Source: a virus
Taxonomy: Duplodnaviria; Caudoviricetes
Direction: 5' to 3' (one strand)
DNA length: 53,639 bases
IMG/VR virus record: IMGVR_UViG_3300021225_000313
Coordinates: 1 to 53,639 of that record
Shown: positions 1-53,639 of the stretch, one piece after another
Layout: every line of letters begins with the position of its first letter
Numbering within the stretch: the stretch's first letter is position 1
Translations under genes and position numbers: made by a program
The notes under the pieces: model-generated
The model's database searches: none
What the model was told of the DNA's origin: nothing
The model's input: only the letters and a program-made list of their open reading frames with translations

Positions 1-20
1 ATCAAATTTTTTAAATTTGT

Positions 21-314
21 TCATTCTTGTTTAATTTTATGTTGACAAAAATTCCATAATATTACATATCTCAATAATTTTTCTTCTGTATAATTATTTT
101 CACAAAAAAATTCAATTATAAGTTCAAAAACAAAGATATCATCTATTTCATACATATCATTTCTATTGATTAATGATGGTGAATAGTATTCTATTTCTTT
201 AAATGTTAATGAGACCGTCCTGTATGTATTATCGTCATCATCAGACAATGTAAATTCTACCGTTAATGTTTCGTTATTGTCGTTATAATAAAATCCATGT
301 ATAATCATATACAA
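21..314 (-). CDS. hypothetical acidic protein
   Basis: 97-aa ORF, divergent from the next gene; no recognisable motif. Confidence 0.55.
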   Translation of the reverse strand: MYMIIHGFYYNDNNETLTVEFTLSDDDDNTYRTVSLTFKEIEYYSPSLINRNDMYEIDDIFVFELIIEFFCENNYTEEKLLRYVILWNFCQHKIKQE

Positions 315-385
315 ATAGTGATAATTATTTCTTATTAATTATATTAATATATAAAAAAAACAATTATTTACATATAATTAATTAT

Positions 386-730
386 ATGGATTGGTATGAA
401 ATTGAATATTTATATCCGCACTCATATAAAAAATTTGTGGAAACAATGTTTCCTAATATTGGTGTTATTAGTGTTTCAATTCTTAAATATTACGATTTGA
501 AAAAATTATTTCAATTCTTTGATAATGAGGAAATATATTTAAATATTGAAATGATAAATACGTATCTTTGGTCTTACAATATAAATTGTGGAAATAAAAT
601 AATTTTCAATTCAAATGATTCATTCAAAAAAACAAGAAACGAAATTGAAAGTATTGGATTTTTCGAATGTTTCAGAATATTAGAAAAAAAAATAAATTAT
701 AAAAATAACCATGTATCTAATGAGTTATGA
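386..730 (+). CDS. hypothetical protein
   Basis: 114-aa ATG ORF after an AT-rich intergenic region. Confidence 0.65.
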   Translation: MDWYEIEYLYPHSYKKFVETMFPNIGVISVSILKYYDLKKLFQFFDNEEIYLNIEMINTYLWSYNINCGNKIIFNSNDSFKKTRNEIESIGFFECFRILEKKINYKNNHVSNEL

Positions 731-1019
731 TTTTTTGATTCAAGCAGTTAAAATATTACATAATGAAAATAATTCAAAATCTGATATTGATTTTGTTTAT
801 GACTTTGTTATGGAAACAACTGATACAACATTAAATGTATATAAAAACAGGACAAGTATAATATCATACACTAATGATTTCGAATTATTCATTGAGATTA
901 TTAATAAATTAATCACAATATTAGAATCCGAAGAGTATGAAGAATATGAAAAATGTTTATCGTTAGTTCAAAAAAGAAAAAATATTTTATTCTTGATTGA
1001 CGATGTTAGACTTATTTAA
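711..1019 (+). CDS. hypothetical protein with UVR-like C-terminal motif
   Basis: C-terminal EEYEEYEKC resembles a UvrB/C coiled motif; start may be 720. Confidence 0.55.
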   Translation: MYLMSYDFLIQAVKILHNENNSKSDIDFVYDFVMETTDTTLNVYKNRTSIISYTNDFELFIEIINKLITILESEEYEEYEKCLSLVQKRKNILFLIDDVRLI

Positions 1020-1238
1020 TAATTTGGTTAATAAAATATAACAACCAAAAAAAAGACCCGCAATACAATACATAATCAAATTGGCTCTCCAAATACTTCC
1101 TGTAATTTCCATTAAATAATATTGGACAGCATCGAACCCAAATGGATTGAAAAATAAACAAAGTGCAAGTGATGTATCTTTGTAAAAATTCAAACGAATA
1201 TTTTTGTCCTTTAAAGATTTTATTTTGTTTATCACCAT
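987..1238 (-). CDS. small membrane protein
   Basis: Two hydrophobic segments (LALCLFFNPFGF; LIMYCIAGLFFGCYILL). Confidence 0.6.
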   Translation of the reverse strand: MVINKIKSLKDKNIRLNFYKDTSLALCLFFNPFGFDAVQYYLMEITGSIWRANLIMYCIAGLFFGCYILLTKLLNKSNIVNQE

Positions 1239-1286
1239 CGGGGTCCATATATTATTTTTAACTTAATTATGATATAAATAAATATG

Positions 1287-3611
1287 TTAATTTTCTCTTC
1301 TTTCCTCTTTTGAATAATGATAAAATCTATTGTGTTCTGTTGGTGTTGCTAATAATATTCCTGGATTTATATTACCTTCAACTGTTTGTTGATATATATA
1401 TGACATCCATGTTTGTTCATACGGATGTGCCCATTTTGTATTTATGAACATTTTTTTATTTCCTTCTTTTGTGACTACTTGTGGCCAATTGCAATAAAAT
1501 ATTTCACCTGTTGCATATGGTACTGATTTATGTGATTTTATATTCCTATATTTCAAATAAGGTTCTTTTCCTGTATCATTCTCCGATTTTCTTGGTCTTT
1601 CAGGAAATAAACGTTCTCTGACATCTTGAGGTACATTGTGCCACGCCCATTGTTTACTATTATCACCAAAAAATTCAGAAAAGTTCCATTTTAAAAAATC
1701 AAAATTTTCAATATTAATAATATCTAACATGATATTATAAAAGTTTTTTATTTTTCTTCTAAAACCATTTCTACAAAATTCATCTTCACCTAAATAAAAA
1801 AACATATCATCTTCAAAGAAAAAATGAAAATCAAAATTGTTTTCATCTGAATGTTCTGCAATAAATTGTCTACCACCACAGATACCAATATTGTCTTTAT
1901 GAATTTCTTCAAATCCATATTTTTCACATAATTTATCATATTCGTCAAACTTACTTTTGTCCAATGAATTATTAATTAAGTATTTTTTTGGTTTATCTAA
2001 AAAATTTTTATCATATAATTCAAAAGACATACATAATTTTTCAAATTGTTCTGGCGAATTGTATGTTAATACATAAAGTGCGGTGTTATTAATATCATAT
2101 CTATTACCAGATATTATACCTGTTTTTTTAATTTTATAATTCTCATTTTTTAAATCTTCAAAAAATGGCCAAATTAAACCATCTTCTTTAATTATATACT
2201 GAGTAATTATATCATGATGATTGTATAGAATTATTGAGAATATACTCTCTTCTGTACCCATGTAACCATCATTCAAAGTGTTATTCAAGTATCCATAATA
2301 AAAACCATTTATTATATTTATTTTTTCTTTTTTACCACCAAAAAAACCACCTCTACAAACGTATTTCACATAATCTGTATTTGAATATTTCGCAATTGCA
2401 TTTCTTTCAAAACCATGTATTTCAGTTCCACCTATATATGGATAAGTTAAAAACACAAAATCATCATTTTCATCAATGAATTTAGGTAGTTTATCAAATA
2501 CTTTATCATGTGTAAAATATCCATAATGAACAGTATTAGTTATTCCCGCATCTATCCAAAAAAAGTATTCACTATTGAAAGGATTCCATATGGTTACGTT
2601 ATTTAACATAAACATTTTACTCATAACTAATGGATTATATCCTTCTAACGTCGCTTGTGGTGATTCTTTTAACCAACTAGCTTGAGATAACCAATCTTCA
2701 TTTTGTCTAATCTCATTTGTAATATTAGTAAAATTAAACCATTTCAAAAGTTCATCAAGTGTCATTTTGTTAATGACAGTATTGTTTTTATTTCTGTGTT
2801 CCCATATAAATGATTCATCTGATGGGTCACAAAAAATATACATATTGACATCAGTCTTGAGTAATTGACTAAATCTTTCTAAATAACTATCATAACCCCT
2901 TTTAAAAGAATCACTTATTTTATCTCTACCCAAATTCCATAATCCTGTGACAATTGTTACCTTATTTTCTTTCAATTTAGTGATTGTATTAGGTTTATTT
3001 TCTGTATTTAAATAGACATATTCTAAATCAGGATAATTTTTTACAATATATTTTAAAAAATTATTTGGTAACTGATTTTCACCAACTTCAAAATATATTT
3101 TATCTGAATTTTTATTAATAAAAATCCCATAATCAAATCTTAAACATAAAGGACGAAACCCTGAAAATCTAATTATGAAATTTTCTAATGTCAAATCTGA
3201 TTGTAAATGTGTTTCATGTACGTTACCAAAATGTTCACCTTGTTCAGATTCAAATGGAACACCAATAATTGTGGGTATATGTTTTAACTTATTTATAAGT
3301 TTTATTGCATCATCCTGTTTTATATGTTCTAATACATCACCTAAGATTATTAAATCATAATGATTGAAATCTATATCAAATTTTGTTATGTCTTCTATAA
3401 AAACATTTGTGTATTTTGATTTAAGTGAGTATGTTTCTACATAATTTTCAAAAACTTCAACACAATCTATATTGTTATAACCTAAAGGTCTTAATAGATT
3501 TGAATAAGTTCCTGAACCCGCACCAATATCTAAAATGTTAATATTTTTTCTAAAATTATCAACTATATAATTTTTTATTTCTTTTTTAAAATAATTTGTA
3601 CTAAACGGCAT
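1287..3611 (-). CDS. three-domain fusion: class I SAM methyltransferase + HtrL/YibB-like glycosyltransferase + GT-A-like domain
   Basis: ILDIGAGSG and GDVLEH (methyltransferase); TIVTGLWNLGR and FFWIDAG (HtrL-like); FFFEDDM acidic motif. Confidence 0.75.
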   Translation of the reverse strand: MPFSTNYFKKEIKNYIVDNFRKNINILDIGAGSGTYSNLLRPLGYNNIDCVEVFENYVETYSLKSKYTNVFIEDITKFDIDFNHYDLIILGDVLEHIKQDDAIKLINKLKHIPTIIGVPFESEQGEHFGNVHETHLQSDLTLENFIIRFSGFRPLCLRFDYGIFINKNSDKIYFEVGENQLPNNFLKYIVKNYPDLEYVYLNTENKPNTITKLKENKVTIVTGLWNLGRDKISDSFKRGYDSYLERFSQLLKTDVNMYIFCDPSDESFIWEHRNKNNTVINKMTLDELLKWFNFTNITNEIRQNEDWLSQASWLKESPQATLEGYNPLVMSKMFMLNNVTIWNPFNSEYFFWIDAGITNTVHYGYFTHDKVFDKLPKFIDENDDFVFLTYPYIGGTEIHGFERNAIAKYSNTDYVKYVCRGGFFGGKKEKINIINGFYYGYLNNTLNDGYMGTEESIFSIILYNHHDIITQYIIKEDGLIWPFFEDLKNENYKIKKTGIISGNRYDINNTALYVLTYNSPEQFEKLCMSFELYDKNFLDKPKKYLINNSLDKSKFDEYDKLCEKYGFEEIHKDNIGICGGRQFIAEHSDENNFDFHFFFEDDMFFYLGEDEFCRNGFRRKIKNFYNIMLDIINIENFDFLKWNFSEFFGDNSKQWAWHNVPQDVRERLFPERPRKSENDTGKEPYLKYRNIKSHKSVPYATGEIFYCNWPQVVTKEGNKKMFINTKWAHPYEQTWMSYIYQQTVEGNINPGILLATPTEHNRFYHYSKEERREN

Positions 3612-3622
3612 GTTAATTTAAA

Positions 3623-4297
3623 TTAAAAAAAAACGTGATTTAAAGGTAATCCATTGTTATTACCATAAATAAAAGTCATTCCTATGAAATATCCATTATT
3701 ATTTGGTTCTATCGGAAAATTTTTTTCATAATATGAACAATGAGTCAGTGTGGTATCATTATAAATTGGTTTAATTATAGTTCTAAGAAATTCTTGGTCT
3801 GAATTATATCCCATATCAGTATGAGGACCTATTTTATTTTTGAAATCTTTACATAATTTAGTCATATTTATTCTGTCATTCTTTTTCATTCCCCACATTC
3901 CAGCCATAAAATCATGATGATTTATATTATCTCTAATAGAATGAACTAAAAAATCTGACTCTAAAAATATATCAACTAATTGTTTTTCTCTATTTGATAA
4001 TCTAGAATCTGCATCTCGACAAATCATAACTTCAACATCTTCTTCATCTATTGGTAGAAATCTCCACATTCTATAAGAAAATTCTTCATTTTCTTTCATT
4101 TGTATTAATTCAACATTATCATATTTAATTATTTTATCAATAATATATTTAGGTACAGATTCGCCACAATATATTCTACATACCCAATTTGGATATAATA
4201 TTTTTGCCAATTCTATATTACAAATCACCCCATAATTATAAACTTCATATTGTCTATTAATACCTGTATATAAAGAAAATGAAATTATTTTTTTCAT
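3623..4297 (-). CDS. putative glycosyltransferase-like protein
   Basis: KIISFSLY, MWRFLP and CRDADSR (DxD) motifs; inside the glycosylation cluster. Confidence 0.55.
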   Translation of the reverse strand: MKKIISFSLYTGINRQYEVYNYGVICNIELAKILYPNWVCRIYCGESVPKYIIDKIIKYDNVELIQMKENEEFSYRMWRFLPIDEEDVEVMICRDADSRLSNREKQLVDIFLESDFLVHSIRDNINHHDFMAGMWGMKKNDRINMTKLCKDFKNKIGPHTDMGYNSDQEFLRTIIKPIYNDTTLTHCSYYEKNFPIEPNNNGYFIGMTFIYGNNNGLPLNHVFF

Positions 4298-4300
4298 AAA

Positions 4301-5182
4301 TCATATCATTGATGTTTTTATTTTTTCTAACCAATTATCATAATTGATATTATTAATAATCCCATAAAGAACAAAATTTGAAGGGAAATAATTATATGAC
4401 CATATTTTTATACATTTTGAAAATGAAACCATTTCTGAAAGTATAATTTTCGAATGATTAATATAATCATCAATATTTTCAAGTTTTTCTGAATTATTTA
4501 CAATATTATGCATTGGTAGTTTTTCATTAGGATACACATAAAAAAAAACATTACTATAATTTTTGGAAAAAAAATCACAAACTTTTCTATTAATAGAACA
4601 TATCATAATGTCATTTTCAGAATATTCCTCTATAATTTTATTGGCGATTTTTATTTTATGACCCCAATAAGAGTCATTAATTAACGTATTTATATCACTA
4701 TTTATATTTTCATCACCTCCTCTGATATGAATACCAATTATATTTTTTTTATTTTTCGTTATTTTGTCTGACTCATCTATGATATCTTTTTGTATCAAAT
4801 TTAAATCTAATATAGGTTCAATCGAAGATAAATTTCTATTATTTCTATTTATATATTTGTGGTATTGTTTATATTCTTCTAATAATTGTGTTTTTCCTTT
4901 TGACCAAATTTGTATTGAAGTAAATAAAATCAATTCATATCCTTTAGTTATATTTTCTACCTCATTAAAATTAACTTGTCTAATATCGCAATCAAAAGAA
5001 TTAAAATTATAAATAACATCTAAATTAACATCTTTAGAAAAATATTTATGACCTTTTGAGACAATAACTTTGGGTTCTATACCTAATTTTCTTAAATCAT
5101 GAAGGCAATTCAACCCAGTAATAATACTTGAGTATTGGTCCCCAAATCCTGTTTCACAAAAAATTATAATTATTACATCCAT
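4301..5182 (-). CDS. putative fucosyltransferase-like (GT-B) glycosyltransferase
   Basis: GFGDQ near the N-terminus and IGIHIRGGD (HxRxxD motif). Confidence 0.65.
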   Translation of the reverse strand: MDVIIIIFCETGFGDQYSSIITGLNCLHDLRKLGIEPKVIVSKGHKYFSKDVNLDVIYNFNSFDCDIRQVNFNEVENITKGYELILFTSIQIWSKGKTQLLEEYKQYHKYINRNNRNLSSIEPILDLNLIQKDIIDESDKITKNKKNIIGIHIRGGDENINSDINTLINDSYWGHKIKIANKIIEEYSENDIMICSINRKVCDFFSKNYSNVFFYVYPNEKLPMHNIVNNSEKLENIDDYINHSKIILSEMVSFSKCIKIWSYNYFPSNFVLYGIINNINYDNWLEKIKTSMI

Positions 5183-5188
5183 ATTAAT

Positions 5189-5881
5189 TTAAAATTTTTT
5201 ATAATTTTCATAAATATTATAATAAAGGTCAAATGATGGTGGTACGTTTAAAAAAGAAAAAACTTTGTGTTCAGTATTCAAAATAAAATTTTCTGCAGAA
5301 TATCTATGTTCGAACAATATATTATTTTCTAATTTTTTTATATAACTTGATTTTGACCAAAAAAAATTACCATTAAATATTTTAATTAATTTTAATGTTC
5401 CATTTATATTTGCTGCATGGTCTTGGTAATTTATACCACAACAATCAAAACCTTCGTTCAATTTATTTATACAATTTTCCCAATTTTCAATTAAAAAATA
5501 CTCCATCATTTTCCTCCATTCTCTCACAGGTTTCTCTCTTATTGTATTGTGTTGTGTTATACCTTTTGTATGAAAATATAAAATAGGCACATCGTCTTCA
5601 TTACTATCACAAAAAAGTTTCATTTGATAAAGAGTAGGTGATTCACCACAACATCCATTTGATTCAAAAAAAAGAATATTGTGTTCTATTATACTTAATA
5701 TTTCTAATAATTTATTGTATTCAGCATCTTTATTAATTCTGTTCCCATAAACAATCCCAATATTCAATTTAGATTTTTCTAAAATTTTTGAATTAATTAG
5801 TGTGTTAATTTGTTCAGAAACAATATCAACCCAATTTGTTTCTAAAAAAATATGATAAAAAATGTTGATATTATTATTCAT
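5189..5881 (-). CDS. putative glycosyltransferase-related protein
   Basis: ILYFHTKG and FNGNFFWSKSSYI motifs; cluster context. Confidence 0.5.
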   Translation of the reverse strand: MNNNINIFYHIFLETNWVDIVSEQINTLINSKILEKSKLNIGIVYGNRINKDAEYNKLLEILSIIEHNILFFESNGCCGESPTLYQMKLFCDSNEDDVPILYFHTKGITQHNTIREKPVREWRKMMEYFLIENWENCINKLNEGFDCCGINYQDHAANINGTLKLIKIFNGNFFWSKSSYIKKLENNILFEHRYSAENFILNTEHKVFSFLNVPPSFDLYYNIYENYKKF

Positions 5882-6564
5882 TATAAAAAATTTTGAAAAC
5901 CAATAAAATTTTTATATGATGATGCGTTAGTTGCGTTACTTAAATAATAAAAAAATTCATAATTGGATTCTTTCATTGTATTAATTTCATCATTAGTCAT
6001 TTCCCACGGTATATGATTTGCACTGTAAGGGTAGTCTGTAGCACAATTTTTACCTGAATTTGGTTGTTTTTTAGTATTATACATCGCAAAAGTTGTATCA
6101 ACTAATTGATTGGTTAATAATCCATCAAATACACTATTTTTATCCCAATTAATTATTGACCAAGTTTTTAAAAAATGATAATATGGTGAATTTTCATTCA
6201 CTTCCCAATTTTTAAGTGATAACCCAATTTTACTATAATCATTATGTTTTTCTAACTTTTCTTTAATATGTATCAGACAATCTTTTGGTGTTTCGGATAA
6301 ATCTAAATCGGGGTCTGTAACTACATAATAATCGAAATTATATTTTTCGGGGATATTTATAATCCAAGGACAACCTTGACCATAATTTTTTGTAAAAATT
6401 ATTTCACATGGTTTCGTTCTATACCAATCAAGTAACGGTTCATATGTTGAATCATTATCAATAATAATTATTTCACCAACATTCTCAAATTTTGCAATTT
6501 CTTGTACCATTTTAGACGGCCATGTTAATAAATTTCTATTATTTATAATAACGGGTATTTTCAT
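5881..6564 (-). CDS. GT2-like glycosyltransferase
   Basis: IIIIDNDSTY and VVTDPD (DxD) motifs. Confidence 0.7.
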   Translation of the reverse strand: MKIPVIINNRNLLTWPSKMVQEIAKFENVGEIIIIDNDSTYEPLLDWYRTKPCEIIFTKNYGQGCPWIINIPEKYNFDYYVVTDPDLDLSETPKDCLIHIKEKLEKHNDYSKIGLSLKNWEVNENSPYYHFLKTWSIINWDKNSVFDGLLTNQLVDTTFAMYNTKKQPNSGKNCATDYPYSANHIPWEMTNDEINTMKESNYEFFYYLSNATNASSYKNFIGFQNFL

Positions 6565-7229
6565 TTTTTATAAATTACTATATCAAAATAATTACCATAA
6601 TTTTCAATATTAGACACATCGATTTCTTTATACTCAAAAAAAGGTTTTATTGTTTTATAAAAATATTCTTTGTCTTCTTTCCAACCTGGATGTAAAGAAA
6701 CATGCATAGGAACGTTTAAATCCCACAAAAATTTATCTTGTAGTAATTCTGTTTCATGTCCTTCCACATCAATTTTTATTACTGATACATCATCTTGTAA
6801 TAAACTATATTTTGAAAATATCTCTGAGATTGAAATACATTCACATGTAATTGGATTTTGTCTACAAGAATCTCTCGTACCACTTTGTCCAAGTGTTTCA
6901 CATCCTATTTCAATTGTAGAATGAATAGATACTGCTTTTTTTTCTAAAAATATATTATTAATATTATTCTCTTGAATATTTTTTTGAAATTCATCATATG
7001 CAATTATATCAGGTTCAAAACATATACAATCTTTTGAATAAAAACTCGCAACTAAAGAAATTGGACCAATCCAAGAACCAATGTCAATAAATGTTTTATC
7101 TTTATTCCAAAATTTTTGCAAAAAATCAAATGTAGATTCTTCCCAAAAATCATAACTTTTTATCCAAAAATCTTTGTTCAAATTAGATTCTATTACATTA
7201 AAATAAACATCTCTTTTTTTACATTTCAT
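6561..7229 (-). CDS. FkbM-family methyltransferase
   Basis: FIDIGSWIG, CFEPD and IKIDVEGHE motifs. Confidence 0.85.
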   Translation of the reverse strand: MKCKKRDVYFNVIESNLNKDFWIKSYDFWEESTFDFLQKFWNKDKTFIDIGSWIGPISLVASFYSKDCICFEPDIIAYDEFQKNIQENNINNIFLEKKAVSIHSTIEIGCETLGQSGTRDSCRQNPITCECISISEIFSKYSLLQDDVSVIKIDVEGHETELLQDKFLWDLNVPMHVSLHPGWKEDKEYFYKTIKPFFEYKEIDVSNIENYGNYFDIVIYKK

Positions 7230-9446
7230 TTAATTAATTTTTTCAATAATTAATAATTTATAATTTTCTTCATTAAGAATATATTTGTTGGTGAAATCTG
7301 TTTCTAAATATTTTTTAATTTTTTGTATAGTATCTTCTCTTTTTGCCCAACTAGCATGTAAATCTTCAATGAAATATTTACCTCCATTTTTTAAATGTGG
7401 GAATAAAGTTTCGAAACTATTTACAATATGCTCATGATTATGACTCCCATCATCAATTATGAAATCTATTTTTTTAGATATATCAAACTGTTTTATAAAT
7501 TTTTCCAAATCTTCTTTATTATTTTGGTCTCCTTGGAAAACTTTAATTTTTTCTCTATTAAAATTAAGATTCTGACAATCTACAATATCAAATCCATAAT
7601 ATTTCATTTTGTTAAAAACTTTATCCCAAAATTTCAAACAACCACCAGGAAATCTAACATCATTAATACCAATTTCAACAATTGTTGGTTCTGAATTTAA
7701 ATACGGTGACATATGATATTCATAAATTTTAGTATACATATGACCTTCGTGAAGAGAACCTTTATCTATTCCGTAATAATCAGCAATTTCTGTAAAATTA
7801 TTAAACCTTATATCAATACTTACATCTTGTAATTCATTATTTTTATTATTTGATTCTATTGTTAAACTATCTTTATTATAATTTTTATCATCATACAAGT
7901 CCATAATTTTTAAAACCCCTTTTTGTAAATCATCCCAATCGTCAAATTCAAAAAACTTGATTGGTTTATCAAATAACATTAAAAATAATATTTCTTGTTC
8001 ACTTGTATAATCATTTAAAATATTAACTAATTTTTCTATTATTGATTTATAATTTTCTAAATACTCGATTATTAAATTTGATTTTCCACCAAATAAACAT
8101 GCTGGTATTATTTTGGGTGTAACACCAAATTCTGTTTGTATTTTCTCTCTGACTTCATAATTTATTAAAATATGATTACCTTTCATTGCAATAAAATCAT
8201 ATTTGTCAATTTTTTCAAAAATCTTAATTAAAAAATTTTTTGTGTGACAGATATCGTTCATTTTATCCCTCCACGCATTACTACAACTTGTACCAAACAT
8301 ACCAGAATCTATCCATATTACACTTGTATTTTCATCATTTGATTCATTCAATAAAAATTCAATCTTATTAAAAATTACTTCAATATAATTTTTAACACAA
8401 TGAATTCTATCCCAAATTTCTCCTTCTGATACTCTTTTTTGCCTTATCGGATTTAAAAATTCATTATAATATTCAGAATTTAATTCTTTGAATTTAATTG
8501 TGATATTTTTTTTTGAAAATATTGATGATAAATTATATTTTTCATATGTAAATTTATCTGTGTAAATTACATATTCATAATCATCATAAATTATATTTCT
8601 AATTGTTTGTGTTAATAATTCGAATCCTTTATACCAACTACCTCCTCTTTCATCGATATAATTTAATTCATATATAGATGTTACTATTTTTTTTGTTATT
8701 GTCTTATTAGTTGATGAATTATCATATGTAGAATCATACCATTTATCATGTATTGGTGTAAGGGCATTTACACATTTATTTGAATTATTACCAACCGTTA
8801 TTCCGCAACTTAACGCAGAAAAACACATCTCATCAATATTACCTGCTGGTGTATTAGGTAAACCTACATTTTTTTTATGTTTAATACATTCATCCCAAAC
8901 TCTCAAAAAATTATAAAATTTAGATATTTCGATATCTATAAATTGTATACAATCTTCAGGCATGAAGTTAAGTTCATTTTTATCAAATGATACATTAAAA
9001 TATTTTTCATAACTTAAAAATCGATTACCTAACATACTATTTGTCATTATTTCATTCGAAAAATTATATGTTACTTGTCCTTGTATTGAATTTTTTACAA
9101 AACCTTTTAACATATATTCTTCATTGAATAATGATTTATTTGGAACCGCGTCTGCATCAGATAATATGATTTTTGTGTATCCTAAATTTAATGCTGCAAG
9201 TAAAGAATATCTTTTAACAGAAAAATCAAAAGTGTAATAACTATTGGAATATGTTTTATATTCAGGATTGAATTGTGATATATCAAATTTTTTTACAAAA
9301 GATTTATCCAAAATATTTCCCACATTATCTGTAACAACAACAACTGTAGGTTTAAAATCGCATTTATCTATTTCTGATATCATACGATTTACTTGATTAT
9401 GATATCTTTCACTATAACAAAATGTCGCAATTGCAAAATTAGACAT
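7230..9446 (-). CDS. multidomain glycosyltransferase (GT-A + HtrL-like) fused to a sugar O-methyltransferase
   Basis: LSDADA (DxD); WIDSG; C-terminal VEIGI, FIIDDGSH and GGKYFIEDL. Confidence 0.7.
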   Translation of the reverse strand: MSNFAIATFCYSERYHNQVNRMISEIDKCDFKPTVVVVTDNVGNILDKSFVKKFDISQFNPEYKTYSNSYYTFDFSVKRYSLLAALNLGYTKIILSDADAVPNKSLFNEEYMLKGFVKNSIQGQVTYNFSNEIMTNSMLGNRFLSYEKYFNVSFDKNELNFMPEDCIQFIDIEISKFYNFLRVWDECIKHKKNVGLPNTPAGNIDEMCFSALSCGITVGNNSNKCVNALTPIHDKWYDSTYDNSSTNKTITKKIVTSIYELNYIDERGGSWYKGFELLTQTIRNIIYDDYEYVIYTDKFTYEKYNLSSIFSKKNITIKFKELNSEYYNEFLNPIRQKRVSEGEIWDRIHCVKNYIEVIFNKIEFLLNESNDENTSVIWIDSGMFGTSCSNAWRDKMNDICHTKNFLIKIFEKIDKYDFIAMKGNHILINYEVREKIQTEFGVTPKIIPACLFGGKSNLIIEYLENYKSIIEKLVNILNDYTSEQEILFLMLFDKPIKFFEFDDWDDLQKGVLKIMDLYDDKNYNKDSLTIESNNKNNELQDVSIDIRFNNFTEIADYYGIDKGSLHEGHMYTKIYEYHMSPYLNSEPTIVEIGINDVRFPGGCLKFWDKVFNKMKYYGFDIVDCQNLNFNREKIKVFQGDQNNKEDLEKFIKQFDISKKIDFIIDDGSHNHEHIVNSFETLFPHLKNGGKYFIEDLHASWAKREDTIQKIKKYLETDFTNKYILNEENYKLLIIEKIN

Positions 9447-9455
9447 ATAATAAAA

Positions 9456-10706
9456 TTATAAATTACCTGTTATTCTTTCTCCCCAACCTTTTGAAATAGA
9501 ATGTGGCCATACCACCCAATATTTGGGGGTTGTTTCTGTTTGAAATTCCCTCCAAATTTTACAGTAACCATCACTATCATTCAACATCCTCTTTATTTCA
9601 TTTGAATCTGCGTCCTGTCTATAAATAGTCTCATCTTTTTCATCATGGAACGCAATTGCCCAAAAATTATAGTCCTTTTCAGGTACTTGTGAAAATGATA
9701 AATCGATACAGTGTTTGAATATTTTTAAGAATGAATTTTCAAACTCTTCACCATATAATGGTGGATTTGGTGCAAGATTATTATCCAATGTATATTTTTG
9801 AACTGCTCTCTTTTTAAAAGAGATACCTGCATATCTTTCATAGTCTTCGAGTGTCCTTATTTTACCAAAGTCGTAAATACCAAAATCAATATCTTTTACT
9901 TCACCATCCATTTCAAATAGTTTTCTATTTCTTAAATGGCAGTGATTGTTTCTTTTTACCCACTCTTTATCGTCATCCCATTGTTTTGTCCTACCTTTCC
10001 TTGTATATTCGTGCCATACAACAACTTTATGAGGATGAAATATATCATAACCCCATGTGTATGCTCTTACCGCAATTGAAATTTCTTCACCATGAAAATA
10101 ATACTCAGGGTCATGTGGGACTTCTTTTACAAATTGACCTAATGTAAAACAGAAATGGGCAGAATAAAATCTACCAGGAATTGGTTCAGATAATTCTTTA
10201 TAATTGTCAATAGACGCAGGGAGAAAAAATACCGCACCTTCAGGGATGAACCTATCAAAATTCATTTTCCAAGGTATTTCAACCCTCTCTGCAGGGTCAT
10301 TAGAGGGGTTAAATGACGATACATAACCTGTCAACAATGGTTTGTCATGTCCCTTTGATTTAAGGTGATTTACCATGTCAATTAACTCCTGGTCCCAATT
10401 TTCAATAAACCTATGATGTGAATCCAATTGTAATGTATATTCTTCACCATCGTATTGTTGTTGTAATAGATTCCTTGCCCAACAAGCACCTTTCGAATCT
10501 TTATAATCTATATCAATTATCTTGAACCTTGGGTCATCTTTAAACTCATCCAAATTGTCCCATGTATCATTTATCGAATGTTGCCAAGCAATAGAGAAAA
10601 CTAAATTTTCAGGGTGTTTTGCATTTTTTATACAATCCTTAATTGTTGGAACCAATTCAGGGTCTCTGTAAGAGGCAATCTGTACGAATATTTTTTCTTT
10701 GTTCAT
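9456..10706 (-). CDS. GlcNAc-transferase (GT60/Skp1-hydroxyproline GlcNAc transferase-like)
   Basis: IFVQIASYRDPEL, GACWAR, LQLDSHHRF and FHGEEI motifs. Confidence 0.8.
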   Translation of the reverse strand: MNKEKIFVQIASYRDPELVPTIKDCIKNAKHPENLVFSIAWQHSINDTWDNLDEFKDDPRFKIIDIDYKDSKGACWARNLLQQQYDGEEYTLQLDSHHRFIENWDQELIDMVNHLKSKGHDKPLLTGYVSSFNPSNDPAERVEIPWKMNFDRFIPEGAVFFLPASIDNYKELSEPIPGRFYSAHFCFTLGQFVKEVPHDPEYYFHGEEISIAVRAYTWGYDIFHPHKVVVWHEYTRKGRTKQWDDDKEWVKRNNHCHLRNRKLFEMDGEVKDIDFGIYDFGKIRTLEDYERYAGISFKKRAVQKYTLDNNLAPNPPLYGEEFENSFLKIFKHCIDLSFSQVPEKDYNFWAIAFHDEKDETIYRQDADSNEIKRMLNDSDGYCKIWREFQTETTPKYWVVWPHSISKGWGERITGNL

Positions 10707-10783
10707 TTGTAAATTGTTTATTCTAAATTTTTTTTATTAAAAATTTTTAATTATACTTATTAATATATAAAATTAAATTGAAA

Positions 10784-11146
10784 ATGTCAAAAGTTTATCA
10801 GCCGTTTATTGTAGAAAAAGTGGAAGAAATTATGACAGTTTTAGAAGAGACTAATTTTTTTGAAGAACATGAATTAGAAAGTAGAGAATTTGCAAAAGAC
10901 TACTTATCAACAAATTTGACAAATAAATTCATTCTTGGTACGATTGATTCTCAAACAGAAGAATTGTTTACTGAAGAAGAATTTGGGATAGCATTAAAAG
11001 AAATTATTGTGGGCACAGTTTTGAATGAATTAAAAGATAAAGGTTATCTTAATTCATATGAAGATGAAGATACCGAAGAGATTTTCTTCTTGACAGATGA
11101 AGGTAAAAAATATTTAAAAAACGTTGTTGATAATGATTCACTCTAA
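10784..11146 (+). CDS. hypothetical protein, possible winged-helix C-terminus
   Basis: LKDKGYL...FFLTDEGKKYL pattern; ATG start chosen over TTG at 10778. Confidence 0.55.
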   Translation: MSKVYQPFIVEKVEEIMTVLEETNFFEEHELESREFAKDYLSTNLTNKFILGTIDSQTEELFTEEEFGIALKEIIVGTVLNELKDKGYLNSYEDEDTEEIFFLTDEGKKYLKNVVDNDSL

Positions 11147-11896
11147 TTCAAAAGTATCTAAAAACTCTTTTCCTGATTTTTTATAACTATCTTTTGTTTC
11201 ATCTTTTGCATTATCAGTATATTGCCAATTCCAACATAATTCGTCTTTAACATCAAATCCATAAAACGTTAATACTTGTTTTTGCACTTTGACAACATCG
11301 GAACCTCTCCAATTTTGTCCGACTGCTATAATACCACAAGAAACATCTTTCATTAGATTTGATTCACCTAATGTTGAATGTCTATTTTCTAACCATGTTA
11401 ATCTTTCAATTAAGTTTTGATAATGTGCATTCATTTGACCCCATCTTATTGAACCAAAAAAAACAACACAATCGGATTCAAACATTTTTTTAGATATTTT
11501 CCATAGTTCATCATCAGGATTGTTTATGTTCCTCCAACACCTATGATGACCCGTAGGATTTTTATCTTTATCTTTCAATGAAGCCTTTTTTAATCCACAT
11601 TCATTACCTTTCATATGAGAAACATTTGCTTCACATGAATAAATTTTCAAATCTGGGACTTCAATTAATTCGCATTTTGATTTTCCTAAGTAGTCTTGTA
11701 TTGATTTTGCTAATAGTGTTGATTTTGCTTGTTCTTTCAGTTCCTTTACTGCCCATCCGCCTCGATTGGAAGTTGTAAGAAACAATATTTTGTTTTTATT
11801 TTCTAAAAACTTGATAGTTTTCACCAATTTTTTATAATGGACATCATTTTTTTTCAATGACGGGTCTATTTCTTCTAACAATTTTATTAATTCCAC
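11138..11896 (-). CDS. flavodoxin-like NAD(P)H-dependent FMN reductase family protein
   Basis: ILFLTTSNR, Cys cluster, SDCVVFFGSIRWG and LIERL. Confidence 0.7.
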   Translation of the reverse strand: MELIKLLEEIDPSLKKNDVHYKKLVKTIKFLENKNKILFLTTSNRGGWAVKELKEQAKSTLLAKSIQDYLGKSKCELIEVPDLKIYSCEANVSHMKGNECGLKKASLKDKDKNPTGHHRCWRNINNPDDELWKISKKMFESDCVVFFGSIRWGQMNAHYQNLIERLTWLENRHSTLGESNLMKDVSCGIIAVGQNWRGSDVVKVQKQVLTFYGFDVKDELCWNWQYTDNAKDETKDSYKKSGKEFLDTFELE

Positions 11897-11907
11897 AATA
11901 TTATTTT

Positions 11908-12432
11908 TTAACTTGCTGGTTTTATATTATTTTCATCAAAAACTATGTATTGTTTACCATATACGGCATATTTATCACCTGTGTCATTCCACCAATCATC
12001 AGCAATTATAATCCCATCATAACCTTCATTTATTAGTTTTTCCATAAATGTTTTTCTACCATTTTTGTCATGATAAACTTTATATACGTACCCACGCCAA
12101 AAACCATCTTCTATATAATATGGGTTTTCTAAATTAATATAATAAGGTTTACCCTCTCTTTTTTCCCTTCTTACTGACCAAGCAAAATCTTCTACTCCTT
12201 TTTTTGTTTCAGCAAACCAAATACCACCATTTTCTGGTATTAGTTTTAACCAACCCGCTCTCCATACTGGTTTTTGTACTTTACTATTTGAAAAGTCTTT
12301 ATCATTTGATAATTCAATGTTTTCGGAATCATCGTTTAGTTCTTCAATTAAACTGATGTTGAATATAGGTCTTTTTTTTATATTCATCATAGACTTAATT
12401 TTGTCTATTTCTTCATTTAATCTCAATTTCAT
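11908..12432 (-). CDS. ADP-ribosyltransferase-like (ART-PolyVal-like) protein with N-terminal leader
   Basis: GIWFA, YINLENPY, GYDGIII and YIVFDENNIK; leader MKLRLNEEIDKIKSMM. Confidence 0.55.
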   Translation of the reverse strand: MKLRLNEEIDKIKSMMNIKKRPIFNISLIEELNDDSENIELSNDKDFSNSKVQKPVWRAGWLKLIPENGGIWFAETKKGVEDFAWSVRREKREGKPYYINLENPYYIEDGFWRGYVYKVYHDKNGRKTFMEKLINEGYDGIIIADDWWNDTGDKYAVYGKQYIVFDENNIKPAS

Positions 12433-12436
12433 TGTT

Positions 12437-12751
12437 TTATTTTTTATTTTCAGTTTGTTGTGAGTATATGGATTTTTTATGTTCTTTAATTTTATTTTTG
12501 AGTTGATTTACAAGACTATGTGATGAATGTAAATTAGATGTTATTTTAGATAATCTACCGTTACACACGGTTTTTAAACCTTCAGGCACACATTCTTCTA
12601 ACTTCCTAAGTTCCTTTATTGTCTCATTCAAAGAGTTTTGTAATTCTTCAATTTTGTATTGTACTCTTGAAAATTCTTCTCTTTTCACTTTTGATGTTTC
12701 TTCAGAAATAACATTCAAAAAAGCCTTTTTTATATCGTTTTCGTTAATCAT
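12437..12751 (-). CDS. coiled-coil hypothetical protein
   Basis: Heptad-rich; start trimmed to MINEND, just downstream of a TATTTATA motif. Confidence 0.65.
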   Translation of the reverse strand: MINENDIKKAFLNVISEETSKVKREEFSRVQYKIEELQNSLNETIKELRKLEECVPEGLKTVCNGRLSKITSNLHSSHSLVNQLKNKIKEHKKSIYSQQTENKK

Positions 12752-12840
12752 AATTAATAACTTATTTATATAAATACTTTTTTTATAAGTATTTTTTTTA
12801 TTCAAAATATTTTTGTATTTTTTAATGTAAACTAAAAATC

Positions 12841-13866
12841 ATGCAAAATTTCGCTTTATTTGACTTTGATGACATTTTATTAGAACCATCGGTTTTATCT
12901 GAAATTTCAAGTAGAAAAGAAGTAAATCCATTTTATAATGGACATCTACCAATTATGACAGCACCTATGGATACTGTTATAAGTAACAAAAATGCACAAA
13001 TATTTCAAGAACATGGTGTCGTTACAGTGATGCCAAGAAACACTAAACAAATTTTTGGTATCGGTGATTTTTATTCTTATGGTTTAGATGAATTTATTGA
13101 AAAATATATAAATAAAAAAGTAATTATTGAAAATCAAGACTGCGTTTTGATTGATGTGGCTAATGGTCACATGAATAAACTATATTTTGCGTCGTATGAA
13201 GCAAAAAAACACTATAAAGACAAGTTAGTTTTAATGGTAGGTAATGTTGCGAATCCTCAAACATTTGACCAATATTGTCGAATCGGTGTTGATTATGTTA
13301 GAATAGGTATAGGTAATGGTGAAGGATGTCTCACAACTGTTCAGACAGGTGTTGGATACCCTATGGCATCATTGATTAAAGAATGTTATGACAAAAAAAG
13401 AACCCATAAATATAATACAAAAATCGTCGCAGATGGTGGGTTTAAAAAATACTCCGATATAATTAAAGGGTTGGCATTAGGGGCTGATTATATTATGCTA
13501 GGTTCAATATTGAATAAATGTTTAGAGAGTTGTGCCGAAACAACAAATCTAAAATATGAAGTCATTAATCAATATTCAAACGAAACAAGAAGATTATTTG
13601 ACGCGGATTCTTTATTCTATAAAACATTCCGAGGTATGAGTACAAAAGAAGTTCAAAAGGAATGGGGTAAAGAAAACATCAATACTTCTGAGGGAATCGT
13701 AAAATCACAGAAGGTTGAATACACGTTAGATGGTTGGGTAGAGAACTTTAAAGACTATCTCAAATCTGCTATGAGTTATTGTGGAAAAAAAGAACTCCAC
13801 CAATTTATAGGTGGAGTTAATTATAATATGATTACAAAAAATTCTTTTAATAGATTTAATAAGTAA
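12841..13866 (+). CDS. IMP dehydrogenase / GMP reductase family enzyme (no CBS domains)
   Basis: TAPMDTV, IDVANGH, GNVA, GIGNGEGCLT (catalytic Cys), ADGG, FRGMST and SEG. Confidence 0.9.
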   Translation: MQNFALFDFDDILLEPSVLSEISSRKEVNPFYNGHLPIMTAPMDTVISNKNAQIFQEHGVVTVMPRNTKQIFGIGDFYSYGLDEFIEKYINKKVIIENQDCVLIDVANGHMNKLYFASYEAKKHYKDKLVLMVGNVANPQTFDQYCRIGVDYVRIGIGNGEGCLTTVQTGVGYPMASLIKECYDKKRTHKYNTKIVADGGFKKYSDIIKGLALGADYIMLGSILNKCLESCAETTNLKYEVINQYSNETRRLFDADSLFYKTFRGMSTKEVQKEWGKENINTSEGIVKSQKVEYTLDGWVENFKDYLKSAMSYCGKKELHQFIGGVNYNMITKNSFNRFNK

Positions 13867-14112
13867 TTAAATATTAAAATCTTTTTCTTCTTTAGAAGAA
13901 AGTTCACCGTCTCTTTTCATTCCTTCTTTGATATATGTTCTAATTAATTTAGAGACAGACATGTTTTTATGATTTGCAACTTTTTCAATTTCTTTAAAAT
14001 ATGCTGGTACTACTCTAAAAGAAAGCATTTGTATCAATTGTTTGTGCTTTGGCATATCTGTAGTATGCTTTACACCTGATTCTTTATCTTTTAAATACGC
14101 TTTGGATGCCAT
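13867..14112 (-). CDS. putative ribbon-helix-helix DNA-binding protein
   Basis: LSFRV...IEKVA...MSVSKLIRTYI pattern. Confidence 0.6.
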   Translation of the reverse strand: MASKAYLKDKESGVKHTTDMPKHKQLIQMLSFRVVPAYFKEIEKVANHKNMSVSKLIRTYIKEGMKRDGELSSKEEKDFNI

Positions 14113-14183
14113 ATAAATGTGTATTTAATTATAAATATTAGGTTTTTCAATATAATTTTCTTAAATTTTAAAAAACAAAAAAT

Positions 14184-14540
14184 ATGTCAGAAGAAAAAAC
14201 TACAAAATCAACAGTCGTACAATCGATGGAAAGTCTTTATCCTGAAATGACTAGTGAATTTAAAAAAATCATGAGAGAACAATATGAGTTATTCTGTAAC
14301 AAAATGAATAATTATGGTAAGGGTAATATAATGCTTGGAGGTGATTGTGATAACCCTGATGATAGAAAAATGGCATTGATGGGTACTACGATTAGATTAA
14401 ATGACAAATCAAATCGGTTGGTTAATTTAATCTTAAAAAATAAAGAAAATACTGTCAATGAATCAGTTGAAGATACTTTTCAAGATATGGTCAATTATGC
14501 CATAATTTCTCTTATTGTTAATAGAGCGAAATGGAAATAA
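14184..14540 (+). CDS. DUF1599 / nucleotide modification associated domain 1-like protein
   Basis: KMNNYG, IRLNDKSNRL and ESVEDTFQDMVNYAII. Confidence 0.75.
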   Translation: MSEEKTTKSTVVQSMESLYPEMTSEFKKIMREQYELFCNKMNNYGKGNIMLGGDCDNPDDRKMALMGTTIRLNDKSNRLVNLILKNKENTVNESVEDTFQDMVNYAIISLIVNRAKWK

Positions 14541-14573
14541 ATACAGTTCAGTATTTATTTATAAATAAGAGTC

Positions 14574-14936
14574 ATGTCGATAAAATTAAATAACCCAACC
14601 TTTATGGCTTTCATAGACAATGTGAACTCAAGTGTTGTTAACCAAATTAACATGAAAAATTATTTCGGTTCAACTGTGGAGAATAAAATAAGTATTCAAC
14701 AGAATACTATGAAACAAATTAAAAGTTCAATTAATTTGAGGGCGAAAATAAGTGATGATGAATTAAGAAGTTTTATTACTATTCTATGGAAAAAAAATGA
14801 AGAAATGGAAATTTATGAGTTAGCACAAATATTATATGACATATCAAAAAACTTTGATTCTGTAAATGATTCAACAAAACCAAATAAAAGACAAAGTAAA
14901 GTTATAAAAACAGGTAAAAAAATTAATGAGGATTAA
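14574..14936 (+). CDS. hypothetical protein
   Basis: 120-aa ORF preceded by TATTTAT. Confidence 0.6.
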   Translation: MSIKLNNPTFMAFIDNVNSSVVNQINMKNYFGSTVENKISIQQNTMKQIKSSINLRAKISDDELRSFITILWKKNEEMEIYELAQILYDISKNFDSVNDSTKPNKRQSKVIKTGKKINED

Positions 14937-15345
14937 AAATTATGAAATAAAAAAAAAATATGCACAATTAACATTAAAATGGTGTAAAAAAAAATTTGGT
15001 AAATCACCAACAAAAAAAAGAAAACTAATTTTTGATTTTACAAATAAAGAAGGTTATTACGGTAAACAACCAATATATGGTAAATTTTGTTTTTCAAGAA
15101 ACAAAATAACAATTTATAGTCCTATGTGTGATACGTTGAATGAAATTGTATCAACAGTAATACATGAATACACACATTATTTGCAATCAGGATATCAATA
15201 TAGAATATATCAAAAAAAATATTACTACTCACAAAACCCTTATGAAAAACAAGCGAAAAAATATGAAAAGTTATATACTATAGAATGTATTAGATATATA
15301 CGTACTCAGTCTAAAACCTCTAAATCAGGTACTTCTTTCAAATAA
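14926..15345 (+). CDS. putative zincin metallopeptidase
   Basis: IHEYTH (HExxH) with downstream NPYEKQA. Confidence 0.7.
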   Translation: MRIKNYEIKKKYAQLTLKWCKKKFGKSPTKKRKLIFDFTNKEGYYGKQPIYGKFCFSRNKITIYSPMCDTLNEIVSTVIHEYTHYLQSGYQYRIYQKKYYYSQNPYEKQAKKYEKLYTIECIRYIRTQSKTSKSGTSFK

Positions 15346-15509
15346 TAAAGATATTCTACATTTTGTTCTGTAGTCTTTTTCAATACTAAATTACATTCTA
15401 ACAAAGTCATAAGTTCATGTACCTTTTCTGATTTGACTTGATTAATTTTAAATTTTCTATATAAGAAAAAAAGTTTGTTATTGTATTTAATTAATTCGTG
15501 ATTTATCAT
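15306..15509 (-). CDS. hypothetical protein
   Basis: 67-aa ORF coupled to the upstream gene by an ATGA overlap. Confidence 0.55.
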   Translation of the reverse strand: MINHELIKYNNKLFFLYRKFKINQVKSEKVHELMTLLECNLVLKKTTEQNVEYLYYLKEVPDLEVLD

Positions 15510-16063
15510 ATTGTTTTTTTAATTATATAATCATATATTTTTTTAACAGTATCGCAATCAACATCAAATTCAATAAAAGATATGTCGTTATCAACAAGAA
15601 GTTTTTTGATATTTTTGTCAATTTCAAGAGACTCTTCATAGTTTTGTAATCTACCATTTTCTTCAAATTTATTATTATTTCTTCTCAAGTAAATATTAAT
15701 ACTATCATATTTTTTAAATAAAGAAAATATAAACTTATCATACGTTTCATCATAAAAATTACTTGGATACGAATTTGAGTCATCATACCAATTCTTATAA
15801 ATTAAACCTAAAATTATTGGGGAATCTACAATAATATGTTCTACTTTACCATATAATCTACTAATATTTCTATGTTGATTTGCGGTAACAAAAAATTGGT
15901 CTTTGATAACTTCTACATTATTATCCCAAGACAATATTTTTGGAAATTCATATGTATTCTCAACATTATGTCCCCTTTTTTTCATATATGAAAATAATTC
16001 AGATGCGCAAGTTGATTTACCAACTGAAGGTCCACCGAATAAATTAATTAATAAACTTTTCAT
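15506..16063 (-). CDS. P-loop NTPase, NadR/nucleotide kinase-like
   Basis: INLFGGPSVGKST (Walker A), IIVDSP and GRLQ. Confidence 0.8.
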   Translation of the reverse strand: MKSLLINLFGGPSVGKSTCASELFSYMKKRGHNVENTYEFPKILSWDNNVEVIKDQFFVTANQHRNISRLYGKVEHIIVDSPIILGLIYKNWYDDSNSYPSNFYDETYDKFIFSLFKKYDSINIYLRRNNNKFEENGRLQNYEESLEIDKNIKKLLVDNDISFIEFDVDCDTVKKIYDYIIKKTI

Positions 16064-16132
16064 ATATAAAATATAATAAAAATATTTTTAATATGAAAGT
16101 TTTGATATTTATTGTAAAGAATTTTTTACAAC

Positions 16133-16447
16133 ATGGACACGAATTCAATTGCCACGGTTTTAGTTACTGCAATTACAGTTTTAGGTTCTGCAAAGGCTTG
16201 GAGTTACTATGAAAAGAAATTGATAAGCAAAGAAAAAAACGATAATTATTTAAAATATAATTGTGAAGAAAGAATCTCAAAATTAGAAAAATTGTTACAA
16301 AAAGCATCTCAAGAAAAAGATGAAATGAGAAGTACTATCTTAACTCTTACAAGTCAAGTTGCTGAGTTAAGAATTAAGGTCGAATACTTAGAGCACGAAA
16401 ACGAAGAATTAAAATCTTCAAAGAAAAGAAGAAATTTGGATGAATAA
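16133..16447 (+). CDS. membrane-anchored coiled-coil protein (possibly lysis related)
   Basis: N-terminal hydrophobic helix then heptad repeats; adjacent to the endolysin. Confidence 0.55.
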   Translation: MDTNSIATVLVTAITVLGSAKAWSYYEKKLISKEKNDNYLKYNCEERISKLEKLLQKASQEKDEMRSTILTLTSQVAELRIKVEYLEHENEELKSSKKRRNLDE

Positions 16448-17272
16448 TTATTTCAATAATTGATAATATTTTCTGAATTCGTGTATTCTATCTTGTAATC
16501 CGATACTTCCGCCGTTTACACATTTTGTGATGTTTGTAATTACAATATCTGAACTACCTGCATCACATTTTTTGAGACAGTTTTTACTGAAAAACCAAGC
16601 GGCAGATAATAATGGATATTTAGTTGCAACTAAATCAGGATTATCAACAACATTTTCATTTATCGCTTTACTAAATGCGGTATAGTTGTTCTTACCTGTC
16701 AACTGTATATACCCTCTACCCCTGTATTTATACCCTTCCTTGGTCTCTTCTGGTCCGTTACCCATTCTGTTACCATACACTCTTGATGCAATCTTTTCAG
16801 GTTGTTTCTGATAGGATTCAGATAAGTTCTCAGGAAAATATTTAGGAAAAACTCTCTTTAAACCATCTTTAGAATAATTCAAATTTTCTTGTGTGATTTT
16901 AAAACCACCAGATTCGTGTGCACATTGGGATAAAAAATGAGAGAGTCGTAATGGGGTGTTAATTTCAAATTTAGATATTGTATCAGGTAATTGATTGAAA
17001 ACAACTTCAGGAATATGACCTCTCAATTTTTCGATATTGACAGGTACATTGTTTTGAATTTGTGTTTGTTTGAGTGATTGTGGTTTTGGTAACTCAAACA
17101 TCTTTCTCCAAGTATTTTCACCAATTATACCATCAACAGATAAACCGTTTTGTTTTTGCCACATCTTTACGTGATTAGCAGTATTTGGACCAAAAATACC
17201 ATCAGGCACCAACCCTAATTTTTGTTGAACCTTTTTTACTTCTTCTCCTTTTGAACCAATTTTGAGTAACAT
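16448..17272 (-). CDS. endolysin: peptidoglycan-binding domain + GH19 catalytic domain
   Basis: DGIFGPNT and DGIIGENTW; FLSQCAHESGGF; YRGRGYIQLTG; VNGG. Confidence 0.9.
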   Translation of the reverse strand: MLLKIGSKGEEVKKVQQKLGLVPDGIFGPNTANHVKMWQKQNGLSVDGIIGENTWRKMFELPKPQSLKQTQIQNNVPVNIEKLRGHIPEVVFNQLPDTISKFEINTPLRLSHFLSQCAHESGGFKITQENLNYSKDGLKRVFPKYFPENLSESYQKQPEKIASRVYGNRMGNGPEETKEGYKYRGRGYIQLTGKNNYTAFSKAINENVVDNPDLVATKYPLLSAAWFFSKNCLKKCDAGSSDIVITNITKCVNGGSIGLQDRIHEFRKYYQLLK

Positions 17273-17278
17273 AACATA

Positions 17279-17590
17279 TTATTTATTTTCTTCTTTATTT
17301 GATTTTTTTGTACCAAAATAATATGAAAATATCATCAAGACCAAAGTCTTGATTAAATCAAATAATTGATTATTATTTTCATCTGTCAGTAATTTTATTT
17401 TAAATGCAATAACTTTATCGACAATAAACAATGACACAAGTGAAGTGAAAATTAATAATATAAATCTTACTAATATTTCTTGTGTGTCATTTGCAAAAAG
17501 TTTATTTACAAAATATAGAGAACCTATTATAAATGACATTGCTAATAGGACACCAAAAATCATTATATATGTATTATCTGAACTAAACAT
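17279..17590 (-). CDS. holin-like three-TM membrane protein
   Basis: Three hydrophobic helices, YYFG plus basic tail; directly upstream of the endolysin. Confidence 0.6.
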   Translation of the reverse strand: MFSSDNTYIMIFGVLLAMSFIIGSLYFVNKLFANDTQEILVRFILLIFTSLVSLFIVDKVIAFKIKLLTDENNNQLFDLIKTLVLMIFSYYFGTKKSNKEENK

Positions 17591-17636
17591 AAACTATAAT
17601 ATAAGTATTTATATATGAGTTATTTAAAAACTAATT

Positions 17637-18806
17637 ATGAAAAAATTTATTTTGACAGAAGTCCAAGTTGAAAATTTAGTAGAAATACTTCTTAATGAAC
17701 AAAATATTGGTGCAATTGATAGTTATTTGAATCAACAAAATGAAAAGATTAAAACCAAAGAATATCCCGTAACGAATAGTTTTGCTAGCGGACAATATCG
17801 AATAACAAATACAGAATCTTTAGATAACGCAATACAAGATATGATGAAAGAAATTCAATCCAAACCAAATATTGAATTTTATGTCATAATTGAATCCTCA
17901 GAATCCAAAGTACCGAATCGTAGTGCAACTTTTAATCCTGAAGATTTAAAACCAGGTCAAAAACAATTAGAACAAGGTGATTTATCTCGTTTGCGTTTGG
18001 AAAAAACCGAACAATATATTAAATCTAAAATACCTAACATAATAATTGAAAAAAAGGATTTAGGAGCACAAGGACCTGATTGGACAGGTAAACCTACGGA
18101 TACACCTGAAACAATAAAACAGTTAGCACGTTCTGAAGAATATTCAAGACATCAATATGTCAAGATAATATTATATGCAAAAGGTGAGAAAAATACACAA
18201 ATAAAAATATGTGATTATAAAGACGAATCAATTGGTGGTTATGGTGTACCTAATAATAACTTTATTGTTGGTAATCCAATAGTTAAAGACATGGGTGACG
18301 GTCAAGGTAAAATCGTTTTTAAATTTGACCCCGTAAAAGTACCTGATATATTCATTGTTGAATATAACGGTAAAAGTTACAGTACTAAATTAATTGGTGA
18401 TGACGCAATCTATTATAGATTGGCATATGGGACAATTATCGGTAATTACTATTTTGATAAAGAAAAACCTTGGTGGTTCAAAGAATTAAAATACAAAGAA
18501 ATTGATAGACGTTTAGCATTGGACTATATAAAGAGATATTCAGGACAATCAGATATATCCGATTACACACATGTGTTCGGACAAAAATATAAAGATTTGA
18601 AATCATTGTATAGTTCAAATGATATCAAACCTTTTATGTTAGATGCGGGACAAATACAACCTTACAATACTGATTCCAAAAGTTGGTCTGAATCTAATTG
18701 GGCAATAACTATTGACAAGTCTTATTCAGTCAATATTGTAAAATTTTATACGATTGGGGTTATTGGTCAAACTCGTTGGACTTTGCAAACGGAGTGTGTC
18801 AAATAA
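17637..18806 (+). CDS. hypothetical protein with shared N-terminal leader
   Basis: MKKFILTEVQVENLVEILLNE; TATTTATA at 17606. Confidence 0.75.
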   Translation: MKKFILTEVQVENLVEILLNEQNIGAIDSYLNQQNEKIKTKEYPVTNSFASGQYRITNTESLDNAIQDMMKEIQSKPNIEFYVIIESSESKVPNRSATFNPEDLKPGQKQLEQGDLSRLRLEKTEQYIKSKIPNIIIEKKDLGAQGPDWTGKPTDTPETIKQLARSEEYSRHQYVKIILYAKGEKNTQIKICDYKDESIGGYGVPNNNFIVGNPIVKDMGDGQGKIVFKFDPVKVPDIFIVEYNGKSYSTKLIGDDAIYYRLAYGTIIGNYYFDKEKPWWFKELKYKEIDRRLALDYIKRYSGQSDISDYTHVFGQKYKDLKSLYSSNDIKPFMLDAGQIQPYNTDSKSWSESNWAITIDKSYSVNIVKFYTIGVIGQTRWTLQTECVK

Positions 18807-19007
18807 AACTATTTCTTTTGTGTTAAACAACGAATCGTAATACCCAATTATCGTTGTTTTTATACTTTTAGATACAGAAACGTGATATAATATCACGTTT
18901 TTTTTATATATGTTAGACAATGAGTCTAAAACAGTTATTTTGTTCTTATCTTGTCCAACTGTTTCTTTCAAGAAAAAAAACGATAAGACTAATAAATACC
19001 GTTTCAT
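18726..19007 (-). CDS. putative exported protein
   Basis: MKRYLLVLSFFF signal-like start; TTTG-N20-TAATTTTG promoter upstream on the minus strand. Confidence 0.5.
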   Translation of the reverse strand: MKRYLLVLSFFFLKETVGQDKNKITVLDSLSNIYKKNVILYHVSVSKSIKTTIIGYYDSLFNTKEIVLFDTLRLQSPTSLTNNPNRIKFYNID

Positions 19008-19071
19008 TTTACTTTGCTTTATAGACAAAATTATAAAACAATAATCAATTTACCAAAAAAATTTTATTTTT

Positions 19072-19500
19072 TTAGGTATTATGTGTTCCACAGTATGGAC
19101 AAATAGGTAGTGACTTTTTACCCTTGTGAATAGTCTGAGTGAAAAGTTTCTTACAATTCCGACATTTTATGAACTTTTCGGTTTTTTCCTTTTTATCACC
19201 CATTTCGTGTATTTCTTTTTTGTTTGAAATCATTTTGTCCACTGCATTTGTAAATTTAAAACATTTTTCCGAGATTTCACCAGCTTCATGGTCAAACATG
19301 GTCAGTTTTACAGAATCATATTTTACAACCATATCAGGGTGGTGATTTTGTTTTTTTGCAATTTCAGCAACATCATTCACAAATTCAATAACCTCACCAT
19401 AATCCTCAAATCTATAGGTTTTGGTTAACTTCCCATTAACTTGTTTCCAACTTGACTTTTGTAAATTATCTAATTGATTTTCTGTTATAATTATTCTCAT
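19072..19500 (-). CDS. pterin-4-alpha-carbinolamine dehydratase-like protein with leader and C-terminal zinc ribbon
   Basis: LTKTYRF, NHHPD and FDHEAG; CxxC...CxxC; leader MRIIITENQL. Confidence 0.8.
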   Translation of the reverse strand: MRIIITENQLDNLQKSSWKQVNGKLTKTYRFEDYGEVIEFVNDVAEIAKKQNHHPDMVVKYDSVKLTMFDHEAGEISEKCFKFTNAVDKMISNKKEIHEMGDKKEKTEKFIKCRNCKKLFTQTIHKGKKSLPICPYCGTHNT

Positions 19501-19505
19501 TTTAA

Positions 19506-22500
19506 TTACATTACTTTTCTTAAAAATTGAATTATTTCTAAAATTTCTTCTTTAGTCATTGGAAGTGTACCTTTATAAGAATCTAATGCAGTTGTAATAA
19601 ATTCGTCTGGAATCATTTTTAAAAAATCAGGATTTTTAGAAGATTTTTTAATTATTTTATTTAAAGACGATGAGTCATCTAAGTTTTCTATCATTTTTGG
19701 CAATACCTTTTTAAAATACACGTCATTTGCGTAAAAATACTTTGTATGTGTACCAACATCACTATAATCTATTGTAATACCACCATCATCTTGTACTGTT
19801 AATGAATCTGTTCCAAATACACTCTTAGGTATATGTTGCATCATAATTTTAACAACTGCTGCGGGTGGTTTAATGAAACCAAATCTTTTACATAAAGTAG
19901 AATTCAATTTTTCAGGAGCGGCTCCCCATACAGGTTCATTTAATGATAGTAACTCTCTCATCCCCACACCAATACCTGAAAATTCTCCTGCAGAACCATT
20001 TAATTTATTTAAATTGTCTCTTTGTTTTCTAACTGCAACAAAACCTTTATCTTTCAGACCATAAAATGTCCATGACCTTGCTCTACTATAAAATTTATCT
20101 TTAGACCATGCGGTTCCTGTTGATTTCAAATATGCATCTCTAAATATGGAATAAATTCTTTCTTTTTCTGTTGGTGATAATTCATCAAATCTAAATTCTT
20201 CTTCACTTACTATTTCTTTCATGTCGCCAGTTTTACTTTTATAGTATTCTAATTCATGTGGTTGAAGATTAAATCCTCTCTTCATTTTTACATTAATTAA
20301 ATTATTTTTTTCTTCATCAGATAAATAACTAAACACATCTTTATCAGTCTTAACACCAATACTCAAAATTGCATTTAATAAACGTTTAGGAAAATCATCA
20401 AATTGATGTTTAGTTATATTTAAACCTTTTGACAATCTACTTGAAACGAATGCAATCTTTTCTTTAGTATCTAATTTGTTATAAGATTCGTCACCAAATT
20501 CATCTGTTTTTGCTAAATAAGATAACTTTCTATCTTTTTCTAAATAAGCTAATTCATCATCACTTAATCTTCGTCCTCCTCTGTATACCTTAGCATAATA
20601 TTTAGATTTCAAAGGTCCTGTTAATGAATCTATTTGTGATGGTGTCATTGATTTATAATGTAAATCGATGTATTTTGATTTAACATCATCAGATACTGAT
20701 ACGAATTCCTCATCTGTTAATTTCGCACCTCTTTCTATTTTTATCTTAAATCTTATGTTTTTTGCATCATCAGAAAGTTTAGACGCAAGGTCTTCATCAT
20801 CTATAATTGTAACATATTTGAAATAAAATTCTTGAGTACCTAATGGTAATTGTATTAAAATATCTATAGGGATTATTTGTCTTTTTTTCTCAACAAGGAA
20901 CTTGTAATATACTAATTTTTTTTCAGGAGGTAATGCATCAATCGCAGGACCACTAATTAATCCTCTTGATATTAGTTCATCTAATCTACTATCATCTATA
21001 TATTTCATCAATTCGACATGAAATTTCATATCACGTCTATATGGTGTGTAATATAAATTACAATACATCTTTAATAACTTTTCTGGAGTTTCAGATATTT
21101 GATTTTTTGTGATTGCTTTCAGAGTCATTAGATATTCTGTTTTACCATCTAAATCTAATAATGAATATTCTTCATCACTCAGTACATAACCCCTCTTAAC
21201 TTTGTTTAAAATATTGAGAATTTTTAAACTTTCATCTTCATCAACAAAATAAAAATCTTCAAAAATATGAAATCCTCGAAATAATGATTTTTTAGTTTCA
21301 AAATCACATAATTTGAATTCATCATATGTAATTGATGATACTCTATCTCTTGCAACTTTTCCTAAGATATATGATTTTATAAATGATGGAGAAGATTTTT
21401 TTAATGTTTCAATATCTATACTTACTGCGTATTTTTTTACGTATACTTCAAATAAAGATTCGTCTGAGTATATTAATTTTTCTTCAGCACTACTTATATA
21501 GTCTCTTGAATCTATTTTGACTTTTAAATATTTTATTCTATTTTCGGGTGTTAATTTATTTACTATTGATATTGGTAATGATTTGTGATAATTGTAATAA
21601 TCAATAATTTGGTCATTATCCAAATACATCAGTTGTTGTTCTGTTAATATGAATTTTTTTGTGACTAATGCATTTTTTAAGTATAAATTTCTTAAATTTT
21701 CATCAATCAATTTAAACATTTCATCATTCAACTTAAAACCTATCTCAACATATTTTAGTTTTTGTTCATCATTAAAATATTTAAACAAAGTAGATTCAGA
21801 TAATAATGACACTTTATCATCTAATATCTTGTCAAAATATATAGACAAATCATTTTTATCAAATAAACTCAATTCATCTTCAGACAAAACACCATAAAAT
21901 TTAGTTAAATATAATTTTTTAATATCGTCTGATAAATTTTTTAAAGTTTCATAATTTAATTTTTCATTATATGAGATTTTACTTTTTGATTTAATAAAAT
22001 ACTCATCATAATACAACTTAATTTCGGGTTTCAATGATTCTTTTAAACTACCAATTTTATGACTTCTTTTAATAACTGAGTCAATATACACTTTTTGTAA
22101 TTCAGTATCTAACCCTTCTAAAATTTCTTCATCAATAGTTCTAAATCCTTCATTTATAATATATACTTTTTTCAGTTCATCATCTAATAAATCGAATTGA
22201 CCTTTTGATAAAATGTATCCACCATCTCTACTAATTACTTTTAACTTAGTTTCCCTATCAATTTTTTTGAATTGTTCTATAGTTAAAGACTGACCATTTT
22301 TTATTTTTATATTTAAAATATCTATTTGTTGTTTTTCAGGTAATTCATCAAATTTTATTGTTGTATTTTTTCGGTATAACATTGTATCTGAAAACCCACC
22401 TCTTTGGGTCACAAAATTTACCGCATCATGAGGTTTTTCAGATAATATAATCTTACCATTTGTTATTGATTTTAATTTATCCTCAACCTGTTTTAAATTT

Positions 22501-23276
22501 CTTTCAAAATTTTCAATTATTCTTTTTTCAATATCATTTAAGGTATCTGGATTTTTTCTTTTAAATAATTTCCAATTATCGTAATATTTCAATTTCCAAA
22601 CAGCTAAAAAAACATCATTAACTTTTATGTTAGACATTAAACCTTCACTCCATGAACCTACAATTTTAAATTTATCTTCAAAGTAATAATGATATAATAA
22701 ATTGTATGATAAATTTTTAATAATATTATAACAATCATTAGTATAATCTATAACAATCCTATATAATTTATTTTTATTTCCTTTATGGTATTGTCTTGGA
22801 TTTGAATATTTTGGTGTAGTATGAACTAATTTAATAATTTGATTGTTAATATCATCTCCAAATCTTGTAGAATTTACCCATCTTCTACCAAATTCATCAG
22901 GTTTACTCATTATATCTCTAGTTGCATCAAACACCAAATTACCTGTTACATGTAAACAAACACCACCAGAGGTTTGAACACCTCGTACTTGTTCTATAAG
23001 ATGAGATTCCATCCATCTAAATACCGATATTGCATTTTCTTTATTTCTTATTTTATTAATTAAATCAAGTTTATTAATTTCAGTATTATGAAATGCATTC
23101 ATAGGTAAATTCCCATATAAACATTCTACGATATTTTTTGTCAATGGTATATAAGTATCTGTAATAAATTTGTCGAAAGTATCAAACCAAGCGGCATCAC
23201 CTTGTTCAATCTTAATTCTTCTTTTTTCCCTTTCCAATAATTCGTTGAAAATATCTTCGTTAATTATAATATTCAT
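19506..23276 (-). CDS. 1256-aa protein with central degenerate helical repeats
   Basis: Long ORF; recurring L[ST]DEE[FLY]xxL...KxxY units; leader-like start MNIIINE. Confidence 0.8.
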   Translation of the reverse strand: MNIIINEDIFNELLEREKRRIKIEQGDAAWFDTFDKFITDTYIPLTKNIVECLYGNLPMNAFHNTEINKLDLINKIRNKENAISVFRWMESHLIEQVRGVQTSGGVCLHVTGNLVFDATRDIMSKPDEFGRRWVNSTRFGDDINNQIIKLVHTTPKYSNPRQYHKGNKNKLYRIVIDYTNDCYNIIKNLSYNLLYHYYFEDKFKIVGSWSEGLMSNIKVNDVFLAVWKLKYYDNWKLFKRKNPDTLNDIEKRIIENFERNLKQVEDKLKSITNGKIILSEKPHDAVNFVTQRGGFSDTMLYRKNTTIKFDELPEKQQIDILNIKIKNGQSLTIEQFKKIDRETKLKVISRDGGYILSKGQFDLLDDELKKVYIINEGFRTIDEEILEGLDTELQKVYIDSVIKRSHKIGSLKESLKPEIKLYYDEYFIKSKSKISYNEKLNYETLKNLSDDIKKLYLTKFYGVLSEDELSLFDKNDLSIYFDKILDDKVSLLSESTLFKYFNDEQKLKYVEIGFKLNDEMFKLIDENLRNLYLKNALVTKKFILTEQQLMYLDNDQIIDYYNYHKSLPISIVNKLTPENRIKYLKVKIDSRDYISSAEEKLIYSDESLFEVYVKKYAVSIDIETLKKSSPSFIKSYILGKVARDRVSSITYDEFKLCDFETKKSLFRGFHIFEDFYFVDEDESLKILNILNKVKRGYVLSDEEYSLLDLDGKTEYLMTLKAITKNQISETPEKLLKMYCNLYYTPYRRDMKFHVELMKYIDDSRLDELISRGLISGPAIDALPPEKKLVYYKFLVEKKRQIIPIDILIQLPLGTQEFYFKYVTIIDDEDLASKLSDDAKNIRFKIKIERGAKLTDEEFVSVSDDVKSKYIDLHYKSMTPSQIDSLTGPLKSKYYAKVYRGGRRLSDDELAYLEKDRKLSYLAKTDEFGDESYNKLDTKEKIAFVSSRLSKGLNITKHQFDDFPKRLLNAILSIGVKTDKDVFSYLSDEEKNNLINVKMKRGFNLQPHELEYYKSKTGDMKEIVSEEEFRFDELSPTEKERIYSIFRDAYLKSTGTAWSKDKFYSRARSWTFYGLKDKGFVAVRKQRDNLNKLNGSAGEFSGIGVGMRELLSLNEPVWGAAPEKLNSTLCKRFGFIKPPAAVVKIMMQHIPKSVFGTDSLTVQDDGGITIDYSDVGTHTKYFYANDVYFKKVLPKMIENLDDSSSLNKIIKKSSKNPDFLKMIPDEFITTALDSYKGTLPMTKEEILEIIQFLRKVM

Positions 23277-23296
23277 AATAAAATTAAATTAATTCC

Positions 23297-23806
23297 TTAG
23301 AAATAAATATCATTCATTTCTTTATCTATCTTATTAAATGTTTTTCTTGATGGTAACCAATTTACATGACTATCATAAAATGTTGGTCCAAATTTTAATG
23401 AAAATAAACGTTTAATTTTAATATTTTCATCATGTAATAAACCTCTATTGTTATTAATTGACCACCATATAATGTCATCTTTATTAAAACCACTACACAT
23501 TCCCATAAGAATCTGTAATTTAGTTTCTTCATCAAGTTTTTCAATATTTACATAAGGAAAATGTACCGATGTAAATTCATTTAAAATATCTTTGGTTAAT
23601 TCTTCATTTTCACGTTTCAAATGATATGGTAAAATAACTGACCATACAACATCTTCATCTAAACCAAAAGGAAACTTATAATATCCACTGATTGATGTTC
23701 CAAACTTTTGGTCAAAGTGTCTTGAAGGTTTATAATTTTCTATCTTCTTTACCTTCAAAAATCTTTCAATATTTTCCTTTAATAATCTAAATTTTTTGAT
23801 GTTCAT
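23297..23806 (-). CDS. hypothetical protein
   Basis: 169-aa ORF in a co-oriented run. Confidence 0.65.
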   Translation of the reverse strand: MNIKKFRLLKENIERFLKVKKIENYKPSRHFDQKFGTSISGYYKFPFGLDEDVVWSVILPYHLKRENEELTKDILNEFTSVHFPYVNIEKLDEETKLQILMGMCSGFNKDDIIWWSINNNRGLLHDENIKIKRLFSLKFGPTFYDSHVNWLPSRKTFNKIDKEMNDIYF

Positions 23807-23816
23807 TAATGATTTT

Positions 23817-24521
23817 TTATGGCATCAATACTAATTTGACATCATCGTAATTATCAACATATTTCTTTGTTAAATCCCAATAAATTGGTTTTTTTCTCCT
23901 ATAATACATTTCACCATCTACGATATTAATTGGATAAAACATATTATTCGCAAACGCCTTAACTCTATTAGGATATAATGAGTGCAGTTTTTCCCAAATA
24001 CCTTTTTTCGATTCTTGAGTTTGTGTATCGTCGCTATATAAGTTTCTATTTAATATCTCAACTAATTTTAAATAGGTTCTCATCGCTAATCTCTTACCTC
24101 TTGCATGTGGATATACTTCAGTAATTCTAATTTGATAACCATCGTTATATCTTGCTAATTTTATTTTCAAGTGTAATTTATAACCATTATCAAAAATCCT
24201 AACATAAACATCCGATGGATATCCTATTTCTATATATCCAATATCTCTCAAACCATCAATGTTTAATTTGTTTTCCCAAATTATTTTATATCCGAATCGT
24301 TCATATTTCTTTTGCAACAATTTTGGTATTTCATTTCTTAATTTATCATCATAATGATGTTCTATTCCATATTCTACATCTGGGTCAACATCCTCAATAT
24401 GTGGTTGAACTCTTGTTGATATAATGTCGTCATCAAAACTTGGTATCATGACAATTTCATCATATTCTAAACGTTTTTCTTGCAATAATCTCAATTGCTT
24501 TTCAGATATTTTGATTTTCAT
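23817..24521 (-). CDS. GNAT-like acetyltransferase with N-terminal leader
   Basis: VYPHARGKRLA (motif A-like), LYSD and IWEKL; leader MKIKISEKQL. Confidence 0.55.
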   Translation of the reverse strand: MKIKISEKQLRLLQEKRLEYDEIVMIPSFDDDIISTRVQPHIEDVDPDVEYGIEHHYDDKLRNEIPKLLQKKYERFGYKIIWENKLNIDGLRDIGYIEIGYPSDVYVRIFDNGYKLHLKIKLARYNDGYQIRITEVYPHARGKRLAMRTYLKLVEILNRNLYSDDTQTQESKKGIWEKLHSLYPNRVKAFANNMFYPINIVDGEMYYRRKKPIYWDLTKKYVDNYDDVKLVLMP

Positions 24522-24560
24522 ATAATATAAATATTTATATAGATAGTTTAATATTGTATA

Positions 24561-25820
24561 ATGAATAAAAAGAAATTACAGGTTATCATAAGTGAAAGTC
24601 AATTATATAATTTATTAAAAAATGGTGAAATAATAAATGATGCAGTTCAAACTCATGCAGTAGAACGTCAAAAAGAAAGAATTTTAGAAGTATATGATTT
24701 ATATTTGTATTTAGGAAAACAATATTCACCACATAAAAATATATCTAATTTTAAACAACTCGCAAAAGACATAAAATATGACGGAGATTTGCGTGTTGTA
24801 ACAAAATATTTAGATGAAAATAAATCACCCATATTTGAATTTCCTGATTGTTATAAAATAGGTACATATAAATTAGACCCAGAAAGTGTCGCTAAAATTG
24901 ATAGGACCATGTTTTATATTCATGATGATTACAAATTTGAAGAATATTACGGAAAAATTTTAGAAGACAAAAATGATGTTCATGTGGTTTTATATGAGTT
25001 TAAGGATTTATGGGAACCCGCAAGACTGATGAAATTACTTGGTACAAGAGTCAGTATTAATCGTGAAATATATGAATTTGTTAAATCACTTGTTGAATCC
25101 AATATCATGGGAATTAAAAATTTTTATTTTTATGTGGGAACAAATTCTAAAAATAGTAGTATTTTTAAAAATACCGATGACAAAAAACCAAAAAAAGAAG
25201 GAATTCCATCGATTGGTAATTATTTTATTATGCATGTAAAAACAAAAAATAATATTCCGACTGCAAAAACAATACATTTAGAAAGAAGTCAACAAAATGA
25301 AAATAAATATAGTCCTACTTCTATGTATGATATAAAAGGTTATTTAGATTATTTAAGAAATCCAGAAACATTTGATAAAAATAGATATTACCAAAGGGTA
25401 AACTTACCTAAAGAGAAGATGAGTGATGATAACATGTTAAGAGAAATAAACAAAATATTATCTCAAATTGATGGTGATATACAAAATAAAAATAACTCAA
25501 ATAATTTAGATAAATTAATATCCTATCTTAATAAGATAAGTGAAAATGAAAATTTATCACAATTGCACAATAAAATAAAAAATCTTTTTACTAAACAATT
25601 TTACAACCTTAAACAAAAAGAATATTCTACAGACAATAAATTTAAAAATTTAATTGATTCATCGTTATTATTTAAAAATAATTTAGATGATATCATTTTT
25701 TATTGTTTTGATTACTTATCAGAAAATTTTAAAAACAAACCAATAACAGATTTTTATACTGACGTATATAATAGACTTTTAACTATTAACGATAAGTTAT
25801 ATAAAAAAATAAATGGATAA
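24561..25820 (+). CDS. hypothetical protein with shared N-terminal leader
   Basis: VIISESQLYNLL; 419-aa ORF. Confidence 0.75.
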   Translation: MNKKKLQVIISESQLYNLLKNGEIINDAVQTHAVERQKERILEVYDLYLYLGKQYSPHKNISNFKQLAKDIKYDGDLRVVTKYLDENKSPIFEFPDCYKIGTYKLDPESVAKIDRTMFYIHDDYKFEEYYGKILEDKNDVHVVLYEFKDLWEPARLMKLLGTRVSINREIYEFVKSLVESNIMGIKNFYFYVGTNSKNSSIFKNTDDKKPKKEGIPSIGNYFIMHVKTKNNIPTAKTIHLERSQQNENKYSPTSMYDIKGYLDYLRNPETFDKNRYYQRVNLPKEKMSDDNMLREINKILSQIDGDIQNKNNSNNLDKLISYLNKISENENLSQLHNKIKNLFTKQFYNLKQKEYSTDNKFKNLIDSSLLFKNNLDDIIFYCFDYLSENFKNKPITDFYTDVYNRLLTINDKLYKKING

Positions 25821-25842
25821 TCAATTAAGATTATCCATTTAT
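25809..25842. terminator. hairpin between convergent genes
   Basis: ATAAATGGATAATC-aattaa-GATTATCCATTTAT perfect inverted repeat. Confidence 0.55.
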
Positions 25843-25860
25843 TTAATTTATTTTGGTAGT

Positions 25861-26301
25861 TTACTTACTTCTTATTTTATTTAAATATTCAGAGTCCAAA
25901 TATAATGCACACTCGACAATTTCATCCGCAAATCTACCAATTGCGTTATCATCATAATACTTATCTAATAATGATTGTTGTAATTTTCCATCAATCCACA
26001 ATTGTAACATCTCTTTAGACTTTGTTAAAAGTTCATCAACTGTCATGGTTGGGAAATCTTCTTTTGCCATTTCAAGATTTTTTTCGACCGCATTTGATAA
26101 TTGATTTTCAACATCAATTGTGAATGTTTCCATACGATTACTTTCATCATACATAATCTCATCATCAGTAGGTCTTCTTTTTTTGAACATACTTGCACTA
26201 TCCACATCATCATCATTATCGTACATACCTTCATTAATTTTTTTCATCATGTCTTTTATTTTGACAATTTCTTCATTTAAGACCAATTTTTCTTTTTTCA
26301 T
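25861..26301 (-). CDS. acidic hypothetical protein with leader
   Basis: LNEEIVKIKDMMKKINE leader. Confidence 0.7.
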   Translation of the reverse strand: MKKEKLVLNEEIVKIKDMMKKINEGMYDNDDDVDSASMFKKRRPTDDEIMYDESNRMETFTIDVENQLSNAVEKNLEMAKEDFPTMTVDELLTKSKEMLQLWIDGKLQQSLLDKYYDDNAIGRFADEIVECALYLDSEYLNKIRSK

Positions 26302-26327
26302 TTTTTTTTGTTTTTATATGTTAGTTT

Positions 26328-26900
26328 TTATTTACCAAAAAACATTTGAATTTCCATTCTCCTTCTTTTTTCTAATCCACGTAAAATTTTGTTGCCACCA
26401 TATGACCACTTCATCCAATCTTTCTTTGCTTTTTCAAAGTTAGATGAATTTAAAGATTTTAACAAATCTGATTTAACAAAATTACCCTGTCCAATATTAT
26501 AAATTAAAAGACATAACGCGTCTAATTGATTCTGTGTTATAGGTATTTTTAGATTTCGGTGTATTGTAGGAATACATACATCATTTACATGTCTTATCAA
26601 ATATTTTTCAGCAACAGGTTCTGTGATTTTTTTCATTTTCTTTAACTCTTCGTAATTTTTAACAAGAGTTCCGTAACCTATTGTCAAATTTTTTGTTGCG
26701 TCAATGTATGGTTCTTCTTCAAAATTTTCTTCTTTTTTAATTATTTCGATACCCTTTTTACTTATAGAATTATACTCAATGGGTGGTCTTTTCTTATCAT
26801 ATTTCAATACATCCAAATAAGGTCTTGGTAATTCATTGTTCTTCGTTTGTTCAAGAATTACTAATCTTTTCAACTGATTCTCACTTATTATTATTTTCAT
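26328..26900 (-). CDS. GH24 phage lysozyme with N-terminal leader
   Basis: E-x8-D-x5-T triad (ENFEEEPYIDATKNLT), TIGYG, YNIG and GLEKRR; leader MKIIISENQL. Confidence 0.9.
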   Translation of the reverse strand: MKIIISENQLKRLVILEQTKNNELPRPYLDVLKYDKKRPPIEYNSISKKGIEIIKKEENFEEEPYIDATKNLTIGYGTLVKNYEELKKMKKITEPVAEKYLIRHVNDVCIPTIHRNLKIPITQNQLDALCLLIYNIGQGNFVKSDLLKSLNSSNFEKAKKDWMKWSYGGNKILRGLEKRRRMEIQMFFGK

Positions 26901-26966
26901 ATCTCTATAAATATTTCATTATATTATAACTTCATAAAATACATATATTTTTGTATATTACTATCT

Positions 26967-27290
26967 ATGGTAAGTAGAAAGAAATTTCAAAGAATTATAA
27001 AAGAATACAATCAAGCAACCGCATATGAAATTTGGGAAGGAATTAGAGATAACTTTATTTTTGGATTTTTAGGTGCAACAGTTGTTGTATTTATTTCAAC
27101 TAAAGTAGATGTTGCGGTTTTGATTGGTTATGTTCTATATTACTATCAATTAGGTAGAATTCAAAACAGACCAAGATATGTAACAAGCCTTGGTAAACTT
27201 ATTGTATTTCCAATACCATCTGCATTAGGTGCGTTTACAGGATATAAATTATCATATCTTATTCAATCATTTATACAAATGATGTTATAA
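26967..27290 (+). CDS. membrane protein
   Basis: Three hydrophobic segments. Confidence 0.65.
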   Translation: MVSRKKFQRIIKEYNQATAYEIWEGIRDNFIFGFLGATVVVFISTKVDVAVLIGYVLYYYQLGRIQNRPRYVTSLGKLIVFPIPSALGAFTGYKLSYLIQSFIQMML

Positions 27291-27301
27291 TTTAATCTAA
27301 A

Positions 27302-28693
27302 TTATTGTAATAAACTATTTAATTGATTAACTACATCACTATAATTAAATTTACCTTGCGGTTTTGTTGTATTTAAGGTATCAATTAATTTCGTTACAGT
27401 AATTTTATCCATTTTACCTAAAGAAGAATTTAATCCATTCTTTTTTTGGAAATCTTCTATCGCTTGTTTTGTTGATGGTCCATATTTTCCGTCATCATTT
27501 CCTCTTAGATTATATTTCAATAAAATTAGAGCACGTTGTACAGATTGTACTTTTGTATTTACATTATATACACCTGTATCACCTTCGTATGATGCAAATT
27601 CTTCAGTTTCTTTTACTGTGTTATCAGGATTTAAATCAGGAAATTGTGACATTTTATTTAGGTCAATAATACCATTATCGTCTAAAAAATCTGTTAATCT
27701 TTTTACAAATAATGGGACCGTCACCGAATAACCTCTTCTTGACCAAGGTGCACCAATAGCACTATTTGCAAAATCTTTTATTTTTATTGTATTTACAAAT
27801 GATTTACCATCGGCACCTTTATATAATAATTCTACGCTTTCGTCAGTATATTTTCTTATGGTTGCTTTATAAGTTTTACCAGATTTAGCCATAAAATTAT
27901 ATGTTTTGTTAGGGATAAAACCTAATTTTCTCAATAATAAACCTCCTTTATTAACTTTAAAACCATTTCTGACAAATGTAGATAACCTTGTTTTTGCAAT
28001 TTTATCTAATGTATTTTTCATTCCTACTTTTACAGATGTCGCCCCTAATTTTGCACTATCAGGTAATAATTTCGATAATAAATTTGTTATTTTAGTTTTA
28101 AACTTACTGAAATAACCCAAAATTTTACTTACACCAAACTTTTTTAATATGTTTTTAGCCAAATCAGATTTAAGTGCAGTTTCTATTAGTGTTAATGATT
28201 TACCTAATATAGTATCTAATGATTTATAAATTACTCCTAAAGCGGTTTTTACTGCGGGTGTTGCAACTTTTACTCCACCCTTCAAAAATCTCTTTAATGG
28301 AACTGCAACCGCTTGTAATGGTCCTGGTAACGCAACAAACGCAAAGGTTACGATTGCCATTAAATATAAACTGTCTCTTTCTTCTTCGGGTCTAAATTGT
28401 GCTTCAATTAAATAACTTATGGCATTTAAAGTGTCAACTATCGCCCCTGAACCAGGAAATACAAAATCTAATCCTGCAGACAACAAATCGGCTCCTGTGT
28501 GTAAAATATCACTAAGTGACCATTCTTCATTTAATGGGACCCTATCTCCTGTTCTTACAAAATAAGCATTGTTTTCAAAGACAATATACTTACCATCTTT
28601 TGTTATTTTACAACTTCTTAATTTTTCTAATGGTCTTTCGTTTTTACCTATTTCTTCTTGAACAATCTGAAGAATTCTTTTTGTATCTAACAT
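27302..28693 (-). CDS. protein with hydrophobic N-terminal region and C-terminal peptidoglycan-binding domain
   Basis: VQRAL...DGKYGPSTKQAIEDFQKKNGL. Confidence 0.7.
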   Translation of the reverse strand: MLDTKRILQIVQEEIGKNERPLEKLRSCKITKDGKYIVFENNAYFVRTGDRVPLNEEWSLSDILHTGADLLSAGLDFVFPGSGAIVDTLNAISYLIEAQFRPEEERDSLYLMAIVTFAFVALPGPLQAVAVPLKRFLKGGVKVATPAVKTALGVIYKSLDTILGKSLTLIETALKSDLAKNILKKFGVSKILGYFSKFKTKITNLLSKLLPDSAKLGATSVKVGMKNTLDKIAKTRLSTFVRNGFKVNKGGLLLRKLGFIPNKTYNFMAKSGKTYKATIRKYTDESVELLYKGADGKSFVNTIKIKDFANSAIGAPWSRRGYSVTVPLFVKRLTDFLDDNGIIDLNKMSQFPDLNPDNTVKETEEFASYEGDTGVYNVNTKVQSVQRALILLKYNLRGNDDGKYGPSTKQAIEDFQKKNGLNSSLGKMDKITVTKLIDTLNTTKPQGKFNYSDVVNQLNSLLQ

Positions 28694-28720
28694 TTCTTTT
28701 TTTTTTATATAAATATTATT

Positions 28721-29374
28721 TTAATAGTAACTATCATATACATCTTGAGTCAACCCATAATCTACAATTACGATGACATCTTTGTCATTTCTACGAACCA
28801 TCCCATATGAAGATAATCTACATAAGTCACCATATGGGATATCGTATCCAATTAAATAATTGAACATATCGTGCATGAACTCATTTTCCCACATTTCATC
28901 ATAGAAAGGTGGTTTGTTTTTTTGTGCTCTTTCATTTCTTACAACGTGAATTTCATGTGCAAGTCTTATACCTTCGCAAAAATCATCAAAACTATAACCA
29001 ACGATTTGTTTGAATTGAGTTGGTTTCACTTTTCTTGCTAATTCCATTTCAACCCACAACCCTTTATTATCAAAATCAAATGTTCTCGCAACAATATCTC
29101 TGAGGTCACCATAATTACCGTATTCAATCTCTATTTCATTTTGAGCAATACCCTTTGGGTTTTTGGCTAATTTTAAAACCTTTTCGTCATCAATTTTATA
29201 AACCACTCTCCCTGAACCAGATGCTATTTTTTGTAAGTGTTGGTCACAATATAATACTCTTGACCTGAACGACTTTATGTTTTTAAATGTTTCAATATTC
29301 CATGACAATGGATAAACTTCATCCAAATCTTTTTTTATAAGATTATATTGTTGTTCAGATATGATGATTTTCAT
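28721..29374 (-). CDS. protein kinase-like fold enzyme with N-terminal leader
   Basis: IASGSGRVVY glycine loop, VLKLAK, helix-C Glu, GDL and IVDYG; start trimmed to MKIIISEQQ. Confidence 0.65.
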   Translation of the reverse strand: MKIIISEQQYNLIKKDLDEVYPLSWNIETFKNIKSFRSRVLYCDQHLQKIASGSGRVVYKIDDEKVLKLAKNPKGIAQNEIEIEYGNYGDLRDIVARTFDFDNKGLWVEMELARKVKPTQFKQIVGYSFDDFCEGIRLAHEIHVVRNERAQKNKPPFYDEMWENEFMHDMFNYLIGYDIPYGDLCRLSSYGMVRRNDKDVIVIVDYGLTQDVYDSYY

Positions 29375-29400
29375 GTTATATATAAATACATAACTCAAAT

Positions 29401-29430
29401 AAAAAACCCTCAGAAATTAATCTGAGGGTT
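29401..29430 (-). terminator. rho-independent terminator
   Basis: AACCCTCAGA-aattaa-TCTGAGGGTT with a U-tract on the minus strand. Confidence 0.75.
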
Positions 29431-29449
29431 CAATTTATATTTAAAAAAA

Positions 29450-29848
29450 TTATAAACTTTTTGATATATTTGGTCGGATATCTGGATAATATCGTTGTTC
29501 ATAATCTGATTTCAATTTTTCTCTTACTTTTCTATATGGTTCATCACCAAATAATTCATCTTCCACATATTTTTCGTGAGCATCAACATCATCAATTCTA
29601 TTACCAAAATTATCATACCATTCACCTGGTTCAAATTCAATCGCAACTCTACCATTTGCACCTTTACCAATATAATCAACCATTTTCATTTTATCTTCTT
29701 GACTCATTGGTTGAGAAGTATCTACCTTAACTTTCATCAACCAAGGAATACCAAACACTTCATTCACCGTTTTTTTATTCTCTTTTACTATTTTTTCAAC
29801 AACATTTTTTAGTTGTGATTCTGTTAATTTTACTATCTTTTTTGACAT
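29450..29848 (-). CDS. hypothetical protein with leader
   Basis: MSKKIVKLTESQLKNVVEKIVKE; TATTTATA upstream. Confidence 0.75.
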   Translation of the reverse strand: MSKKIVKLTESQLKNVVEKIVKENKKTVNEVFGIPWLMKVKVDTSQPMSQEDKMKMVDYIGKGANGRVAIEFEPGEWYDNFGNRIDDVDAHEKYVEDELFGDEPYRKVREKLKSDYEQRYYPDIRPNISKSL

Positions 29849-29915
29849 GATTTAGTTTAATATATAAATACCTTTATAGAATAAAAAATCCCCATCTAAA
29901 TGACGGGGTTATTTT

Positions 29916-30086
29916 TTAGGAATGTCCAAGAACATAATCATCTTCTTCAAGATATGACTCGACAGATGGTAGTCCACTGTATTCACAGATTTTAGGTGGA
30001 GTATCTTTCAAATCTTCGATTGTTTCGAAATAGACCCCATTACTTTCCATGTCAGATAATGGACGATAAGACATTCCTTGGTACAT
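29916..30086 (-). CDS. 56-aa protein absent from the ORF track (CEYSGLPS motif)
   Basis: Manual translation MYQGMSYRPLSD...ICEYSGLPSVESY...GHS; TATCTTTG box upstream; hairpin downstream. Confidence 0.6.
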   Translation of the reverse strand: MYQGMSYRPLSDMESNGVYFETIEDLKDTPPKICEYSGLPSVESYLEEDDYVLGHS

Positions 30087-30163
30087 TTGTTTAATTGTTT
30101 ATTTACAAAGATAAACAAAAATATGATACGAAGACAATATTTATATAAATAAATTCCTAATTA

Positions 30164-31117
30164 ATGAGAATAATAAAATTAAATCAATCTGATTTAAAAA
30201 AAATTATAGAAAAAGTCATAGAAGAACAAACAGGACCTGGAATCACCTCATATTCACAACAATTAAGTAGACCAAAACCAACAAAAATTGATGAAAAATA
30301 TCCATGTGTACCTAAGGATGTAAGAATATTTGTTGATTATGTTATGACAAATAAAGAAATGTTATCAAAATTTTTAAAAATTGACGTACCAAATTTAATT
30401 TTTTTAACAAAATCAAGTATCGGTATTATAGGTAGAGAAACTAAATTTGGGAAAGTTCAAGAATTAGGTGACCGAGTTACTCAAATATTAAGGTCATCAG
30501 GTGCAGGTTCTTTTTTGGATTGGGTTTATAAAAAAGTAGGTAAAAGTCAAAGTTTGGGTATTGGTCAATTCAAACCTGAAACATGGAAAAAATATGGTTT
30601 GGATAAAACCATAGGTGATTTTGATAAATCTTTCAATCAAGTAAGTCAAGGTCTCGGTGTACTTTATACATTAACAGACAGATATAAAAGAGCATTATCT
30701 AACGGATTAAAACCACAACCATCAATAAACCCAATATTATCAAAATATGGGTTAGTAAAAAATATAAATGGTACAGGTAACAACGCATTAGATATGTCTA
30801 TATTGTCTCACAATTTTCCTGAGAAATCAGTTTTATACCCTTATTGTACAACTAATCATCCATTATACGCAGCACCATGCTACAAAACTAAACATTTACC
30901 ATATGATACCAAACAATCATTTGATAATCAATCAAATAAAGTATTATTGCAAAAAGTAAATGACCCAAGACTTAAACAATTTCCTGGAGAACTTACTGTA
31001 TCACAGAATTCAAAAATCGATAACTATTTTCCGAATTTAAAGGGTCCGAATCACACTGCAATTGGATATGTGGAAGAGGTAAGTAAATATATAAGAAGTC
31101 TCGGATGTATTAAATAA
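30164..31117 (+). CDS. lysozyme/lytic transglycosylase-like protein with leader
   Basis: IIGRETKFG (candidate catalytic Glu) and SLGIGQFKPETW; leader MRIIKLNQSDLKKII. Confidence 0.5.
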   Translation: MRIIKLNQSDLKKIIEKVIEEQTGPGITSYSQQLSRPKPTKIDEKYPCVPKDVRIFVDYVMTNKEMLSKFLKIDVPNLIFLTKSSIGIIGRETKFGKVQELGDRVTQILRSSGAGSFLDWVYKKVGKSQSLGIGQFKPETWKKYGLDKTIGDFDKSFNQVSQGLGVLYTLTDRYKRALSNGLKPQPSINPILSKYGLVKNINGTGNNALDMSILSHNFPEKSVLYPYCTTNHPLYAAPCYKTKHLPYDTKQSFDNQSNKVLLQKVNDPRLKQFPGELTVSQNSKIDNYFPNLKGPNHTAIGYVEEVSKYIRSLGCIK

Positions 31118-31850
31118 TTTTACCAACAATAAAAACTGAAGGTGTGGGGATATTAAATAATTTTCGTGATATGTCACTGTGAATTTGATATTTGTAGTTA
31201 ATGTTTTTATAATTAACACCCACTTCAATAGATGCACCGCCATCAAACATAAGTGCATTAACCATACCAAGACTTTTAGAGATTTGATAAAATTCTGATA
31301 TGGAACATCCTGTTGTTCCGATAGTATGTACCACAATGATATCACCATTTTTATTTTCACCAATAACCAATCTTGGTAATCTATATCTCGCCCATTTCTT
31401 TTTAAACATTCTTGAATACGGTACACCATTTTTAATTAATGGTGTATGTGTTTGTGATGAATGTAAAACTTTGTTTGGTCTATTATTAAAATAAAAAGAG
31501 GGTGACCCACCATTAGATGTGAAAAATCCCCCATATTGTGATTTGTTCCTAATTGTTTTTCCGTTTATTTTAACCTCACCTATGGGTATGTCATTGGTTG
31601 TGAAATAATTTGCATTCATATAAAAATTATAATTACGATGGTTTTTATTTGCAACACCATATGATAAGGCACCTTTTGACATTTTTATGACATTGACCTC
31701 CCCTGAAAAACTGAATTTTTCAGATAAATCAATTTTATAAATTTTCACTTTGTCTGTTTTTTGTGACCCACTAAAGACCCCATTGGTCACATAACCGAAT
31801 AACGGAACACAGAAAACCACCACAATTAAAACCAAAAATAACTTTTTCAT
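31110..31850 (-). CDS. phosphodiester glycosidase (NAGPA/DUF2233-like), exported
   Basis: MNANYF, PRLVIG and NALMFDGGAS; signal peptide MKKLFLVLIVVVF. Confidence 0.75.
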   Translation of the reverse strand: MKKLFLVLIVVVFCVPLFGYVTNGVFSGSQKTDKVKIYKIDLSEKFSFSGEVNVIKMSKGALSYGVANKNHRNYNFYMNANYFTTNDIPIGEVKINGKTIRNKSQYGGFFTSNGGSPSFYFNNRPNKVLHSSQTHTPLIKNGVPYSRMFKKKWARYRLPRLVIGENKNGDIIVVHTIGTTGCSISEFYQISKSLGMVNALMFDGGASIEVGVNYKNINYKYQIHSDISRKLFNIPTPSVFIVGKII

Positions 31851-31909
31851 ATAATGATGTTTATGATTCACAAATATACGGATATTTATAATGATATAAC
31901 CAAAAAAAC

Positions 31910-32878
31910 ATGAAAAAAATTATAAAATTAAAAGAAAGTGACCTAAAAAAATTGGTTGAAAACATAATAACCGAACAAAACACCACAGATAACATCAAAT
32001 TGATTCAAAGGAAGTTAATATCTCTCGGATATGATGTTGGTCCAAGAAAAGATGACGGGGTGTATGGACCAAAGACAAAACAAGCGGTAATAAAATATCA
32101 AACGGATAATAAAATATCCCCGACAGGATTTGTTGGTGACATAACCGCAAAATCTTTGGGTGTGAATTCATTATCCAAAAAAACAAGGACGACCACAAAA
32201 ACAAAAGGTTATAGTGGATTAAGTTCGGATATTGACACCAATTTCGTTGGTAAATTTGATTTAAACAAACTAAGTACATCTGACTCCATACCAGTATGTG
32301 ATGCAGGTCAAGAACAGTGTGCTCAATTTGTGAGTGAATTTTCAAAAAAGATTGGTGTTGGAGAAGTTGGTGACGCATGGACAGCACATGATAATGATAA
32401 ATTAGGTCAGCGTATATGGAGTGTATACACATCTTTGACACCACAACAAGTTGATAAAATATTTAATATATTCAAAAATTTATCAGGTACATTTGGACCA
32501 AAATATAATGGTTCTCAAACAGAAAACATCAAAAGATTACAGGAAGAACTGATTAAACCCATACCAGCATCAGTTTTAAAAGTAAATGATGTGGTTGGAA
32601 TATATTATCCAAAATCAAAATACCATGAAAAGGCGTTTTATCAATCTGCTACTTTTGGTAAAGGATATTTTGTTAGAAAGGGTATTTTTGATTGGGAAAA
32701 AGGAAGTACAATACAAAGTGGAAAAGGATTTGGTTTTAATACACATGTAGGGATTGTTGGGGCTATTAAAGATGGTGTTCCGTTAATATTCCATAATATT
32801 CACGGACAGGTATATTCTGACCCTTACAATAAATTAAGGGATGACGCAAAAATAACGTGGGTTAAGAGATTATCTTAA
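31910..32878 (+). CDS. peptidoglycan-binding protein with CHAP/NlpC-like Cys-His domain and leader
   Basis: DGVYGPKTKQAV; QCAQFV, GDAW and THVGIV; leader MKKIIKLKESDL. Confidence 0.7.
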   Translation: MKKIIKLKESDLKKLVENIITEQNTTDNIKLIQRKLISLGYDVGPRKDDGVYGPKTKQAVIKYQTDNKISPTGFVGDITAKSLGVNSLSKKTRTTTKTKGYSGLSSDIDTNFVGKFDLNKLSTSDSIPVCDAGQEQCAQFVSEFSKKIGVGEVGDAWTAHDNDKLGQRIWSVYTSLTPQQVDKIFNIFKNLSGTFGPKYNGSQTENIKRLQEELIKPIPASVLKVNDVVGIYYPKSKYHEKAFYQSATFGKGYFVRKGIFDWEKGSTIQSGKGFGFNTHVGIVGAIKDGVPLIFHNIHGQVYSDPYNKLRDDAKITWVKRLS

Positions 32879-32880
32879 AC

Positions 32881-32910
32881 AAAAAACCCCCGAATTATCG
32901 GGGGTTTTTT
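32881..32910. terminator. bidirectional rho-independent terminator
   Basis: AAAAAACCCCCGA-atta-TCGGGGGTTTTTT between convergent genes. Confidence 0.85.
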
Positions 32911-32916
32911 ATCTCA

Positions 32917-33186
32917 TCATAACATCGACTGTAACATCATTTTCAGTTGATTATCCATCATACTTTTCAACTCATCATATTCCTCATCAATAATATTCCC
33001 AACTCTTTTTTCTCTTTGCAAATCATCATAAAAATTAACAATAAGAGATTCAATTTTTCTAATCGTTTCTTTTGCGTCTTGCTTCAAGAAATTTACTTGC
33101 ATGTCTTCTTCCTTAATAACCTTTTTCTTGTGCATTTCAAGAATCTGACTTTTTTCAGATTCCGTTAAAATTAAACCATTTTTCAT
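32917..33186 (-). CDS. small protein with leader
   Basis: LILTESEKSQILEMH; TATTTATA upstream. Confidence 0.65.
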   Translation of the reverse strand: MKNGLILTESEKSQILEMHKKKVIKEEDMQVNFLKQDAKETIRKIESLIVNFYDDLQREKRVGNIIDEEYDELKSMMDNQLKMMLQSML

Positions 33187-33217
33187 ATTTTCTTTTTATA
33201 TAAATATAAACAAAATT

Positions 33218-33700
33218 TTATTTCCGTGGTCGATTTGTGGGATGAATCATTATTGTATGTCCAATAATCTTCTTATCAACAACAAACCCATATTTCAATA
33301 ATATCTTCTCCATTACAGGATTTGTGACATCAACAACATACCTTAACTCATCATCATAATTCTGAAGGTTAAACTCAGAAAACGCTTCCCTCACCAACCT
33401 TTCACCAATACCCATACCTTGATATGATTTGTCAATCGCAATGTCAAATGAAAACTCATCACCCGATATTTCGGTCCATAACCCACCAAGAACATTGTCG
33501 TTCTCATCCAACACAACACTCTTCAATTCCTTACCACGCAATATATTAACCCCATTCTCCTTTGCAATTCTTAACGCAACATCTGATATGTTATAAATGT
33601 CAATATCGTCTTCCATATCATTTTCAAAGTCTATGGAAACCACCCTAAATGATTCAAATAATAAATGACCTAATTGTGATTCACTAATCAATATTTTCAT
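33218..33700 (-). CDS. GNAT acetyltransferase with leader
   Basis: IAIDKSYQGMGIGERLV (motif A), NP and KYGF; leader MKILISESQL. Confidence 0.85.
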   Translation of the reverse strand: MKILISESQLGHLLFESFRVVSIDFENDMEDDIDIYNISDVALRIAKENGVNILRGKELKSVVLDENDNVLGGLWTEISGDEFSFDIAIDKSYQGMGIGERLVREAFSEFNLQNYDDELRYVVDVTNPVMEKILLKYGFVVDKKIIGHTIMIHPTNRPRK

Positions 33701-33722
33701 GTTAATAAATATGTTTCAGCAA

Positions 33723-33968
33723 TCATAAATCTTTCTTAATGTCATCAAATGAATCCGCATTTGAAAAATCACTATGCAAATATTCTATCACCTCTCTCAT
33801 CGCCCTACCCTGTTCCTCAGGACCATCCTCAGCACGAATCGTTAAACATAACGCCCCCATCAATAATGCTCTTATCGTCTTTAATCCCATGTCCTCATCG
33901 CTCTTCATGATTTCAAATTGGACTCTACCATCTTTTTTGTGCGCATTTACCTGAACCCTTAATGACAT
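33723..33968 (-). CDS. hypothetical protein
   Basis: 81-aa ATG ORF in a co-oriented run. Confidence 0.6.
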   Translation of the reverse strand: MSLRVQVNAHKKDGRVQFEIMKSDEDMGLKTIRALLMGALCLTIRAEDGPEEQGRAMREVIEYLHSDFSNADSFDDIKKDL

Positions 33969-34004
33969 GATTATATATTTTTATGCAATATAAAGAAAAT
34001 TTCA

Positions 34005-34649
34005 TTAATAGGTATATTTTGTCAAAACCAAATAATTTTTCCCAAGAGCATTTAATGCAATTTCAACTTCTTTCAAACATTCATTAATACCACCACCACA
34101 AAGAATAATATTATTATAATTTTTTAATTCGTCCATCAAATCTGGAATTGTTATGCAATCATCCGCCAATTCCAATAATTGACGAACATCTTCGTGACCA
34201 TGCGTTTCCATATATTCATTCCAAAATTCTTCATCTAACTCTCTGGAATCGTTAATGTTTTTATCAATCATTAATCTAACCAAATCACTTATTTTATTTT
34301 CATCAATGCTTTCATCCATACAATATCTGAAGAACGCATAACCTTTATCATAAAATTTTGCAACATCTATCACACTTTCATCCAATCCATTTTCAAACCA
34401 CCAATTAATATATTCAGATTCGTTTACCATACCCAATGTATCATAACCATTATACAGAAATGTTAAACGTGACACCTTATCATAATTTTCATTCAAAAAG
34501 TCAATAAACTTGGAAAGAAATGGGATATATTTTGAATACTCAGGCTGAATATCAACAACAACCAAATGTTTACCTGCAACAGGATTAACATCACTCATTT
34601 CATGAATTCTATTTATCTGTTCATGCAGTAATATATTTTTTTTAATCAT
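34005..34649 (-). CDS. isochorismatase/nicotinamidase-like cysteine hydrolase with leader
   Basis: LVVVDIQ, DKGY and IILCGGGINECL; leader LHEQINRIHEM. Confidence 0.65.
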   Translation of the reverse strand: MIKKNILLHEQINRIHEMSDVNPVAGKHLVVVDIQPEYSKYIPFLSKFIDFLNENYDKVSRLTFLYNGYDTLGMVNESEYINWWFENGLDESVIDVAKFYDKGYAFFRYCMDESIDENKISDLVRLMIDKNINDSRELDEEFWNEYMETHGHEDVRQLLELADDCITIPDLMDELKNYNNIILCGGGINECLKEVEIALNALGKNYLVLTKYTY

Positions 34650-34661
34650 AAATTTATTTTA

Positions 34662-35261
34662 CTAATATCTAATATCAGGATTATTTGGGTCAAATGTCAA
34701 ATTACTACCATCAGCAATCTTAATTTGATTGGGTTCAAAAACAACCAATTCATCTTCCTTCCAACCTCGTTCACCATTTGTTTTTGTAAATTGTCCATCG
34801 AAATATATGGAATCATATCCTTCTTGATATAATTTTTCCAATTGATTCGAATTTATAAATGAATGTTCAGATTCATCCGATTTTTTAATATTTCTCGCAT
34901 TAATAAAAACACTAATAATTCTTGTTCCATATGATGACGCAGAAATAGAATAACTTGTAAAATAATATCCTACCCCACCTTCCGTCCATGGAAGTTTATT
35001 GGAATTGGTATTACTGAAAATATTGAAATCCCCTCTACTCCCATGATATAATATCTTAGGTTCACCATTCTCATCCACCACCTTACTTGACCCCGATGGA
35101 TTATTCTCCCAATCCCCAAACCAACTCTTGAATTCTGGTGTCCGAACCAATCTATATAATTCAGGACTCAAATTTGACGGTTTACCATTAGGTGCAAGTA
35201 ACGCTTCCTCATGCAACCCCATCATCTCCTTTATCCTATATAATTGTTCTTGAAGATTCAT
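34662..35261 (-). CDS. ART-PolyVal-like ADP-ribosyltransferase domain protein with leader
   Basis: VRTPEFKSWFGDW, SKVVDENGEP, YHGS, GYYFT, GYDSI and ELVVFEPNQIK; leader MNLQEQLYRIKEMM. Confidence 0.7.
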   Translation of the reverse strand: MNLQEQLYRIKEMMGLHEEALLAPNGKPSNLSPELYRLVRTPEFKSWFGDWENNPSGSSKVVDENGEPKILYHGSRGDFNIFSNTNSNKLPWTEGGVGYYFTSYSISASSYGTRIISVFINARNIKKSDESEHSFINSNQLEKLYQEGYDSIYFDGQFTKTNGERGWKEDELVVFEPNQIKIADGSNLTFDPNNPDIRY

Positions 35262-35273
35262 ATCAGATAAATT

Positions 35274-36002
35274 TTATTTGTTAAAAAAAAGACCATGAAT
35301 GTCCTTCAATATGAACTCACCATACGCATCTTGTATGTACTCAAACATGGTATCATAAAACTCCCCATAACTATCCTCAATATCATACCTTGACTTCGAA
35401 CCATAATCATCAACAAACATATCTATCATCCTGTCAATAATGTCCCTACCAAAAAAACCATACCCAGCAGCCCTGTCCGTTATCATGTCATCCTCAACCT
35501 TAAACGTATCCTTCATCCTATTCTTACCATCAATGTAATTAAAAATATTTAAAGACTTCTTAGCATCCTCATAATAAGTCTTAACCATTCTCATCCCCAT
35601 CCTCCTTATCGCAGCACGATTCTTCGACAATACCCCCTTCACCATTATATCATCCTCACTATCAACCACCTTCCTCTCACTTATATGTTTCTTAACCATA
35701 CCCACAAACAAATCATAAGAACCATCCAACTCATCCATGGTAAAACCAATCTTCACATCCTCACCAAATATACCCTGACTTATGTCCTCCTCAATCATGT
35801 CCAACATGTATTTCTTCAAAAACCTAAAATATAATACCATGTCCTGTTCATCATACTTGTCATCAAATCGAGTCTCAAGCATCCAATCAAAATGAGAACC
35901 AATATAATGGTCCCATACTTCATTCAAACTAATATACCCATCCATTATGTTCTCACCAATAATATACCTAAACTGACTTTCACTAATTATAATTCTTTTC
36001 AT
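35274..36002 (-). CDS. acidic hypothetical protein with leader
   Basis: Start trimmed to MKRIIISESQF. Confidence 0.7.
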   Translation of the reverse strand: MKRIIISESQFRYIIGENIMDGYISLNEVWDHYIGSHFDWMLETRFDDKYDEQDMVLYFRFLKKYMLDMIEEDISQGIFGEDVKIGFTMDELDGSYDLFVGMVKKHISERKVVDSEDDIMVKGVLSKNRAAIRRMGMRMVKTYYEDAKKSLNIFNYIDGKNRMKDTFKVEDDMITDRAAGYGFFGRDIIDRMIDMFVDDYGSKSRYDIEDSYGEFYDTMFEYIQDAYGEFILKDIHGLFFNK

Positions 36003-36052
36003 ATCAGATAAATATGAAAAATTTTGTTTATTTTTTATCAAATCTAAAACAT

Positions 36053-36721
36053 ATGAATGAAAATACACTAAAAAAGAAAAAACAATTAATTAGAAAAGAA
36101 TTAAGAAAAAAAGGTATATTACCTGAATATGGACAACCATTAAATGATGAACAAACTGTAATATGGAAACAAATTAGACAAGGCAATTTTAATGTAAAAG
36201 AAATATTAAAAAACCAAAACATAAAAAAAGAATGCAAAAAATGCGGTGAAACAGATACTTTAAAGTTCTATCATAATAATAAAAGCAAATGCAAGAAATG
36301 TTCATTATTGGAATTAAAATTGAAATATGAAAATAATGAATTAGGTAATGTTTATAAAAAAGCTGAAAATTGGAGAAATTTGAATTTTATTCGTGTGAGA
36401 GTATTACAAGCAAAACATAGAGCAAAAAGAAAAAAACTGGAATTTGAATTAACAGATAATATCATTGAAGAAAAATTAAAAAACCAAGATGGAAAATGCT
36501 ATATAACAAGAATACCATTAGTACTTACTGCAAATAATTGGGCAACTATGTCAATAGATAGATTGGATTCTAATCTTGGTTACACAATTGAAAATACTAT
36601 ACTTGTAACATGGTTTATAAATCAATCAAAAAATAAAATGTTATTGAATGAATTTATTGAACACATGAAATTGTGTTATAAAGGAATTACTGAAAATCCG
36701 ATATTTTATGAAAAAAATTAA
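36053..36721 (+). CDS. HNH/His-Me finger endonuclease-like protein
   Basis: CKKC...CKKC; QDGKCYIT and SIDRLDSNLGYTIEN...INQSK. Confidence 0.7.
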   Translation: MNENTLKKKKQLIRKELRKKGILPEYGQPLNDEQTVIWKQIRQGNFNVKEILKNQNIKKECKKCGETDTLKFYHNNKSKCKKCSLLELKLKYENNELGNVYKKAENWRNLNFIRVRVLQAKHRAKRKKLEFELTDNIIEEKLKNQDGKCYITRIPLVLTANNWATMSIDRLDSNLGYTIENTILVTWFINQSKNKMLLNEFIEHMKLCYKGITENPIFYEKN

Positions 36722-36798
36722 AAAATTTTTTTTTCACTTTTGACCTAATTTTTGGATTTTTAGAAAAAAATTAAAAAATTTTTTTTTCACTTTTGACC
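36710..36798 (+). repeat. perfect 36-bp direct repeat
   Basis: GAAAAAAATTAAAAAATTTTTTTTTCACTTTTGACC at 36710-36745 and 36763-36798. Confidence 0.85.
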
Positions 36799-36887
36799 AG
36801 GAAAGTCAAGTTTTCAGATTTTTTTTAAAAAAATTTCTGTTAGGGGATTGACCCCCGTCCTAAGACCTTGAAAAAACACATATATAA

Positions 36888-36968
36888 GGGGGGATACGGA
36901 GGGGGAGGGGGGTATGTTCCTTGGCAGGAGGGGGGTTAATAGGAAAGGGGGGACGTATATGTCCCCCC
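36888..36968 (+). other. G-tract cluster ending in a hairpin
   Basis: Five runs of 5-6 G; GGGGGGAC-gtatat-GTCCCCCC hairpin at 36947-36968, probable terminator of 36977-37492. Confidence 0.7.
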
Positions 36969-36976
36969 GTTATCCT

Positions 36977-37492
36977 TTACAGGATTTCGTATTTGATTCC
37001 GTTCATGGATACCTCTTTAAGGGAGTCAATCATGAAGGATTTCGGGTCATGTTTGTTTACCTGAGGTTGACGGGACGTTTGGGATTTCTTTACCTCAAAG
37101 GAAACGAAAACGTTTCTGTCAATCGGATTTCCCTCAAAGGTATATTCCGATTTGATGTTTGAGGTATCGAAGGTAAAGTATTGAAGGTAATAACGATTCA
37201 ATTTTTCATTGAATTGTACACACTTAGAAACGTGGTCACCTACCTTACATTCCTCAGATACAAAGGTACGTTCCATACCCTCTTTTTCCATACGGTTATT
37301 AACCATATCCTCATAAGACCCCCCGATAAAGTAGTTACCCTTTGAGGTCTTAAATACCTTGTCAAAGTAAGGATTTCCACCTTTGTTCATCCGTACTTTC
37401 GTTTCTGAAACGATATTAACAAAAGTAGGTTTGTTAACATTTTTCAGGATTTCGAGGATTTCTGTCTTTGATACTTTCATTACGTTACTCAT
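36977..37492 (-). CDS. early-type hypothetical protein (paralog of 48646-49218)
   Basis: 171 aa, no Ala; shares MNKxGNP and NxxEKEG motifs; own minus-strand promoter at about 37513-37544. Confidence 0.8.
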   Translation of the reverse strand: MSNVMKVSKTEILEILKNVNKPTFVNIVSETKVRMNKGGNPYFDKVFKTSKGNYFIGGSYEDMVNNRMEKEGMERTFVSEECKVGDHVSKCVQFNEKLNRYYLQYFTFDTSNIKSEYTFEGNPIDRNVFVSFEVKKSQTSRQPQVNKHDPKSFMIDSLKEVSMNGIKYEIL

Positions 37493-37728
37493 AGTGTGTT
37501 TGTTTGTGAATACAAAACTATAACCTTTATTTCAATCCACCAAATTTATTTTTAGTTTTTTTGAAATTATTTTTTGGGTATGTCTTTTTGATATTTCCAA
37601 ATTTTTGGGTCTATTTTTTTTTCAAAACTTCTTTGGCGACCCCCTCAAAAAAAGTTTGAAAATAGTTGAATTAATTTTTGGTAATATGAAATATCCATTT
37701 TATCTTTGAGTTCTAAATCACACACACC

Positions 37729-37995
37729 ATGAAAGTAAATGTTGTCTTCTCTTTCATCCACATGACGGACAAAAGTAATAATGATGTACCCGTTTGGGTT
37801 CCTCAAGGAACGATGTCCCAATCCTTTGAGATGGAAACCGATATCGAACAAATCTTGAATAACCTGAAACGGTTTAACTTTATCGTAATGAATAAGATAG
37901 GTAATGAATTGGTTGATATCAATAATACTTACGGTGACAATTTTAACCGATACGAATATATCGACCACGAAGTATTCGAATGTGTCCCCGAATAG
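37729..37995 (+). CDS. early-type hypothetical protein
   Basis: Promoter upstream; terminator GTCCCC-gaata-GGGGAC-T8 overlapping the stop; no Ala. Confidence 0.75.
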   Translation: MKVNVVFSFIHMTDKSNNDVPVWVPQGTMSQSFEMETDIEQILNNLKRFNFIVMNKIGNELVDINNTYGDNFNRYEYIDHEVFECVPE

Positions 37996-38310
37996 GGGAC
38001 TTTTTTTTATTTCCCCCGTGAATGTTCCTTGGCAGGTTTGACGTGATTAGAGACGTTTTAAGACCGTTTACCCGTGTTTGTGTGTGTTGACCTTAATTGA
38101 GGAATAAACGTTCAGGAAGGGGTACAGAATCAATCCACAGATGAACTGAAACAATATCCATTCAGGTGGGGATGAATTGACCATTCGAACGTGGATTTTA
38201 GGTGGGGGTATCCTATCAACCCCGCCAAAGAACTTTTCGAAAATAAATCACGTCTGAAATTTGGTAGTTTCATTTCTCCCGTATATCTTTGTATTCTAAA
38301 TCACACACAC

Positions 38311-38511
38311 ATGACCACACAACAATTCGTTGAGAAGTACAGAATGAGGAGAAAAGACCCAAAAGACCTGAAAAGGGAGGTGGAGATTGGAATCCTCTCA
38401 AAACTATCTGACCTTCAGATGTTTTGTGGTGAAAATGACAGAGTATTCATCAACCACATCAAAGAGTTCGTAAGTGACTACTTTGAAATAGAAGAAACCC
38501 CCTCCGAATAG
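38311..38511 (+). CDS. early-type hypothetical protein
   Basis: Start trimmed to MTTQQF after the promoter; terminator follows; no Ala. Confidence 0.7.
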   Translation: MTTQQFVEKYRMRRKDPKDLKREVEIGILSKLSDLQMFCGENDRVFINHIKEFVSDYFEIEETPSE

Positions 38512-38627
38512 GGGGTTTTTTTTGTTCCTTATCCAACCTCGCCAAAGAAATTTCTGAAAATAAATTCAAATAAAATTTGGTAGTTTCAAATGTTCTTTAT
38601 ATCTTTGAGTTCTAAATCAATCACACC

Positions 38628-38789
38628 ATGTGTAACGTCATCAACACCGTCCTTTGGATTGTAGGAATCCTCATCATGATTTGGTCCATCATGGGGTTCG
38701 TCATGTTCTACGAACAGTATCGTATCAGTGAGTACAAGAAAATTCGGAGGAAGTGGAGAGAGTTTGACGAACAAAACACCCCTGAATAA
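38628..38789 (+). CDS. 53-aa membrane protein absent from the ORF track
   Basis: MCNVINTVLWIVGILIMIWSIMGFVMFY...; flanked by promoter and terminator. Confidence 0.7.
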   Translation: MCNVINTVLWIVGILIMIWSIMGFVMFYEQYRISEYKKIRRKWREFDEQNTPE

Positions 38790-38905
38790 GGGGTTTTTTT
38801 TGTTCCTTATCCAACCTCGCCAAAGAAAATCCTTCAAAAATATTTGGTCTGAAATTTGGTAGTTTCAAATGTCTTACATATCTTTGTATTCTAAATCAAA
38901 CAAAT

Positions 38906-39145
38906 ATGACTGAAACATTCATGACATTCGGGAGTACAAAAAGTGACACTTTCAGACAGTTGAAGAGTGGTCATTGGGTGGGTGATACATGGGGAGGTAA
39001 AACCTTCACATCAGTTGAGAAATTTGAAAAAGGTTCCACGGGAGGGGAACGGTTCAGGGATATTGAGGTGAGGGAGTCCACAGAGGAAGAAAAAAAGGAG
39101 TTCACGGACATCCTAATTTTTAGGATTAACAAACCGTCCATCTAA
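38906..39145 (+). CDS. early-type hypothetical protein
   Basis: Promoter-ORF-terminator unit; no Ala. Confidence 0.7.
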   Translation: MTETFMTFGSTKSDTFRQLKSGHWVGDTWGGKTFTSVEKFEKGSTGGERFRDIEVRESTEEEKKEFTDILIFRINKPSI

Positions 39146-39269
39146 CCCCGAAAGGGGTTTTTTCTTGTCTTACACTCAACCCCGCCAAGGAAATATCACC
39201 AGATAAAGTTTGTCTGAAATTTGGTAGTTTCAAATGTCTTACATATCTTTGTATCCTAAATCAAACGAT

Positions 39270-39479
39270 ATGTTACAAGATGTTTGGACAGAAGAAGGAA
39301 TGGAGGGTGAAGAATTGGTTGTCGGACAAACCACGGGTTGTGGATGTTGTACGTACAATGTCCACGGAAAGGTGAGTGTCACAGATGAACTGAAAAACAA
39401 CATGAAGTTTATCCTGAAGTCGTGTCAGATTTTGGGTATCACCCTTGAAGAACTTAAAACAATGGTGGAAGAAAAATAA
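39270..39479 (+). CDS. early-type hypothetical protein (GCGCC amino-acid motif)
   Basis: Start trimmed to MLQDVW after the promoter; no Ala. Confidence 0.7.
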   Translation: MLQDVWTEEGMEGEELVVGQTTGCGCCTYNVHGKVSVTDELKNNMKFILKSCQILGITLEELKTMVEEK

Positions 39480-39643
39480 AACAAGATATTCGTGTGTTTT
39501 GATTTGGAGTCCTACCCGAAAGGGTGGGATTTTTTTTTGGTATTACACCCAATCCCGCCAAAGAAGTTTAACCAGAAATAGTTCGTTCGAAATTTGGTAG
39601 TTTCAAATGTCTTACATATCTTTGTATTCTAAACAAACATACT

Positions 39644-39787
39644 ATGAAAATCAAGACACACAAAGGGTACAAGAGAGATGAACAAGTAAACCAAGGGATG
39701 TACGATGGACGTTTCCGTCCCAAGGTGGTAATGGACAAAAAGAAAAAGGAAAACAAGTTCGGATGTCGGAAAAAGTGGGGGGAGTGA
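39644..39787 (+). CDS. 47-aa basic protein absent from the ORF track
   Basis: MKIKTHKG...GMYDGRFRPKVVMDKKKKE...; directly after the promoter. Confidence 0.7.
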   Translation: MKIKTHKGYKRDEQVNQGMYDGRFRPKVVMDKKKKENKFGCRKKWGE

Positions 39788-39984
39788 AATCCCTTCACTT
39801 TAATATGACACGTAAACATATTGTCGTGTCGTGATTTAGACGAGACCCCTGTCCGATGAGGATGGGGGTTCTTGTTTGTGGTAACTGACCCAACCTCGCC
39901 AAAGAAATTTCTGAAAAAAAAGATGAATTAAAATTTGGTGGATTCAAATCTATGATATATCTTTGTATCCTAAATCAATCACAT

Positions 39985-40176
39985 ATGAAGTACATTATCG
40001 TTTGTCTCCTGATGTTTGTAGTGTTCACCCCTATGTACATTTGGTACGGGTTAAAGACCATTTGGAATTGGGAGGTGGATAAAAACATTCACGAATTAAA
40101 CGGAGTTGTAAGAAGAAGGACATTCTACACAAAAAGAAAGTTGTTCCCTCAAAAACATTACCCGACTATGTATTGA
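39985..40176 (+). CDS. small membrane protein
   Basis: MKYIIVCLLMFVVFTPMYIWYGL; unit architecture. Confidence 0.7.
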   Translation: MKYIIVCLLMFVVFTPMYIWYGLKTIWNWEVDKNIHELNGVVRRRTFYTKRKLFPQKHYPTMY

Positions 40177-40310
40177 AAACTAACCCCCTGAAGAAGGGGG
40201 TTTTTTTTGTTTCACATCCAATCCCGCCAAAGAAGTTTTTTCAAATAAATCTGAAATAAATTTGGTAGATTCAAATATTCATTTTATCTTTGTATTCTAA
40301 ATCACACAAT

Positions 40311-40688
40311 ATGAAAAAGACGTATCTCCTTCAGTACAAGTTTTCAACGTCCAAGGGTATCTATACCAACGGATGGAAAATCTGTACCTTGAAAGTAAAC
40401 CTGAAAAAAGTTTCCTCATGTATGGGAGGGGGTTATGACATGAAAGGAACAAATTTGGGGAATTGGATTGAAAAAGAATTTCAGGAAGAACTGAAGACCC
40501 TCGACCCTCGAAAGTATTACGGAATGTCATATGATGAAGACGGTACGGTAATCCTCAACGGTTCGTGTGGGTTCACCTCAATGGAATCAATCCTCAACGG
40601 GTTGGGGTACAAAATCAATCAACTCCCAACCAAAGGAAGTAACAAATTCCTTGATATGTCCAACGACTTTGAAGTGACCCCCATATAA
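40311..40688 (+). CDS. early-type hypothetical protein
   Basis: GGGYDMKGT motif; unit architecture; no Ala. Confidence 0.75.
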   Translation: MKKTYLLQYKFSTSKGIYTNGWKICTLKVNLKKVSSCMGGGYDMKGTNLGNWIEKEFQEELKTLDPRKYYGMSYDEDGTVILNGSCGFTSMESILNGLGYKINQLPTKGSNKFLDMSNDFEVTPI

Positions 40689-40804
40689 GGGGGTTTTTTC
40701 TTTTTATACCCGTAACCCGCCAAAGAACTTTTTTCAAAAATAGTTTCTCCAAAGTTTGGTAGATTCAAATATTCATTTTATCTTTGTATTCTAAATCACA
40801 CACT

Positions 40805-40924
40805 ATGACTGAATATGGACCCACCTTCGACATCATTGTGACAATCGTTGAAATTGTTTTGGGGGTTGTCGGACTTTATTGTTTCTATCTAATAGACAAA
40901 GAATTGAAAAAAATATACAGATAA
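40805..40924 (+). CDS. 39-aa membrane protein absent from the ORF track
   Basis: MTEYGPTFDIIVTIVEIVLGVVGLYCFYLIDKELKKIYR, directly after the promoter. Confidence 0.6.
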   Translation: MTEYGPTFDIIVTIVEIVLGVVGLYCFYLIDKELKKIYR

Positions 40925-40953
40925 TTGAAAAATTAAAATTAAATTCATATATT

Positions 40954-41091
40954 ATGAAAAAAATAATCTTTTTGTTTTTTATTTCCTTTGTTTTTTCATC
41001 GTGTCTTACAACAATGACAAGGGTTGGGAATTGTAAATATTATTACCGACCTTCAATGAAGGATAAAAAATGGAGACATTTAAGTTATTAA
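40954..41091 (+). CDS. small putative lipoprotein
   Basis: MKKIIFLFFISFVFSSC lipobox-like signal. Confidence 0.6.
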   Translation: MKKIIFLFFISFVFSSCLTTMTRVGNCKYYYRPSMKDKKWRHLSY

Positions 41092-41092
41092 C

Positions 41093-41440
41093 ATGGATAA
41101 ATTTACATCAAGTGGTTACGTCTATGGACTTGACCAAAACGGGGATGAAACGACCCGTTTGACCCCTAATTTTGAGTCTGACAATTATGACGACCTAATC
41201 CTTCAAATAAACGAAAGTCTTGAAAATGGAACCCTAATAAAAGAAGGTACTCTTCAAAAGTTCCTTGGCGCGGTTATGTACATCGAATCGACCAAACAAG
41301 GGGAAGACGGGAAAACAAACTTCATAAGTAATTACGTAGAATTTGGAGAATTGACAGAATCCCAATCAGACATAATTTATGAACAGATTTTCAAAGAAAT
41401 GTTTGACGGTTGGGATGACCCTGCCAATGAAATACTATAA
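41093..41440 (+). CDS. early-type hypothetical protein
   Basis: Its only two Ala codons lie in or abut GCCAANGAA motif copies. Confidence 0.7.
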   Translation: MDKFTSSGYVYGLDQNGDETTRLTPNFESDNYDDLILQINESLENGTLIKEGTLQKFLGAVMYIESTKQGEDGKTNFISNYVEFGELTESQSDIIYEQIFKEMFDGWDDPANEIL

Positions 41441-41497
41441 AAATAATTCGTCCAAAATTTGGTAGTTTCAAATGTGTGATATATCTTTGTATTCTAA

Positions 41498-41887
41498 ATG
41501 AAACGACAGATGAACACTATCAAGAACATGATGGACAAAGGACAGAAACTGTTTCAGAACCTGTACGTGGAATTTCAGGGGGAAGACATTGTGTCTTTCA
41601 ATGTAATCCCAAGTGATTCATCCCTTGACCTTCAAACGGTTAAGTCAATCGTATCCGACTTGAAGGAACAAAAAATGTTTACCCTTCAGGAAGATGTCCC
41701 CCACATGGAATTAGGGGTATCGATTGAAAGAACCACACATTTCTCGAAATCCCCGTCCTATATCATTGAAACCTTTCACGTCAATTTGGAAGACATGGAC
41801 GATGAATATGGATTCAAAAGAAATTTGAACGTTCCGAAACCCCTTAATGAGTTCATCGGGGTGGACGAACCCGTTACGACTGTGTGA
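41498..41887 (+). CDS. early-type hypothetical protein (paralog of 48108-48506)
   Basis: Shared DVPxMExGV, IETFHxNL and DDxxGFxRNxNxPKPL; start may be 41510. Confidence 0.8.
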   Translation: MKRQMNTIKNMMDKGQKLFQNLYVEFQGEDIVSFNVIPSDSSLDLQTVKSIVSDLKEQKMFTLQEDVPHMELGVSIERTTHFSKSPSYIIETFHVNLEDMDDEYGFKRNLNVPKPLNEFIGVDEPVTTV

Positions 41888-42035
41888 TTATGTTTGTAAA
41901 ACCCTGATGTTTCTACATCGGGGTTTTTTCTTTCCCTTACCCAACCTCGCCAAAGAAATTTGGTAAAATAAATCTTGTTCAAAATTTGGTGGATTGGTAT
42001 AACTAACATATCTTTGTATTCTAAACAACAAACAA

Positions 42036-42380
42036 ATGACACAGTACGAAATTTGTATTACCGTTCAGTCAATTCTGAAACGTGAATTTGATGTAAAAGA
42101 AACGGTTGAACTTCTGAAAAAGTCCAAAGGTGTTTTCACCTATTTCTCATGGGGTGTGTCCAAAATGATTAACGTAAATAACAAGGGATTGTTATTGAAA
42201 GTGTCAGGACATCATCACAAAGGGTGGGTGTTGGTTACCCTCAATTATTCGGATTATTATGACGTACACATCATATCCAACAAAGGAGAGGTGAAGGACG
42301 AATTTACGGATATCTTTTTCACTGATTTGTGTGAAACGATTGATAACCGTATCGAAAGAATACCGATGTATAGAGATTGA
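42036..42380 (+). CDS. early-type hypothetical protein
   Basis: Unit architecture; no Ala. Confidence 0.75.
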   Translation: MTQYEICITVQSILKREFDVKETVELLKKSKGVFTYFSWGVSKMINVNNKGLLLKVSGHHHKGWVLVTLNYSDYYDVHIISNKGEVKDEFTDIFFTDLCETIDNRIERIPMYRD

Positions 42381-42523
42381 TTCATGGTGTGATTTAGATG
42401 GTGACCCCGACCCAAAAGGTTGGGGTTCTTCATTTGGTGTCACATCTCGCCAAAGAAATTTCCCAAAATATTGGGTTGTACTTCTCAATATTCCGTTTTA
42501 TCTTGTTGAAAATTAAATATCTT

Positions 42524-42652
42524 ATGACAAAGGAAATGATTTTAACAAAGATTAACCAAGAAAAAAAGATTGTAAGACGGTTGTGGAATTTATTTATATG
42601 TGTTTCCGTGTTTGTCTTGTTTTTCTTTTTATCTTTAATTATATTATCATAG
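42524..42652 (+). CDS. small membrane protein
   Basis: Start trimmed to MTKEMIL; C-terminal TM helix; degenerate promoter. Confidence 0.55.
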   Translation: MTKEMILTKINQEKKIVRRLWNLFICVSVFVLFFFLSLIILS

Positions 42653-42799
42653 GGTGTTAAGTTTGGAATCCCCTGGTGTGTCTACATCGGGGGAATTTTT
42701 TTGTCATACCCCGCCAAGGAAATTCCATGAAAAATAAATGAATTAAAATTTGGTAGTTTCAAATGTCTTACATATCTTTGTATTCTAAATCAATAACAC

Positions 42800-43000
42800 A
42801 TGATTGAAGTTTCAAGAAAGTCAGACCTCACGGGAAAGATGAACGTCATGACACTCAACACCACCAAGGAACAACTGAATCGGTATTACAACGGTGAAGG
42901 TCTTGTTCAGACTTTATTCCCACATCTCACTGTTGAGGAAAGGGAGTTCCTCAAGACGGGTATCACACCAAAGGAATGGAAAGATATGTTTGGGGAGTAA
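42800..43000 (+). CDS. small phage protein
   Basis: FPHLTVEEREFLKTGITPKEW motif; unit architecture. Confidence 0.75.
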   Translation: MIEVSRKSDLTGKMNVMTLNTTKEQLNRYYNGEGLVQTLFPHLTVEEREFLKTGITPKEWKDMFGE

Positions 43001-43117
43001 CAATCCCCTTTTTTTTTACCTTGTCATAACCTGCCAAAGAAATTTCTGAAAATAAATTGAAATTAAATTTGGTAGTATCAAATAATTGTTTTATTTTTGT
43101 GTTCTAAATCACACACC

Positions 43118-43357
43118 ATGACAACAATTAATGAAATCTTGTTAAACTTTAAAGAAGTAAAAATTCAAGAAGATGTTCACGAAATAGAGTTAAAGGGTTC
43201 ATTTTTATGGAACCACCGACATAACTATGGTGGATTTTTCAACTATGGAAATGAAAGAGGTTTATCTATTGATAATATTTGGATAACTTCTGAAACAGGG
43301 GATTGTCTATATGACCATATAACTATTAATGGATTTAAAGTTTACAAACAAAAGTAA
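43118..43357 (+). CDS. early-type hypothetical protein
   Basis: Start trimmed to MTTINE. Confidence 0.7.
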   Translation: MTTINEILLNFKEVKIQEDVHEIELKGSFLWNHRHNYGGFFNYGNERGLSIDNIWITSETGDCLYDHITINGFKVYKQK

Positions 43358-43429
43358 ATACAAAATATTCCATTCTTAATTTGGTAGTATCAAATAATTG
43401 TTTTATTTTTGTGTTCTAAATCAAATGAC

Positions 43430-43636
43430 ATGGAACTAAACACAAAGGAAAAAGTTAAAGAACACGTTGAATTTGAATTTGAACAAATGTTGGTTAAAGT
43501 GTACGAATCCAACAATGTTACAACGGGGGACATTTTACCCCATCAACATCTTCAATGGGAAGATTTGATTGAGAAAACGACAAACCTGTTCATGGAATTG
43601 TTGAACCAAAATAAAGAAATCGAAAAGGAGGTTTAA
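43430..43636 (+). CDS. early-type hypothetical protein
   Basis: Start trimmed to MELNTK; own promoter without the upstream motif. Confidence 0.7.
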   Translation: MELNTKEKVKEHVEFEFEQMLVKVYESNNVTTGDILPHQHLQWEDLIEKTTNLFMELLNQNKEIEKEV

Positions 43637-43743
43637 CCCTCCTTTTTTTATGACCTGCCAAAGAAATTTCTGAAAATAAATTGAAATTAAATTTGGTGGT
43701 TTCAAATGTTCTTTATATCTTTGAGTTCTAAATCAATCACACC

Positions 43744-44019
43744 ATGGGTATCAGAATCAGGAATCATTGGATTATCCCGACCGTCCACAACTTTGACGTA
43801 AAGTACAATGACTGTTCTTTGTCCGTTAAAGTGACCGTGGACGAAACAAAGGAAAGTTTCGAAACGTCTCTGAACTATGTTTTGGAGGGTTCTTTGACGG
43901 AAACCGAAATTGACGAGGTTCTTTCATATGTCCGAAAGAAAATCATGGATAACGAAAACCTTTTACCCACCTTCATTCCGATTGAAACCGTGGATGTGGA
44001 TGGATGTGAAGTGTTCTAA
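43744..44019 (+). CDS. early-type hypothetical protein
   Basis: Unit architecture; no Ala. Confidence 0.7.
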   Translation: MGIRIRNHWIIPTVHNFDVKYNDCSLSVKVTVDETKESFETSLNYVLEGSLTETEIDEVLSYVRKKIMDNENLLPTFIPIETVDVDGCEVF

Positions 44020-44150
44020 AAGAAGGGGAGAAATCCCCTTTTTTTCTTTTTTGTCCGTACCCTGCCAACGAACATTCCCAAAATAAATTCCTCCAAAATT
44101 TGGTGGAATGAAAATTAGGTTATATCTTTGTATCCTAAATCAAACATACC

Positions 44151-44660
44151 ATGATTATCACATCCGATTTTTCGAAGATTATTTCCACACCCGAACTGAA
44201 AGACAGTGTACGTGAAAAAATTTCCGAAGGTGAAGAGGTATTGAGTTTTTCATATACCGATTACGGTGGTGACTTTTTTGATAAAGTAGGAATCGAATAT
44301 TTTATCAAACATTATCCTGATAATATTGTATGGGAACATACAATCTATTCGGGAAAGAATGGAATCATTTTCGGTGACGTGGTGAAAGAATTTAAGGAAG
44401 AATATGAATCCTATCCTTTGGGATTTGATGACATTGAATCCTTTTATTACGAAATGACCAATGAAGTTGAACATGAAGACTTTACACGGTTCATTGAAGA
44501 CATAAAAAGTAAATATGTTGTCTCCGATGAATGTATGAATTGGTTAATCGATAATAAGAGTGGATATTATTCCATCACGACACAAGGGTTGGATTTTTGT
44601 TACTCTGACCTGATTAAAGAATTGGAATCGGAAGGATTGGTAACAAAAATTGAAGATTGA
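44151..44660 (+). CDS. early-type hypothetical protein
   Basis: 169 aa, no Ala; GAAA-loop terminator follows. Confidence 0.8.
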   Translation: MIITSDFSKIISTPELKDSVREKISEGEEVLSFSYTDYGGDFFDKVGIEYFIKHYPDNIVWEHTIYSGKNGIIFGDVVKEFKEEYESYPLGFDDIESFYYEMTNEVEHEDFTRFIEDIKSKYVVSDECMNWLIDNKSGYYSITTQGLDFCYSDLIKELESEGLVTKIED

Positions 44661-44798
44661 TAGACAGACCCGACCGAAAGGTTGGGTTTTTTTTTGTCTT
44701 ACATCCAATCCCGCCAAAGAAAATTGTGAAAATAAATTCAATTAAAATTTGGTAGTTTCAAATGTCTTACATACCTTTGTTTTCTAAATCAAACGAAC

Positions 44799-45002
44799 AT
44801 GATTATCGAACTTAATTCAGTAGGAAGTGTTGTGGATGACCAAACGTTGATGGTGTATCCCAAAAGACAAGATGGTACTATTGAGTACGGTGTGAACGGT
44901 GTACCCCTGATGGAAACCTGTGATGAATGGGTTGAATCCTTGGACGGGGATGACATCTTTACCGTAATGAAGTTGATTGAATCGGAAACAAAAAAGGGTT
45001 AA
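44799..45002 (+). CDS. early-type hypothetical protein
   Basis: Unit architecture; no Ala. Confidence 0.7.
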   Translation: MIIELNSVGSVVDDQTLMVYPKRQDGTIEYGVNGVPLMETCDEWVESLDGDDIFTVMKLIESETKKG

Positions 45003-45120
45003 CCCCCTTTTTTTTGTGTCTTACATAAACCTGCCAACGAACATTCCCAAAATAAATCCCGTATAATTTTTGGTATATTCAAATATTCGTATTACCTTTG
45101 AGTTCTAAATCACACACATC

Positions 45121-45384
45121 ATGGGTAACGTTCAAGTTTGTATCCTTAATAATGAGTCCGTTAATGACGTTGAACTCGAAAAATTCGTGATTGATGTCAA
45201 ATATAAGGACATTCACGACATTGTAAATAAGGTGGATGAATATTGTGATGAATATGAATTGGTGGATACATACGTCTATATTATTTCCGATGACTTTACA
45301 CGGGACGAAATAAATTACTTGGAAGATTATTGGGTATTCGTACACAGAACGGATGAAGAAGTTCGTTCAAAAATGTTTGCATAA
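45121..45384 (+). CDS. acidic early-type hypothetical protein
   Basis: Promoter upstream; single Ala as the last residue. Confidence 0.7.
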   Translation: MGNVQVCILNNESVNDVELEKFVIDVKYKDIHDIVNKVDEYCDEYELVDTYVYIISDDFTRDEINYLEDYWVFVHRTDEEVRSKMFA

Positions 45385-45439
45385 TATTTTTGTAGTCTAA
45401 AAAATCTATTATATTTTTACATTCAAAATCCACAACACC

Positions 45440-45946
45440 ATGTTACAGTCTATTGAAGAATTTATGACCCTTCATTCCAAACTGATTCAAAAGATGTTTC
45501 AAGACCTTGGAGAAATCAGACCTTTTTTGGTTCTGATGGGGGATAACGAAAAAGATTGTCAGGTAAAACCTGTTATCATTCCGACCATGTTTTTTGAAAC
45601 CGAAATCGGGAAAACATTTGTAAAATCTGTCATACTGAAAAAAGAAATTGACGAATTGAAAACTGATGGGTATGAATTGAGGTGTGTTTCATTCAGTTCA
45701 GAATGTTGGATGAAAAAAATCGTTGTGAACAAAGAAGGGATAAAAGTTGAAAAAGACATTGAAGTTGTTGTGGTGTCATACGAAATGAAAGGAGATTCGT
45801 TATTTCAAGTTTACGAAATCAAACGTAACATGAATATAACTGAAAACGGGTTGGAAGAAAAACCGACATTGGAATTGTGTGAAACAATATCGAATAACAA
45901 AAATGTTCACTTTGAAGGGATGATGACAAAACTATTCCAAGAGTAA
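45440..45946 (+). CDS. early-type hypothetical protein
   Basis: 168 aa, no Ala; weak similarity to 46087-46518. Confidence 0.75.
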   Translation: MLQSIEEFMTLHSKLIQKMFQDLGEIRPFLVLMGDNEKDCQVKPVIIPTMFFETEIGKTFVKSVILKKEIDELKTDGYELRCVSFSSECWMKKIVVNKEGIKVEKDIEVVVVSYEMKGDSLFQVYEIKRNMNITENGLEEKPTLELCETISNNKNVHFEGMMTKLFQE

Positions 45947-46086
45947 TACAAGAGGGGGGAGAAATCCTCCCTTTTTTTTGTCCACGTATTACCTGCCAAA
46001 GAATATTCGTGTCATATACACATCTCAAAATTTGGTAGAATCAATATATTGTAATACCTTTGTACCCACAAATAAAATAAAATTAA

Positions 46087-46518
46087 ATGTATCAAGTTCT
46101 GAAAAAAGTTGTTGAGAAACAAGTCATTCAAGAGTATCGAAAGAATGGAGTGGTGAAGAACAAGGTAATTCTCTTGGCACTTGATGAAGACGATACGATA
46201 TCCTTCTGTCATAAAGATTTACCAAAAAATGATGGAAGTAATGACGATGAATTTTTCGATAAGTTTGTGAAGACACAAAAGATTATCGACAAACTTGTTG
46301 TGAAGGTCTCAGAGGACGGTTATCGGGTTAAAACGATGGTGGTGGTAGATTATCATGAATCGGACACAGACGACTATATAAGTCTCTCATTTAAGTCAGG
46401 GAAGGGGTTCCAAAATGTGGTGAATATAAATTACTACATCCAAAAAACTCCCACGATGATATCGGATGATGGTGTGATGGTGGTCAGTCAACCAACATTA
46501 ATTGAAGTGTCAGAATAA
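46087..46518 (+). CDS. early-type hypothetical protein
   Basis: 143 aa; sole Ala lies in a TTGGCA variant motif. Confidence 0.75.
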   Translation: MYQVLKKVVEKQVIQEYRKNGVVKNKVILLALDEDDTISFCHKDLPKNDGSNDDEFFDKFVKTQKIIDKLVVKVSEDGYRVKTMVVVDYHESDTDDYISLSFKSGKGFQNVVNINYYIQKTPTMISDDGVMVVSQPTLIEVSE

Positions 46519-46657
46519 ATATAAATTCCCCAATAAAACGGGGAATTTTTTTTAAATATATTCACGGTGCCAAAGAATATATTAATAAAATAAGTACAAA
46601 AATATTTGGTAGTCTCAAATATCCATTATATCTTTGTATTCACAAAAAACAAAAACT

Positions 46658-46858
46658 ATGTTGGTAAAAGATGTAATCAAAGAACTGAAAAATGTTAGTC
46701 ACATTTATTCTTATGTGAAGTTCAACAAGAATCACGGTGAGTACGTGAGGGTGATGAAAATCGAACTCCTCAACGAAATCCTGAAGAACATGGATGAAAA
46801 CTCAAAAATCAAATGTGAGATTGATACCGAACAAGGGGTAGCCTACATCGGTGGATAA
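46658..46858 (+). CDS. early-type hypothetical protein
   Basis: Start trimmed to MLVKDV. Confidence 0.7.
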   Translation: MLVKDVIKELKNVSHIYSYVKFNKNHGEYVRVMKIELLNEILKNMDENSKIKCEIDTEQGVAYIGG

Positions 46859-46995
46859 GATAAATTCCCCTGACCGAAAGGTCGGGGGTTTTTATTTCCC
46901 CTCCAACCTGCCAAAGAAGATTAAAAAAATAAATCTGAAATAAATTTGGTAGTATCAAATGTCTGTTTTATCTTTGTATCCTAAATCAAAACAAA

Positions 46996-47517
46996 ATGAG
47001 TAGAATTAAATTAAAAAACATCAAGTTTTCGGAGTGGAATTCTGAAGAGACAAATTGTTTTCAGGCAGACATCTACTTCGACAATAAAAAGGTAGGGTTT
47101 TGTTCCAACGATGGACATGGTGGTAGTACATATTGTCAATGGATTGGTGTGGAAACCAAAGATAAGTTCATAGAGATGGAAGAATATTGTAAGACACTAC
47201 CTGACATTGTGTACAAGAATGAGGGACGTGAGGACTTCATAATGAAGAGTGATTTGGAGAACGTAGTGGATACGTTATTTGAAGAGTGGTTGGAACAAAA
47301 GAATAAGAAGAAGATGGAGAAGTACTTTGAGAAAGGTGTATGTTTCGGTACAAAAAACCAATACAGAATCAGTTCGTTCAAAAGTGGAGGTAAATTAATT
47401 ACAATTAGTCAGTTATGTGAGAGTATAGTTGGTCGGACTATGTTAGAGAAACATTGTGAGAGTTTGAAAAAACAAGGACACATCATCCTCAATACCAATC
47501 TTCCATTCAAAGTGTAA
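46996..47517 (+). CDS. early-type hypothetical protein
   Basis: SEETNCFQAD...NDGHGG motif; one Ala in 173 aa. Confidence 0.8.
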   Translation: MSRIKLKNIKFSEWNSEETNCFQADIYFDNKKVGFCSNDGHGGSTYCQWIGVETKDKFIEMEEYCKTLPDIVYKNEGREDFIMKSDLENVVDTLFEEWLEQKNKKKMEKYFEKGVCFGTKNQYRISSFKSGGKLITISQLCESIVGRTMLEKHCESLKKQGHIILNTNLPFKV

Positions 47518-47640
47518 GAAAAGGGGAACCACCCCTTTTTTTGTTACACAACCTGCCAACGAACATTATTCAAAAATACTTGGTCTAATATTTGGTAGTA
47601 TCAAATATCTGTTTTATCTTTGTATCCTAAATCAAAACAT

Positions 47641-48000
47641 ATGACAGACATTTTCAAATCAGTGAACGAAAGTATTTTCAAAGGGGTAAAAGGAATATCG
47701 TGGTACGATAAGGACGGTATCATGAATTTGGATGAAACAAGGTATGTTCGTTTTCTCCTTGACGATATCGGAACAAAAGACTACTATGTAGGTTATTGGG
47801 TTGAAGTCTACAATAGAAACAATGGATTGATATCCAAAAAGTTTTTCAGGTTTCAATATCACATGGAATTTATTCATCAACGTGATAATTATTATCACAT
47901 TTGGTATTATCGGGGTAATTTAGAATGGTACATATCAAGACCAAAGGATACCAAACAATATGTTAAAATCCTTATGGACTACATAGAAAAAATAAAATAA
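47641..48000 (+). CDS. early-type hypothetical protein
   Basis: Start trimmed to MTDIFK; no Ala. Confidence 0.75.
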   Translation: MTDIFKSVNESIFKGVKGISWYDKDGIMNLDETRYVRFLLDDIGTKDYYVGYWVEVYNRNNGLISKKFFRFQYHMEFIHQRDNYYHIWYYRGNLEWYISRPKDTKQYVKILMDYIEKIK

Positions 48001-48107
48001 GGGGGAAATCCCCTTTTTTTTATATCCGACCTGCCAAAGAAGATTTAAAAAATAAATTTGGTAAATTCAAATATACATTATATCTTTGTGTCCTAAATCA
48101 ATCGGAA

Positions 48108-48506
48108 ATGAATGTACTGTCAAAAATGTGGTTAGGGTTCAGACTTCCCCATCGTGACCTTGTTCTGACCTTCAAAGGTAAAGAGTTGGTAAATTATCGT
48201 GTGAACGAAAATGGACGGGAAGATTACACTCCCGAATTGGTTCGGGATTTGATTCAGGAACTGATTAAACAAGGTATGATTACCTTCTTTGATGACGTTC
48301 CGAACATGGAAGTGGGTGTACCCATCCATACAATCGGAATTGTCGATGAAGACGACCCCAAAGATGAAATTATGTACATCGAAACGTTCCATCGGAATTT
48401 GGATAACTTGGATGATGATTTTGGTTTTGAAAGGAATGTGAACATCCCCAAACCACTCCATGAGTTTTTGGGATTCCCGAAACCCATCAAAGATTCGGAC
48501 TACTAA
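48108..48506 (+). CDS. early-type hypothetical protein (paralog of 41498-41887)
   Basis: Shared C-terminal motifs; no Ala. Confidence 0.8.
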   Translation: MNVLSKMWLGFRLPHRDLVLTFKGKELVNYRVNENGREDYTPELVRDLIQELIKQGMITFFDDVPNMEVGVPIHTIGIVDEDDPKDEIMYIETFHRNLDNLDDDFGFERNVNIPKPLHEFLGFPKPIKDSDY

Positions 48507-48645
48507 AAGGAACGACCCGACCGAAAGGTTGGGTTTTTTCTTTTTCCCCTACATCGCGCCAAAGAAATTCTCAAAAATAAAATTGAATAAAATTTGGTGG
48601 ATTCAAATATGTCACATATCTTTGTATCCTAAATCAATAACGATT

Positions 48646-49218
48646 ATGGTTACAGATTATCAAGTACAAGAGTCCGTGAATGTTAAAGAAGTAACGACCA
48701 CGGAACTGACCAACATTCTCCTTCAGGTAGGGGTAACGGTTGACCTCAAGTCCGACTTTGTGAATGTAGTGATGGAAACCGAACCTTCCATGAATAAGAC
48801 GGGTAACCCGTTCATCGGGAAGGTGAAAAAACTTTCCTCACGGAACTACAAACTCCTCATGGACTACGAAAAAAGGGTACGTTCCAATGAAAAGAAAGAA
48901 GGGTTGACCCCCGACTTTGTTACAGAGAAACCCAAAGGTAAACATCACATTTCTCCCCTCGTTCTGTTGGACGATAAGACGGAAAGTGTCCACTACCTCA
49001 ATCTTGAGTATTTTGTGGAAGTGAAACCGATTGTGTCCTATTCCTTCAATGACCTTCCCATGACCAAGGAAGATGAGGGATTGATGAAACAATTCTTTGT
49101 AAAGAAGTATCAGAGTCAAAAACAGGAACAGGACAGGAAGGTGGAAGTTATCACACCGAAAATATCGAACATCAAACAGATGTCGATGGGTGGGGTGAAG
49201 TACATCGTCAAAAACTAA
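48646..49218 (+). CDS. early-type hypothetical protein (paralog of 36977-37492)
   Basis: Start trimmed to MVTDYQ; FVNxVxET, MNKTGNP and C-terminal SMxGxKY; no Ala in 190 aa. Confidence 0.8.
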   Translation: MVTDYQVQESVNVKEVTTTELTNILLQVGVTVDLKSDFVNVVMETEPSMNKTGNPFIGKVKKLSSRNYKLLMDYEKRVRSNEKKEGLTPDFVTEKPKGKHHISPLVLLDDKTESVHYLNLEYFVEVKPIVSYSFNDLPMTKEDEGLMKQFFVKKYQSQKQEQDRKVEVITPKISNIKQMSMGGVKYIVKN

Positions 49219-49287
49219 AACAAAGGGGGGTAATTCCCCCTTTTTTTATTATATTTGATTATTCGTTGGCAGTAATACAAAAACAAT

Positions 49288-49632
49288 ATGACCACATTTT
49301 TCTTAATCATCATCATCCTCACCCCATTAATATTCCTTGGCGCGATATGGGATAAATACACAAAACAAAAGGAGGAATTGATGTTCCTACAAAACATAAA
49401 TGAAAGTAATATCGAAATAATCAAACATCAATCCGATTTGATACGTATAAAGGACGAAATGTTAGTCCTCAATACGGAAACGATTAATAGGATGGATAGT
49501 ATGATACAGTCTCAGGAAGACATGATTAAGACCCAAAAGGAAGTAATACAAGAACAGAACGGTATCATTGATTCAAACATAAACCATATCAAGGTACTCG
49601 AAAATATTGTCAAGGTAAACGAATTCAGATGA
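49288..49632 (+). CDS. membrane-anchored coiled-coil protein
   Basis: N-terminal TM helix and 7-residue periodicity; sole Ala abuts a reverse motif copy. Confidence 0.7.
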   Translation: MTTFFLIIIILTPLIFLGAIWDKYTKQKEELMFLQNINESNIEIIKHQSDLIRIKDEMLVLNTETINRMDSMIQSQEDMIKTQKEVIQEQNGIIDSNINHIKVLENIVKVNEFR

Positions 49633-49737
49633 GTTCGTAGTACACGGACATGCCAAAGAAGTTTCCAAAAATAAATCTGATTAAAATTTGGTAGTTTCAA
49701 AAATACATTATATCTTTGTATTCTAAATCAAATTTAT

Positions 49738-50301
49738 ATGGGAGAAGTAATTACAGAAAAGGTTGTCGGTAACCACATTATTCGTACCTTTTATGACGAA
49801 TGTCCTTACAATCCCCGTGAGAACGACAATTTGGGAACAATGGTGTGTTTCCATAGACGTTATTCATTGGGTGATAAACATGACTACGATTCCAATGACT
49901 ACAAAGGTTGGGATGAAATGGAGAAAGCCATTATCAAAAATGAGAATGTCGGGGTTATCCTTCCCTTGTATCTTTATGACCACGGAGGAATAACAATTTC
50001 CACAAGTCCTTTCTCATGTCCATGGGATTCAGGACAAATCGGATTCATATTCATTTCCAAAAAGAAAATGTTGGAAGAATATGGAGGAAAGATTGTAACC
50101 AAAAAACTGAAAGAAAGGGTTGAGGGTTACTTGAAAAATGAAGTGGAGGAATATGACCAATACCTTCGGGGTGAAGTGTACGGTGTGAGGGTATTTGAAA
50201 AGGAATTGGATGAGGACGGGGATGATGTTGAAGTACATTCATGTTGGGGATTCTACTCGGAGGAGGATGCCATTGAGGACGGAATGTGTTATGTAAAATA
50301 G
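49738..50301 (+). CDS. phage hypothetical protein
   Basis: DNLGTMVCFH, LYLYDHGG and CPWDSGQIG; unit architecture. Confidence 0.8.
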   Translation: MGEVITEKVVGNHIIRTFYDECPYNPRENDNLGTMVCFHRRYSLGDKHDYDSNDYKGWDEMEKAIIKNENVGVILPLYLYDHGGITISTSPFSCPWDSGQIGFIFISKKKMLEEYGGKIVTKKLKERVEGYLKNEVEEYDQYLRGEVYGVRVFEKELDEDGDDVEVHSCWGFYSEEDAIEDGMCYVK

Positions 50302-50554
50302 TTTGTGTTTTGTTTGTTATACCCCTATCCGAAAAGGATGGGGGTTTTTTGTTGTTAACCCACAATGTTGTTTGGCATCGTATTACGTACATTTGTGTTC
50401 TGTGTAATTTGTTGTGGTTATTGATGTACTATCCCCTGGTGTTTCAACACTGGGGGTTTTGTATTACTGCCAAAGAAATTACAGAAAATAAATTCAAATA
50501 AAATTTGGTAGATTCAAATATTCGTTTTATCTTTGTATTCTAAACATAAACACA

Positions 50555-50791
50555 ATGGATAAAAAAACAATTAATAAAGTTTGGAATAAGTATCAAAAGA
50601 ATGAGTCAAATAACGACCATTCGGAGAATGTCTTATTACTCGCCAAAACATTTGGTACTGATGAGGATGTTGCTGAAGCAGAAGACATCCAACATAAACA
50701 TGATTCCATTGGATATATGACAACAGACCTTTTGAAAAGGAGGGATTTTTTACATAATAAATTTTATCCTATTCTTGTCCGTTTCAGATAA
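50555..50791 (+). CDS. hypothetical protein spanning the right edge of the GpC-poor zone
   Basis: Last TAnnTTTG promoter; ordinary Ala codons resume at about 50672. Confidence 0.7.
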   Translation: MDKKTINKVWNKYQKNESNNDHSENVLLLAKTFGTDEDVAEAEDIQHKHDSIGYMTTDLLKRRDFLHNKFYPILVRFR

Positions 50792-50823
50792 TTGTATTAC
50801 CTTTATATTCTAAAACAAACGAA

Positions 50824-51012
50824 ATGAAAAAGACGGTAACAATTTATGAGTTGTATGAAAAAGAGTTCAATCAGCCAACATTTATTGGGTTTCTGCAAGG
50901 TCATAGAACGCCTGACAGATTTCATGGGGTGACATTGAGCAAAAAAACCGCTGAACAGTGGGTGAAAAAAAGTGAAATGAATTATTATCGTATAAATAAA
51001 AGTGTAGAATAA
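50824..51012 (+). CDS. hypothetical protein
   Basis: TACCTTTA box at 50798. Confidence 0.65.
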   Translation: MKKTVTIYELYEKEFNQPTFIGFLQGHRTPDRFHGVTLSKKTAEQWVKKSEMNYYRINKSVE

Positions 51013-51064
51013 ATTTGGTAGATTGATATAAACGTATTACCTTTATATCCTAAAGATAAACAAA

Positions 51065-51229
51065 ATGAAGTATTTAGTAAGTTGGATAATTTGGGATAGA
51101 ACTAACCCTGAATGGAGACCTATTTATAAATTTCAAAAGTGTAGCACATTAATCAAAGCAAATAGAATGAAAACTAATCTATTAAAACAAACTTCTTTTA
51201 TAGAGGTAACAATAAGTGAAATAGTATGA
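51065..51229 (+). CDS. 54-aa protein absent from the ORF track
   Basis: MKYLVSWIIWDR...; promoter 51014-51045; ATGA overlap with the next gene. Confidence 0.6.
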   Translation: MKYLVSWIIWDRTNPEWRPIYKFQKCSTLIKANRMKTNLLKQTSFIEVTISEIV

Positions 51230-51528
51230 ACACACCTGTAAGTCCAAAATTAGATAAACTACTTCTTGATATGGGTATTGATATGCCTGTAAGCCCAACC
51301 ATTGCAGATGTTGTGATGTGGTTGTATGAGAAATATGGAGTTTGGATTGATGTTGATATCGAAGGAGAAGGCTTTGATATATTCTATTTTTTGGCATATA
51401 GAAACCATGAAGAGAGGGTTAAAGAGTATATGAAAAAATTAAATGACGAAAATTATCATACAAATTACAAAACGCCAAAAGAAGCATATGAAGCTGCAAT
51501 TGAATACACTCTAAATAATTTGATATGA
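51226..51528 (+). CDS. hypothetical protein
   Basis: PTIADVVMWL...TPKEAYEAAIEY. Confidence 0.7.
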   Translation: MNTPVSPKLDKLLLDMGIDMPVSPTIADVVMWLYEKYGVWIDVDIEGEGFDIFYFLAYRNHEERVKEYMKKLNDENYHTNYKTPKEAYEAAIEYTLNNLI

Positions 51529-51612
51529 ACAAAGAAATACTTGTAGAAGTTACTGTAAAATAAATTTGGCAGTTTAATATAAACGTATTACCTTTACATA
51601 AAATAACATATC

Positions 51613-51813
51613 ATGGAAATCTTAAAAGCAATTATTTTTTTTCTGAGCCTTATTCTTACAATTTTCTTTATTGGTAAATTGTTTTCATGGGGCGTTCATG
51701 AAATCAGTAATAAAGGTGTTAACAAAGTGACGGCAAATGATATCAATGAAGCAAATTTCTGTATGTTTGTCGCTTGTTGTGGATGGACAACATTGTATTA
51801 CCTATCATTGTAA
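51613..51813 (+). CDS. small membrane protein
   Basis: Two hydrophobic segments; promoter upstream. Confidence 0.65.
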   Translation: MEILKAIIFFLSLILTIFFIGKLFSWGVHEISNKGVNKVTANDINEANFCMFVACCGWTTLYYLSL

Positions 51814-51823
51814 ATGAAAAAAT

Positions 51824-52042
51824 ATGAAAAAAGAACTTACAAGTGGACAAAAATGGGATTTATTTTTTAGTGTATTCACAACAAATTGCCTTCTCCCAAT
51901 TATTTCTCTTTTTATCAAAAATTATTTGGAAGTTAAAAATACAGATTCAGATTGGATTGAATTGGTGTTACTTCTGTCAATGGTTATTTTCTCGACTCTT
52001 TACATATGTAGTTTGTTTTTTACTTTGAGAAAGTTTTGGTAA
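51824..52042 (+). CDS. small membrane protein
   Basis: Two hydrophobic segments. Confidence 0.6.
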   Translation: MKKELTSGQKWDLFFSVFTTNCLLPIISLFIKNYLEVKNTDSDWIELVLLLSMVIFSTLYICSLFFTLRKFW

Positions 52043-52053
52043 ATTGAAATAAT

Positions 52054-52284
52054 ATGAAATCAATAACTGCACTTGCAACAATCATGGCAATGGCATCACA
52101 ATACGATATGCCATCAGAATGGGGAAGAAACAATCTTCGCCCTGAAGATATTGATATGACACCGCCAAAGAAAATCATTCCCAAAGGATGTCAAGTGTTC
52201 AATATCAATGGGAAAGAAATTATTGCCATAAATGAAAAATCGGCACAAAAAAAATATCAGAAATTATTTGGTGGAACGGAATAA
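52054..52284 (+). CDS. hypothetical protein
   Basis: 76-aa ATG ORF. Confidence 0.65.
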   Translation: MKSITALATIMAMASQYDMPSEWGRNNLRPEDIDMTPPKKIIPKGCQVFNINGKEIIAINEKSAQKKYQKLFGGTE

Positions 52285-52316
52285 ACATTATACCTTTATA
52301 TTCTAAATAGATTAAA

Positions 52317-52820
52317 ATGATAATGAAAAAACTATCTGAAGACCATTACATCGTAATGGATGATTCAGAACCTGAAATTGGGGGCTGGGTGTACTCTATG
52401 GACGGTATACACCAATGGTTCGGTCAGGTATTAAAAACTGAGCCATTACCTAAAAAAATCACCCATTCAACAAACATAGATTGGAATGAGGTTTATTATA
52501 TTCCTTTATCAGAAGTAAAAGAACTTCTTGGTGTGGTGGATGTGGAGAAGAAAGGAGAAAAAAAATATCCAAAATCAGAATTTTGGGTGGGAAGTGGACC
52601 ATCAAGACTATATGATGAAAATGCAAAAGAGAGAAGATGCTACATAGAAGGTTACAAAGAAGCCCTTGAAGATAACAAGGAGAAGAAATATACAGAGGAG
52701 GATTTGATGAAGTTTTATAAATATGTAAAAACGCATACAGTAACAGAAGCTTTAAGGCATATTCAACCCAAAACAGAATGGGAAGTAGAATTAGTTGATG
52801 GTAAACTAAAACTAAAATAA
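52317..52820 (+). CDS. hypothetical protein
   Basis: 167-aa ORF after the TACCTTTA box at 52291. Confidence 0.7.
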   Translation: MIMKKLSEDHYIVMDDSEPEIGGWVYSMDGIHQWFGQVLKTEPLPKKITHSTNIDWNEVYYIPLSEVKELLGVVDVEKKGEKKYPKSEFWVGSGPSRLYDENAKERRCYIEGYKEALEDNKEKKYTEEDLMKFYKYVKTHTVTEALRHIQPKTEWEVELVDGKLKLK

Positions 52821-52872
52821 ATTTGGTAAAATTAAATAAACATTATACCTTTACATTCTAAAACACAACACA

Positions 52873-53088
52873 ATGACATTACTTGAAATTATATTAATAA
52901 TATCAAACATTACTTGTATTTTAATTTATATTGTTGAAAGAGATACAAACAGGACATCAGTTGAATCCTATCAAAAACATATTGAGGCGTTGAAAGAACG
53001 TATTGTGGCGATGGAAAAAGAAATTGAATATGATAATAATGCATTTCAACGCATTGCAAATAAATTGAGTTATCTTAAAAGACACTAA
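52873..53088 (+). CDS. membrane-anchored coiled-coil protein
   Basis: N-terminal TM helix; promoter upstream. Confidence 0.65.
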   Translation: MTLLEIILIISNITCILIYIVERDTNRTSVESYQKHIEALKERIVAMEKEIEYDNNAFQRIANKLSYLKRH

Positions 53089-53098
53089 AAAAAATAAT

Positions 53099-53302
53099 AT
53101 GGAAAAAAGAATTACATATTTGGAAAGTCTTGTCCCAAAAGATGTGGACATAAATAAATTGTATTATCCCAATTTTGCAAAGTTTGCTAATTACATGGGT
53201 AATGGTGTGTATTCTTACAGAGGGATACATTCAACAAACACAAGAGAATTGTTTTTAATGACAAGTCTAAGACAACTCAAAATAAAATACAAAGAAATTT
53301 GA
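53099..53302 (+). CDS. hypothetical protein
   Basis: 67-aa ATG ORF. Confidence 0.6.
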   Translation: MEKRITYLESLVPKDVDINKLYYPNFAKFANYMGNGVYSYRGIHSTNTRELFLMTSLRQLKIKYKEI

Positions 53303-53355
53303 TAATATCAAATAAACGTTTTATCTTTACATCCTGACTACTAAAAATAAACAAT

Positions 53356-53484
53356 ATGAAAGCAACATTAGTAAAACATTCAAGTAACTACTTTGGATTC
53401 AGAAAAGACAAAATGTACCACAATGGTACCCTTAAAACAACTCTGTCATTTGCATTTGGTAAATTCAGATTGTTATTGTATTAA
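53356..53484 (+). CDS. 42-aa protein absent from the ORF track
   Basis: MKATLVKHSS...; TATCTTTA box at 53322. Confidence 0.5.
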   Translation: MKATLVKHSSNYFGFRKDKMYHNGTLKTTLSFAFGKFRLLLY

Positions 53485-53492
53485 AAACACAC

Positions 53493-53598
53493 AGTCAGGT
53501 GGCGAAATTGGGTTAAAGCGTGGGTTCATTCAATTATTGGTAATAAATCAAGATAATTGATAGACTCAGATTTGCAGGTTCGAGTCCTGTCCTGACAT
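53493..53598 (+). ncRNA. tRNA-like RNA with extended, non-canonical anticodon arm
   Basis: Acceptor stem GTCAGG/CCTGAC, TGGCGAAATTGG D-region and GCAGG-TTCGAGT-CCTGT T-arm; no 7-nt anticodon loop. Confidence 0.65.
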
Positions 53599-53626
53599 CC
53601 CCAATCGAAAGGTTGGGGTTTTTTTT
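53599..53626 (+). terminator. rho-independent terminator
   Basis: CCCCAATC-gaaa-GGTTGGGG-T8. Confidence 0.85.
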
Positions 53627-53639
53627 ATCACACAATCTG

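What the first reader, a model, noticed from the sequence alone, without database searches (positions are those of the whole stretch)
36544..50670. 14-kb GpC desert covering the early-gene region
Seen: after a GC at 36542 I count only about 42 GC dinucleotides up to 50670, where ordinary GCs resume abruptly inside a gene (GTTGCTGAAGCA). About 37 lie in or directly abut GCCAA/TTGGC; only five are unrelated (45379, 46841, 47065, 49927, 50269). CG, GG and CC are common and the region looks no poorer in G+C than its flanks, so several hundred would be expected. The depletion covers all frames and intergenic DNA. Inference: strong DNA-level selection on a defined segment, probably the first DNA injected or transcribed. 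Hypothesis A: virion DNA is modified at GpC, host RNA polymerase cannot read through it, and early genes must stay unmodified. Hypothesis B: the leading end evades host defences with GC-core targets, like the restriction-site-poor first-step-transfer DNA of T5. I know of no described system that purges a whole dinucleotide regionally while keeping it in one regulatory motif.
Basis: partly seen in the sequence, partly recalled or inferred. Interest (0 to 1): 0.95.

Follow-up and report, generated by a model that had tools for sequence, protein, structure and literature searches.

The report
GC-free, alanine-free phage early genes
A giant freshwater phage has removed the DNA step G-then-C from the 14 kb that hold its first-expressed genes, so about 30 proteins there have almost no alanine, which points to a still unidentified enzyme that reads double-stranded DNA at GC early in infection.

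Summary
Window 36544-50670 holds 42 GC steps against 440 expected (z = -23); 37 lie in or abut GCCAA/TTGGC. CG is normal, and G+C is higher than in the flanks. The segment is an array of about 27 single-gene cassettes. Each has a Bacteroidota-type host promoter and its own terminator. Their proteins have 0.3% alanine.

- The flanks are not ordinary. The whole phage lineage (five related jumbo-phage records) has GC O/E of 0.5-0.6, and nearly all remaining coding GCs are alanine codons.
- The loss is two-fold symmetric and graded RGCY < RGCR/YGCY < YGCR. This fits a reader of double-stranded DNA, not of RNA.
- Relatives have homologous GC-free blocks but use a GC-free upstream motif, so the GC in GCCAAnGAA is incidental.

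Divergence between two relatives shows that selection against GC is still acting.

Best reading (0.5): avoidance of a GC-centred, CviJI-like DNA-targeting activity, carried to completion in a T5-like pre-early module.

This scan has already reported GpC-free, alanine-free early regions on other phage genomes. Four full-text searches found no paper describing it.

The parts
36544..50670 (.). There are only 2 RGCY sites, 4 YGCR and 36 RGCR/YGCY.
36720..36975 (.). Gene-free boundary region. It holds a direct repeat of an A/T-tract unit (about 36720-36800), runs of G, and a GGGGGGACG...CGTCCCCCC hairpin at 36947-36968.
   Evidence: read directly; hairpin listed
36833..36855 (-). Conserved element GGGGTCAAT(N4)TAACAGAAAT at the edge of the desert. 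It is also found beside the GC-free blocks of relatives G002 (79479-79501) and G005 (14752-14774), and seen in L244 and L203.
36977..37492 (-). Leftmost early gene, 171 aa with 0 Ala and 0 GC. It is transcribed divergently from the array. It has a paralogue at 48646-49218 and homologues (40% identity) in the GC-free blocks of G002 and G005.
37500..37728 (.). Divergent promoter region. One reversed motif copy (TTCTTTGGC, GC at 37636) lies between a minus-strand and a plus-strand -33/-7 promoter.
37729..50554 (+). Array of single-gene cassettes. Each consists of a C-run/G-run hairpin plus T-run terminator, then yGCCAAnGAA, then 35-36 nt to TTTGGT (-33), a 20-nt spacer, TAnnTTTG (-7), and 26-29 nt to the ATG with no Shine-Dalgarno sequence. 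There are 25 plus-strand GCCAAnGAA copies (38224 ... 50469), 24 of them with the promoter. The 24 ORFs behind them have 9 Ala in 2431 residues.
   Evidence: 67 terminator-like sites against 12.4 +/- 4.0 in shuffles over 36500-53639; promoter consensus from PMC6847099 passages
49738..50301 (+). Early gene of 187 aa (phrog_6186, E 4.7e-29) with 2 Ala. Homologues in the GC-free blocks of G002, G004 and G005 have 0 Ala. A 70%-identical homologue in a normal-GC phage contig (L148) has 7 Ala, with A->S and A->V replacements.
50469..50791 (+). Last cassette promoter and its ORF (50555-50791, 78 aa, 3 Ala), inside which ordinary GCs resume (50672, 50678).
50824..53302 (+). Right flank. These small ORFs lack cassette promoters and are the least GC-purged part of the window. 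With ORF 50555-50791, 9 ORFs (50555-53302) have Ala 3.69%, NGC codons 1.32% and junctions 1.32%.
36014..36721 (+). Endonuclease VII/HNH-like gene (phrog_1035, E 1.3e-22) abutting the desert. It is not GC-purged (O/E 1.27, 6 NGC codons) and is probably a mobile homing-type gene.
1..36543 (.). Left flank (lysins, glycosyl- and methyltransferases, large unknown proteins). GC O/E is 0.62, and about three quarters of coding GCs are alanine codons (Ala 2.52%, NGC 0.28%, junction 0.58% of 11,734 codons). AGCT occurs 5 times against 86 expected, GATC 0 against 86, CCGG 0 against 11, CTAG 7 against 86.

Best explanation
The segment is the immediate-early ('pre-early') host-takeover module of an uncultured freshwater jumbo phage that infects a member of the Bacteroidota. 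It consists of about 27 one-gene cassettes, read by host RNA polymerase from strong -33/-7 promoters and each closed by its own terminator.

The whole phage lineage is under negative selection, at the level of double-stranded DNA, against the GC step. The preference is two-fold symmetric, RGCY > RGCR/YGCY > YGCR. That is the hierarchy expected of a CviJI/CviJI*-like two-to-three-base DNA reader, most simply a nuclease.

In most genes this selection has removed every avoidable GC and left alanine codons. In the pre-early module it has gone to completion and removed alanine too. The likely reason is that this DNA must stay intact and be transcribed as naked, just-injected DNA before any phage-made protection exists, which is the logic of T5 first-step-transfer DNA.

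Shown:
- the depletion, its symmetry and its grading;
- its conservation across the lineage and its ongoing maintenance;
- the promoter architecture.

Inferred:
- that the module enters the cell first or lies in a terminal repeat;
I lean to a reader that is constant for the phage lineage, possibly its own enzyme for degrading host DNA.

The GC in GCCAAnGAA (at about -72 to -64) is a tolerated part of a lineage-specific operator or activator site. It is not a component of the purge.
For: 1. Size of the effect. 42 GC against 440 expected, z = -23, with CG normal and G+C raised.

2. The agent reads double-stranded DNA with two-fold symmetry.
- In the left flank AGCT is 0.06, AGCC/GGCT 0.28 and GGCC 0.33. 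AGCA/TGCT is 0.52 and AGCG/CGCT 0.35. TGCA is 1.23 and TGCG/CGCA 1.23.
- All 5 related records show the same main feature, with AGCT and AGCC/GGCT the lowest non-CpG classes. Control low-G+C phage loci give 1.43, 1.06, 1.21, 1.40 and 1.10 for AGCT, AGCC, GGCC, AGCA and TGCA.
- On the sense strand of long ORFs, GCT and its complement AGC are equally depleted: 0.26 vs 0.24 in the window, and 0.37-0.51 vs 0.31-0.44 in relatives.
- Among alanine codons in the window GCT (45) is rarer than GCG (50) at 27% G+C. A before an Ala codon (51) is rarer than T before one (136).

3. The pressure is lineage-wide. Long ORFs of the 6 records have Ala 2.2-3.7% (control 5.2%), NGC codons 0.25-0.54% (control 1.67%) and junction G|C O/E 0.26-0.48 (control 1.04).

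4. Homologous GC-free blocks occur in relatives whose proteins are 40-80% identical. In G002, 10 consecutive minus-strand ORFs (68569-74424) have 0 GC and 0 Ala, including a 286-aa DUF932 protein. G005 has the same block.

5. Selection is ongoing. G002 and G005 differ at 326 positions in 4,193 aligned nt of the block, yet carry 2 and 4 GC. 11.3% of possible substitutions would create a GC, so about 37 are expected; P = 4e-10. In metagenome variants of the window, 0 of the 26 desert variants shown (1024 more rows over the 20-kb laid stretch were not shown) create a GC.

6. The trait goes with the phage lineage, not with every phage that has Bacteroidota-type promoters. Of 98 independent loci from the promoter scan, 19 of the 20 with GC O/E <= 0.65 share 4 or more proteins with the family, against 15 of 78 of the rest (Fisher P = 3.5e-10). 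Avoidance of GATC and CCGG differs between members: GATC is 0 in G000, G001 and G003 but 113 in G002; CCGG is 0-1 in G000 and G001 but 224 in G003.

7. The block has early-module character. 24 of 25 motif copies carry TTTG/TAnnTTTG promoters with fixed geometry (consensus from PMC6847099), and terminators are in excess.

8. Hints that the block lies in a terminal repeat or at the leading end.
- Single-contig depths in the block are about 2x those of the adjoining left-flank contig in 3 of 3 DNA runs from three studies: 22-37 vs 11.2, 21-37 vs 13.8, and 26-35 vs 14.2 (table 8).
- Homologues of the 187-aa gene lie within a few kb of genome ends in several cultured phages, and inside the annotated terminal repeat of Caulobacter phage RBC63.

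9. Precedent. T5-like phages are restricted only through sites in the first-step-transfer DNA (PMC10644984, abstract and section 10). A published hypothesis holds that T5 A1 is a restriction-type nuclease whose sites are absent from that DNA (10.1101/866236, section 4.1). CviJI/CviJI* recognise RGCY/GC (PMC3681635 passages).
Against: - No nuclease or methylase of GC specificity was identified, in the window or in about 465 kb of related records. No profile for CviJI-type enzymes was at hand.
- Thousands of GC, and dozens of RGCY, would remain in a genome of about 280 kb (27 RGCY in the 36.5-kb left flank). A simple 'one cut kills' nuclease does not explain a merely two-fold genome-wide depletion.
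- The GC-free blocks of relatives are interrupted by normal-GC islands (G002 74584-76314, 41 GC, 93% conserved in G005), and G001 is a mosaic. This fits a cost per gene better than a cost per segment.
- The right flank, which lies behind the last early promoter, is the least purged part of the window. The gradient is therefore not simply order of entry.
- The motif GCs belong to a class (YGCY/RGCR) that is purged elsewhere in the block, so their tolerance needs an extra assumption: a bound protein, or their position outside transcripts.
- The terminus was not mapped. All 24 runs are kept as contigs, table 6 lists no pile-up of ends, and the tool warns that contig depth is not a copy number.
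Confidence: 0.5

Rival explanations
1. Hypothesis A of the first reader. Virion DNA carries a modification (or nicks) at GC or RGCY that host RNA polymerase reads poorly. Genes that must be transcribed from the incoming, modified DNA are therefore GC-free, while later genes are read from fresh copies.
For: - The effect looks per-gene: there are normal-GC islands and mosaics inside early regions of relatives.
- The symmetry fits a methylase-type reader as well as a nuclease.
- DNA methylase genes occur in the lineage: a C5 methylase in G002, and N6/N4 methylases in G001, G002 and G003.
- T5-like virion DNA is known to carry site-specific nicks (PMC10644984 abstract).
Against: - No C5 methylase, N6/N4 methylase or TGT/DpdA gene is in the window. 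TGT is found in 0 of 5 relatives and a C5 methylase in only 1 of 5.
- Plain 5-methylcytosine is not known to stop bacterial RNA polymerase (recalled).
- Total avoidance of GATC, CCGG and CTAG shows that the DNA is not broadly protected by modification.
- The weakly purged right flank sits behind an early promoter.
- No modification data could be examined.
Confidence: 0.12
2. RNA-level selection. An endoribonuclease (host toxin or phage host-shutoff enzyme) cuts RNA at GC, and the most critical early transcripts avoid it. The motif GCs survive because they lie in untranscribed spacers.
For: - 32 of the 42 GCs lie in spacers between a terminator and the next start site, and about 10 lie in transcribed DNA (read).
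- The terminator stems also avoid GC.
- RNases with GC-containing targets exist (MqsR, GCU; recalled).
Against: - Flank preferences are two-fold symmetric on the sense strand (GCT = AGC). An RNA reader would not produce this.
- The reverse-oriented gene 36977-37492 and gene-free DNA are purged as well.
- The spacers, apart from the motif, are also GC-free. They are repeats of one another, so this point is weak.
Confidence: 0.08
3. Mutational decay rather than selection. GC is hypermutable (for example GpC methylation followed by deamination, as for CpG in vertebrates), and fast-evolving early ORFans have simply decayed furthest.
For: - The depletion is graded by constraint: alanine codons survive in conserved genes while avoidable GCs are lost everywhere.
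- A C5 methylase is present in one relative.
- CpG decay is an established precedent (PMC4804638; abstract start in a search listing only).
Against: - The depleted block has higher, not lower, G+C than its flanks (35.5% vs 26.9% and 30.4%).
- The deamination products are not in excess (GT 1.04 and AC 1.07 in the block; 0.98 and 0.87 in the left flank).
- Equally small ORFs just right of the block keep normal alanine and GC.
- Alanine is often replaced by serine, which needs a transversion.
- An O/E of 0.00-0.02 over kilobases, despite 326 substitutions between relatives, would need destruction far faster than the vertebrate CpG case, where depletion is to roughly a fifth (recalled).
Confidence: 0.08
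4. The purge serves the regulator that binds GCCAAnGAA. GC is removed elsewhere so that the factor (or a mark on GC) is confined to promoters.
For: - 37 of the 42 GCs are in or beside the motif, at a fixed 35-36 nt from the -33 element.
- Tandem arrays of the motif occur in relative G001.
Against: - Relatives G002 and G005 have equally GC-free homologous blocks but use CCCAGTAAT, a motif without GC.
- A 9-nt site does not require removal of every GC dinucleotide.
- Genome-wide depletion with RGCY preference is unrelated to the motif, whose GC is of the YGCC type.
Confidence: 0.03

Closest known systems
First-step-transfer (pre-early) DNA of T5 and BF23 (Tequintavirus). Read: PMC10644984 abstract and section 10; 10.1101/866236 abstract and section 4.1.
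   Same: - It is a block of small host-takeover genes read by host RNA polymerase from the first DNA in the cell.
- Only recognition sites inside that block expose the phage to restriction, so the block is kept free of them.
- There is a published idea that the phage's own host-DNA-degrading function is a restriction-type enzyme whose sites the block lacks.
- There are hints here of two copies per genome and of a repeat-rich gene-free boundary.
   Different: - The purged target here is a dinucleotide, not 4-8-bp sites, and the purge is carried so far that an amino acid disappears.
- The rest of the genome is also depleted two-fold.
- The host is a member of the Bacteroidota and the phage is a jumbo phage of roughly 250-360 kb (from CheckV completeness estimates).
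- None of the 10 largest ORFs of the block matched any named PHROG family; the only match was phrog_6186, of unknown function.
- Two-step injection, terminal repeats and an injection stop signal are not shown.
CviJI / CviJI* of chlorovirus IL-3A (RGCY, relaxed to GC). Read: PMC3681635 passages.
   Same: - The target hierarchy matches the depletion: RGCY is hit hardest and YGCR least in the flanks, and every GC is lost in the early block.
- It is a virus-encoded, very frequent cutter.
   Different: - No CviJI-like gene was found or could be searched for here.
- Chloroviruses protect their DNA by methylation rather than by site loss (recalled).
- The detail that CviJI* spares YGCR is recalled, not read.
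Classical restriction-site (palindrome) avoidance in phage genomes (recalled: Sharp 1986; Rocha et al. 2001; GATC-free Staphylococcus phage K)
   Same: The window shows it plainly for GATC (0 against 131 expected over flank plus block), CCGG (0 against 25), CTAG (7 against 131) and AGCT (5 against 131). The sets avoided differ between relatives.
   Different: Avoidance of a two-base word, confined in its complete form to one module, with loss of alanine as a by-product, is not part of that literature as far as four full-text searches show.
CpG depletion by methylation-driven deamination (vertebrate genomes)
   Same: A self-complementary dinucleotide is depleted genome-wide, with regional differences.
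   Different: There is no excess of deamination products, G+C is higher in the depleted block, the depletion reaches zero, and GC-creating substitutions are missing.

Membership tests
T5-type first-step-transfer (pre-early) region | Block of small genes with strong host-RNA-polymerase promoters, expressed first | tested here: met
   24 of 25 motif copies are followed by TTTG(-33)/20 nt/TAnnTTTG(-7) and an ORF. The consensus is from PMC6847099. Terminators are in excess. Timing of expression is inferred, not measured.
T5-type first-step-transfer (pre-early) region | Lies at the leading genome end inside a long direct terminal repeat | tested here: inconclusive
   Contig depths of 22-37 in the block against 11.2, 13.8 and 14.2 for the left-flank contig in 3 of 3 runs (table 8). 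The tool warns that contig depth is no copy number. No raw reads were available and no end pile-ups are listed (table 6). One contig (X3, record 25) runs from the left flank to 37727.
T5-type first-step-transfer (pre-early) region | Free of restriction targets that occur in the rest of the genome | tested here: met
   GC O/E is 0.10 in the block, 0.62 in the left flank and 0.82 in the right flank. TGCA occurs once in the block and 109 times in the left flank.
T5-type first-step-transfer (pre-early) region | Homologues of T5 pre-early genes (A1, A2, dmp), and an injection stop signal with DnaA boxes | tested here: not met
   The 10 largest of 29 ORFs were scanned against PHROGs and Pfam, with only phrog_6186 (unknown function) matching. 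The other 19 ORFs were not scanned. DnaA boxes were not searched for. A repeat-rich boundary exists.
Target of a CviJI/CviJI*-like reader (RGCY, relaxed GC) | Depletion graded RGCY < RGCR/YGCY < YGCR and symmetric on both strands | tested here: met
   The window's left flank and 5 of 5 relatives have AGCT and AGCC/GGCT lowest among non-CpG classes. The YGCR class is highest in 4 of 6 (G003 and G004 have GGCG or GGCA higher).
Target of a CviJI/CviJI*-like reader (RGCY, relaxed GC) | A gene for such a nuclease (and a cognate methylase) in phage or host | not tested
   No sequence or profile of CviJI was available from a tool, and the host is unknown. A C5 methylase is present in 1 of 6 records. 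Its nearest solved relatives are M.HaeIII and M.HhaI, matched over the catalytic part only.
Classical restriction-site avoidance | Short palindromes far below expectation on both zero-order and Markov models | tested here: met
   GATC is 0 against 86 and 45 expected (Markov 96 and 51). CCGG is 0 against 11 and 14 (Markov 13 and 21). Figures are for the flank and the block.
Methylation-driven dinucleotide decay (CpG type) | Excess of deamination products and lowered G+C where depletion is strongest | tested here: not met
   GT is 1.04 and AC 1.07 in the block. G+C is 35.5% against 26.9%.
Bacteroidota sigma-A promoters | -33 TTTG and -7 TAnnTTTG at the usual spacing, with leaders lacking a Shine-Dalgarno sequence | tested here: met
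   A spacer of 20 nt in 22 of 24 by the script. The leaders read TTCTAAATCA...ATG. Consensus from PMC6847099 passages.

The most novel reading that the evidence does not exclude
The phage lineage itself carries a two-base (GC, RGCY-preferring) DNA-cutting or DNA-marking enzyme that it uses against host DNA in the first minutes of infection. The GC-free, alanine-free module is then the self-immune template that works while that enzyme is active. It is probably a terminal repeat delivered first, and expendable in the way T5 first-step-transfer DNA may be. This would make the block a natural 'orthogonal' stretch of DNA. It would also reveal a bacterial-virus counterpart of the chlorovirus frequent cutters, and an answer to how T5-type phages spare their own first DNA.
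Probability: 0.25. Interest if true: 0.95.

Novelty: new variant of a known kind. Interest (0 to 1): 0.85.

Why it matters
A DNA-level constraint strong enough to delete one of the 20 amino acids from about 30 proteins, including a 286-aa DUF932 protein in a relative, is an extreme and clean natural experiment on three questions:
- how far proteins tolerate the loss of alanine;
- how short a word a DNA-targeting system can read;
- what the first DNA of a phage must withstand.

It predicts an enzyme, in the host or the phage, that reads GC or RGCY on double-stranded DNA in Bacteroidota systems. Frequent cutters of this kind are rare and useful tools.

It also gives a sequence signature (GC-free, alanine-free blocks) that marks the pre-early modules and probable leading ends of uncultured jumbo phages. 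The T5 question of how first-step DNA escapes host-DNA destruction becomes testable in a second, unrelated lineage.

Tried and rejected
Searches and analyses that led nowhere:
- Megablast of 36000-51000 against GenBank phages found no match.
- A motif-plus-promoter pattern scanned over metagenome contigs was too loose. It gave 119 stretches, every row listed having a single match, and none was GC-poor.
- Protein look-ups: 16 viral loci with a relative of ORF 52317-52820 showed no GC-free block other than G001.
- The 635-kb GenBank record LR745206.1 shares only a lysin, though the 41 kb I examined is also GC-poor (O/E 0.59).
- Function of the early proteins. Pfam and PHROGs on the 10 largest of the 29 ORFs gave only phrog_6186, of unknown function. 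The Atlas gave only 'hypothetical' clusters. AlphaFold models from 4-row alignments were poor (pLDDT 53.5 and 61.6).
- Terminus mapping. All 24 runs listed are kept as contigs, and one search lists no pile-up of ends.
- The RNA run X20 laid 28 contigs both inside and outside the block. This cannot show transcription.
- The model-based complex test was not used.

Ideas rejected:
- Sequencing or assembly artefact. The stretch or parts of it occur in 20 runs of 13 studies, and homologous blocks occur in independent assemblies.
- A translational cause, such as loss of tRNA-Ala. Off-frame and non-coding GCs are purged as well.
- General anti-restriction streamlining of the block. ACGT (48), TCGA (35), GTAC (55) and CATG (52) are at expectation.

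RNA-level selection, mutational decay and motif-reader specificity are treated under the rival explanations.

Literature. Four full-text searches found no paper on GC-dinucleotide avoidance or alanine-free early proteins in phages. Supplementary files were not consulted.

Full report
**Observation**

CheckV estimates it as about 19% complete.

Between 36544 and 50670 there are 42 GC dinucleotides where base composition predicts 440, an O/E of 0.10. In 1000 shuffles the mean was 440.2, sd 17.3 and minimum 385, giving z = -23.

No other dinucleotide behaves this way. CG is 0.87, and CC and GG are raised (1.63 and 1.42). The segment is richer in G+C (35.5%) than either flank (26.9% and 30.4%).

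The 42 positions are listed:
- 34 lie inside GCCAA/TTGGC;
- three abut it;

The depletion covers every codon phase and non-coding DNA. The 29 ORFs of 60 aa or more in the block (3267 codons; two of them are probably antisense artefacts) have 0.34% alanine codons, 0.06% NGC codons and 0.06% G|C codon junctions. 19 of the 29 have no GC at all.

One point carries little weight. GC does resume inside ORF 50555-50791, but only about 115 nt of that ORF are GC-free.

**What the segment is**

Each small plus-strand gene sits in the same unit:
- a hairpin built from a C-run and a G-run (no GC) followed by a T-run;
- about 15-20 nt;
- yGCCAAnGAA;
- 35-36 nt to TTTGGT;
- a 20-nt spacer;
- TAnnTTTG;
- 26-29 nt to the ATG, with no Shine-Dalgarno sequence.

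TTTG/TAnnTTTG at -33/-7 is the consensus of the primary sigma factor of the Bacteroidota, whose mRNAs lack Shine-Dalgarno sequences (PMC6847099, passages read).

Of 25 plus-strand motif copies in the block, 24 carry this promoter. By the script, 21 of the 24 have the 35-36-nt distance. For two of the three exceptions the listing shows that the script latched onto an earlier TTTGGT.

The 24 ORFs behind them have 9 alanines in 2431 residues. Terminator-like sites number 67 over 36500-53639, against 12.4 +/- 4.0 in shuffles.

One gene (36977-37492, 171 aa, no alanine) is read divergently at the left edge. Left of it lies a gene-free, repeat-rich and G-run-rich boundary.

The left 36 kb encodes lysins, a glycosyl- and methyltransferase cluster, a thymidylate kinase and large unknown proteins, mostly on the other strand.

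The block is thus an array of single-gene, host-polymerase-read cassettes. This is the architecture of a host-takeover (pre-early) module.

**The flanks are not ordinary**

The left flank has GC O/E 0.62, while 127 unrelated viral and metagenome loci have a median of 1.18. Within it the sixteen NGCN words are not equally affected:

| Word class | O/E in left flank |
|---|---|
| AGCT | 0.06 |
| AGCC/GGCT | 0.28 |
| GGCC | 0.33 |
| AGCG/CGCT | 0.35 |
| AGCA/TGCT | 0.52 |
| GGCA/TGCC | 0.71 |
| TGCA | 1.23 |
| TGCG/CGCA | 1.23 |

On the sense strand of long ORFs, GCT and its complement AGC are equally depleted (0.26 and 0.24). Among alanine codons GCT (45) is rarer than GCG (50) in a genome of 27% G+C. 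A before an alanine codon (51) is much rarer than T before one (136).

This two-fold symmetry is what a dimeric reader of double-stranded DNA would leave. It is not what an RNA-cleaving enzyme would leave.

The order RGCY, then RGCR/YGCY, then YGCR is that of the chlorovirus frequent cutter CviJI (RGCY) and its relaxed form CviJI* (GC). The specificities were read in PMC3681635. The detail that the relaxed form spares YGCR is recalled.

About three quarters of the coding GCs that survive in the left flank are alanine codons: Ala 2.52%, NGC 0.28% and junctions 0.58% of 11,734 codons.

The window also shows plain restriction-site avoidance: GATC 0, CCGG 0, CTAG 7, AGCT 5.

**Relatives**

Scans of the viral collection with the motif and with the promoter pattern, followed by composition screening, brought in related records. 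Five were fetched whole:

| Record | Size | CheckV completeness |
|---|---|---|
| G001 | 79 kb | 24% |
| G002 | 131 kb | 39% |
| G003 | 117 kb | 46% |
| G004 | 97 kb | 27% |
| G005 | 39.5 kb | 12% |

These figures imply jumbo phages of roughly 250-360 kb.

G002, G004 and G005 share many proteins with the window at 40-80% identity, in synteny. G001 shares few, at 36-47%.

All have genome-wide GC O/E of about 0.5-0.6. All have AGCT and AGCC/GGCT lowest among the non-CpG NGCN classes. Their long ORFs compare with 156 ORFs from GC-normal low-G+C phage loci as follows:

| Measure | Family | Control |
|---|---|---|
| Alanine | 2.2-3.7% | 5.2% |
| NGC codons | 0.25-0.54% | 1.67% |
| G\|C junction O/E | 0.26-0.48 | 1.04 |

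The early blocks are homologous and GC-free:
- In G002, ten consecutive minus-strand ORFs (68569-74424) have no GC and no alanine. One of them is a 286-aa DUF932 protein.
- G005 has the same block.
- G001 and G004 have patchy versions.

The 187-aa protein of the window (phrog_6186) has 2 alanines and its three family homologues have none. A 70%-identical homologue in a GC-normal phage contig has 7, replaced here by serine or valine.

Among 98 independent loci found with the promoter pattern, 19 of the 20 with GC O/E <= 0.65 share 4 or more proteins with the family, against 15 of 78 of the others (Fisher P = 3.5e-10). The trait therefore belongs to this phage lineage, not to all phages with such promoters.

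By contrast, GATC and CCGG avoidance differs from member to member.

**The motif**

G001 uses the same GCCAAnGAA-plus-promoter unit. It also has tandem arrays of the motif at a 46-nt period.

G002 and G005 instead place CCCAGTAAT-type repeats, which have no GC, upstream of the same kind of promoter. Their blocks are even emptier of GC.

The motif is therefore a lineage-specific operator or activator site at about -72 to -64. It merely happens to contain a GC. It is not a part of the purge.

**Selection or decay**

G002 and G005 differ at 326 positions over 4,193 aligned nt of the block, yet hold only 2 and 4 GCs there. 11.3% of all possible single substitutions would create a GC, so about 37 would be expected (P = 4e-10).

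In metagenome contigs of strains close to the window, none of the 26 variant positions shown for the block creates a GC. A further 1024 variant rows over the 20-kb laid stretch were not shown, so this is a small sample.

Four observations argue against deamination-type decay and relaxed constraint as the cause:
- the block has higher G+C than its flanks;
- GT and AC are not in excess;
- small ORFs just right of the block keep alanine (3.69%) and off-frame GCs;
- alanine is often replaced by serine.

**Position in the genome**

No raw reads were available, since all 24 runs are kept as contigs. Termini therefore could not be mapped.

Three hints point to a terminal, duplicated block:
- In each of three DNA runs from three studies, the single contigs that lie in the block have depths of 22-37, 21-37 and 26-35. 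The contig covering the adjoining left flank has 11.2, 13.8 and 14.2. One such contig runs on to 37727 (table 8). The tool warns that contig depth is not a copy number, and only 31 of about 900 records were listed.
- Homologues of the 187-aa gene lie within a few kilobases of genome ends in several cultured large phages, and inside the annotated terminal repeat of Caulobacter phage RBC63.
- A conserved 23-nt element marks the edge of the block in the window, G002 and G005.

Joints in the contigs show that strains differ in cassette order and content (table 5).

**Mechanism**

The best-supported reading is avoidance of a GC-centred reader of double-stranded DNA, most simply a very frequent cutter. 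The avoidance is complete in the module that must function as naked incoming DNA. This is the logic demonstrated for T5-like phages, which are restricted only through sites in their first-step-transfer DNA (PMC10644984, abstract and section 10).

Because the trait follows the phage lineage while ordinary site avoidance varies, I lean towards a reader that is constant for the lineage. It may be the phage's own enzyme for degrading host DNA. A published hypothesis for T5 A1 proposes exactly such an arrangement (10.1101/866236, section 4.1).

Against a simple nuclease model:
- thousands of GCs must remain in the full genome;
- normal-GC islands interrupt the blocks of relatives (G002 74584-76314, 93% conserved in G005);
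- the right flank behind the last early promoter is the least purged part of the window.

These points fit a cost per gene. That could mean loss of one transcription template in an expendable repeat copy. It could also mean a modification or nick that blocks transcription, which is hypothesis A.

Hypothesis A could not be tested:
- the window has no C5 methylase, N6/N4 methylase or TGT gene;
- among the five relatives, a C5 methylase is in one, N6/N4 methylases in three and TGT in none;
- G002 also encodes a GmrSD_N-HNH protein beside its block.

**Earlier work of this scan and the literature**

Other agents of this scan have reported GpC-free, alanine-free early regions in other giant freshwater phages, marine phages (one crAss-like) and a hot-spring phage. 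Those notes gave me the two T5 papers, which I then read.

My symmetry analysis, codon-phase analysis, divergence test and motif comparison were made here, independently of those notes.

Four full-text searches found nothing in print on this phenomenon.

**Verdict**

This is a real, statistically overwhelming and conserved feature. In kind it is target-site avoidance in pre-early DNA, but in an unprecedented form: a two-base word, with the loss of an amino acid.

Noticed in passing
window 1-53639: There is total or near-total avoidance of GATC (0 against about 131 expected), CCGG (0 against about 25) and CTAG (7 against about 131) across the whole record. The sets avoided differ among relatives: G002 has 113 GATC, and G003 has 0 GATC but 224 CCGG.
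   Followed up: partly
window 36014-36721 (+): An endonuclease VII/HNH-like gene (phrog_1035) abuts the desert and is not GC-purged (O/E 1.27, 6 NGC codons). It is probably a recently arrived homing-type gene.
   Followed up: partly
G001 (L012) record positions 65678-65967 and 68210-68310: Tandem arrays of seven and three GCCAARGAA copies occur at a 46-48-nt period, upstream of early cassettes. They suggest a multi-site binding platform for the motif's reader.
   Followed up: no
window 36833-36855 (-); G002 79479-79501; G005 14752-14774; also seen in L244 and L203: A conserved element GGGGTCAAT(N4)TAACAGAAAT, next to G-runs, lies at the edge of the GC-free block in distant relatives. Its function is unknown (terminus, packaging or regulatory site).
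   Followed up: partly
G002 (L270) record 80950-82365 (+): A phage-encoded GmrSD_N (DUF262) plus HNH protein of 471 aa, of the type IV restriction endonuclease kind, sits beside the GC-free block. It was found in 1 of 5 related records.
   Followed up: partly
G002 record 74584-76314; G005 about 11126-11791: A normal-GC island of four ORFs (41 GC) lies inside the GC-free block. Its 222-aa ORF is 93% identical between G002 and G005 and has no Pfam match.
   Followed up: partly
window 38500-52900, metagenome contigs of runs X1-X3: Many joints skip or reorder cassettes (for example 43701->50790, 44045->49744 and 41929->40217). Strains therefore differ in cassette order and content, presumably by recombination between the near-identical promoter units.
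   Followed up: no
L286 (GenBank LR745206.1, 69312-110112): A 635-kb uncultured phage that shares only a lysin with the window also shows GC O/E 0.59, Ala 3.0%, NGC codons 0.36% and junction O/E 0.41 in the 41 kb examined. TGCA (28) and GGCC (3) are very rare. GC avoidance may reach beyond this family.
   Followed up: partly
window 41265-41270, 46174-46178, 49337-49342: Reverse-oriented motif copies (TTCCTTGGC / TCTCTTGGC) sit inside coding regions of three cassettes. Together with two adjoining GCs, they account for half of the roughly ten GCs found in transcribed DNA of the block. Their purpose is unknown.
   Followed up: no

Follow-up and report, generated by a model that had tools for sequence, protein, structure and literature searches.

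The proteins encoded in one block of the window (the whole stretch of 53,639 nucleotides analysed here) are nearly devoid of alanine because this block excludes the dinucleotide 5'-GC-3', which every alanine codon (GCN) contains. The 31 curated predicted genes at 36,977-50,301 use 9 alanines in 3,161 codons (0.28%) and 24 of them use none. In the rest of the window alanine usage is 2.58%, a rate at which so few would be expected in the desert genes with P(X<=9) = 8e-25. Genes were curated by taking as start the ATG that follows each promoter cassette; owing to longer starts and a spurious minus-strand ORF, a mechanical ORF list of the block comes to 12 alanines in 3,335 aa. These counts bear out the first-pass annotation, which had described about 30 essentially alanine-free proteins, with ORFs of 171, 169, 168 and 190 aa lacking alanine altogether, and had noticed that several surviving alanines coincide with a DNA motif. 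Indeed, four of the nine alanine codons lie where it had placed them, in a GCCAA/TTGGC box (41270 and 49342 in ttccttggcgcg, 41423 in cctgccaatgaa, 46177 in ctcttggca), and the other five (45379, 46841, 47065, 49927, 50269) lie outside it. We show here that the loss of alanine is caused by a constraint on the nucleic acid and not by a dislike of alanine at the protein level.

The GC-free block, the desert, covers about 13.5 kb with about 31 small genes of an uncultured giant freshwater phage. Its 41 GC dinucleotides fall within or abut a GCCAA/TTGGC box in 36 cases, leaving 5 elsewhere, and outside the box observed/expected is 0.012. The minimum among 1000 mononucleotide shuffles of 36,921-50,477 was 378 GC, and across 134 mostly unrelated viral loci obtained by pattern searches (L001-L134, one true relative excluded) the lowest 2-kb observed/expected was 0.36. 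The block has a G+C content of 33-40%, the remaining window 21-36% (mostly 22-31%), and the edges of the desert are sharp. GC is absent in all three codon phases of the 31 genes and from terminators and promoter spacers. At codon positions 2-3, TGC occurs 0 times versus 46 for TGT and AGC 0 times versus 39 for AGT, CGC is missing and GGC makes up 2 of 184 glycine codons; G-to-C codon junctions number 0 versus 87 expected. Non-coding DNA of the block holds 30 GC versus 105 expected, 29 of them in the box. Promoter spacers, which run from the end of the box roughly to the transcription start, have 0 versus 19 (24 cassettes, 1,489 bases; the cassettes are copies of one another, so these counts are not independent), the stretch from T-run to box 1 versus 10.4, and three larger non-genic zones 4 versus 26, all 4 in boxes. 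Such a state points to strong pressure on the nucleic acid itself. The ban on GC acts in all codon phases, junctions, leaders, terminator stems and promoter spacers, and spares one box per unit. What had been called a DNA constraint in the first pass therefore stands as a constraint on nucleic acid, either DNA or RNA, rather than on protein, seen in NGC codons, junctions and non-coding DNA.

About 31 units with one gene apiece make up this module, and the same parts recur in each of them: an intrinsic terminator, the GCCAAAGAA box, a promoter of Bacteroidota sigma-A type (-33 TTTGG, -7 TAnnTTTG), a brief leader and one small ORF. The box, GCCAA[A/G]GAA, stands at a fixed distance upstream of the promoter and ahead of almost every gene. 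After 24 of the 25 plus-strand boxes the -33 TTTGG and then the TAnnTTTG follow at fixed spacing: mostly 35-36 nt separate the box start from the -33 element, the -7 box lies 24 nt further (18/25 cassettes), and the ATG comes about 27 nt past it. A G-run/C-run hairpin with a T-run terminator precedes most plus-strand boxes. The -7 element equals the sigma-A -7 box TAnnTTTG as described for Flavobacterium (PMC9723704).

Table. Features of the GC-free block (window coordinates; genes are predicted).
Feature	Position	Strand	aa	Ala	Remarks
GC-free block (desert)	36921..50477	.			houses the Ala-free genes; 41 GC vs 431 expected
gene	36977..37492	-	171	0	family with Ala-free and normal members; paralog of 48646-49218; AF2 model pLDDT 90.4
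gene	37762..37995	+	77	0	
gene	38311..38511	+	66	0	
gene	38628..38789	+	53	0	
gene	38906..39145	+	79	0	
gene	39234..39479	+	81	0	
gene	39644..39787	+	47	0	
gene	39985..40176	+	63	0	
gene	40311..40688	+	125	0	DMKGTNLG and NGSCG; normal-GC homologs (L158, L209) have Ala at these motifs
gene	40805..40924	+	39	0	
gene	40954..41091	+	45	0	2 Ala in L136 homolog
gene	41093..41440	+	115	2	both within box copies
gene	41510..41887	+	125	0	resembles 48108-48506 by eye (candidate paralog)
gene	42036..42380	+	114	0	SWGVSK and GHHHKG; family with GC-free and normal members
gene	42524..42652	+	42	0	box without canonical promoter after it
gene	42800..43000	+	66	0	VQTLFPHLTVEERE; L187 homolog has Ala at 3 aligned places
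gene	43118..43357	+	79	0	
gene	43430..43636	+	68	0	
gene	43744..44019	+	91	0	
gene	44151..44660	+	169	0	
gene	44799..45002	+	67	0	
gene	45121..45384	+	87	1	last codon, outside box
gene	45440..45946	+	168	0	
gene	46087..46518	+	143	1	within degenerate box
gene	46658..46858	+	66	1	outside box
gene	46996..47517	+	173	1	outside box; 7 Ala in L136 homolog
gene	47641..48000	+	119	0	
gene	48108..48506	+	132	0	
gene	48646..49218	+	190	0	paralog of 36977-37492
gene	49288..49632	+	114	1	within reverse box
gene	49738..50301	+	187	2	outside box; phrog_6186 family, GC-free and normal members
box GCCAA[A/G/C/T]GAA, 25 copies	38224..50477	+			starts: 38224, 38541, 38819, 39184, 39557, 39898, 40226, 40719, 41423, 41949, 42449, 42713, 43033, 43657, 44064, 44713, 45033, 45995, 46569, 46910, 47555, 48033, 48558, 49652, 50469
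box copy	36917..36925	-			left edge of block, amid C-runs and G-runs
box copy	37629..37637	-			upstream of promoter of minus-strand gene 36977-37492
box copy	38025..38033	-			directly past terminator of gene 37762-37995
reverse box TTCCTTGGCGCG	41261..41272	-			within ORF 41093-41440, encodes FLGA
degenerate reverse box CTCTTGGCA	46171..46179	-			within ORF 46087-46518, encodes LLAL
reverse box TTCGTTGGC	49262..49270	-			intergenic, 48646-49218 / 49288-49632
reverse box TTCCTTGGCGCG	49333..49344	-			within ORF 49288-49632, encodes FLGA

Blocks of the same kind occur in related phage contigs of about 300 kb (genomes of about 290-335 kb), where they are interrupted by GC-holding genes, and near-identical DNA to the window is present in 19 DNA runs from 11 studies. 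Three gene families (36977-37492, 42036-42380, 49738-50301) exist in two states, either GC-free and alanine-free or normal, and positions that are often alanine in normal homologs carry V, S, G, P, T or C in desert members. The replacements suspected in the first-pass annotation are each seen against a single homolog of normal GC content: LAQLAFPDLNADDRE of L187 aligns with LVQTLFPHLTVEERE of the window, DMKGTALGAW of L209 with DMKGTNLGNW, and DGACGF of L158 with NGSCGF. Its further claim that protein-level conservation is overridden is not borne out: none of the three families with enough homologs has a strictly conserved alanine column, the highest share in any column of normal members being 50%, 45% and 57%, so that only a residue preference is overridden and not an invariant residue. 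Are homologs elsewhere equally poor in alanine, as the first pass had asked? Near ones are (101 of 108 database homologs of gene 36977 have none; the median is 0.5% in the 120 best hits of the 49738-50301 family), but they come from GC-free blocks of the same type in related phages, and remoter homologs of desert families have normal alanine. Among 148 representatives of the gene 36977 family the counts are bimodal, 56 with none and most others with 3-23. All 13 distinct tblastn homologs of this gene in related loci (26-65% identity) hold 0-1 GC versus 3.9-16 expected, and none of the 40 population variants listed of 705 creates a GC, where random substitutions would give 11.7%. Judged from sequences that have diverged to about 26% identity and still hold 0-1 GC, the GC-free state is kept by selection and old.

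Several explanations compete. There is a negligible chance that the ORFs are spurious or that the contig is an artefact. In favour of this reading, only one of the 30 larger ORFs scanned has more than weak matches to Pfam or PHROG, but the recurrence of the DNA across studies, the size of the three families (5,889 hits for one, 2,190 profile hits for another, 30 loci for the third), the confidently predicted fold of the gene 36977 protein, and a promoter at fixed distance (gene 42524-42652 lacking a canonical one) speak against it. Selection against alanine itself, for example for independence from tRNA-Ala or alanyl-tRNA synthetase during infection, would account for the bare figure of 0.28%, and is refuted: GC is equally absent where no alanine is involved, and alanine codons do persist in the box. 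Mutational decay would have C hypermutable in GC context, by GpC methylation and deamination or by a GC-specific deaminase on transcribed DNA, so that GC is lost to GT/AC everywhere but in the box, which selection preserves. AC/GT is slightly higher inside than outside (1.06 vs 0.91 in the window; 1.12 vs 1.00 in the related record G002), and the gained residues include Val and Thr. However, the main gain is GG/CC (1.51), GC is retained in at least 30 box copies, the alanine state is bimodal and not graded, the edges are sharp, and depletion goes far below vertebrate CpG decay, which reaches observed/expected of about 0.2. Decay is already unlikely on present counts, and we give it very little weight. 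Somewhat less improbable, yet still unlikely, is a link to modification: virion DNA would be marked at GC (e.g. C5-methylated or hypermodified), early genes would have to be mark-free for host RNA polymerase to read them from marked parental DNA, and the single GC of the box would be marked on purpose, either to distinguish parental DNA from replicated DNA or to set the timing of early promoters. Putative PF00145 C5-cytosine methyltransferase genes in five of nine related records searched (G002, G004, G005, G007, G010), directly adjoining the block in G005, would suit this, as would the box GC core kept across the clade despite differing flanks and a genome-wide GC observed/expected of 0.55-0.56. 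Against it, the methylase is absent from the other four (G003, G008 and G009, 93-100% complete; G006, 92%), depletion persists in at least G003 and G006, and to our knowledge 5-methylcytosine does not block bacterial RNA polymerase.

The main contest is between a target in DNA and one in RNA, and since GC is its own reverse complement, the strand cannot be deduced from sequence. We favour, tentatively and at somewhat below an even chance, avoidance of a DNA-acting factor with GC as recognition core. Such a factor, most likely a restriction-like nuclease, whether a host enzyme or the one with which the phage itself degrades host DNA, would act while the first-acting genes must work, and any GC in block DNA would be selected against. 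One GC per cassette would survive because it is part of a needed promoter-linked element, possibly shielded by whatever binds the box, and alanine would give way to whatever GC-free codon fits the site, mainly V, S, G, T, P or C. Evidence for a DNA target comes from the GC-free spacers and non-genic DNA and from palindromes: in 13 of 13 GC-free blocks examined, 4-bp palindromes without GC are under-represented (mean z -1.5 to -3.8), as would mark recognition of double-stranded DNA, whereas non-palindromic 4-mers show no such deficit (mean z about +0.1 to +0.2). Inside the G002 block, ACGT is seen 5 times versus 23 expected, CATG 7 versus 34, TCGA 10 versus 43 and CTAG 0 versus 11; outside, depletion is much weaker (313/373, 453/775, 411/537 and 272/362, respectively). 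The alternative, that early transcripts must survive an endoribonuclease cutting single-stranded RNA at GC (from the host, a toxin or abortive-infection RNase; from the phage, an RNase for host shutoff), is possible but in our view less probable. GC would then be tolerated only where untranscribed or base-paired, and 24 of 25 plus-strand boxes do have a terminator on one side and the next promoter on the other. The two transcribed boxes, 41423 and 49652, each have a complementary reverse box upstream in their own unit; predicted folds pair 41423 with 41261..41272 (centroid) and 49652 with 49262..49270 (MFE and centroid), although such pairing across 150-390 nt is a prediction. In relatives, 6 of 7 elements folded have their surviving GC pairs in the arms of a strong hairpin (-14 to -30 kcal/mol, z -3.2 to -7.8; 0-1 of 200 shuffles folded as well), the hairpin of the seventh (L143) not being significant. 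Viral dinucleotide suppression (CpG/ZAP, UpA/RNase L) and target-free mRNAs (ACA/MazF, GCU/MqsR) are RNA-level effects too, and count in its favour. Against an RNA target, non-genic DNA is GC-poor as well, and the window's terminator stems avoid GC though they would be double-stranded. The DNA-acting factor has its own difficulties: a GC-only nuclease should cut at the 36 box-linked and 5 stray GCs, and one cut is lethal; hairpin-arm GCs and paired boxes suit an RNA-level reading; and the gene-wise mosaic of the relatives' blocks is easier to reconcile with the transcript than with the DNA as the unit. We know of no bacterial DNA enzyme with plain GC specificity, and enzymes that recognise just two letters more usually cut RNA.

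We found no comparable GC-free or alanine-free block in print. Only G004 is a complete genome with terminal repeats, and its GC-free cluster is small and lies at about 258-263 kb of 310.5 kb; as the cluster is not terminal, it is unlike the first-entering end of T5, and such an end is unsupported there, a further point against the DNA-acting factor. A precedent for site avoidance limited to one region, as proposed here for the desert, is at hand: EcoRI sites and CRISPR targets are described to matter in T5 only in the first-step-transfer region (10.1101/866236), and Type I motifs in Autographiviridae only in the leading, first-injected region (PMC12455610).

Between about 36.9 and 50.5 kb of the window, the entire 53,639-base virus record, the dinucleotide 5'-GC-3' is nearly missing. 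The G+C content of this stretch is 33-40%, compared to 21-36% (mostly 22-31%) over most of the window, and each kilobase holds 1-5 GC where 26-40 are expected; CG, GG and the remaining dinucleotides are ordinary. Within the block proper (36,921-50,477) we count 41 GC against 431 expected, the minimum of 1000 shuffles being 378, and the observed/expected ratio is 0.09 compared to 0.62 outside. TGCA is present once in the block and 120 times outside. Thirty-six of the 41 GC lie inside or abut a box, (C)CnGCCAA[A/G]GAA or its reverse complement, and the other five are found elsewhere. A milder version of the same bias exists outside the block, where G|C codon junctions (57 vs. 119 expected) as well as AGC and GGC are rare. 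Curation from the ATG behind each promoter yielded 31 predicted block genes of 39-190 aa that contain 9 alanines in 3,161 codons, and 24 of them have none; given 2.58% alanine elsewhere in the window, so few have P = 8e-25. The count bears out the four long alanine-free ORFs (171, 169, 168 and 190 aa) singled out in the first-pass annotation, and its statement that surviving alanine codons fall in the DNA box is true for four of the nine. The 31 ORFs (9,576 bases) have 11 GC, compared to some 300 expected, over all three frames. Among codons ending in GC, TGC and AGC are absent (46 TGT, 39 AGT), CGC is absent as well, and GGC accounts for 2 of 184 glycine codons; G|C junctions between codons number 0 vs. 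87 expected. Non-coding DNA of the block has 30 GC vs. 105 expected, 29 of them in the box, and the terminator stems are made of G-runs and C-runs without any GC. The dinucleotide is hence missing wherever it could occur, in coding and non-coding DNA, a finding that rules out selection against alanine as such. The constraint acts on the nucleic acid and the loss of alanine is a by-product.

The genes of the block are small and packed in 13.5 kb, and nearly every one stands in a cassette with the order hairpin with T-run, box, TTTGG, TAnnTTTG, ATG. In most cassettes TTTGG follows the start of the box after 35-36 nt, TAnnTTTG after another 24 nt and the ATG after about 27 nt. Fixed spacing to a TTTGG/TAnnTTTG promoter is found for 25 of the 31 box copies; relative to this promoter the box lies at about -72 to -64. 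In Flavobacterium, TAnnTTTG serves as the sigma-A -7 box (PMC9723704), and this match points to a host that is probably a member of the Bacteroidota. Six box copies have no downstream promoter. Two of these six are the identical 12-mer TTCCTTGGCGCG at 41261-41272 and 49333-49344, read in the same frame (F-L-G-A) in ORFs that look unrelated by eye, suggesting that the DNA box rather than the peptide is preserved. Two other readings of the box were dropped: a sigma-54 reading of TTGGCA, since by eye there is no TTGC at -12 distance, and an inverted copy of TTTGGCAG, the -33 element of a later promoter class, since TTTGGCAG occurs in only one of the three promoters right of the block. These promoters (51012, 51565 and 52820) are of another type, AAATTTGG[T/C]A...ATAAAC[G/A]T[A/-]TTATACCTTTA[C/T]A; their -7 box has TTTA at its end, and the GCCAAAGAA box is missing upstream. 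Genes from about 50.6 kb onward again contain GC and alanine. Gene 50555-50791 (in 50469-50791) has a complete box-plus-promoter cassette, yet three GC and three alanines; therefore, on the right-hand side the limits of promoter class and GC ban do not match exactly. The left edge (36722-36976) is an odd stretch rich in G-runs and C-runs (ggggggatacggagggggagggggg ... ggggggacgtatatgtcccccc) with one box copy; it could serve as a boundary element or terminate transcription in both directions. In contigs of other samples, whole cassettes within 38207-51475 are skipped or reordered (40182>44668, 43109>46938, 46990>50485, 47635>40201). The break points fall in the repeated promoter cassettes, and the joints reflect either strains that have shuffled cassettes or assemblies that jumped at repeats.

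Near-identical DNA is present in 19 DNA runs, which belong to 11 studies of fresh or other waters, and the block gene families are large and conserved. One freshwater RNA-Seq run gives contigs over 18 of the 30 bins of 36.5-51.5 kb, some of them across intergenic spacers. DNA may be in this library, so the contigs do not prove transcription and the uncovered bins are equally not evidence.

Three families allow a comparison of GC-free with normal members. Gene 49738-50301 matches the phrog_6186 profile (E 4.7e-29, residues 4-182), and its family has 5,889 database matches; among the best 120, at 58-95% identity, the median alanine content is 0.5%. With proteins outside 170-240 aa and those of intermediate GC dropped beforehand, 15 GC-free members have 0.4% alanine and 34 normal members 3.3%. 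The most alanine-rich column reaches 50% in the normal members, and in such columns GC-free members have mostly V, then G, C, P and I. A phage-only family is represented in the block by two paralogs, at 36977-37492 (minus strand) and at 48646-49218. A word search found 108 matches with 13 alanines in 18,433 residues, 101 of them without any, and even at identities as low as 26% none of the 13 distinct locus homologs has more than one GC. Profile search widened this family to 2,190 proteins, and alanine is bimodal in 148 representatives: 56 have none and most others 3-23. Between 52 alanine-free and 76 normal proteins (those outside 150-215 aa or with 2-3 alanines dropped), the top alanine column is 57%, with S, V, P and T there in the alanine-free set. 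In the family of gene 42036 (9 GC-free vs. 11 normal members) the top column is 45%. For gene 40311, word-based search gave a single near-identical match, and its alanine columns therefore rest on two loci. The first-pass annotation had inferred that the DNA constraint overrides protein conservation and had proposed alignment to homologs as the check. The alignments agree in that alanine is replaced where it is merely common, but no alanine is invariant in the families compared, so that the stronger part of the claim is not borne out by them. At the individual motifs suspected of alanine replacement, single normal homologs do have alanine exactly there.

The predicted structure of the gene 36977 protein is confident (pLDDT 90.4). 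No member of its family was found in GenBank phages and no PDB match to its fold at E <= 0.001; BFVD returned uncharacterised proteins only, and the Atlas only unnamed viral clusters, below 0.9. Pfam searches with 20 and PHROGs searches with 10 block proteins gave nothing beyond phrog_6186 and three sub-threshold Pfam matches (DUF2680, HI0933_like and RepB-RCR_reg), which we do not trust. Elsewhere in the window, 1287-13866 encodes sugar- and methyl-transfer proteins (HtrL_YibB plus a methyltransferase and a GlcNAc-type glycosyltransferase) and a GMP-reductase/IMPDH-like protein, and peptidoglycan-binding domains are present in two proteins (27302-28693 and 31910-32878).

A nucleotide search of GenBank phages with 7.9 kb of the block returned nothing but one 61-base chance match. 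An exact 19-mer of the -33 region has 16 loci in viral contigs, the sole true relative being locus L001 (from a 79-kb record with an estimated completeness of 24%), which has the same cassette, tandem box arrays and patchy GC-free stretches. Matches to a loose box-plus-promoter pattern are mostly chance, and among the matches listed only L001 has several copies. Its arrays at 484-773 and 3016-3116 consist of 7 and 3 copies of a tandem ~46-bp repeat upstream of a gene, each with one GCCAA[A/G]GAAYATTCAGA box; they look like a multi-site operator. With the phrog_6186-family alignment we fetched 80 loci, many on contigs of 100-335 kb, that hold 64 distinct homologs of gene 49738. Twenty of these have at most 3 GC (12-18 expected) and 0-3 alanines, 43 have at least 5 GC and 2-20 alanines at similar G+C, and one (L157) is intermediate. 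Phages with normal-GC homologs of this gene (L160, L184, L188, L194, L197 and others) show the opposite bias, with CpG at 0.30 and GpC at 1.09 of expectation; they presumably come from hosts of another kind. A profile scan of genome contigs in search of a host (family alignment A4) gave one remote hit of 28% identity in an unrelated actinobacterial MAG and is uninformative.

In two related whole virus records, G002 and G004, genome-wide GC observed/expected is 0.55-0.56. G002 (286,785 bases) has a single block at ~138-152 kb, with GC-free ORFs clustered at 140.9-154.5 kb. G004 (310,542 bases, complete, with terminal repeats) has only a small GC-free cluster at ~258-263 kb, 48-52 kb from the nearer end; the window and eight of the nine related records are without defined ends. 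Surviving GC in other blocks form inverted pairs, for example TTGTTTGGCA...TGCCAAACAA and TTAGTGGGGCAA...TTGCCCCACTAA, which fold as strong hairpins in six of the seven relatives' elements folded; their flanks vary between phages while the GC core is constant.

C5-cytosine DNA methyltransferase genes (about 300-330 aa) in the related virus records
Record	Coordinates	Feature	Remark
G002	169125-170021	PF00145 methyltransferase	
G004	233826-234719	PF00145 methyltransferase	
G005	109583-110452	PF00145 methyltransferase	right at edge of GC-free block
G007	215411-215854	PF00145 methyltransferase	
G010	156652-157548	PF00145 methyltransferase	

Several observations bear on the force that keeps GC out. 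Outside the box, GC observed/expected in the block is 0.012, and at least 30 box copies retain their GC; the block edges are sharp and the families are bimodal in alanine use. Mutational decay of the dinucleotide, as known for CpG, would be expected to leave an excess of its products GT and AC, but AC/GT is at 1.06 (no clear excess), and the main excess is GG/CC (1.51). None of the 40 population variants listed (of 705) creates a GC, where 4.7 are expected by chance. These findings favor purifying selection against GC over mutational bias, and decay of this type appears very improbable. Selection may well act on a target at the level of DNA, a reading that we favor with reserve and stop short of calling probable. 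Promoter spacers of the block contain 0 GC vs. 19 expected, the segments from T-run to box 1 vs. 10.4, and the non-genic zones 4, all in boxes, vs. 26, with the transcript ends being predicted. Furthermore, in all 13 GC-free blocks 4-bp palindromes without GC have mean z-scores of -1.5 to -3.8, while non-palindromes are at about +0.1 to +0.2, and the depletion of four palindromes in G002 is 3-5 fold stronger in the block than elsewhere. Avoidance of short palindromes is a hallmark of restriction pressure on double-stranded DNA. G002 retains GATC, and ACGT, CATG and TCGA are avoided in its block. The whole window has 0 GATC vs. ~140 expected and 0 CCGG vs. ~27, and CTAG is missing from the block and scarce outside (7 vs. 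34, Markov expectation); such genome-wide avoidance of restriction sites is of the ordinary kind and comes in addition to the GC ban.

Avoidance of an endoribonuclease, and thus a target in RNA, seems to us rather unlikely, even though part of the pattern speaks for it. The surviving GC lie outside predicted transcripts or in hairpin arms, the blocks are mosaics at gene level, the word is nearly absent from the ORFs in all three frames with none at junctions, and a DNA nuclease reading GC would still meet 41 sites. Two-letter specificity is also more usual for RNases. Against an RNA target, however, stand the spacers, T-run-to-box segments and non-genic zones, DNA that is predicted to be non-transcribed and in which the word is not tolerated either. 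A GC-directed modification, for which the C5-methylase genes in five of the nine related records could speak, is improbable in our view. Coming back to selection against the word itself, whether read in DNA or in RNA, we propose tentatively, as a possibility only, that Bacteroidota or their giant phages own an undescribed factor that reads bare GpC, much as ZAP senses CpG, but in bacteria. The clade of ~300-kb phages would have answered with a GC-free early-gene module that sets GC aside as a private signal, confined to a single regulatory box for each gene, resulting in natural protein families that have long been functional with a 19-letter amino-acid alphabet.

The block is a natural experiment in protein evolution. 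Alanine is one of the commonest residues, and here folded families, one of them modelled at pLDDT 90, have diverged to ~26% identity with essentially no alanine, while sister lineages with normal alanine serve as control. This shows how far a nucleic-acid constraint can reach into proteome composition. Candidates for the implied agent with two-letter specificity include a nuclease or RNase with which freshwater Bacteroidota defend themselves, an enzyme used by the phage for host shutoff, and a DNA mark directed at GC; the pattern offers a simple, testable handle on it via GC at synonymous sites. As a sequence signature, a GC-free block in which each gene has a single GC box could also locate the first-acting genes, probably for anti-defence and takeover, in uncultured giant phages.

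In the literature, at the level of titles and abstracts, we did not find a GC-dinucleotide desert or alanine-free phage proteins described. The nearest known phenomena are restriction-site avoidance, the vulnerability of leading regions, CpG/UpA suppression in RNA viruses and mRNAs free of MazF or MqsR targets. Similar to restriction-site avoidance in phage genomes, selection removes short words from both strands and thereby shapes codon choice, and the blocks avoid GC-less 4-bp palindromes as well, in a window without GATC and CCGG. However, the block avoids a mere dinucleotide, whichever of the 16 possible contexts flanks it (AGC/GCT 2, pooled over both strands, with only the box contexts left), and not a complete 4-8 bp site, and the avoidance is near-absolute but limited to one block, with 36 GC kept in the box. 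Restriction or CRISPR target sites count in the first-step-transfer region of T5 and not elsewhere (10.1101/866236), and in Autographiviridae in the leading, first-entering early region (PMC12455610). Like these regions, the block is a compact cluster of small, putatively early genes with host-type promoters that excludes sites tolerated in the rest of the genome. The spacer and palindrome evidence for a DNA target would match the same logic, in which only first-acting or first-entering targets count. In contrast to a T5-type region, the GC-free cluster is not at an end in G004, the one complete relative with terminal repeats, and what T5 and Autographiviridae avoid is no dinucleotide but the usual kind of restriction or CRISPR target.

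In vertebrate RNA viruses CpG is sensed by ZAP and UpA by RNase L, and the suppression is RNA-level, genome-wide and partial. The block likewise has a two-letter word purged in all codon phases with visibly altered codon and amino-acid use, but the word is GpC, the carrier a double-stranded DNA phage, and the purge regional and nearly complete. Among mRNA interferase targets, ACA-less mRNAs escape MazF and GCU-less mRNAs escape MqsR. A short word is nearly absent in every frame from the block genes too, but predicted non-transcribed DNA is purged as well. The host-takeover module of SPO1 and the PeSL cassettes of T4 comprise dozens of small, mostly unknown genes with repeated early promoter and stem-loop, and as in these modules the repeats of the block are apparently the means by which cassettes are gained, lost and reshuffled; to our knowledge, neither a dinucleotide ban nor loss of an amino acid has been described for them. 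Chlorella viruses encode the GpC-specific methylase M.CviPI and frequent cutters such as CviJI (RGCY), and hence viral DNA enzymes with GC or near-GC specificity exist, but these stem from eukaryotic algal viruses and nothing in the present data connects the PF00145 genes with GpC. From each of its nearest counterparts the block differs in that a bare dinucleotide is banned almost completely within a single module, that GC is reserved for a regulatory box, and that an amino acid has been removed from about 30 proteins and from whole sub-families.

Follow-up and report, generated by a model that had tools for sequence, protein, structure and literature searches.

A helically phased motif upstream of host-type promoters in a GpC-poor region of an uncultured freshwater jumbo phage

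Introduction

The closest known elements to the locus described here are T4-type promoter-terminator cassettes, the promoter-early stem-loop (PeSL) cassettes of T4-like phages (PMC2839356; PMC4122927). In the parts of these reports that we consulted, PeSLs are small composite cassettes that recur many times within one region, where they separate non-essential genes whose function is unknown. Each combines a stem-loop terminator rich in G runs and C runs, a strong early promoter of the host type and, upstream of that promoter, AT-rich DNA. We analysed a 53,639-nucleotide stretch of DNA (the window) from an uncultured freshwater jumbo phage with a Bacteroidota host, and its cassettes share all of these traits. 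They differ in the host, in a promoter of the -33/-7 type rather than sigma-70, and in that no T4-like core genes are seen in the window. The window also has an extra invariant 9-12-bp element located 35/36 bp from the -33 box and a GpC-purged regulon, neither of which is described for PeSLs in the consulted part of PMC2839356.

The position of this element recalls class I activator sites. Those of CRP lie at -61.5, -71.5 and -82.5. Like them, the motif is upstream of the core promoter, specific in orientation and helix face, and shifted in one-turn steps (here -56, -67/-68 and -78). Unlike them, it is not palindromic, and the core promoters it accompanies are not weak but close to consensus. 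No activator is known for the motif.

Avoidance of a sequence in early DNA also has parallels. First-entering or pre-early DNA has been described in T5 and T7-like phages (bioRxiv 10.1101/866236; PMC12455610), and EcoRI sites in T5 are cut only if they lie within the first-step-transfer DNA (bioRxiv 10.1101/866236). According to the portions of these sources consulted, the shared traits are an early block of small genes and DNA exposed before protective functions exist. Here, however, a whole dinucleotide is avoided rather than a restriction site, two-step entry is hypothetical, and a distant relative mixes normal-GpC and GpC-poor genes. In the consulted part of PMC7498042, the immediate-early 1 gene of cytomegalovirus suppresses CpG to escape ZAP, so that a single dinucleotide is purged specifically from first-expressed genes; that case concerns a eukaryotic virus, RNA-level sensing and another dinucleotide, whereas here non-coding DNA is purged as well.

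Results

The exact nine-base motif GCCAANGAA occurred 32 times in the window, 26 on the plus and six on the minus strand, against 0.97 +/- 0.90 expected from 100 dinucleotide-preserving shuffles (largest count 4). Variants with one mismatch stayed at background level. All 32 copies read GCC, and the extended form is C-Y-GCCAA-N-GAA-y-a-T-T. The copies were confined to 36.9-52.2 kb. The initial annotation had noticed none left of 36.9 kb, and a scan of the whole window found none left of 36,917; when the frequency elsewhere was compared in the window and the distant relative, the motif was restricted to the early region. Twenty-five plus-strand copies lie within 38,224-50,507. The 26th (52164) and four reverse copies (36917, 37629, 38025 and 49262) are additions to the initial annotation, and copy 52164 is possibly a chance occurrence. 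The features are as follows (spacings in bp).

36917..50535, plus, entire cassette region, with about 27 small genes that each possess terminator, motif, A-tract and -33/-7 promoter
37500..49900, no strand, GpC desert; non-motif GpC number 0-2 in each 1.5 kb against 10-36 in the flanks, and alanine makes up 0.4% of the early proteins
36917..36925, minus, reverse motif behind the terminator of minus-strand gene 36977-37492; sole GpC of non-coding 36722-36976
37629..37637, minus, reverse motif in the region of divergent promoters; distance 36 bp to a minus-strand TTTGG and 93 bp to a good minus-strand promoter (37544-37513); sole GpC of 37493-37728
37677..37708, plus, first plus-strand cassette promoter; only the reverse copy as upstream motif
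38025..38033, minus, reverse motif directly behind the terminator of gene 37729-37995; sole GpC in non-coding 38009-38223 (215 bp)
38224..38291, plus, motif and promoter module, spacing 36
38541..38607, plus, motif and promoter module, spacing 35
38819..38886, plus, motif and promoter module, spacing 36
39184..39251, plus, motif (GCCAAGGAA) and promoter module, spacing 36
39557..39624, plus, motif and promoter module, spacing 36
39898..39965, plus, motif and promoter module, spacing 36
40226..40292, plus, motif and promoter module, spacing 35
40719..40786, plus, motif and promoter module, spacing 36
41261..41269, minus, reverse motif within ORF 41093-41440; minus-strand context CGCGCCAAGGAA
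41423..41489, plus, motif (GCCAATGAA) and promoter, spacing 35; overlaps the 3' end of ORF 41093-41440, no preceding terminator
41949..42016, plus, motif and promoter module, spacing 36
42449..42520, plus, perfect motif, then degenerate promoter (TATTGGG ... TTTATCTTG)
42713..42780, plus, motif (GCCAAGGAA) and promoter module, spacing 36
43033..43099, plus, motif and promoter module, spacing 35
43380..43411, plus, cassette-type promoter; upstream motif absent, both exact and one-mismatch
43657..43723, plus, motif and promoter module, spacing 35
44064..44130, plus, motif (GCCAACGAA) and promoter module, spacing 35
44713..44779, plus, motif and promoter module, spacing 35
45033..45100, plus, motif (GCCAACGAA) and promoter module, spacing 36
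45995..46062, plus, motif and promoter module, spacing 36
46569..46636, plus, motif and promoter module, spacing 36
46910..46976, plus, motif and promoter module, spacing 35
47555..47622, plus, motif (GCCAACGAA) and promoter module, spacing 36
48033..48088, plus, motif and promoter module, short spacing 24; a 20-nt insertion follows 48047 in contigs from two runs
48558..48624, plus, motif and promoter module, spacing 35
49262..49270, minus, reverse motif after terminator 49222-49243 and before ORF 49288-49632
49333..49341, minus, reverse motif within ORF 49288-49632; minus-strand context CGCGCCAAGGAA
49652..49718, plus, motif and promoter module, spacing 35; no preceding terminator
50469..50535, plus, final motif and promoter module, spacing 35; normal GpC resumes downstream
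52164..52172, plus, stray motif within ORF 52054-52284, no promoter

The distance from the motif G to the first T of TTTGG (Bacteroidota-type -33), counted for promoters of the form TTTGG-N-TAnnTTTG, was 35 bp in 11 and 36 bp in 12 of the 25 plus-strand copies; these 23 are not independent draws because the cassettes are paralogous repeats. Our recount agreed with the initial annotation on this 23/25, on its coordinate pairs (38224/38260, 39557/39593, 43657/43692 and 49652/49687), on the single copy at 24 bp (48033), on the degenerate promoter visible downstream of 42449, and on the two reverse copies inside genes (41261 and 49333). The A-tract that it had placed in the gap was found as AAAAtAaA at +16..+23 and AAA at +32..+34, counted from the motif G. 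All 24 copies with a promoter at 24-36 bp share one orientation relative to it.

Promoter positions were deduced from the consensus match alone: the G of TAnnTTTG was set to -5, which puts the initial T of TTTG at -36. The motif then runs from about -72/-71 to -64/-63 and forms the promoter-distal part of an early-promoter module about 95 bp in length. On its 3' side it is followed by a conserved A-tract at -55 to -48, then by the -33 box in extended form (TTTGGTAGTTTCAAAT), and finally by a -7 box close to consensus. Spacings of 24, 35/36 and 46 bp, the last from the distant relative, put the motif centre near -56, -67/-68 and -78, in steps of about one helical turn, and the earlier reading as a helically phased upstream site fits these positions.

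Mean pairwise identity was 0.95 in the motif, 0.86 in the -33 box and 0.96 in the -7 box, versus 0.35-0.44 in the spacer segments and 0.39 in the upstream flank. Among the 23 modules there are 22 distinct spacer sequences, and their length is always 26 or 27 nt. In the 22 cassettes that contain a terminator T-run, between 7 and 31 nt separate it from the motif, and the modules at 41423 and 49652 carry the motif without an upstream terminator; the motif goes with the promoter rather than with the terminator that precedes it. A perfect motif is kept beside degenerate core promoters, at 42449 in the window and at 2136 and 488 in L003. Two cassette promoters in the window (37677 and 43380), likewise additions to the initial annotation, have no forward motif. 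These results confirm the initial observation of the motif and support a real promoter-tied element that is enriched, restricted to one region, orientation-specific, held at a fixed, helically phased spacing and constrained in sequence.

Between 38,200 and 50,600 (12.4 kb), the observed/expected ratio of GpC was 0.10, and 28 of the 38 GpC lay inside the motif, as expected from the earlier claim that it is nearly the sole GpC in the region. Non-coding DNA, the motif excepted, is free of GpC as well. The genes avoid GpC so fully that the early proteins of this stretch are nearly alanine-free (0.4%). GATC and CCGG are avoided over the whole window, which argues for target-site avoidance rather than modification.

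The distant relative is a 79-kb jumbo-phage fragment (G001) with only six weak protein matches to the window (36-47% protein identity). It has 21 motif copies, versus one for the backwards-read control, and 20 of them lie at 65.6-79.4 kb. At six promoters the motif stands at 35 bp, and one of these six has two extra copies, at 81 and 127 bp; a seventh promoter has a copy at 46 bp and another at 83 bp. Tandem arrays of two to seven copies with a period of 46-48 bp are located upstream of promoters at the far end of the early region; the window has no such arrays. The motif-bearing promoters of G001 precede its GpC-poor genes, with which normal-GpC genes are interleaved, and 13 of its promoters lack the motif. 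These data support conservation of the motif in a phage with very little protein similarity to ours. Densely spaced promoters of this type also occur on other Bacteroidota phage contigs, but there the motif is missing, which points to a lineage-specific factor and not a general polymerase feature. The motif system was found in two genomes, both fragments (about 19% and 24% of the genome).

Candidates for a binding or modifying protein were sought in the same DNA. Among 28 early-region proteins, Pfam gave no match at E <= 0.001 and three weak ones (E 0.0046-0.005), PHROGs matched only two, both of unknown function, and no repressor-like protein was seen. Searches with the 171-aa protein of the divergent gene likewise led to no motif binder. 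PF00145, PF12851 and PF00303 had no match in either fragment, and neither carries a recognisable gene for a C5-methyltransferase, TET or a thymidylate-synthase-like enzyme; this absence weighs little because the fragments cover just 19% and 24% of their genomes. A TAGT match reached 18.5 bits, under the cut-off of 27.5, and three control bacteria also match below the cut-off.

Discussion

Our preferred reading, held tentatively, is that the motif is a docking site, locked to one helix face, for a lineage-specific DNA-binding protein, and that it marks immediate-early genes. A sequence-specific protein of this kind would sit on the putative site and touch RNA polymerase at the host-type promoter, in the geometry of a class I activator. 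The near-identity of the motif beside a spacer that has diverged in sequence and kept its length speaks for such a site, as do the perfect motifs at degenerate core promoters and the arrays that precede promoters in G001. Against it stand the promoters without a motif, two in the window and 13 in G001, and the array period of G001, a non-integral number of helical turns. The initial annotation had proposed a binding site for a co-injected phage protein or a host factor, and the tie to the promoter, phasing, constraint and conservation agree with it, but no binder was found among the 28 early proteins. Its class I reading keeps the one-turn phasing near -67, whereas near-consensus core promoters leave the need for an activator not evident. 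The role beyond transcription that it suggested for the reverse copies inside genes is conjectural.

Near-consensus cores with a UP-like A-tract should be strong unaided, so a shut-off operator fits equally well as an activator site. The motif would then bind an early-made phage repressor that damps the strong early promoters jointly after their burst, and one site shared by about 25 promoters would permit this coordination. Global repressors such as KorB of RK2 do this in plasmid regulons whose expression overshoots when the plasmid enters a new cell, and protein p4 of phi29, acting at promoter A2c, is a comparable case. The arrays of G001 could nucleate cooperative binding. We nevertheless consider shut-off unlikely: the site, centred near -67, lies outside the core promoter, where steric repression is impossible, it is retained at degenerate promoters, and nothing repressor-like was found among the 28 early proteins. 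Less likely again is an epigenetic mark, in which the GCC of the motif offers one site per early promoter for a phage GpC[C/T]-specific cytosine modification (methyl to hydroxymethyl to sugar) whose state gates the promoter. Packaged and freshly copied DNA would differ, and the regulon, by avoiding GpC, would stay unmodified. The methyltransferase/TET/glycosyltransferase hypermodification is the only described phage system singling out GpC, as far as the consulted parts of PMC8256090 and bioRxiv 10.1101/2023.12.21.572611 extend; its TET-partnered C5-methyltransferases mainly recognise GpC[C/T] (PMC8256090), a site present in the motif, and the preprint argues that GpC-limited modification hints at non-defence roles. 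The share of GpC held by the motif, its invariant GCC, the GpC-free non-coding DNA and the GpC-poor genes behind motif promoters in G001 agree with a mark. The part of the earlier claim that made the motif nearly the sole GpC stands, but the genes for such a modification did not appear in the two fragments, the TAGT match is below its cut-off, as are matches in three control bacteria, and the avoidance of GATC and CCGG points away from modification.

It is very improbable that the motif is a functionless passenger in a PeSL-like mobile cassette that shuffles genes and is homogenised by recombination. The anatomy is PeSL-like, and metagenome contigs join unlike cassettes (38617>50501, 40182>44668, 43109>46938 and 46990>50485), with joint 47635>40201 seen in two runs of different studies. 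These joints fit recombination at cassettes, as in the consulted accounts of PeSLs, without proving it, and may be assembly artefacts at repeats. Homogenisation should have kept spacer and flanks as alike as the motif, yet they are not; the terminator-motif distance varies while the motif-promoter distance is constant, and the motif persists in a relative as remote as G001. To the same small degree we credit a far-upstream extension of the UP element, contacted by the alpha subunit of host polymerase, or a borrowed site of a host global regulator. The motif adjoins an A-tract at the UP-element position, and early genes must fire ahead of phage protein synthesis; however, other Bacteroidota phages use this promoter type without the motif, and UP elements by definition lack such an invariant G and C and a position beyond -60. 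The composite pattern in five Bacteroidota genomes gave 29 matches versus 19 for the control, not promoter-like, a weak test since the true host may differ. Least probable is a site for DNA transactions (a strand-specific nick, replication iteron, partition or condensation site, or injection-stop signal). The arrays of G001 resemble iteron or centromere arrays, the strand bias is 26:6 and reverse copies lie away from promoters, but a fixed 35/36 bp to the -33 box and one-turn steps are unexpected for such sites, and the window is without arrays. Contigs revealed no sites at which many molecules start or stop, although contig data could not display such sites.

If the docking-site reading is correct, occupation of the motif would define one co-regulated immediate-early gene set. 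The same set is purged of GpC, so that the motif carries almost all that remains. The first-step-transfer DNA of T5 is a model for why avoidance of a target sequence is strongest in the early region.

Source and gene content of the window

The window is one contig of 53,639 bp and is classed as a virus record of ~19% completeness. Genes in its left 36 kb lie mostly on the minus strand (G+C 22–34% in 2-kb windows), and among their products are a thymidylate kinase, an endonuclease VII-like protein, several endolysin-like proteins, methyltransferase-domain proteins and a glycosyltransferase whose closest hits among phages were Xanthomonas and Stenotrophomonas jumbo phages. The sole match of a 1,256-aa ORF was a 735-kb uncultured phage. 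A block of ~27 small plus-strand genes (30–39% G+C) occupies 36.9–50.5 kb; here the motif GCCAANGAA stands upstream of early promoters. Words from this early block turned up in 20 sequencing runs, which come from 11 studies and are labelled as aquatic, freshwater, sediment or viral metagenomes. Taken together, the jumbo-phage protein matches and the aquatic and freshwater runs indicate that the window represents part of the genome of an uncultured jumbo phage from freshwater. No T4-like core gene was detected among the window ORFs scanned. None of the 28 early proteins matched Pfam at E ≤ 0.001; there were three weak matches (E 0.0046–0.005) and two PHROGs of unknown function. As a clue to the host, a DNA search of 401 Flavobacteriaceae genomes gave short low-complexity matches only. 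The following regions were observed around the early block and in the left part; G001 is a distant relative of the window.

1287–13866: cluster of methyltransferase-domain proteins, glycosyltransferases and one dehydrogenase; a 774-aa ORF within it has weak, sub-threshold matches to families of DNA hydroxymethylcytosine glycosyltransferases (PHROG 842, E 2.6e-5; Pfam TAGT, 16–18 bits), and its target may be either DNA or glycan
36850–36975 and 38040–38220: odd non-coding border with long G runs and C runs around a reverse motif; the second part is a 180-bp ORF-free stretch preceding the first forward motif
50555–53639: genes right of the last cassette, lacking promoters and terminators of their own; GpC normal
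51226–51528 and 52317–52820: among the six proteins common to the window and G001

The non-coding border may be a landmark of the genome, such as an end or an origin, or may encode a small RNA.

The motif is a promoter element at a fixed distance

The motif occurred 32 times, compared with 0.97 ± 0.90 times in shuffles; 26 of the 32 copies were on the plus strand, and all lay within 36,917–52,172. This enrichment is real and beyond chance. One-mismatch variants were at background level everywhere in the window, and none was found upstream of the cassette promoters at 37677 and 43380, neither of which has a forward motif. The initial annotation had described a distance of 35 or 36 bp between the motif G and the first T of the -33 TTTG for 23 of 25 plus-strand copies in 38224–50507. 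Recounting to the first T of TTTGG reproduced this figure (35 bp, n = 11; 36 bp, n = 12) along with the two exceptions, a copy at 48033 with a spacing of 24 bp and a copy at 42449 ahead of a degenerate promoter. It had seen no motif left of 36.9 kb, and in a scan of the whole window the leftmost copy was at 36,917. All of its factual statements held.

The motif forms part of a cassette ahead of a small early gene. The order of elements is a C-run/G-run hairpin with a T-run, a variable pyrimidine-rich stretch, C-Y-GCCAA-N-GAA, a spacer, TTTGGTAGTTTCAAAT, TATCTTTG and an ATG ~19 nt on. The spacer carries a conserved AAAAtAaA at +16 to +23 from the motif G, and an AAA at +32 to +34 lies directly ahead of the -33 box. 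The promoters are of the Bacteroidota type, for which PMC6847099 gives the consensus -33 TTTG and -7 TANNTTTG. With the G of the -7 box (TAnnTTTG) set at -5, the motif extends from -72/-71 to -64/-63 and the A-tract from -55 to -48. TTTG-N-TAnnTTTG had 28 plus-strand matches, 26 of them at 37.6–50.5 kb; sigma-70-type sites were not enriched in the window (37 vs. 48.8).

We predicted 62 terminator-like sites, compared with 10.9 ± 3.6 in shuffles, and the plus-strand ones were directly upstream of motifs. The distance from the T-run to the motif varied between 7 and 31 nt, and two modules lacking any terminator still carried it at 35 bp. The motif is a promoter element and not part of the terminator. 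Mean pairwise identity reached 0.95 in the motif, 0.86 in the -33 box and 0.96 in the -7 box, compared with only 0.35–0.44 in the spacer segments and 0.39 in the flank upstream. All 23 spacers were 26 or 27 nt long, and 22 of them had distinct sequences. Free drift of the spacer sequence at a conserved length is the hallmark of selection acting on distance. Core promoters were mostly near consensus, and degenerate ones were found only at 42449 and in two G001 promoters. Three further sites were recorded.

41261–41270 and 49333–49342, minus strand: both in-gene reverse copies, with a longer common context CGCGCCAAGGAA
48047: 20-nt insertion duplicating the -33 box in contigs of two runs; the module is the one with the 24-bp spacing
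Vicinity of 49262–49341: two reverse copies, a promoter-like box and a two-way hairpin, which might form a tiny minus-strand transcription unit

A distant relative carries the motif

DNA-pattern scans of IMG/VR (twice), JGI metagenome contigs and GTDB genomes identified one relative, L003, which is part of G001, a virus record of 79,457 bp and ~24% completeness; beyond L003, these scans of IMG/VR, metagenome contigs and GTDB gave single chance matches only. A run of Pedobacter matches to the DNA pattern was discarded as one conserved coding gene. G001 and the window share only six weak protein matches (36–47% identity). G001 contained 21 motif copies vs. 1 for the control, 20 of them within a high-G+C early block of its own. 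In six G001 promoters the motif stood at 35 bp, and one of these six had additional copies at 81 and 127 bp; a further promoter had the motif at 46 bp and a second copy at 83 bp. Across both phages, the spacings of 24, 35/36 and 46 bp are about one helical turn apart, with centres near -56, -67/-68 and -78. G001 also has tandem arrays with a period of 46–48 bp and a 94-bp super-period (TRF 46/94, 4.8 copies; seven motif copies).

Motif arrays of G001 (about 65.7–70.8 kb of G001)
L003 488–770: motif array
L003 3020–3116: motif array
L003 5520–5557: motif array

The largest array, with seven copies, stands ahead of a degenerate promoter at the far end of the block of early genes. The arrays may be a cluster of enhancer-like sites, an iteron array or a region resembling an injection stop. 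Iteron and centromere arrays consist of tandem protein-binding repeats at regular intervals. No tandem motif arrays were found in the window.

Other Bacteroidota phage contigs had the same promoter type at equal density, without the motif. The motif is therefore specific to this lineage, which suggests that its reader would be lineage-specific too, rather than the host polymerase as such. An 11.5-kb IMG/VR contig of another Bacteroidota phage lineage (L113) has its own box, GTTAAAAtnGGTTAAgGAA, directly upstream of the -33 box in ~12 promoters; such boxes, each particular to one lineage, may be widespread among these phages. A 167-aa protein shared by the two phages was followed as a lead to 16 loci. 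One was G001 itself (L233), and the other 15 had no cassette; their GpC observed/expected ratio was 0.95–1.13 in 13 loci and 0.74 in L238. When five arbitrary Bacteroidota genomes were searched for a host-regulon pattern, 29 matches were obtained vs. 19 for the control, mostly coding-like.

GpC is purged from the early block

Between 38,200 and 50,600 we counted 38 GpC, an observed/expected ratio of 0.10. The motif accounted for 28 of the 38, in agreement with the early remark that it supplies nearly the only GpC of the region, and CpG was normal (0.85). Outside the motif, 1.5-kb windows from 37.5 to 49.5 kb contained 0–2 GpC vs. 10–36 in the flanks, and GpC was normal again where the cassettes stop. 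In the 27 early genes (2,762 codons), GC was found 8 times vs. 106.7 expected at codon positions 1–2, 2 times vs. 76.2 at positions 2–3, and 0 times vs. 77.1 across codon junctions. AGC was used 0 times vs. 36 for AGT, and TGC 0 times vs. 37 for TGT. In 26 ORFs behind cassette-type promoters, not quite the same set as the 27 genes, alanine made up 0.4% of the residues; in the left part it made up 2.5%. Among 1,058 3-kb windows of 242 other loci, the lowest GpC ratio was 0.47 and the median 1.12. The ratio in the GpC desert (37500–49900), 0.07–0.11 with the motif included, was below all of these, and the window outside the desert was mildly depleted (0.39–0.79 in 3-kb windows).

The loss extended to non-coding DNA. 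With the motif masked, the gaps between terminator and start site, which are probably untranscribed, held 1 GpC vs. 33.1 expected, a count whose weight is tempered by the gaps being repeats and by the transcription boundaries being predicted. In three unique non-coding stretches of the left border, the sole GpC was the reverse motif (1 vs. 10.2, 8.2 and 3.9 expected). This non-coding loss favours an agent acting at the DNA level. The agents considered were a nuclease acting on the first-exposed DNA, a GpC-specific modification, a deaminase and an RNase. The first-step-transfer DNA of T5 and EcoRI, as described in bioRxiv 10.1101/866236, provide the model for the nuclease. In an account at the RNA level only, the genes would avoid a GC-cutting RNase and the motif would be exempt because it is untranscribed; given the gaps and the three non-coding stretches, we marked this account down as a less favoured candidate.

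Restriction sites were also strongly avoided. GATC was absent from the 53.6 kb of the window and the 79.5 kb of G001; CCGG was missing from the window and occurred once in G001, and GGCC was found 4 times in the window and 5 times in G001. This avoidance is common to the window and G001, and was not observed in the 15 other contigs encoding the 167-aa protein. The absence or near-absence of GATC and CCGG shows that this phage lineage relies on target-site avoidance.

The motif marks GpC-avoiding transcription units

Motif-bearing and motif-less cassettes are interleaved in G001, and their genes were compared. The GpC ratio was 0.17 for genes behind motif promoters (n = 7) and 0.58 for those behind motif-less promoters (n = 13), with alanine contents of 1.8% and 4.2%, respectively. 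The GpC difference was significant (one-sided Mann-Whitney, p = 0.007), and CpG was equal (0.84 vs. 0.82). This contrast indicates that the motif marks GpC-avoiding transcription units in a second genome too, and the interleaving counts against a simple account in G001 by which the desert is the first segment to enter. The link could reflect a shared regulatory class, or the common descent of modules in which promoter and gene travel as a unit.

The motif and the desert might even be two halves of one system in which a single-GpC mark gates the promoters, a proposal that we regard as rather improbable. Under it, the incoming genome would meet a GpC-directed activity, either a modification on virion DNA or a host or phage nuclease or deaminase. 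The immediate-early genes would have removed every GpC at the cost of alanine-free proteins, and the single GpC retained at -71 of each promoter would be a recognised, perhaps modified, on/off mark. If true, a single dinucleotide mark would gate a whole class of promoters, and the purge of one dinucleotide would have reshaped the protein composition of a phage.

Candidate roles of the motif

Given the phased and oriented position at about -67, the invariant core, the restriction to one gene class, the arrays of G001 and the retention of the motif at degenerate promoters, a bound protein best explains the motif. Its geometry is that of a class I activator, a sequence-specific protein on one helix face upstream of RNA polymerase; we put this forward tentatively, at a little under an even chance. 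The upstream site, the single face and the positions one turn apart of class I activation were all found. The weak core promoter that class I activation implies was not, since most cores were near consensus. From this anatomy and its conservation we infer binding, polymerase contact and the sign of the effect. The initial annotation had proposed a phased upstream binding site, a reasonable but still hypothetical reading. Class I activation also involves an activator that touches the alpha C-terminal domain. Searches for a binder with Pfam and PHROGs on the 28 early proteins and 10 ORFs right of the cassettes, and with ESM Atlas on a 171-aa protein, gave nothing usable. One RNA run (X20) yielded contigs only, at a depth of 2.5–4.7; some span terminator, motif and promoter, fitting either read-through or DNA carry-over, and they show no starts.

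The strong look of the unaided core promoters makes an operator for common shut-off the chief rival of an activator site, although an unlikely one. The retained GpC could be a mark in itself, perhaps modified, which is compatible with a bound protein; we consider this more doubtful still. In its favour, the motif offers exactly a GpC followed by C, the regulon having removed every other GpC, and GpC[C/T] is the sequence preferred by phage methyltransferases working with TET, according to PMC8256090. All 32 motif copies read GCC. Against it, searches of the available part of each genome, a fifth to a quarter, detected no modification gene. PF00145, PF12851 and PF00303 had no match in the window (19% complete) or G001 (24% complete), and none of the control genomes matched the TET model (PF12851) either. 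For the TET-associated glycosyltransferase (PF20691), the ORF at 1287–3611 scored 18.5 bits vs. a cut-off of 27.5, and three control bacteria also matched below the cut-off. That the motif is a pure passenger of a recombining cassette is unlikely, as the high identity of the motif compared with spacer and flank counts against it.

Several known elements were also considered. UP elements are A/T-rich sequences at about -40 to -60; the adjacent A-tract fits this description, but the motif itself has an invariant G, C and C at -72 to -63. Sigma-54 and ECF-sigma readings were dropped in view of the missing second conserved box at the required distance. A Chi-like site would not hold a fixed promoter distance, and this reading was also dropped.

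Resemblance to PeSLs and cassette joints

As a whole, the cassette bears a close resemblance to the PeSLs of T4-like phages. PeSLs have a strong primary-sigma promoter, as the cassettes do in a Bacteroidota type, an adjacent stem-loop terminator, often with G runs and C runs, to which the terminator-like hairpins of the window are alike, and an AT-rich stretch upstream of the promoter, which the A-tracts fit. Both flank small genes of unknown function, those of PeSLs being in a variable region. However, PeSLs sit in a T4-like myovirus, and the window ORFs scanned had no T4-like core gene. The cassette works like a PeSL and is not filed here as a member.

PeSLs also mediate recombination with one another. 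Metagenome contigs joined different cassettes (38617/50501, 40182/44668, 43109/46938, 46990/50485 and 47635/40201), and one cassette joint was seen in two runs of different studies. These joints are either real gene-order variants arising by recombination at cassettes or contig artefacts at repeats; they fit cassette shuffling without proving it. The motif is a variant element of an early promoter-terminator cassette, and its coupling to an extreme dinucleotide purge is the noteworthy point.

Significance

Transcription control in Bacteroidota phages is almost unexplored outside crAss-like phages. Here, one sharply defined cis-element marks a whole early gene set and offers a direct experimental handle. 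The purge strips alanine from ~27 proteins, which points to a strong, still unnamed GpC-directed pressure on the part of the genome expressed first. Identifying the agent, which might be a host or phage weapon, a defence or a modification of DNA, would also explain the one GpC retained per promoter and could uncover a new level of conflict between phage and host.
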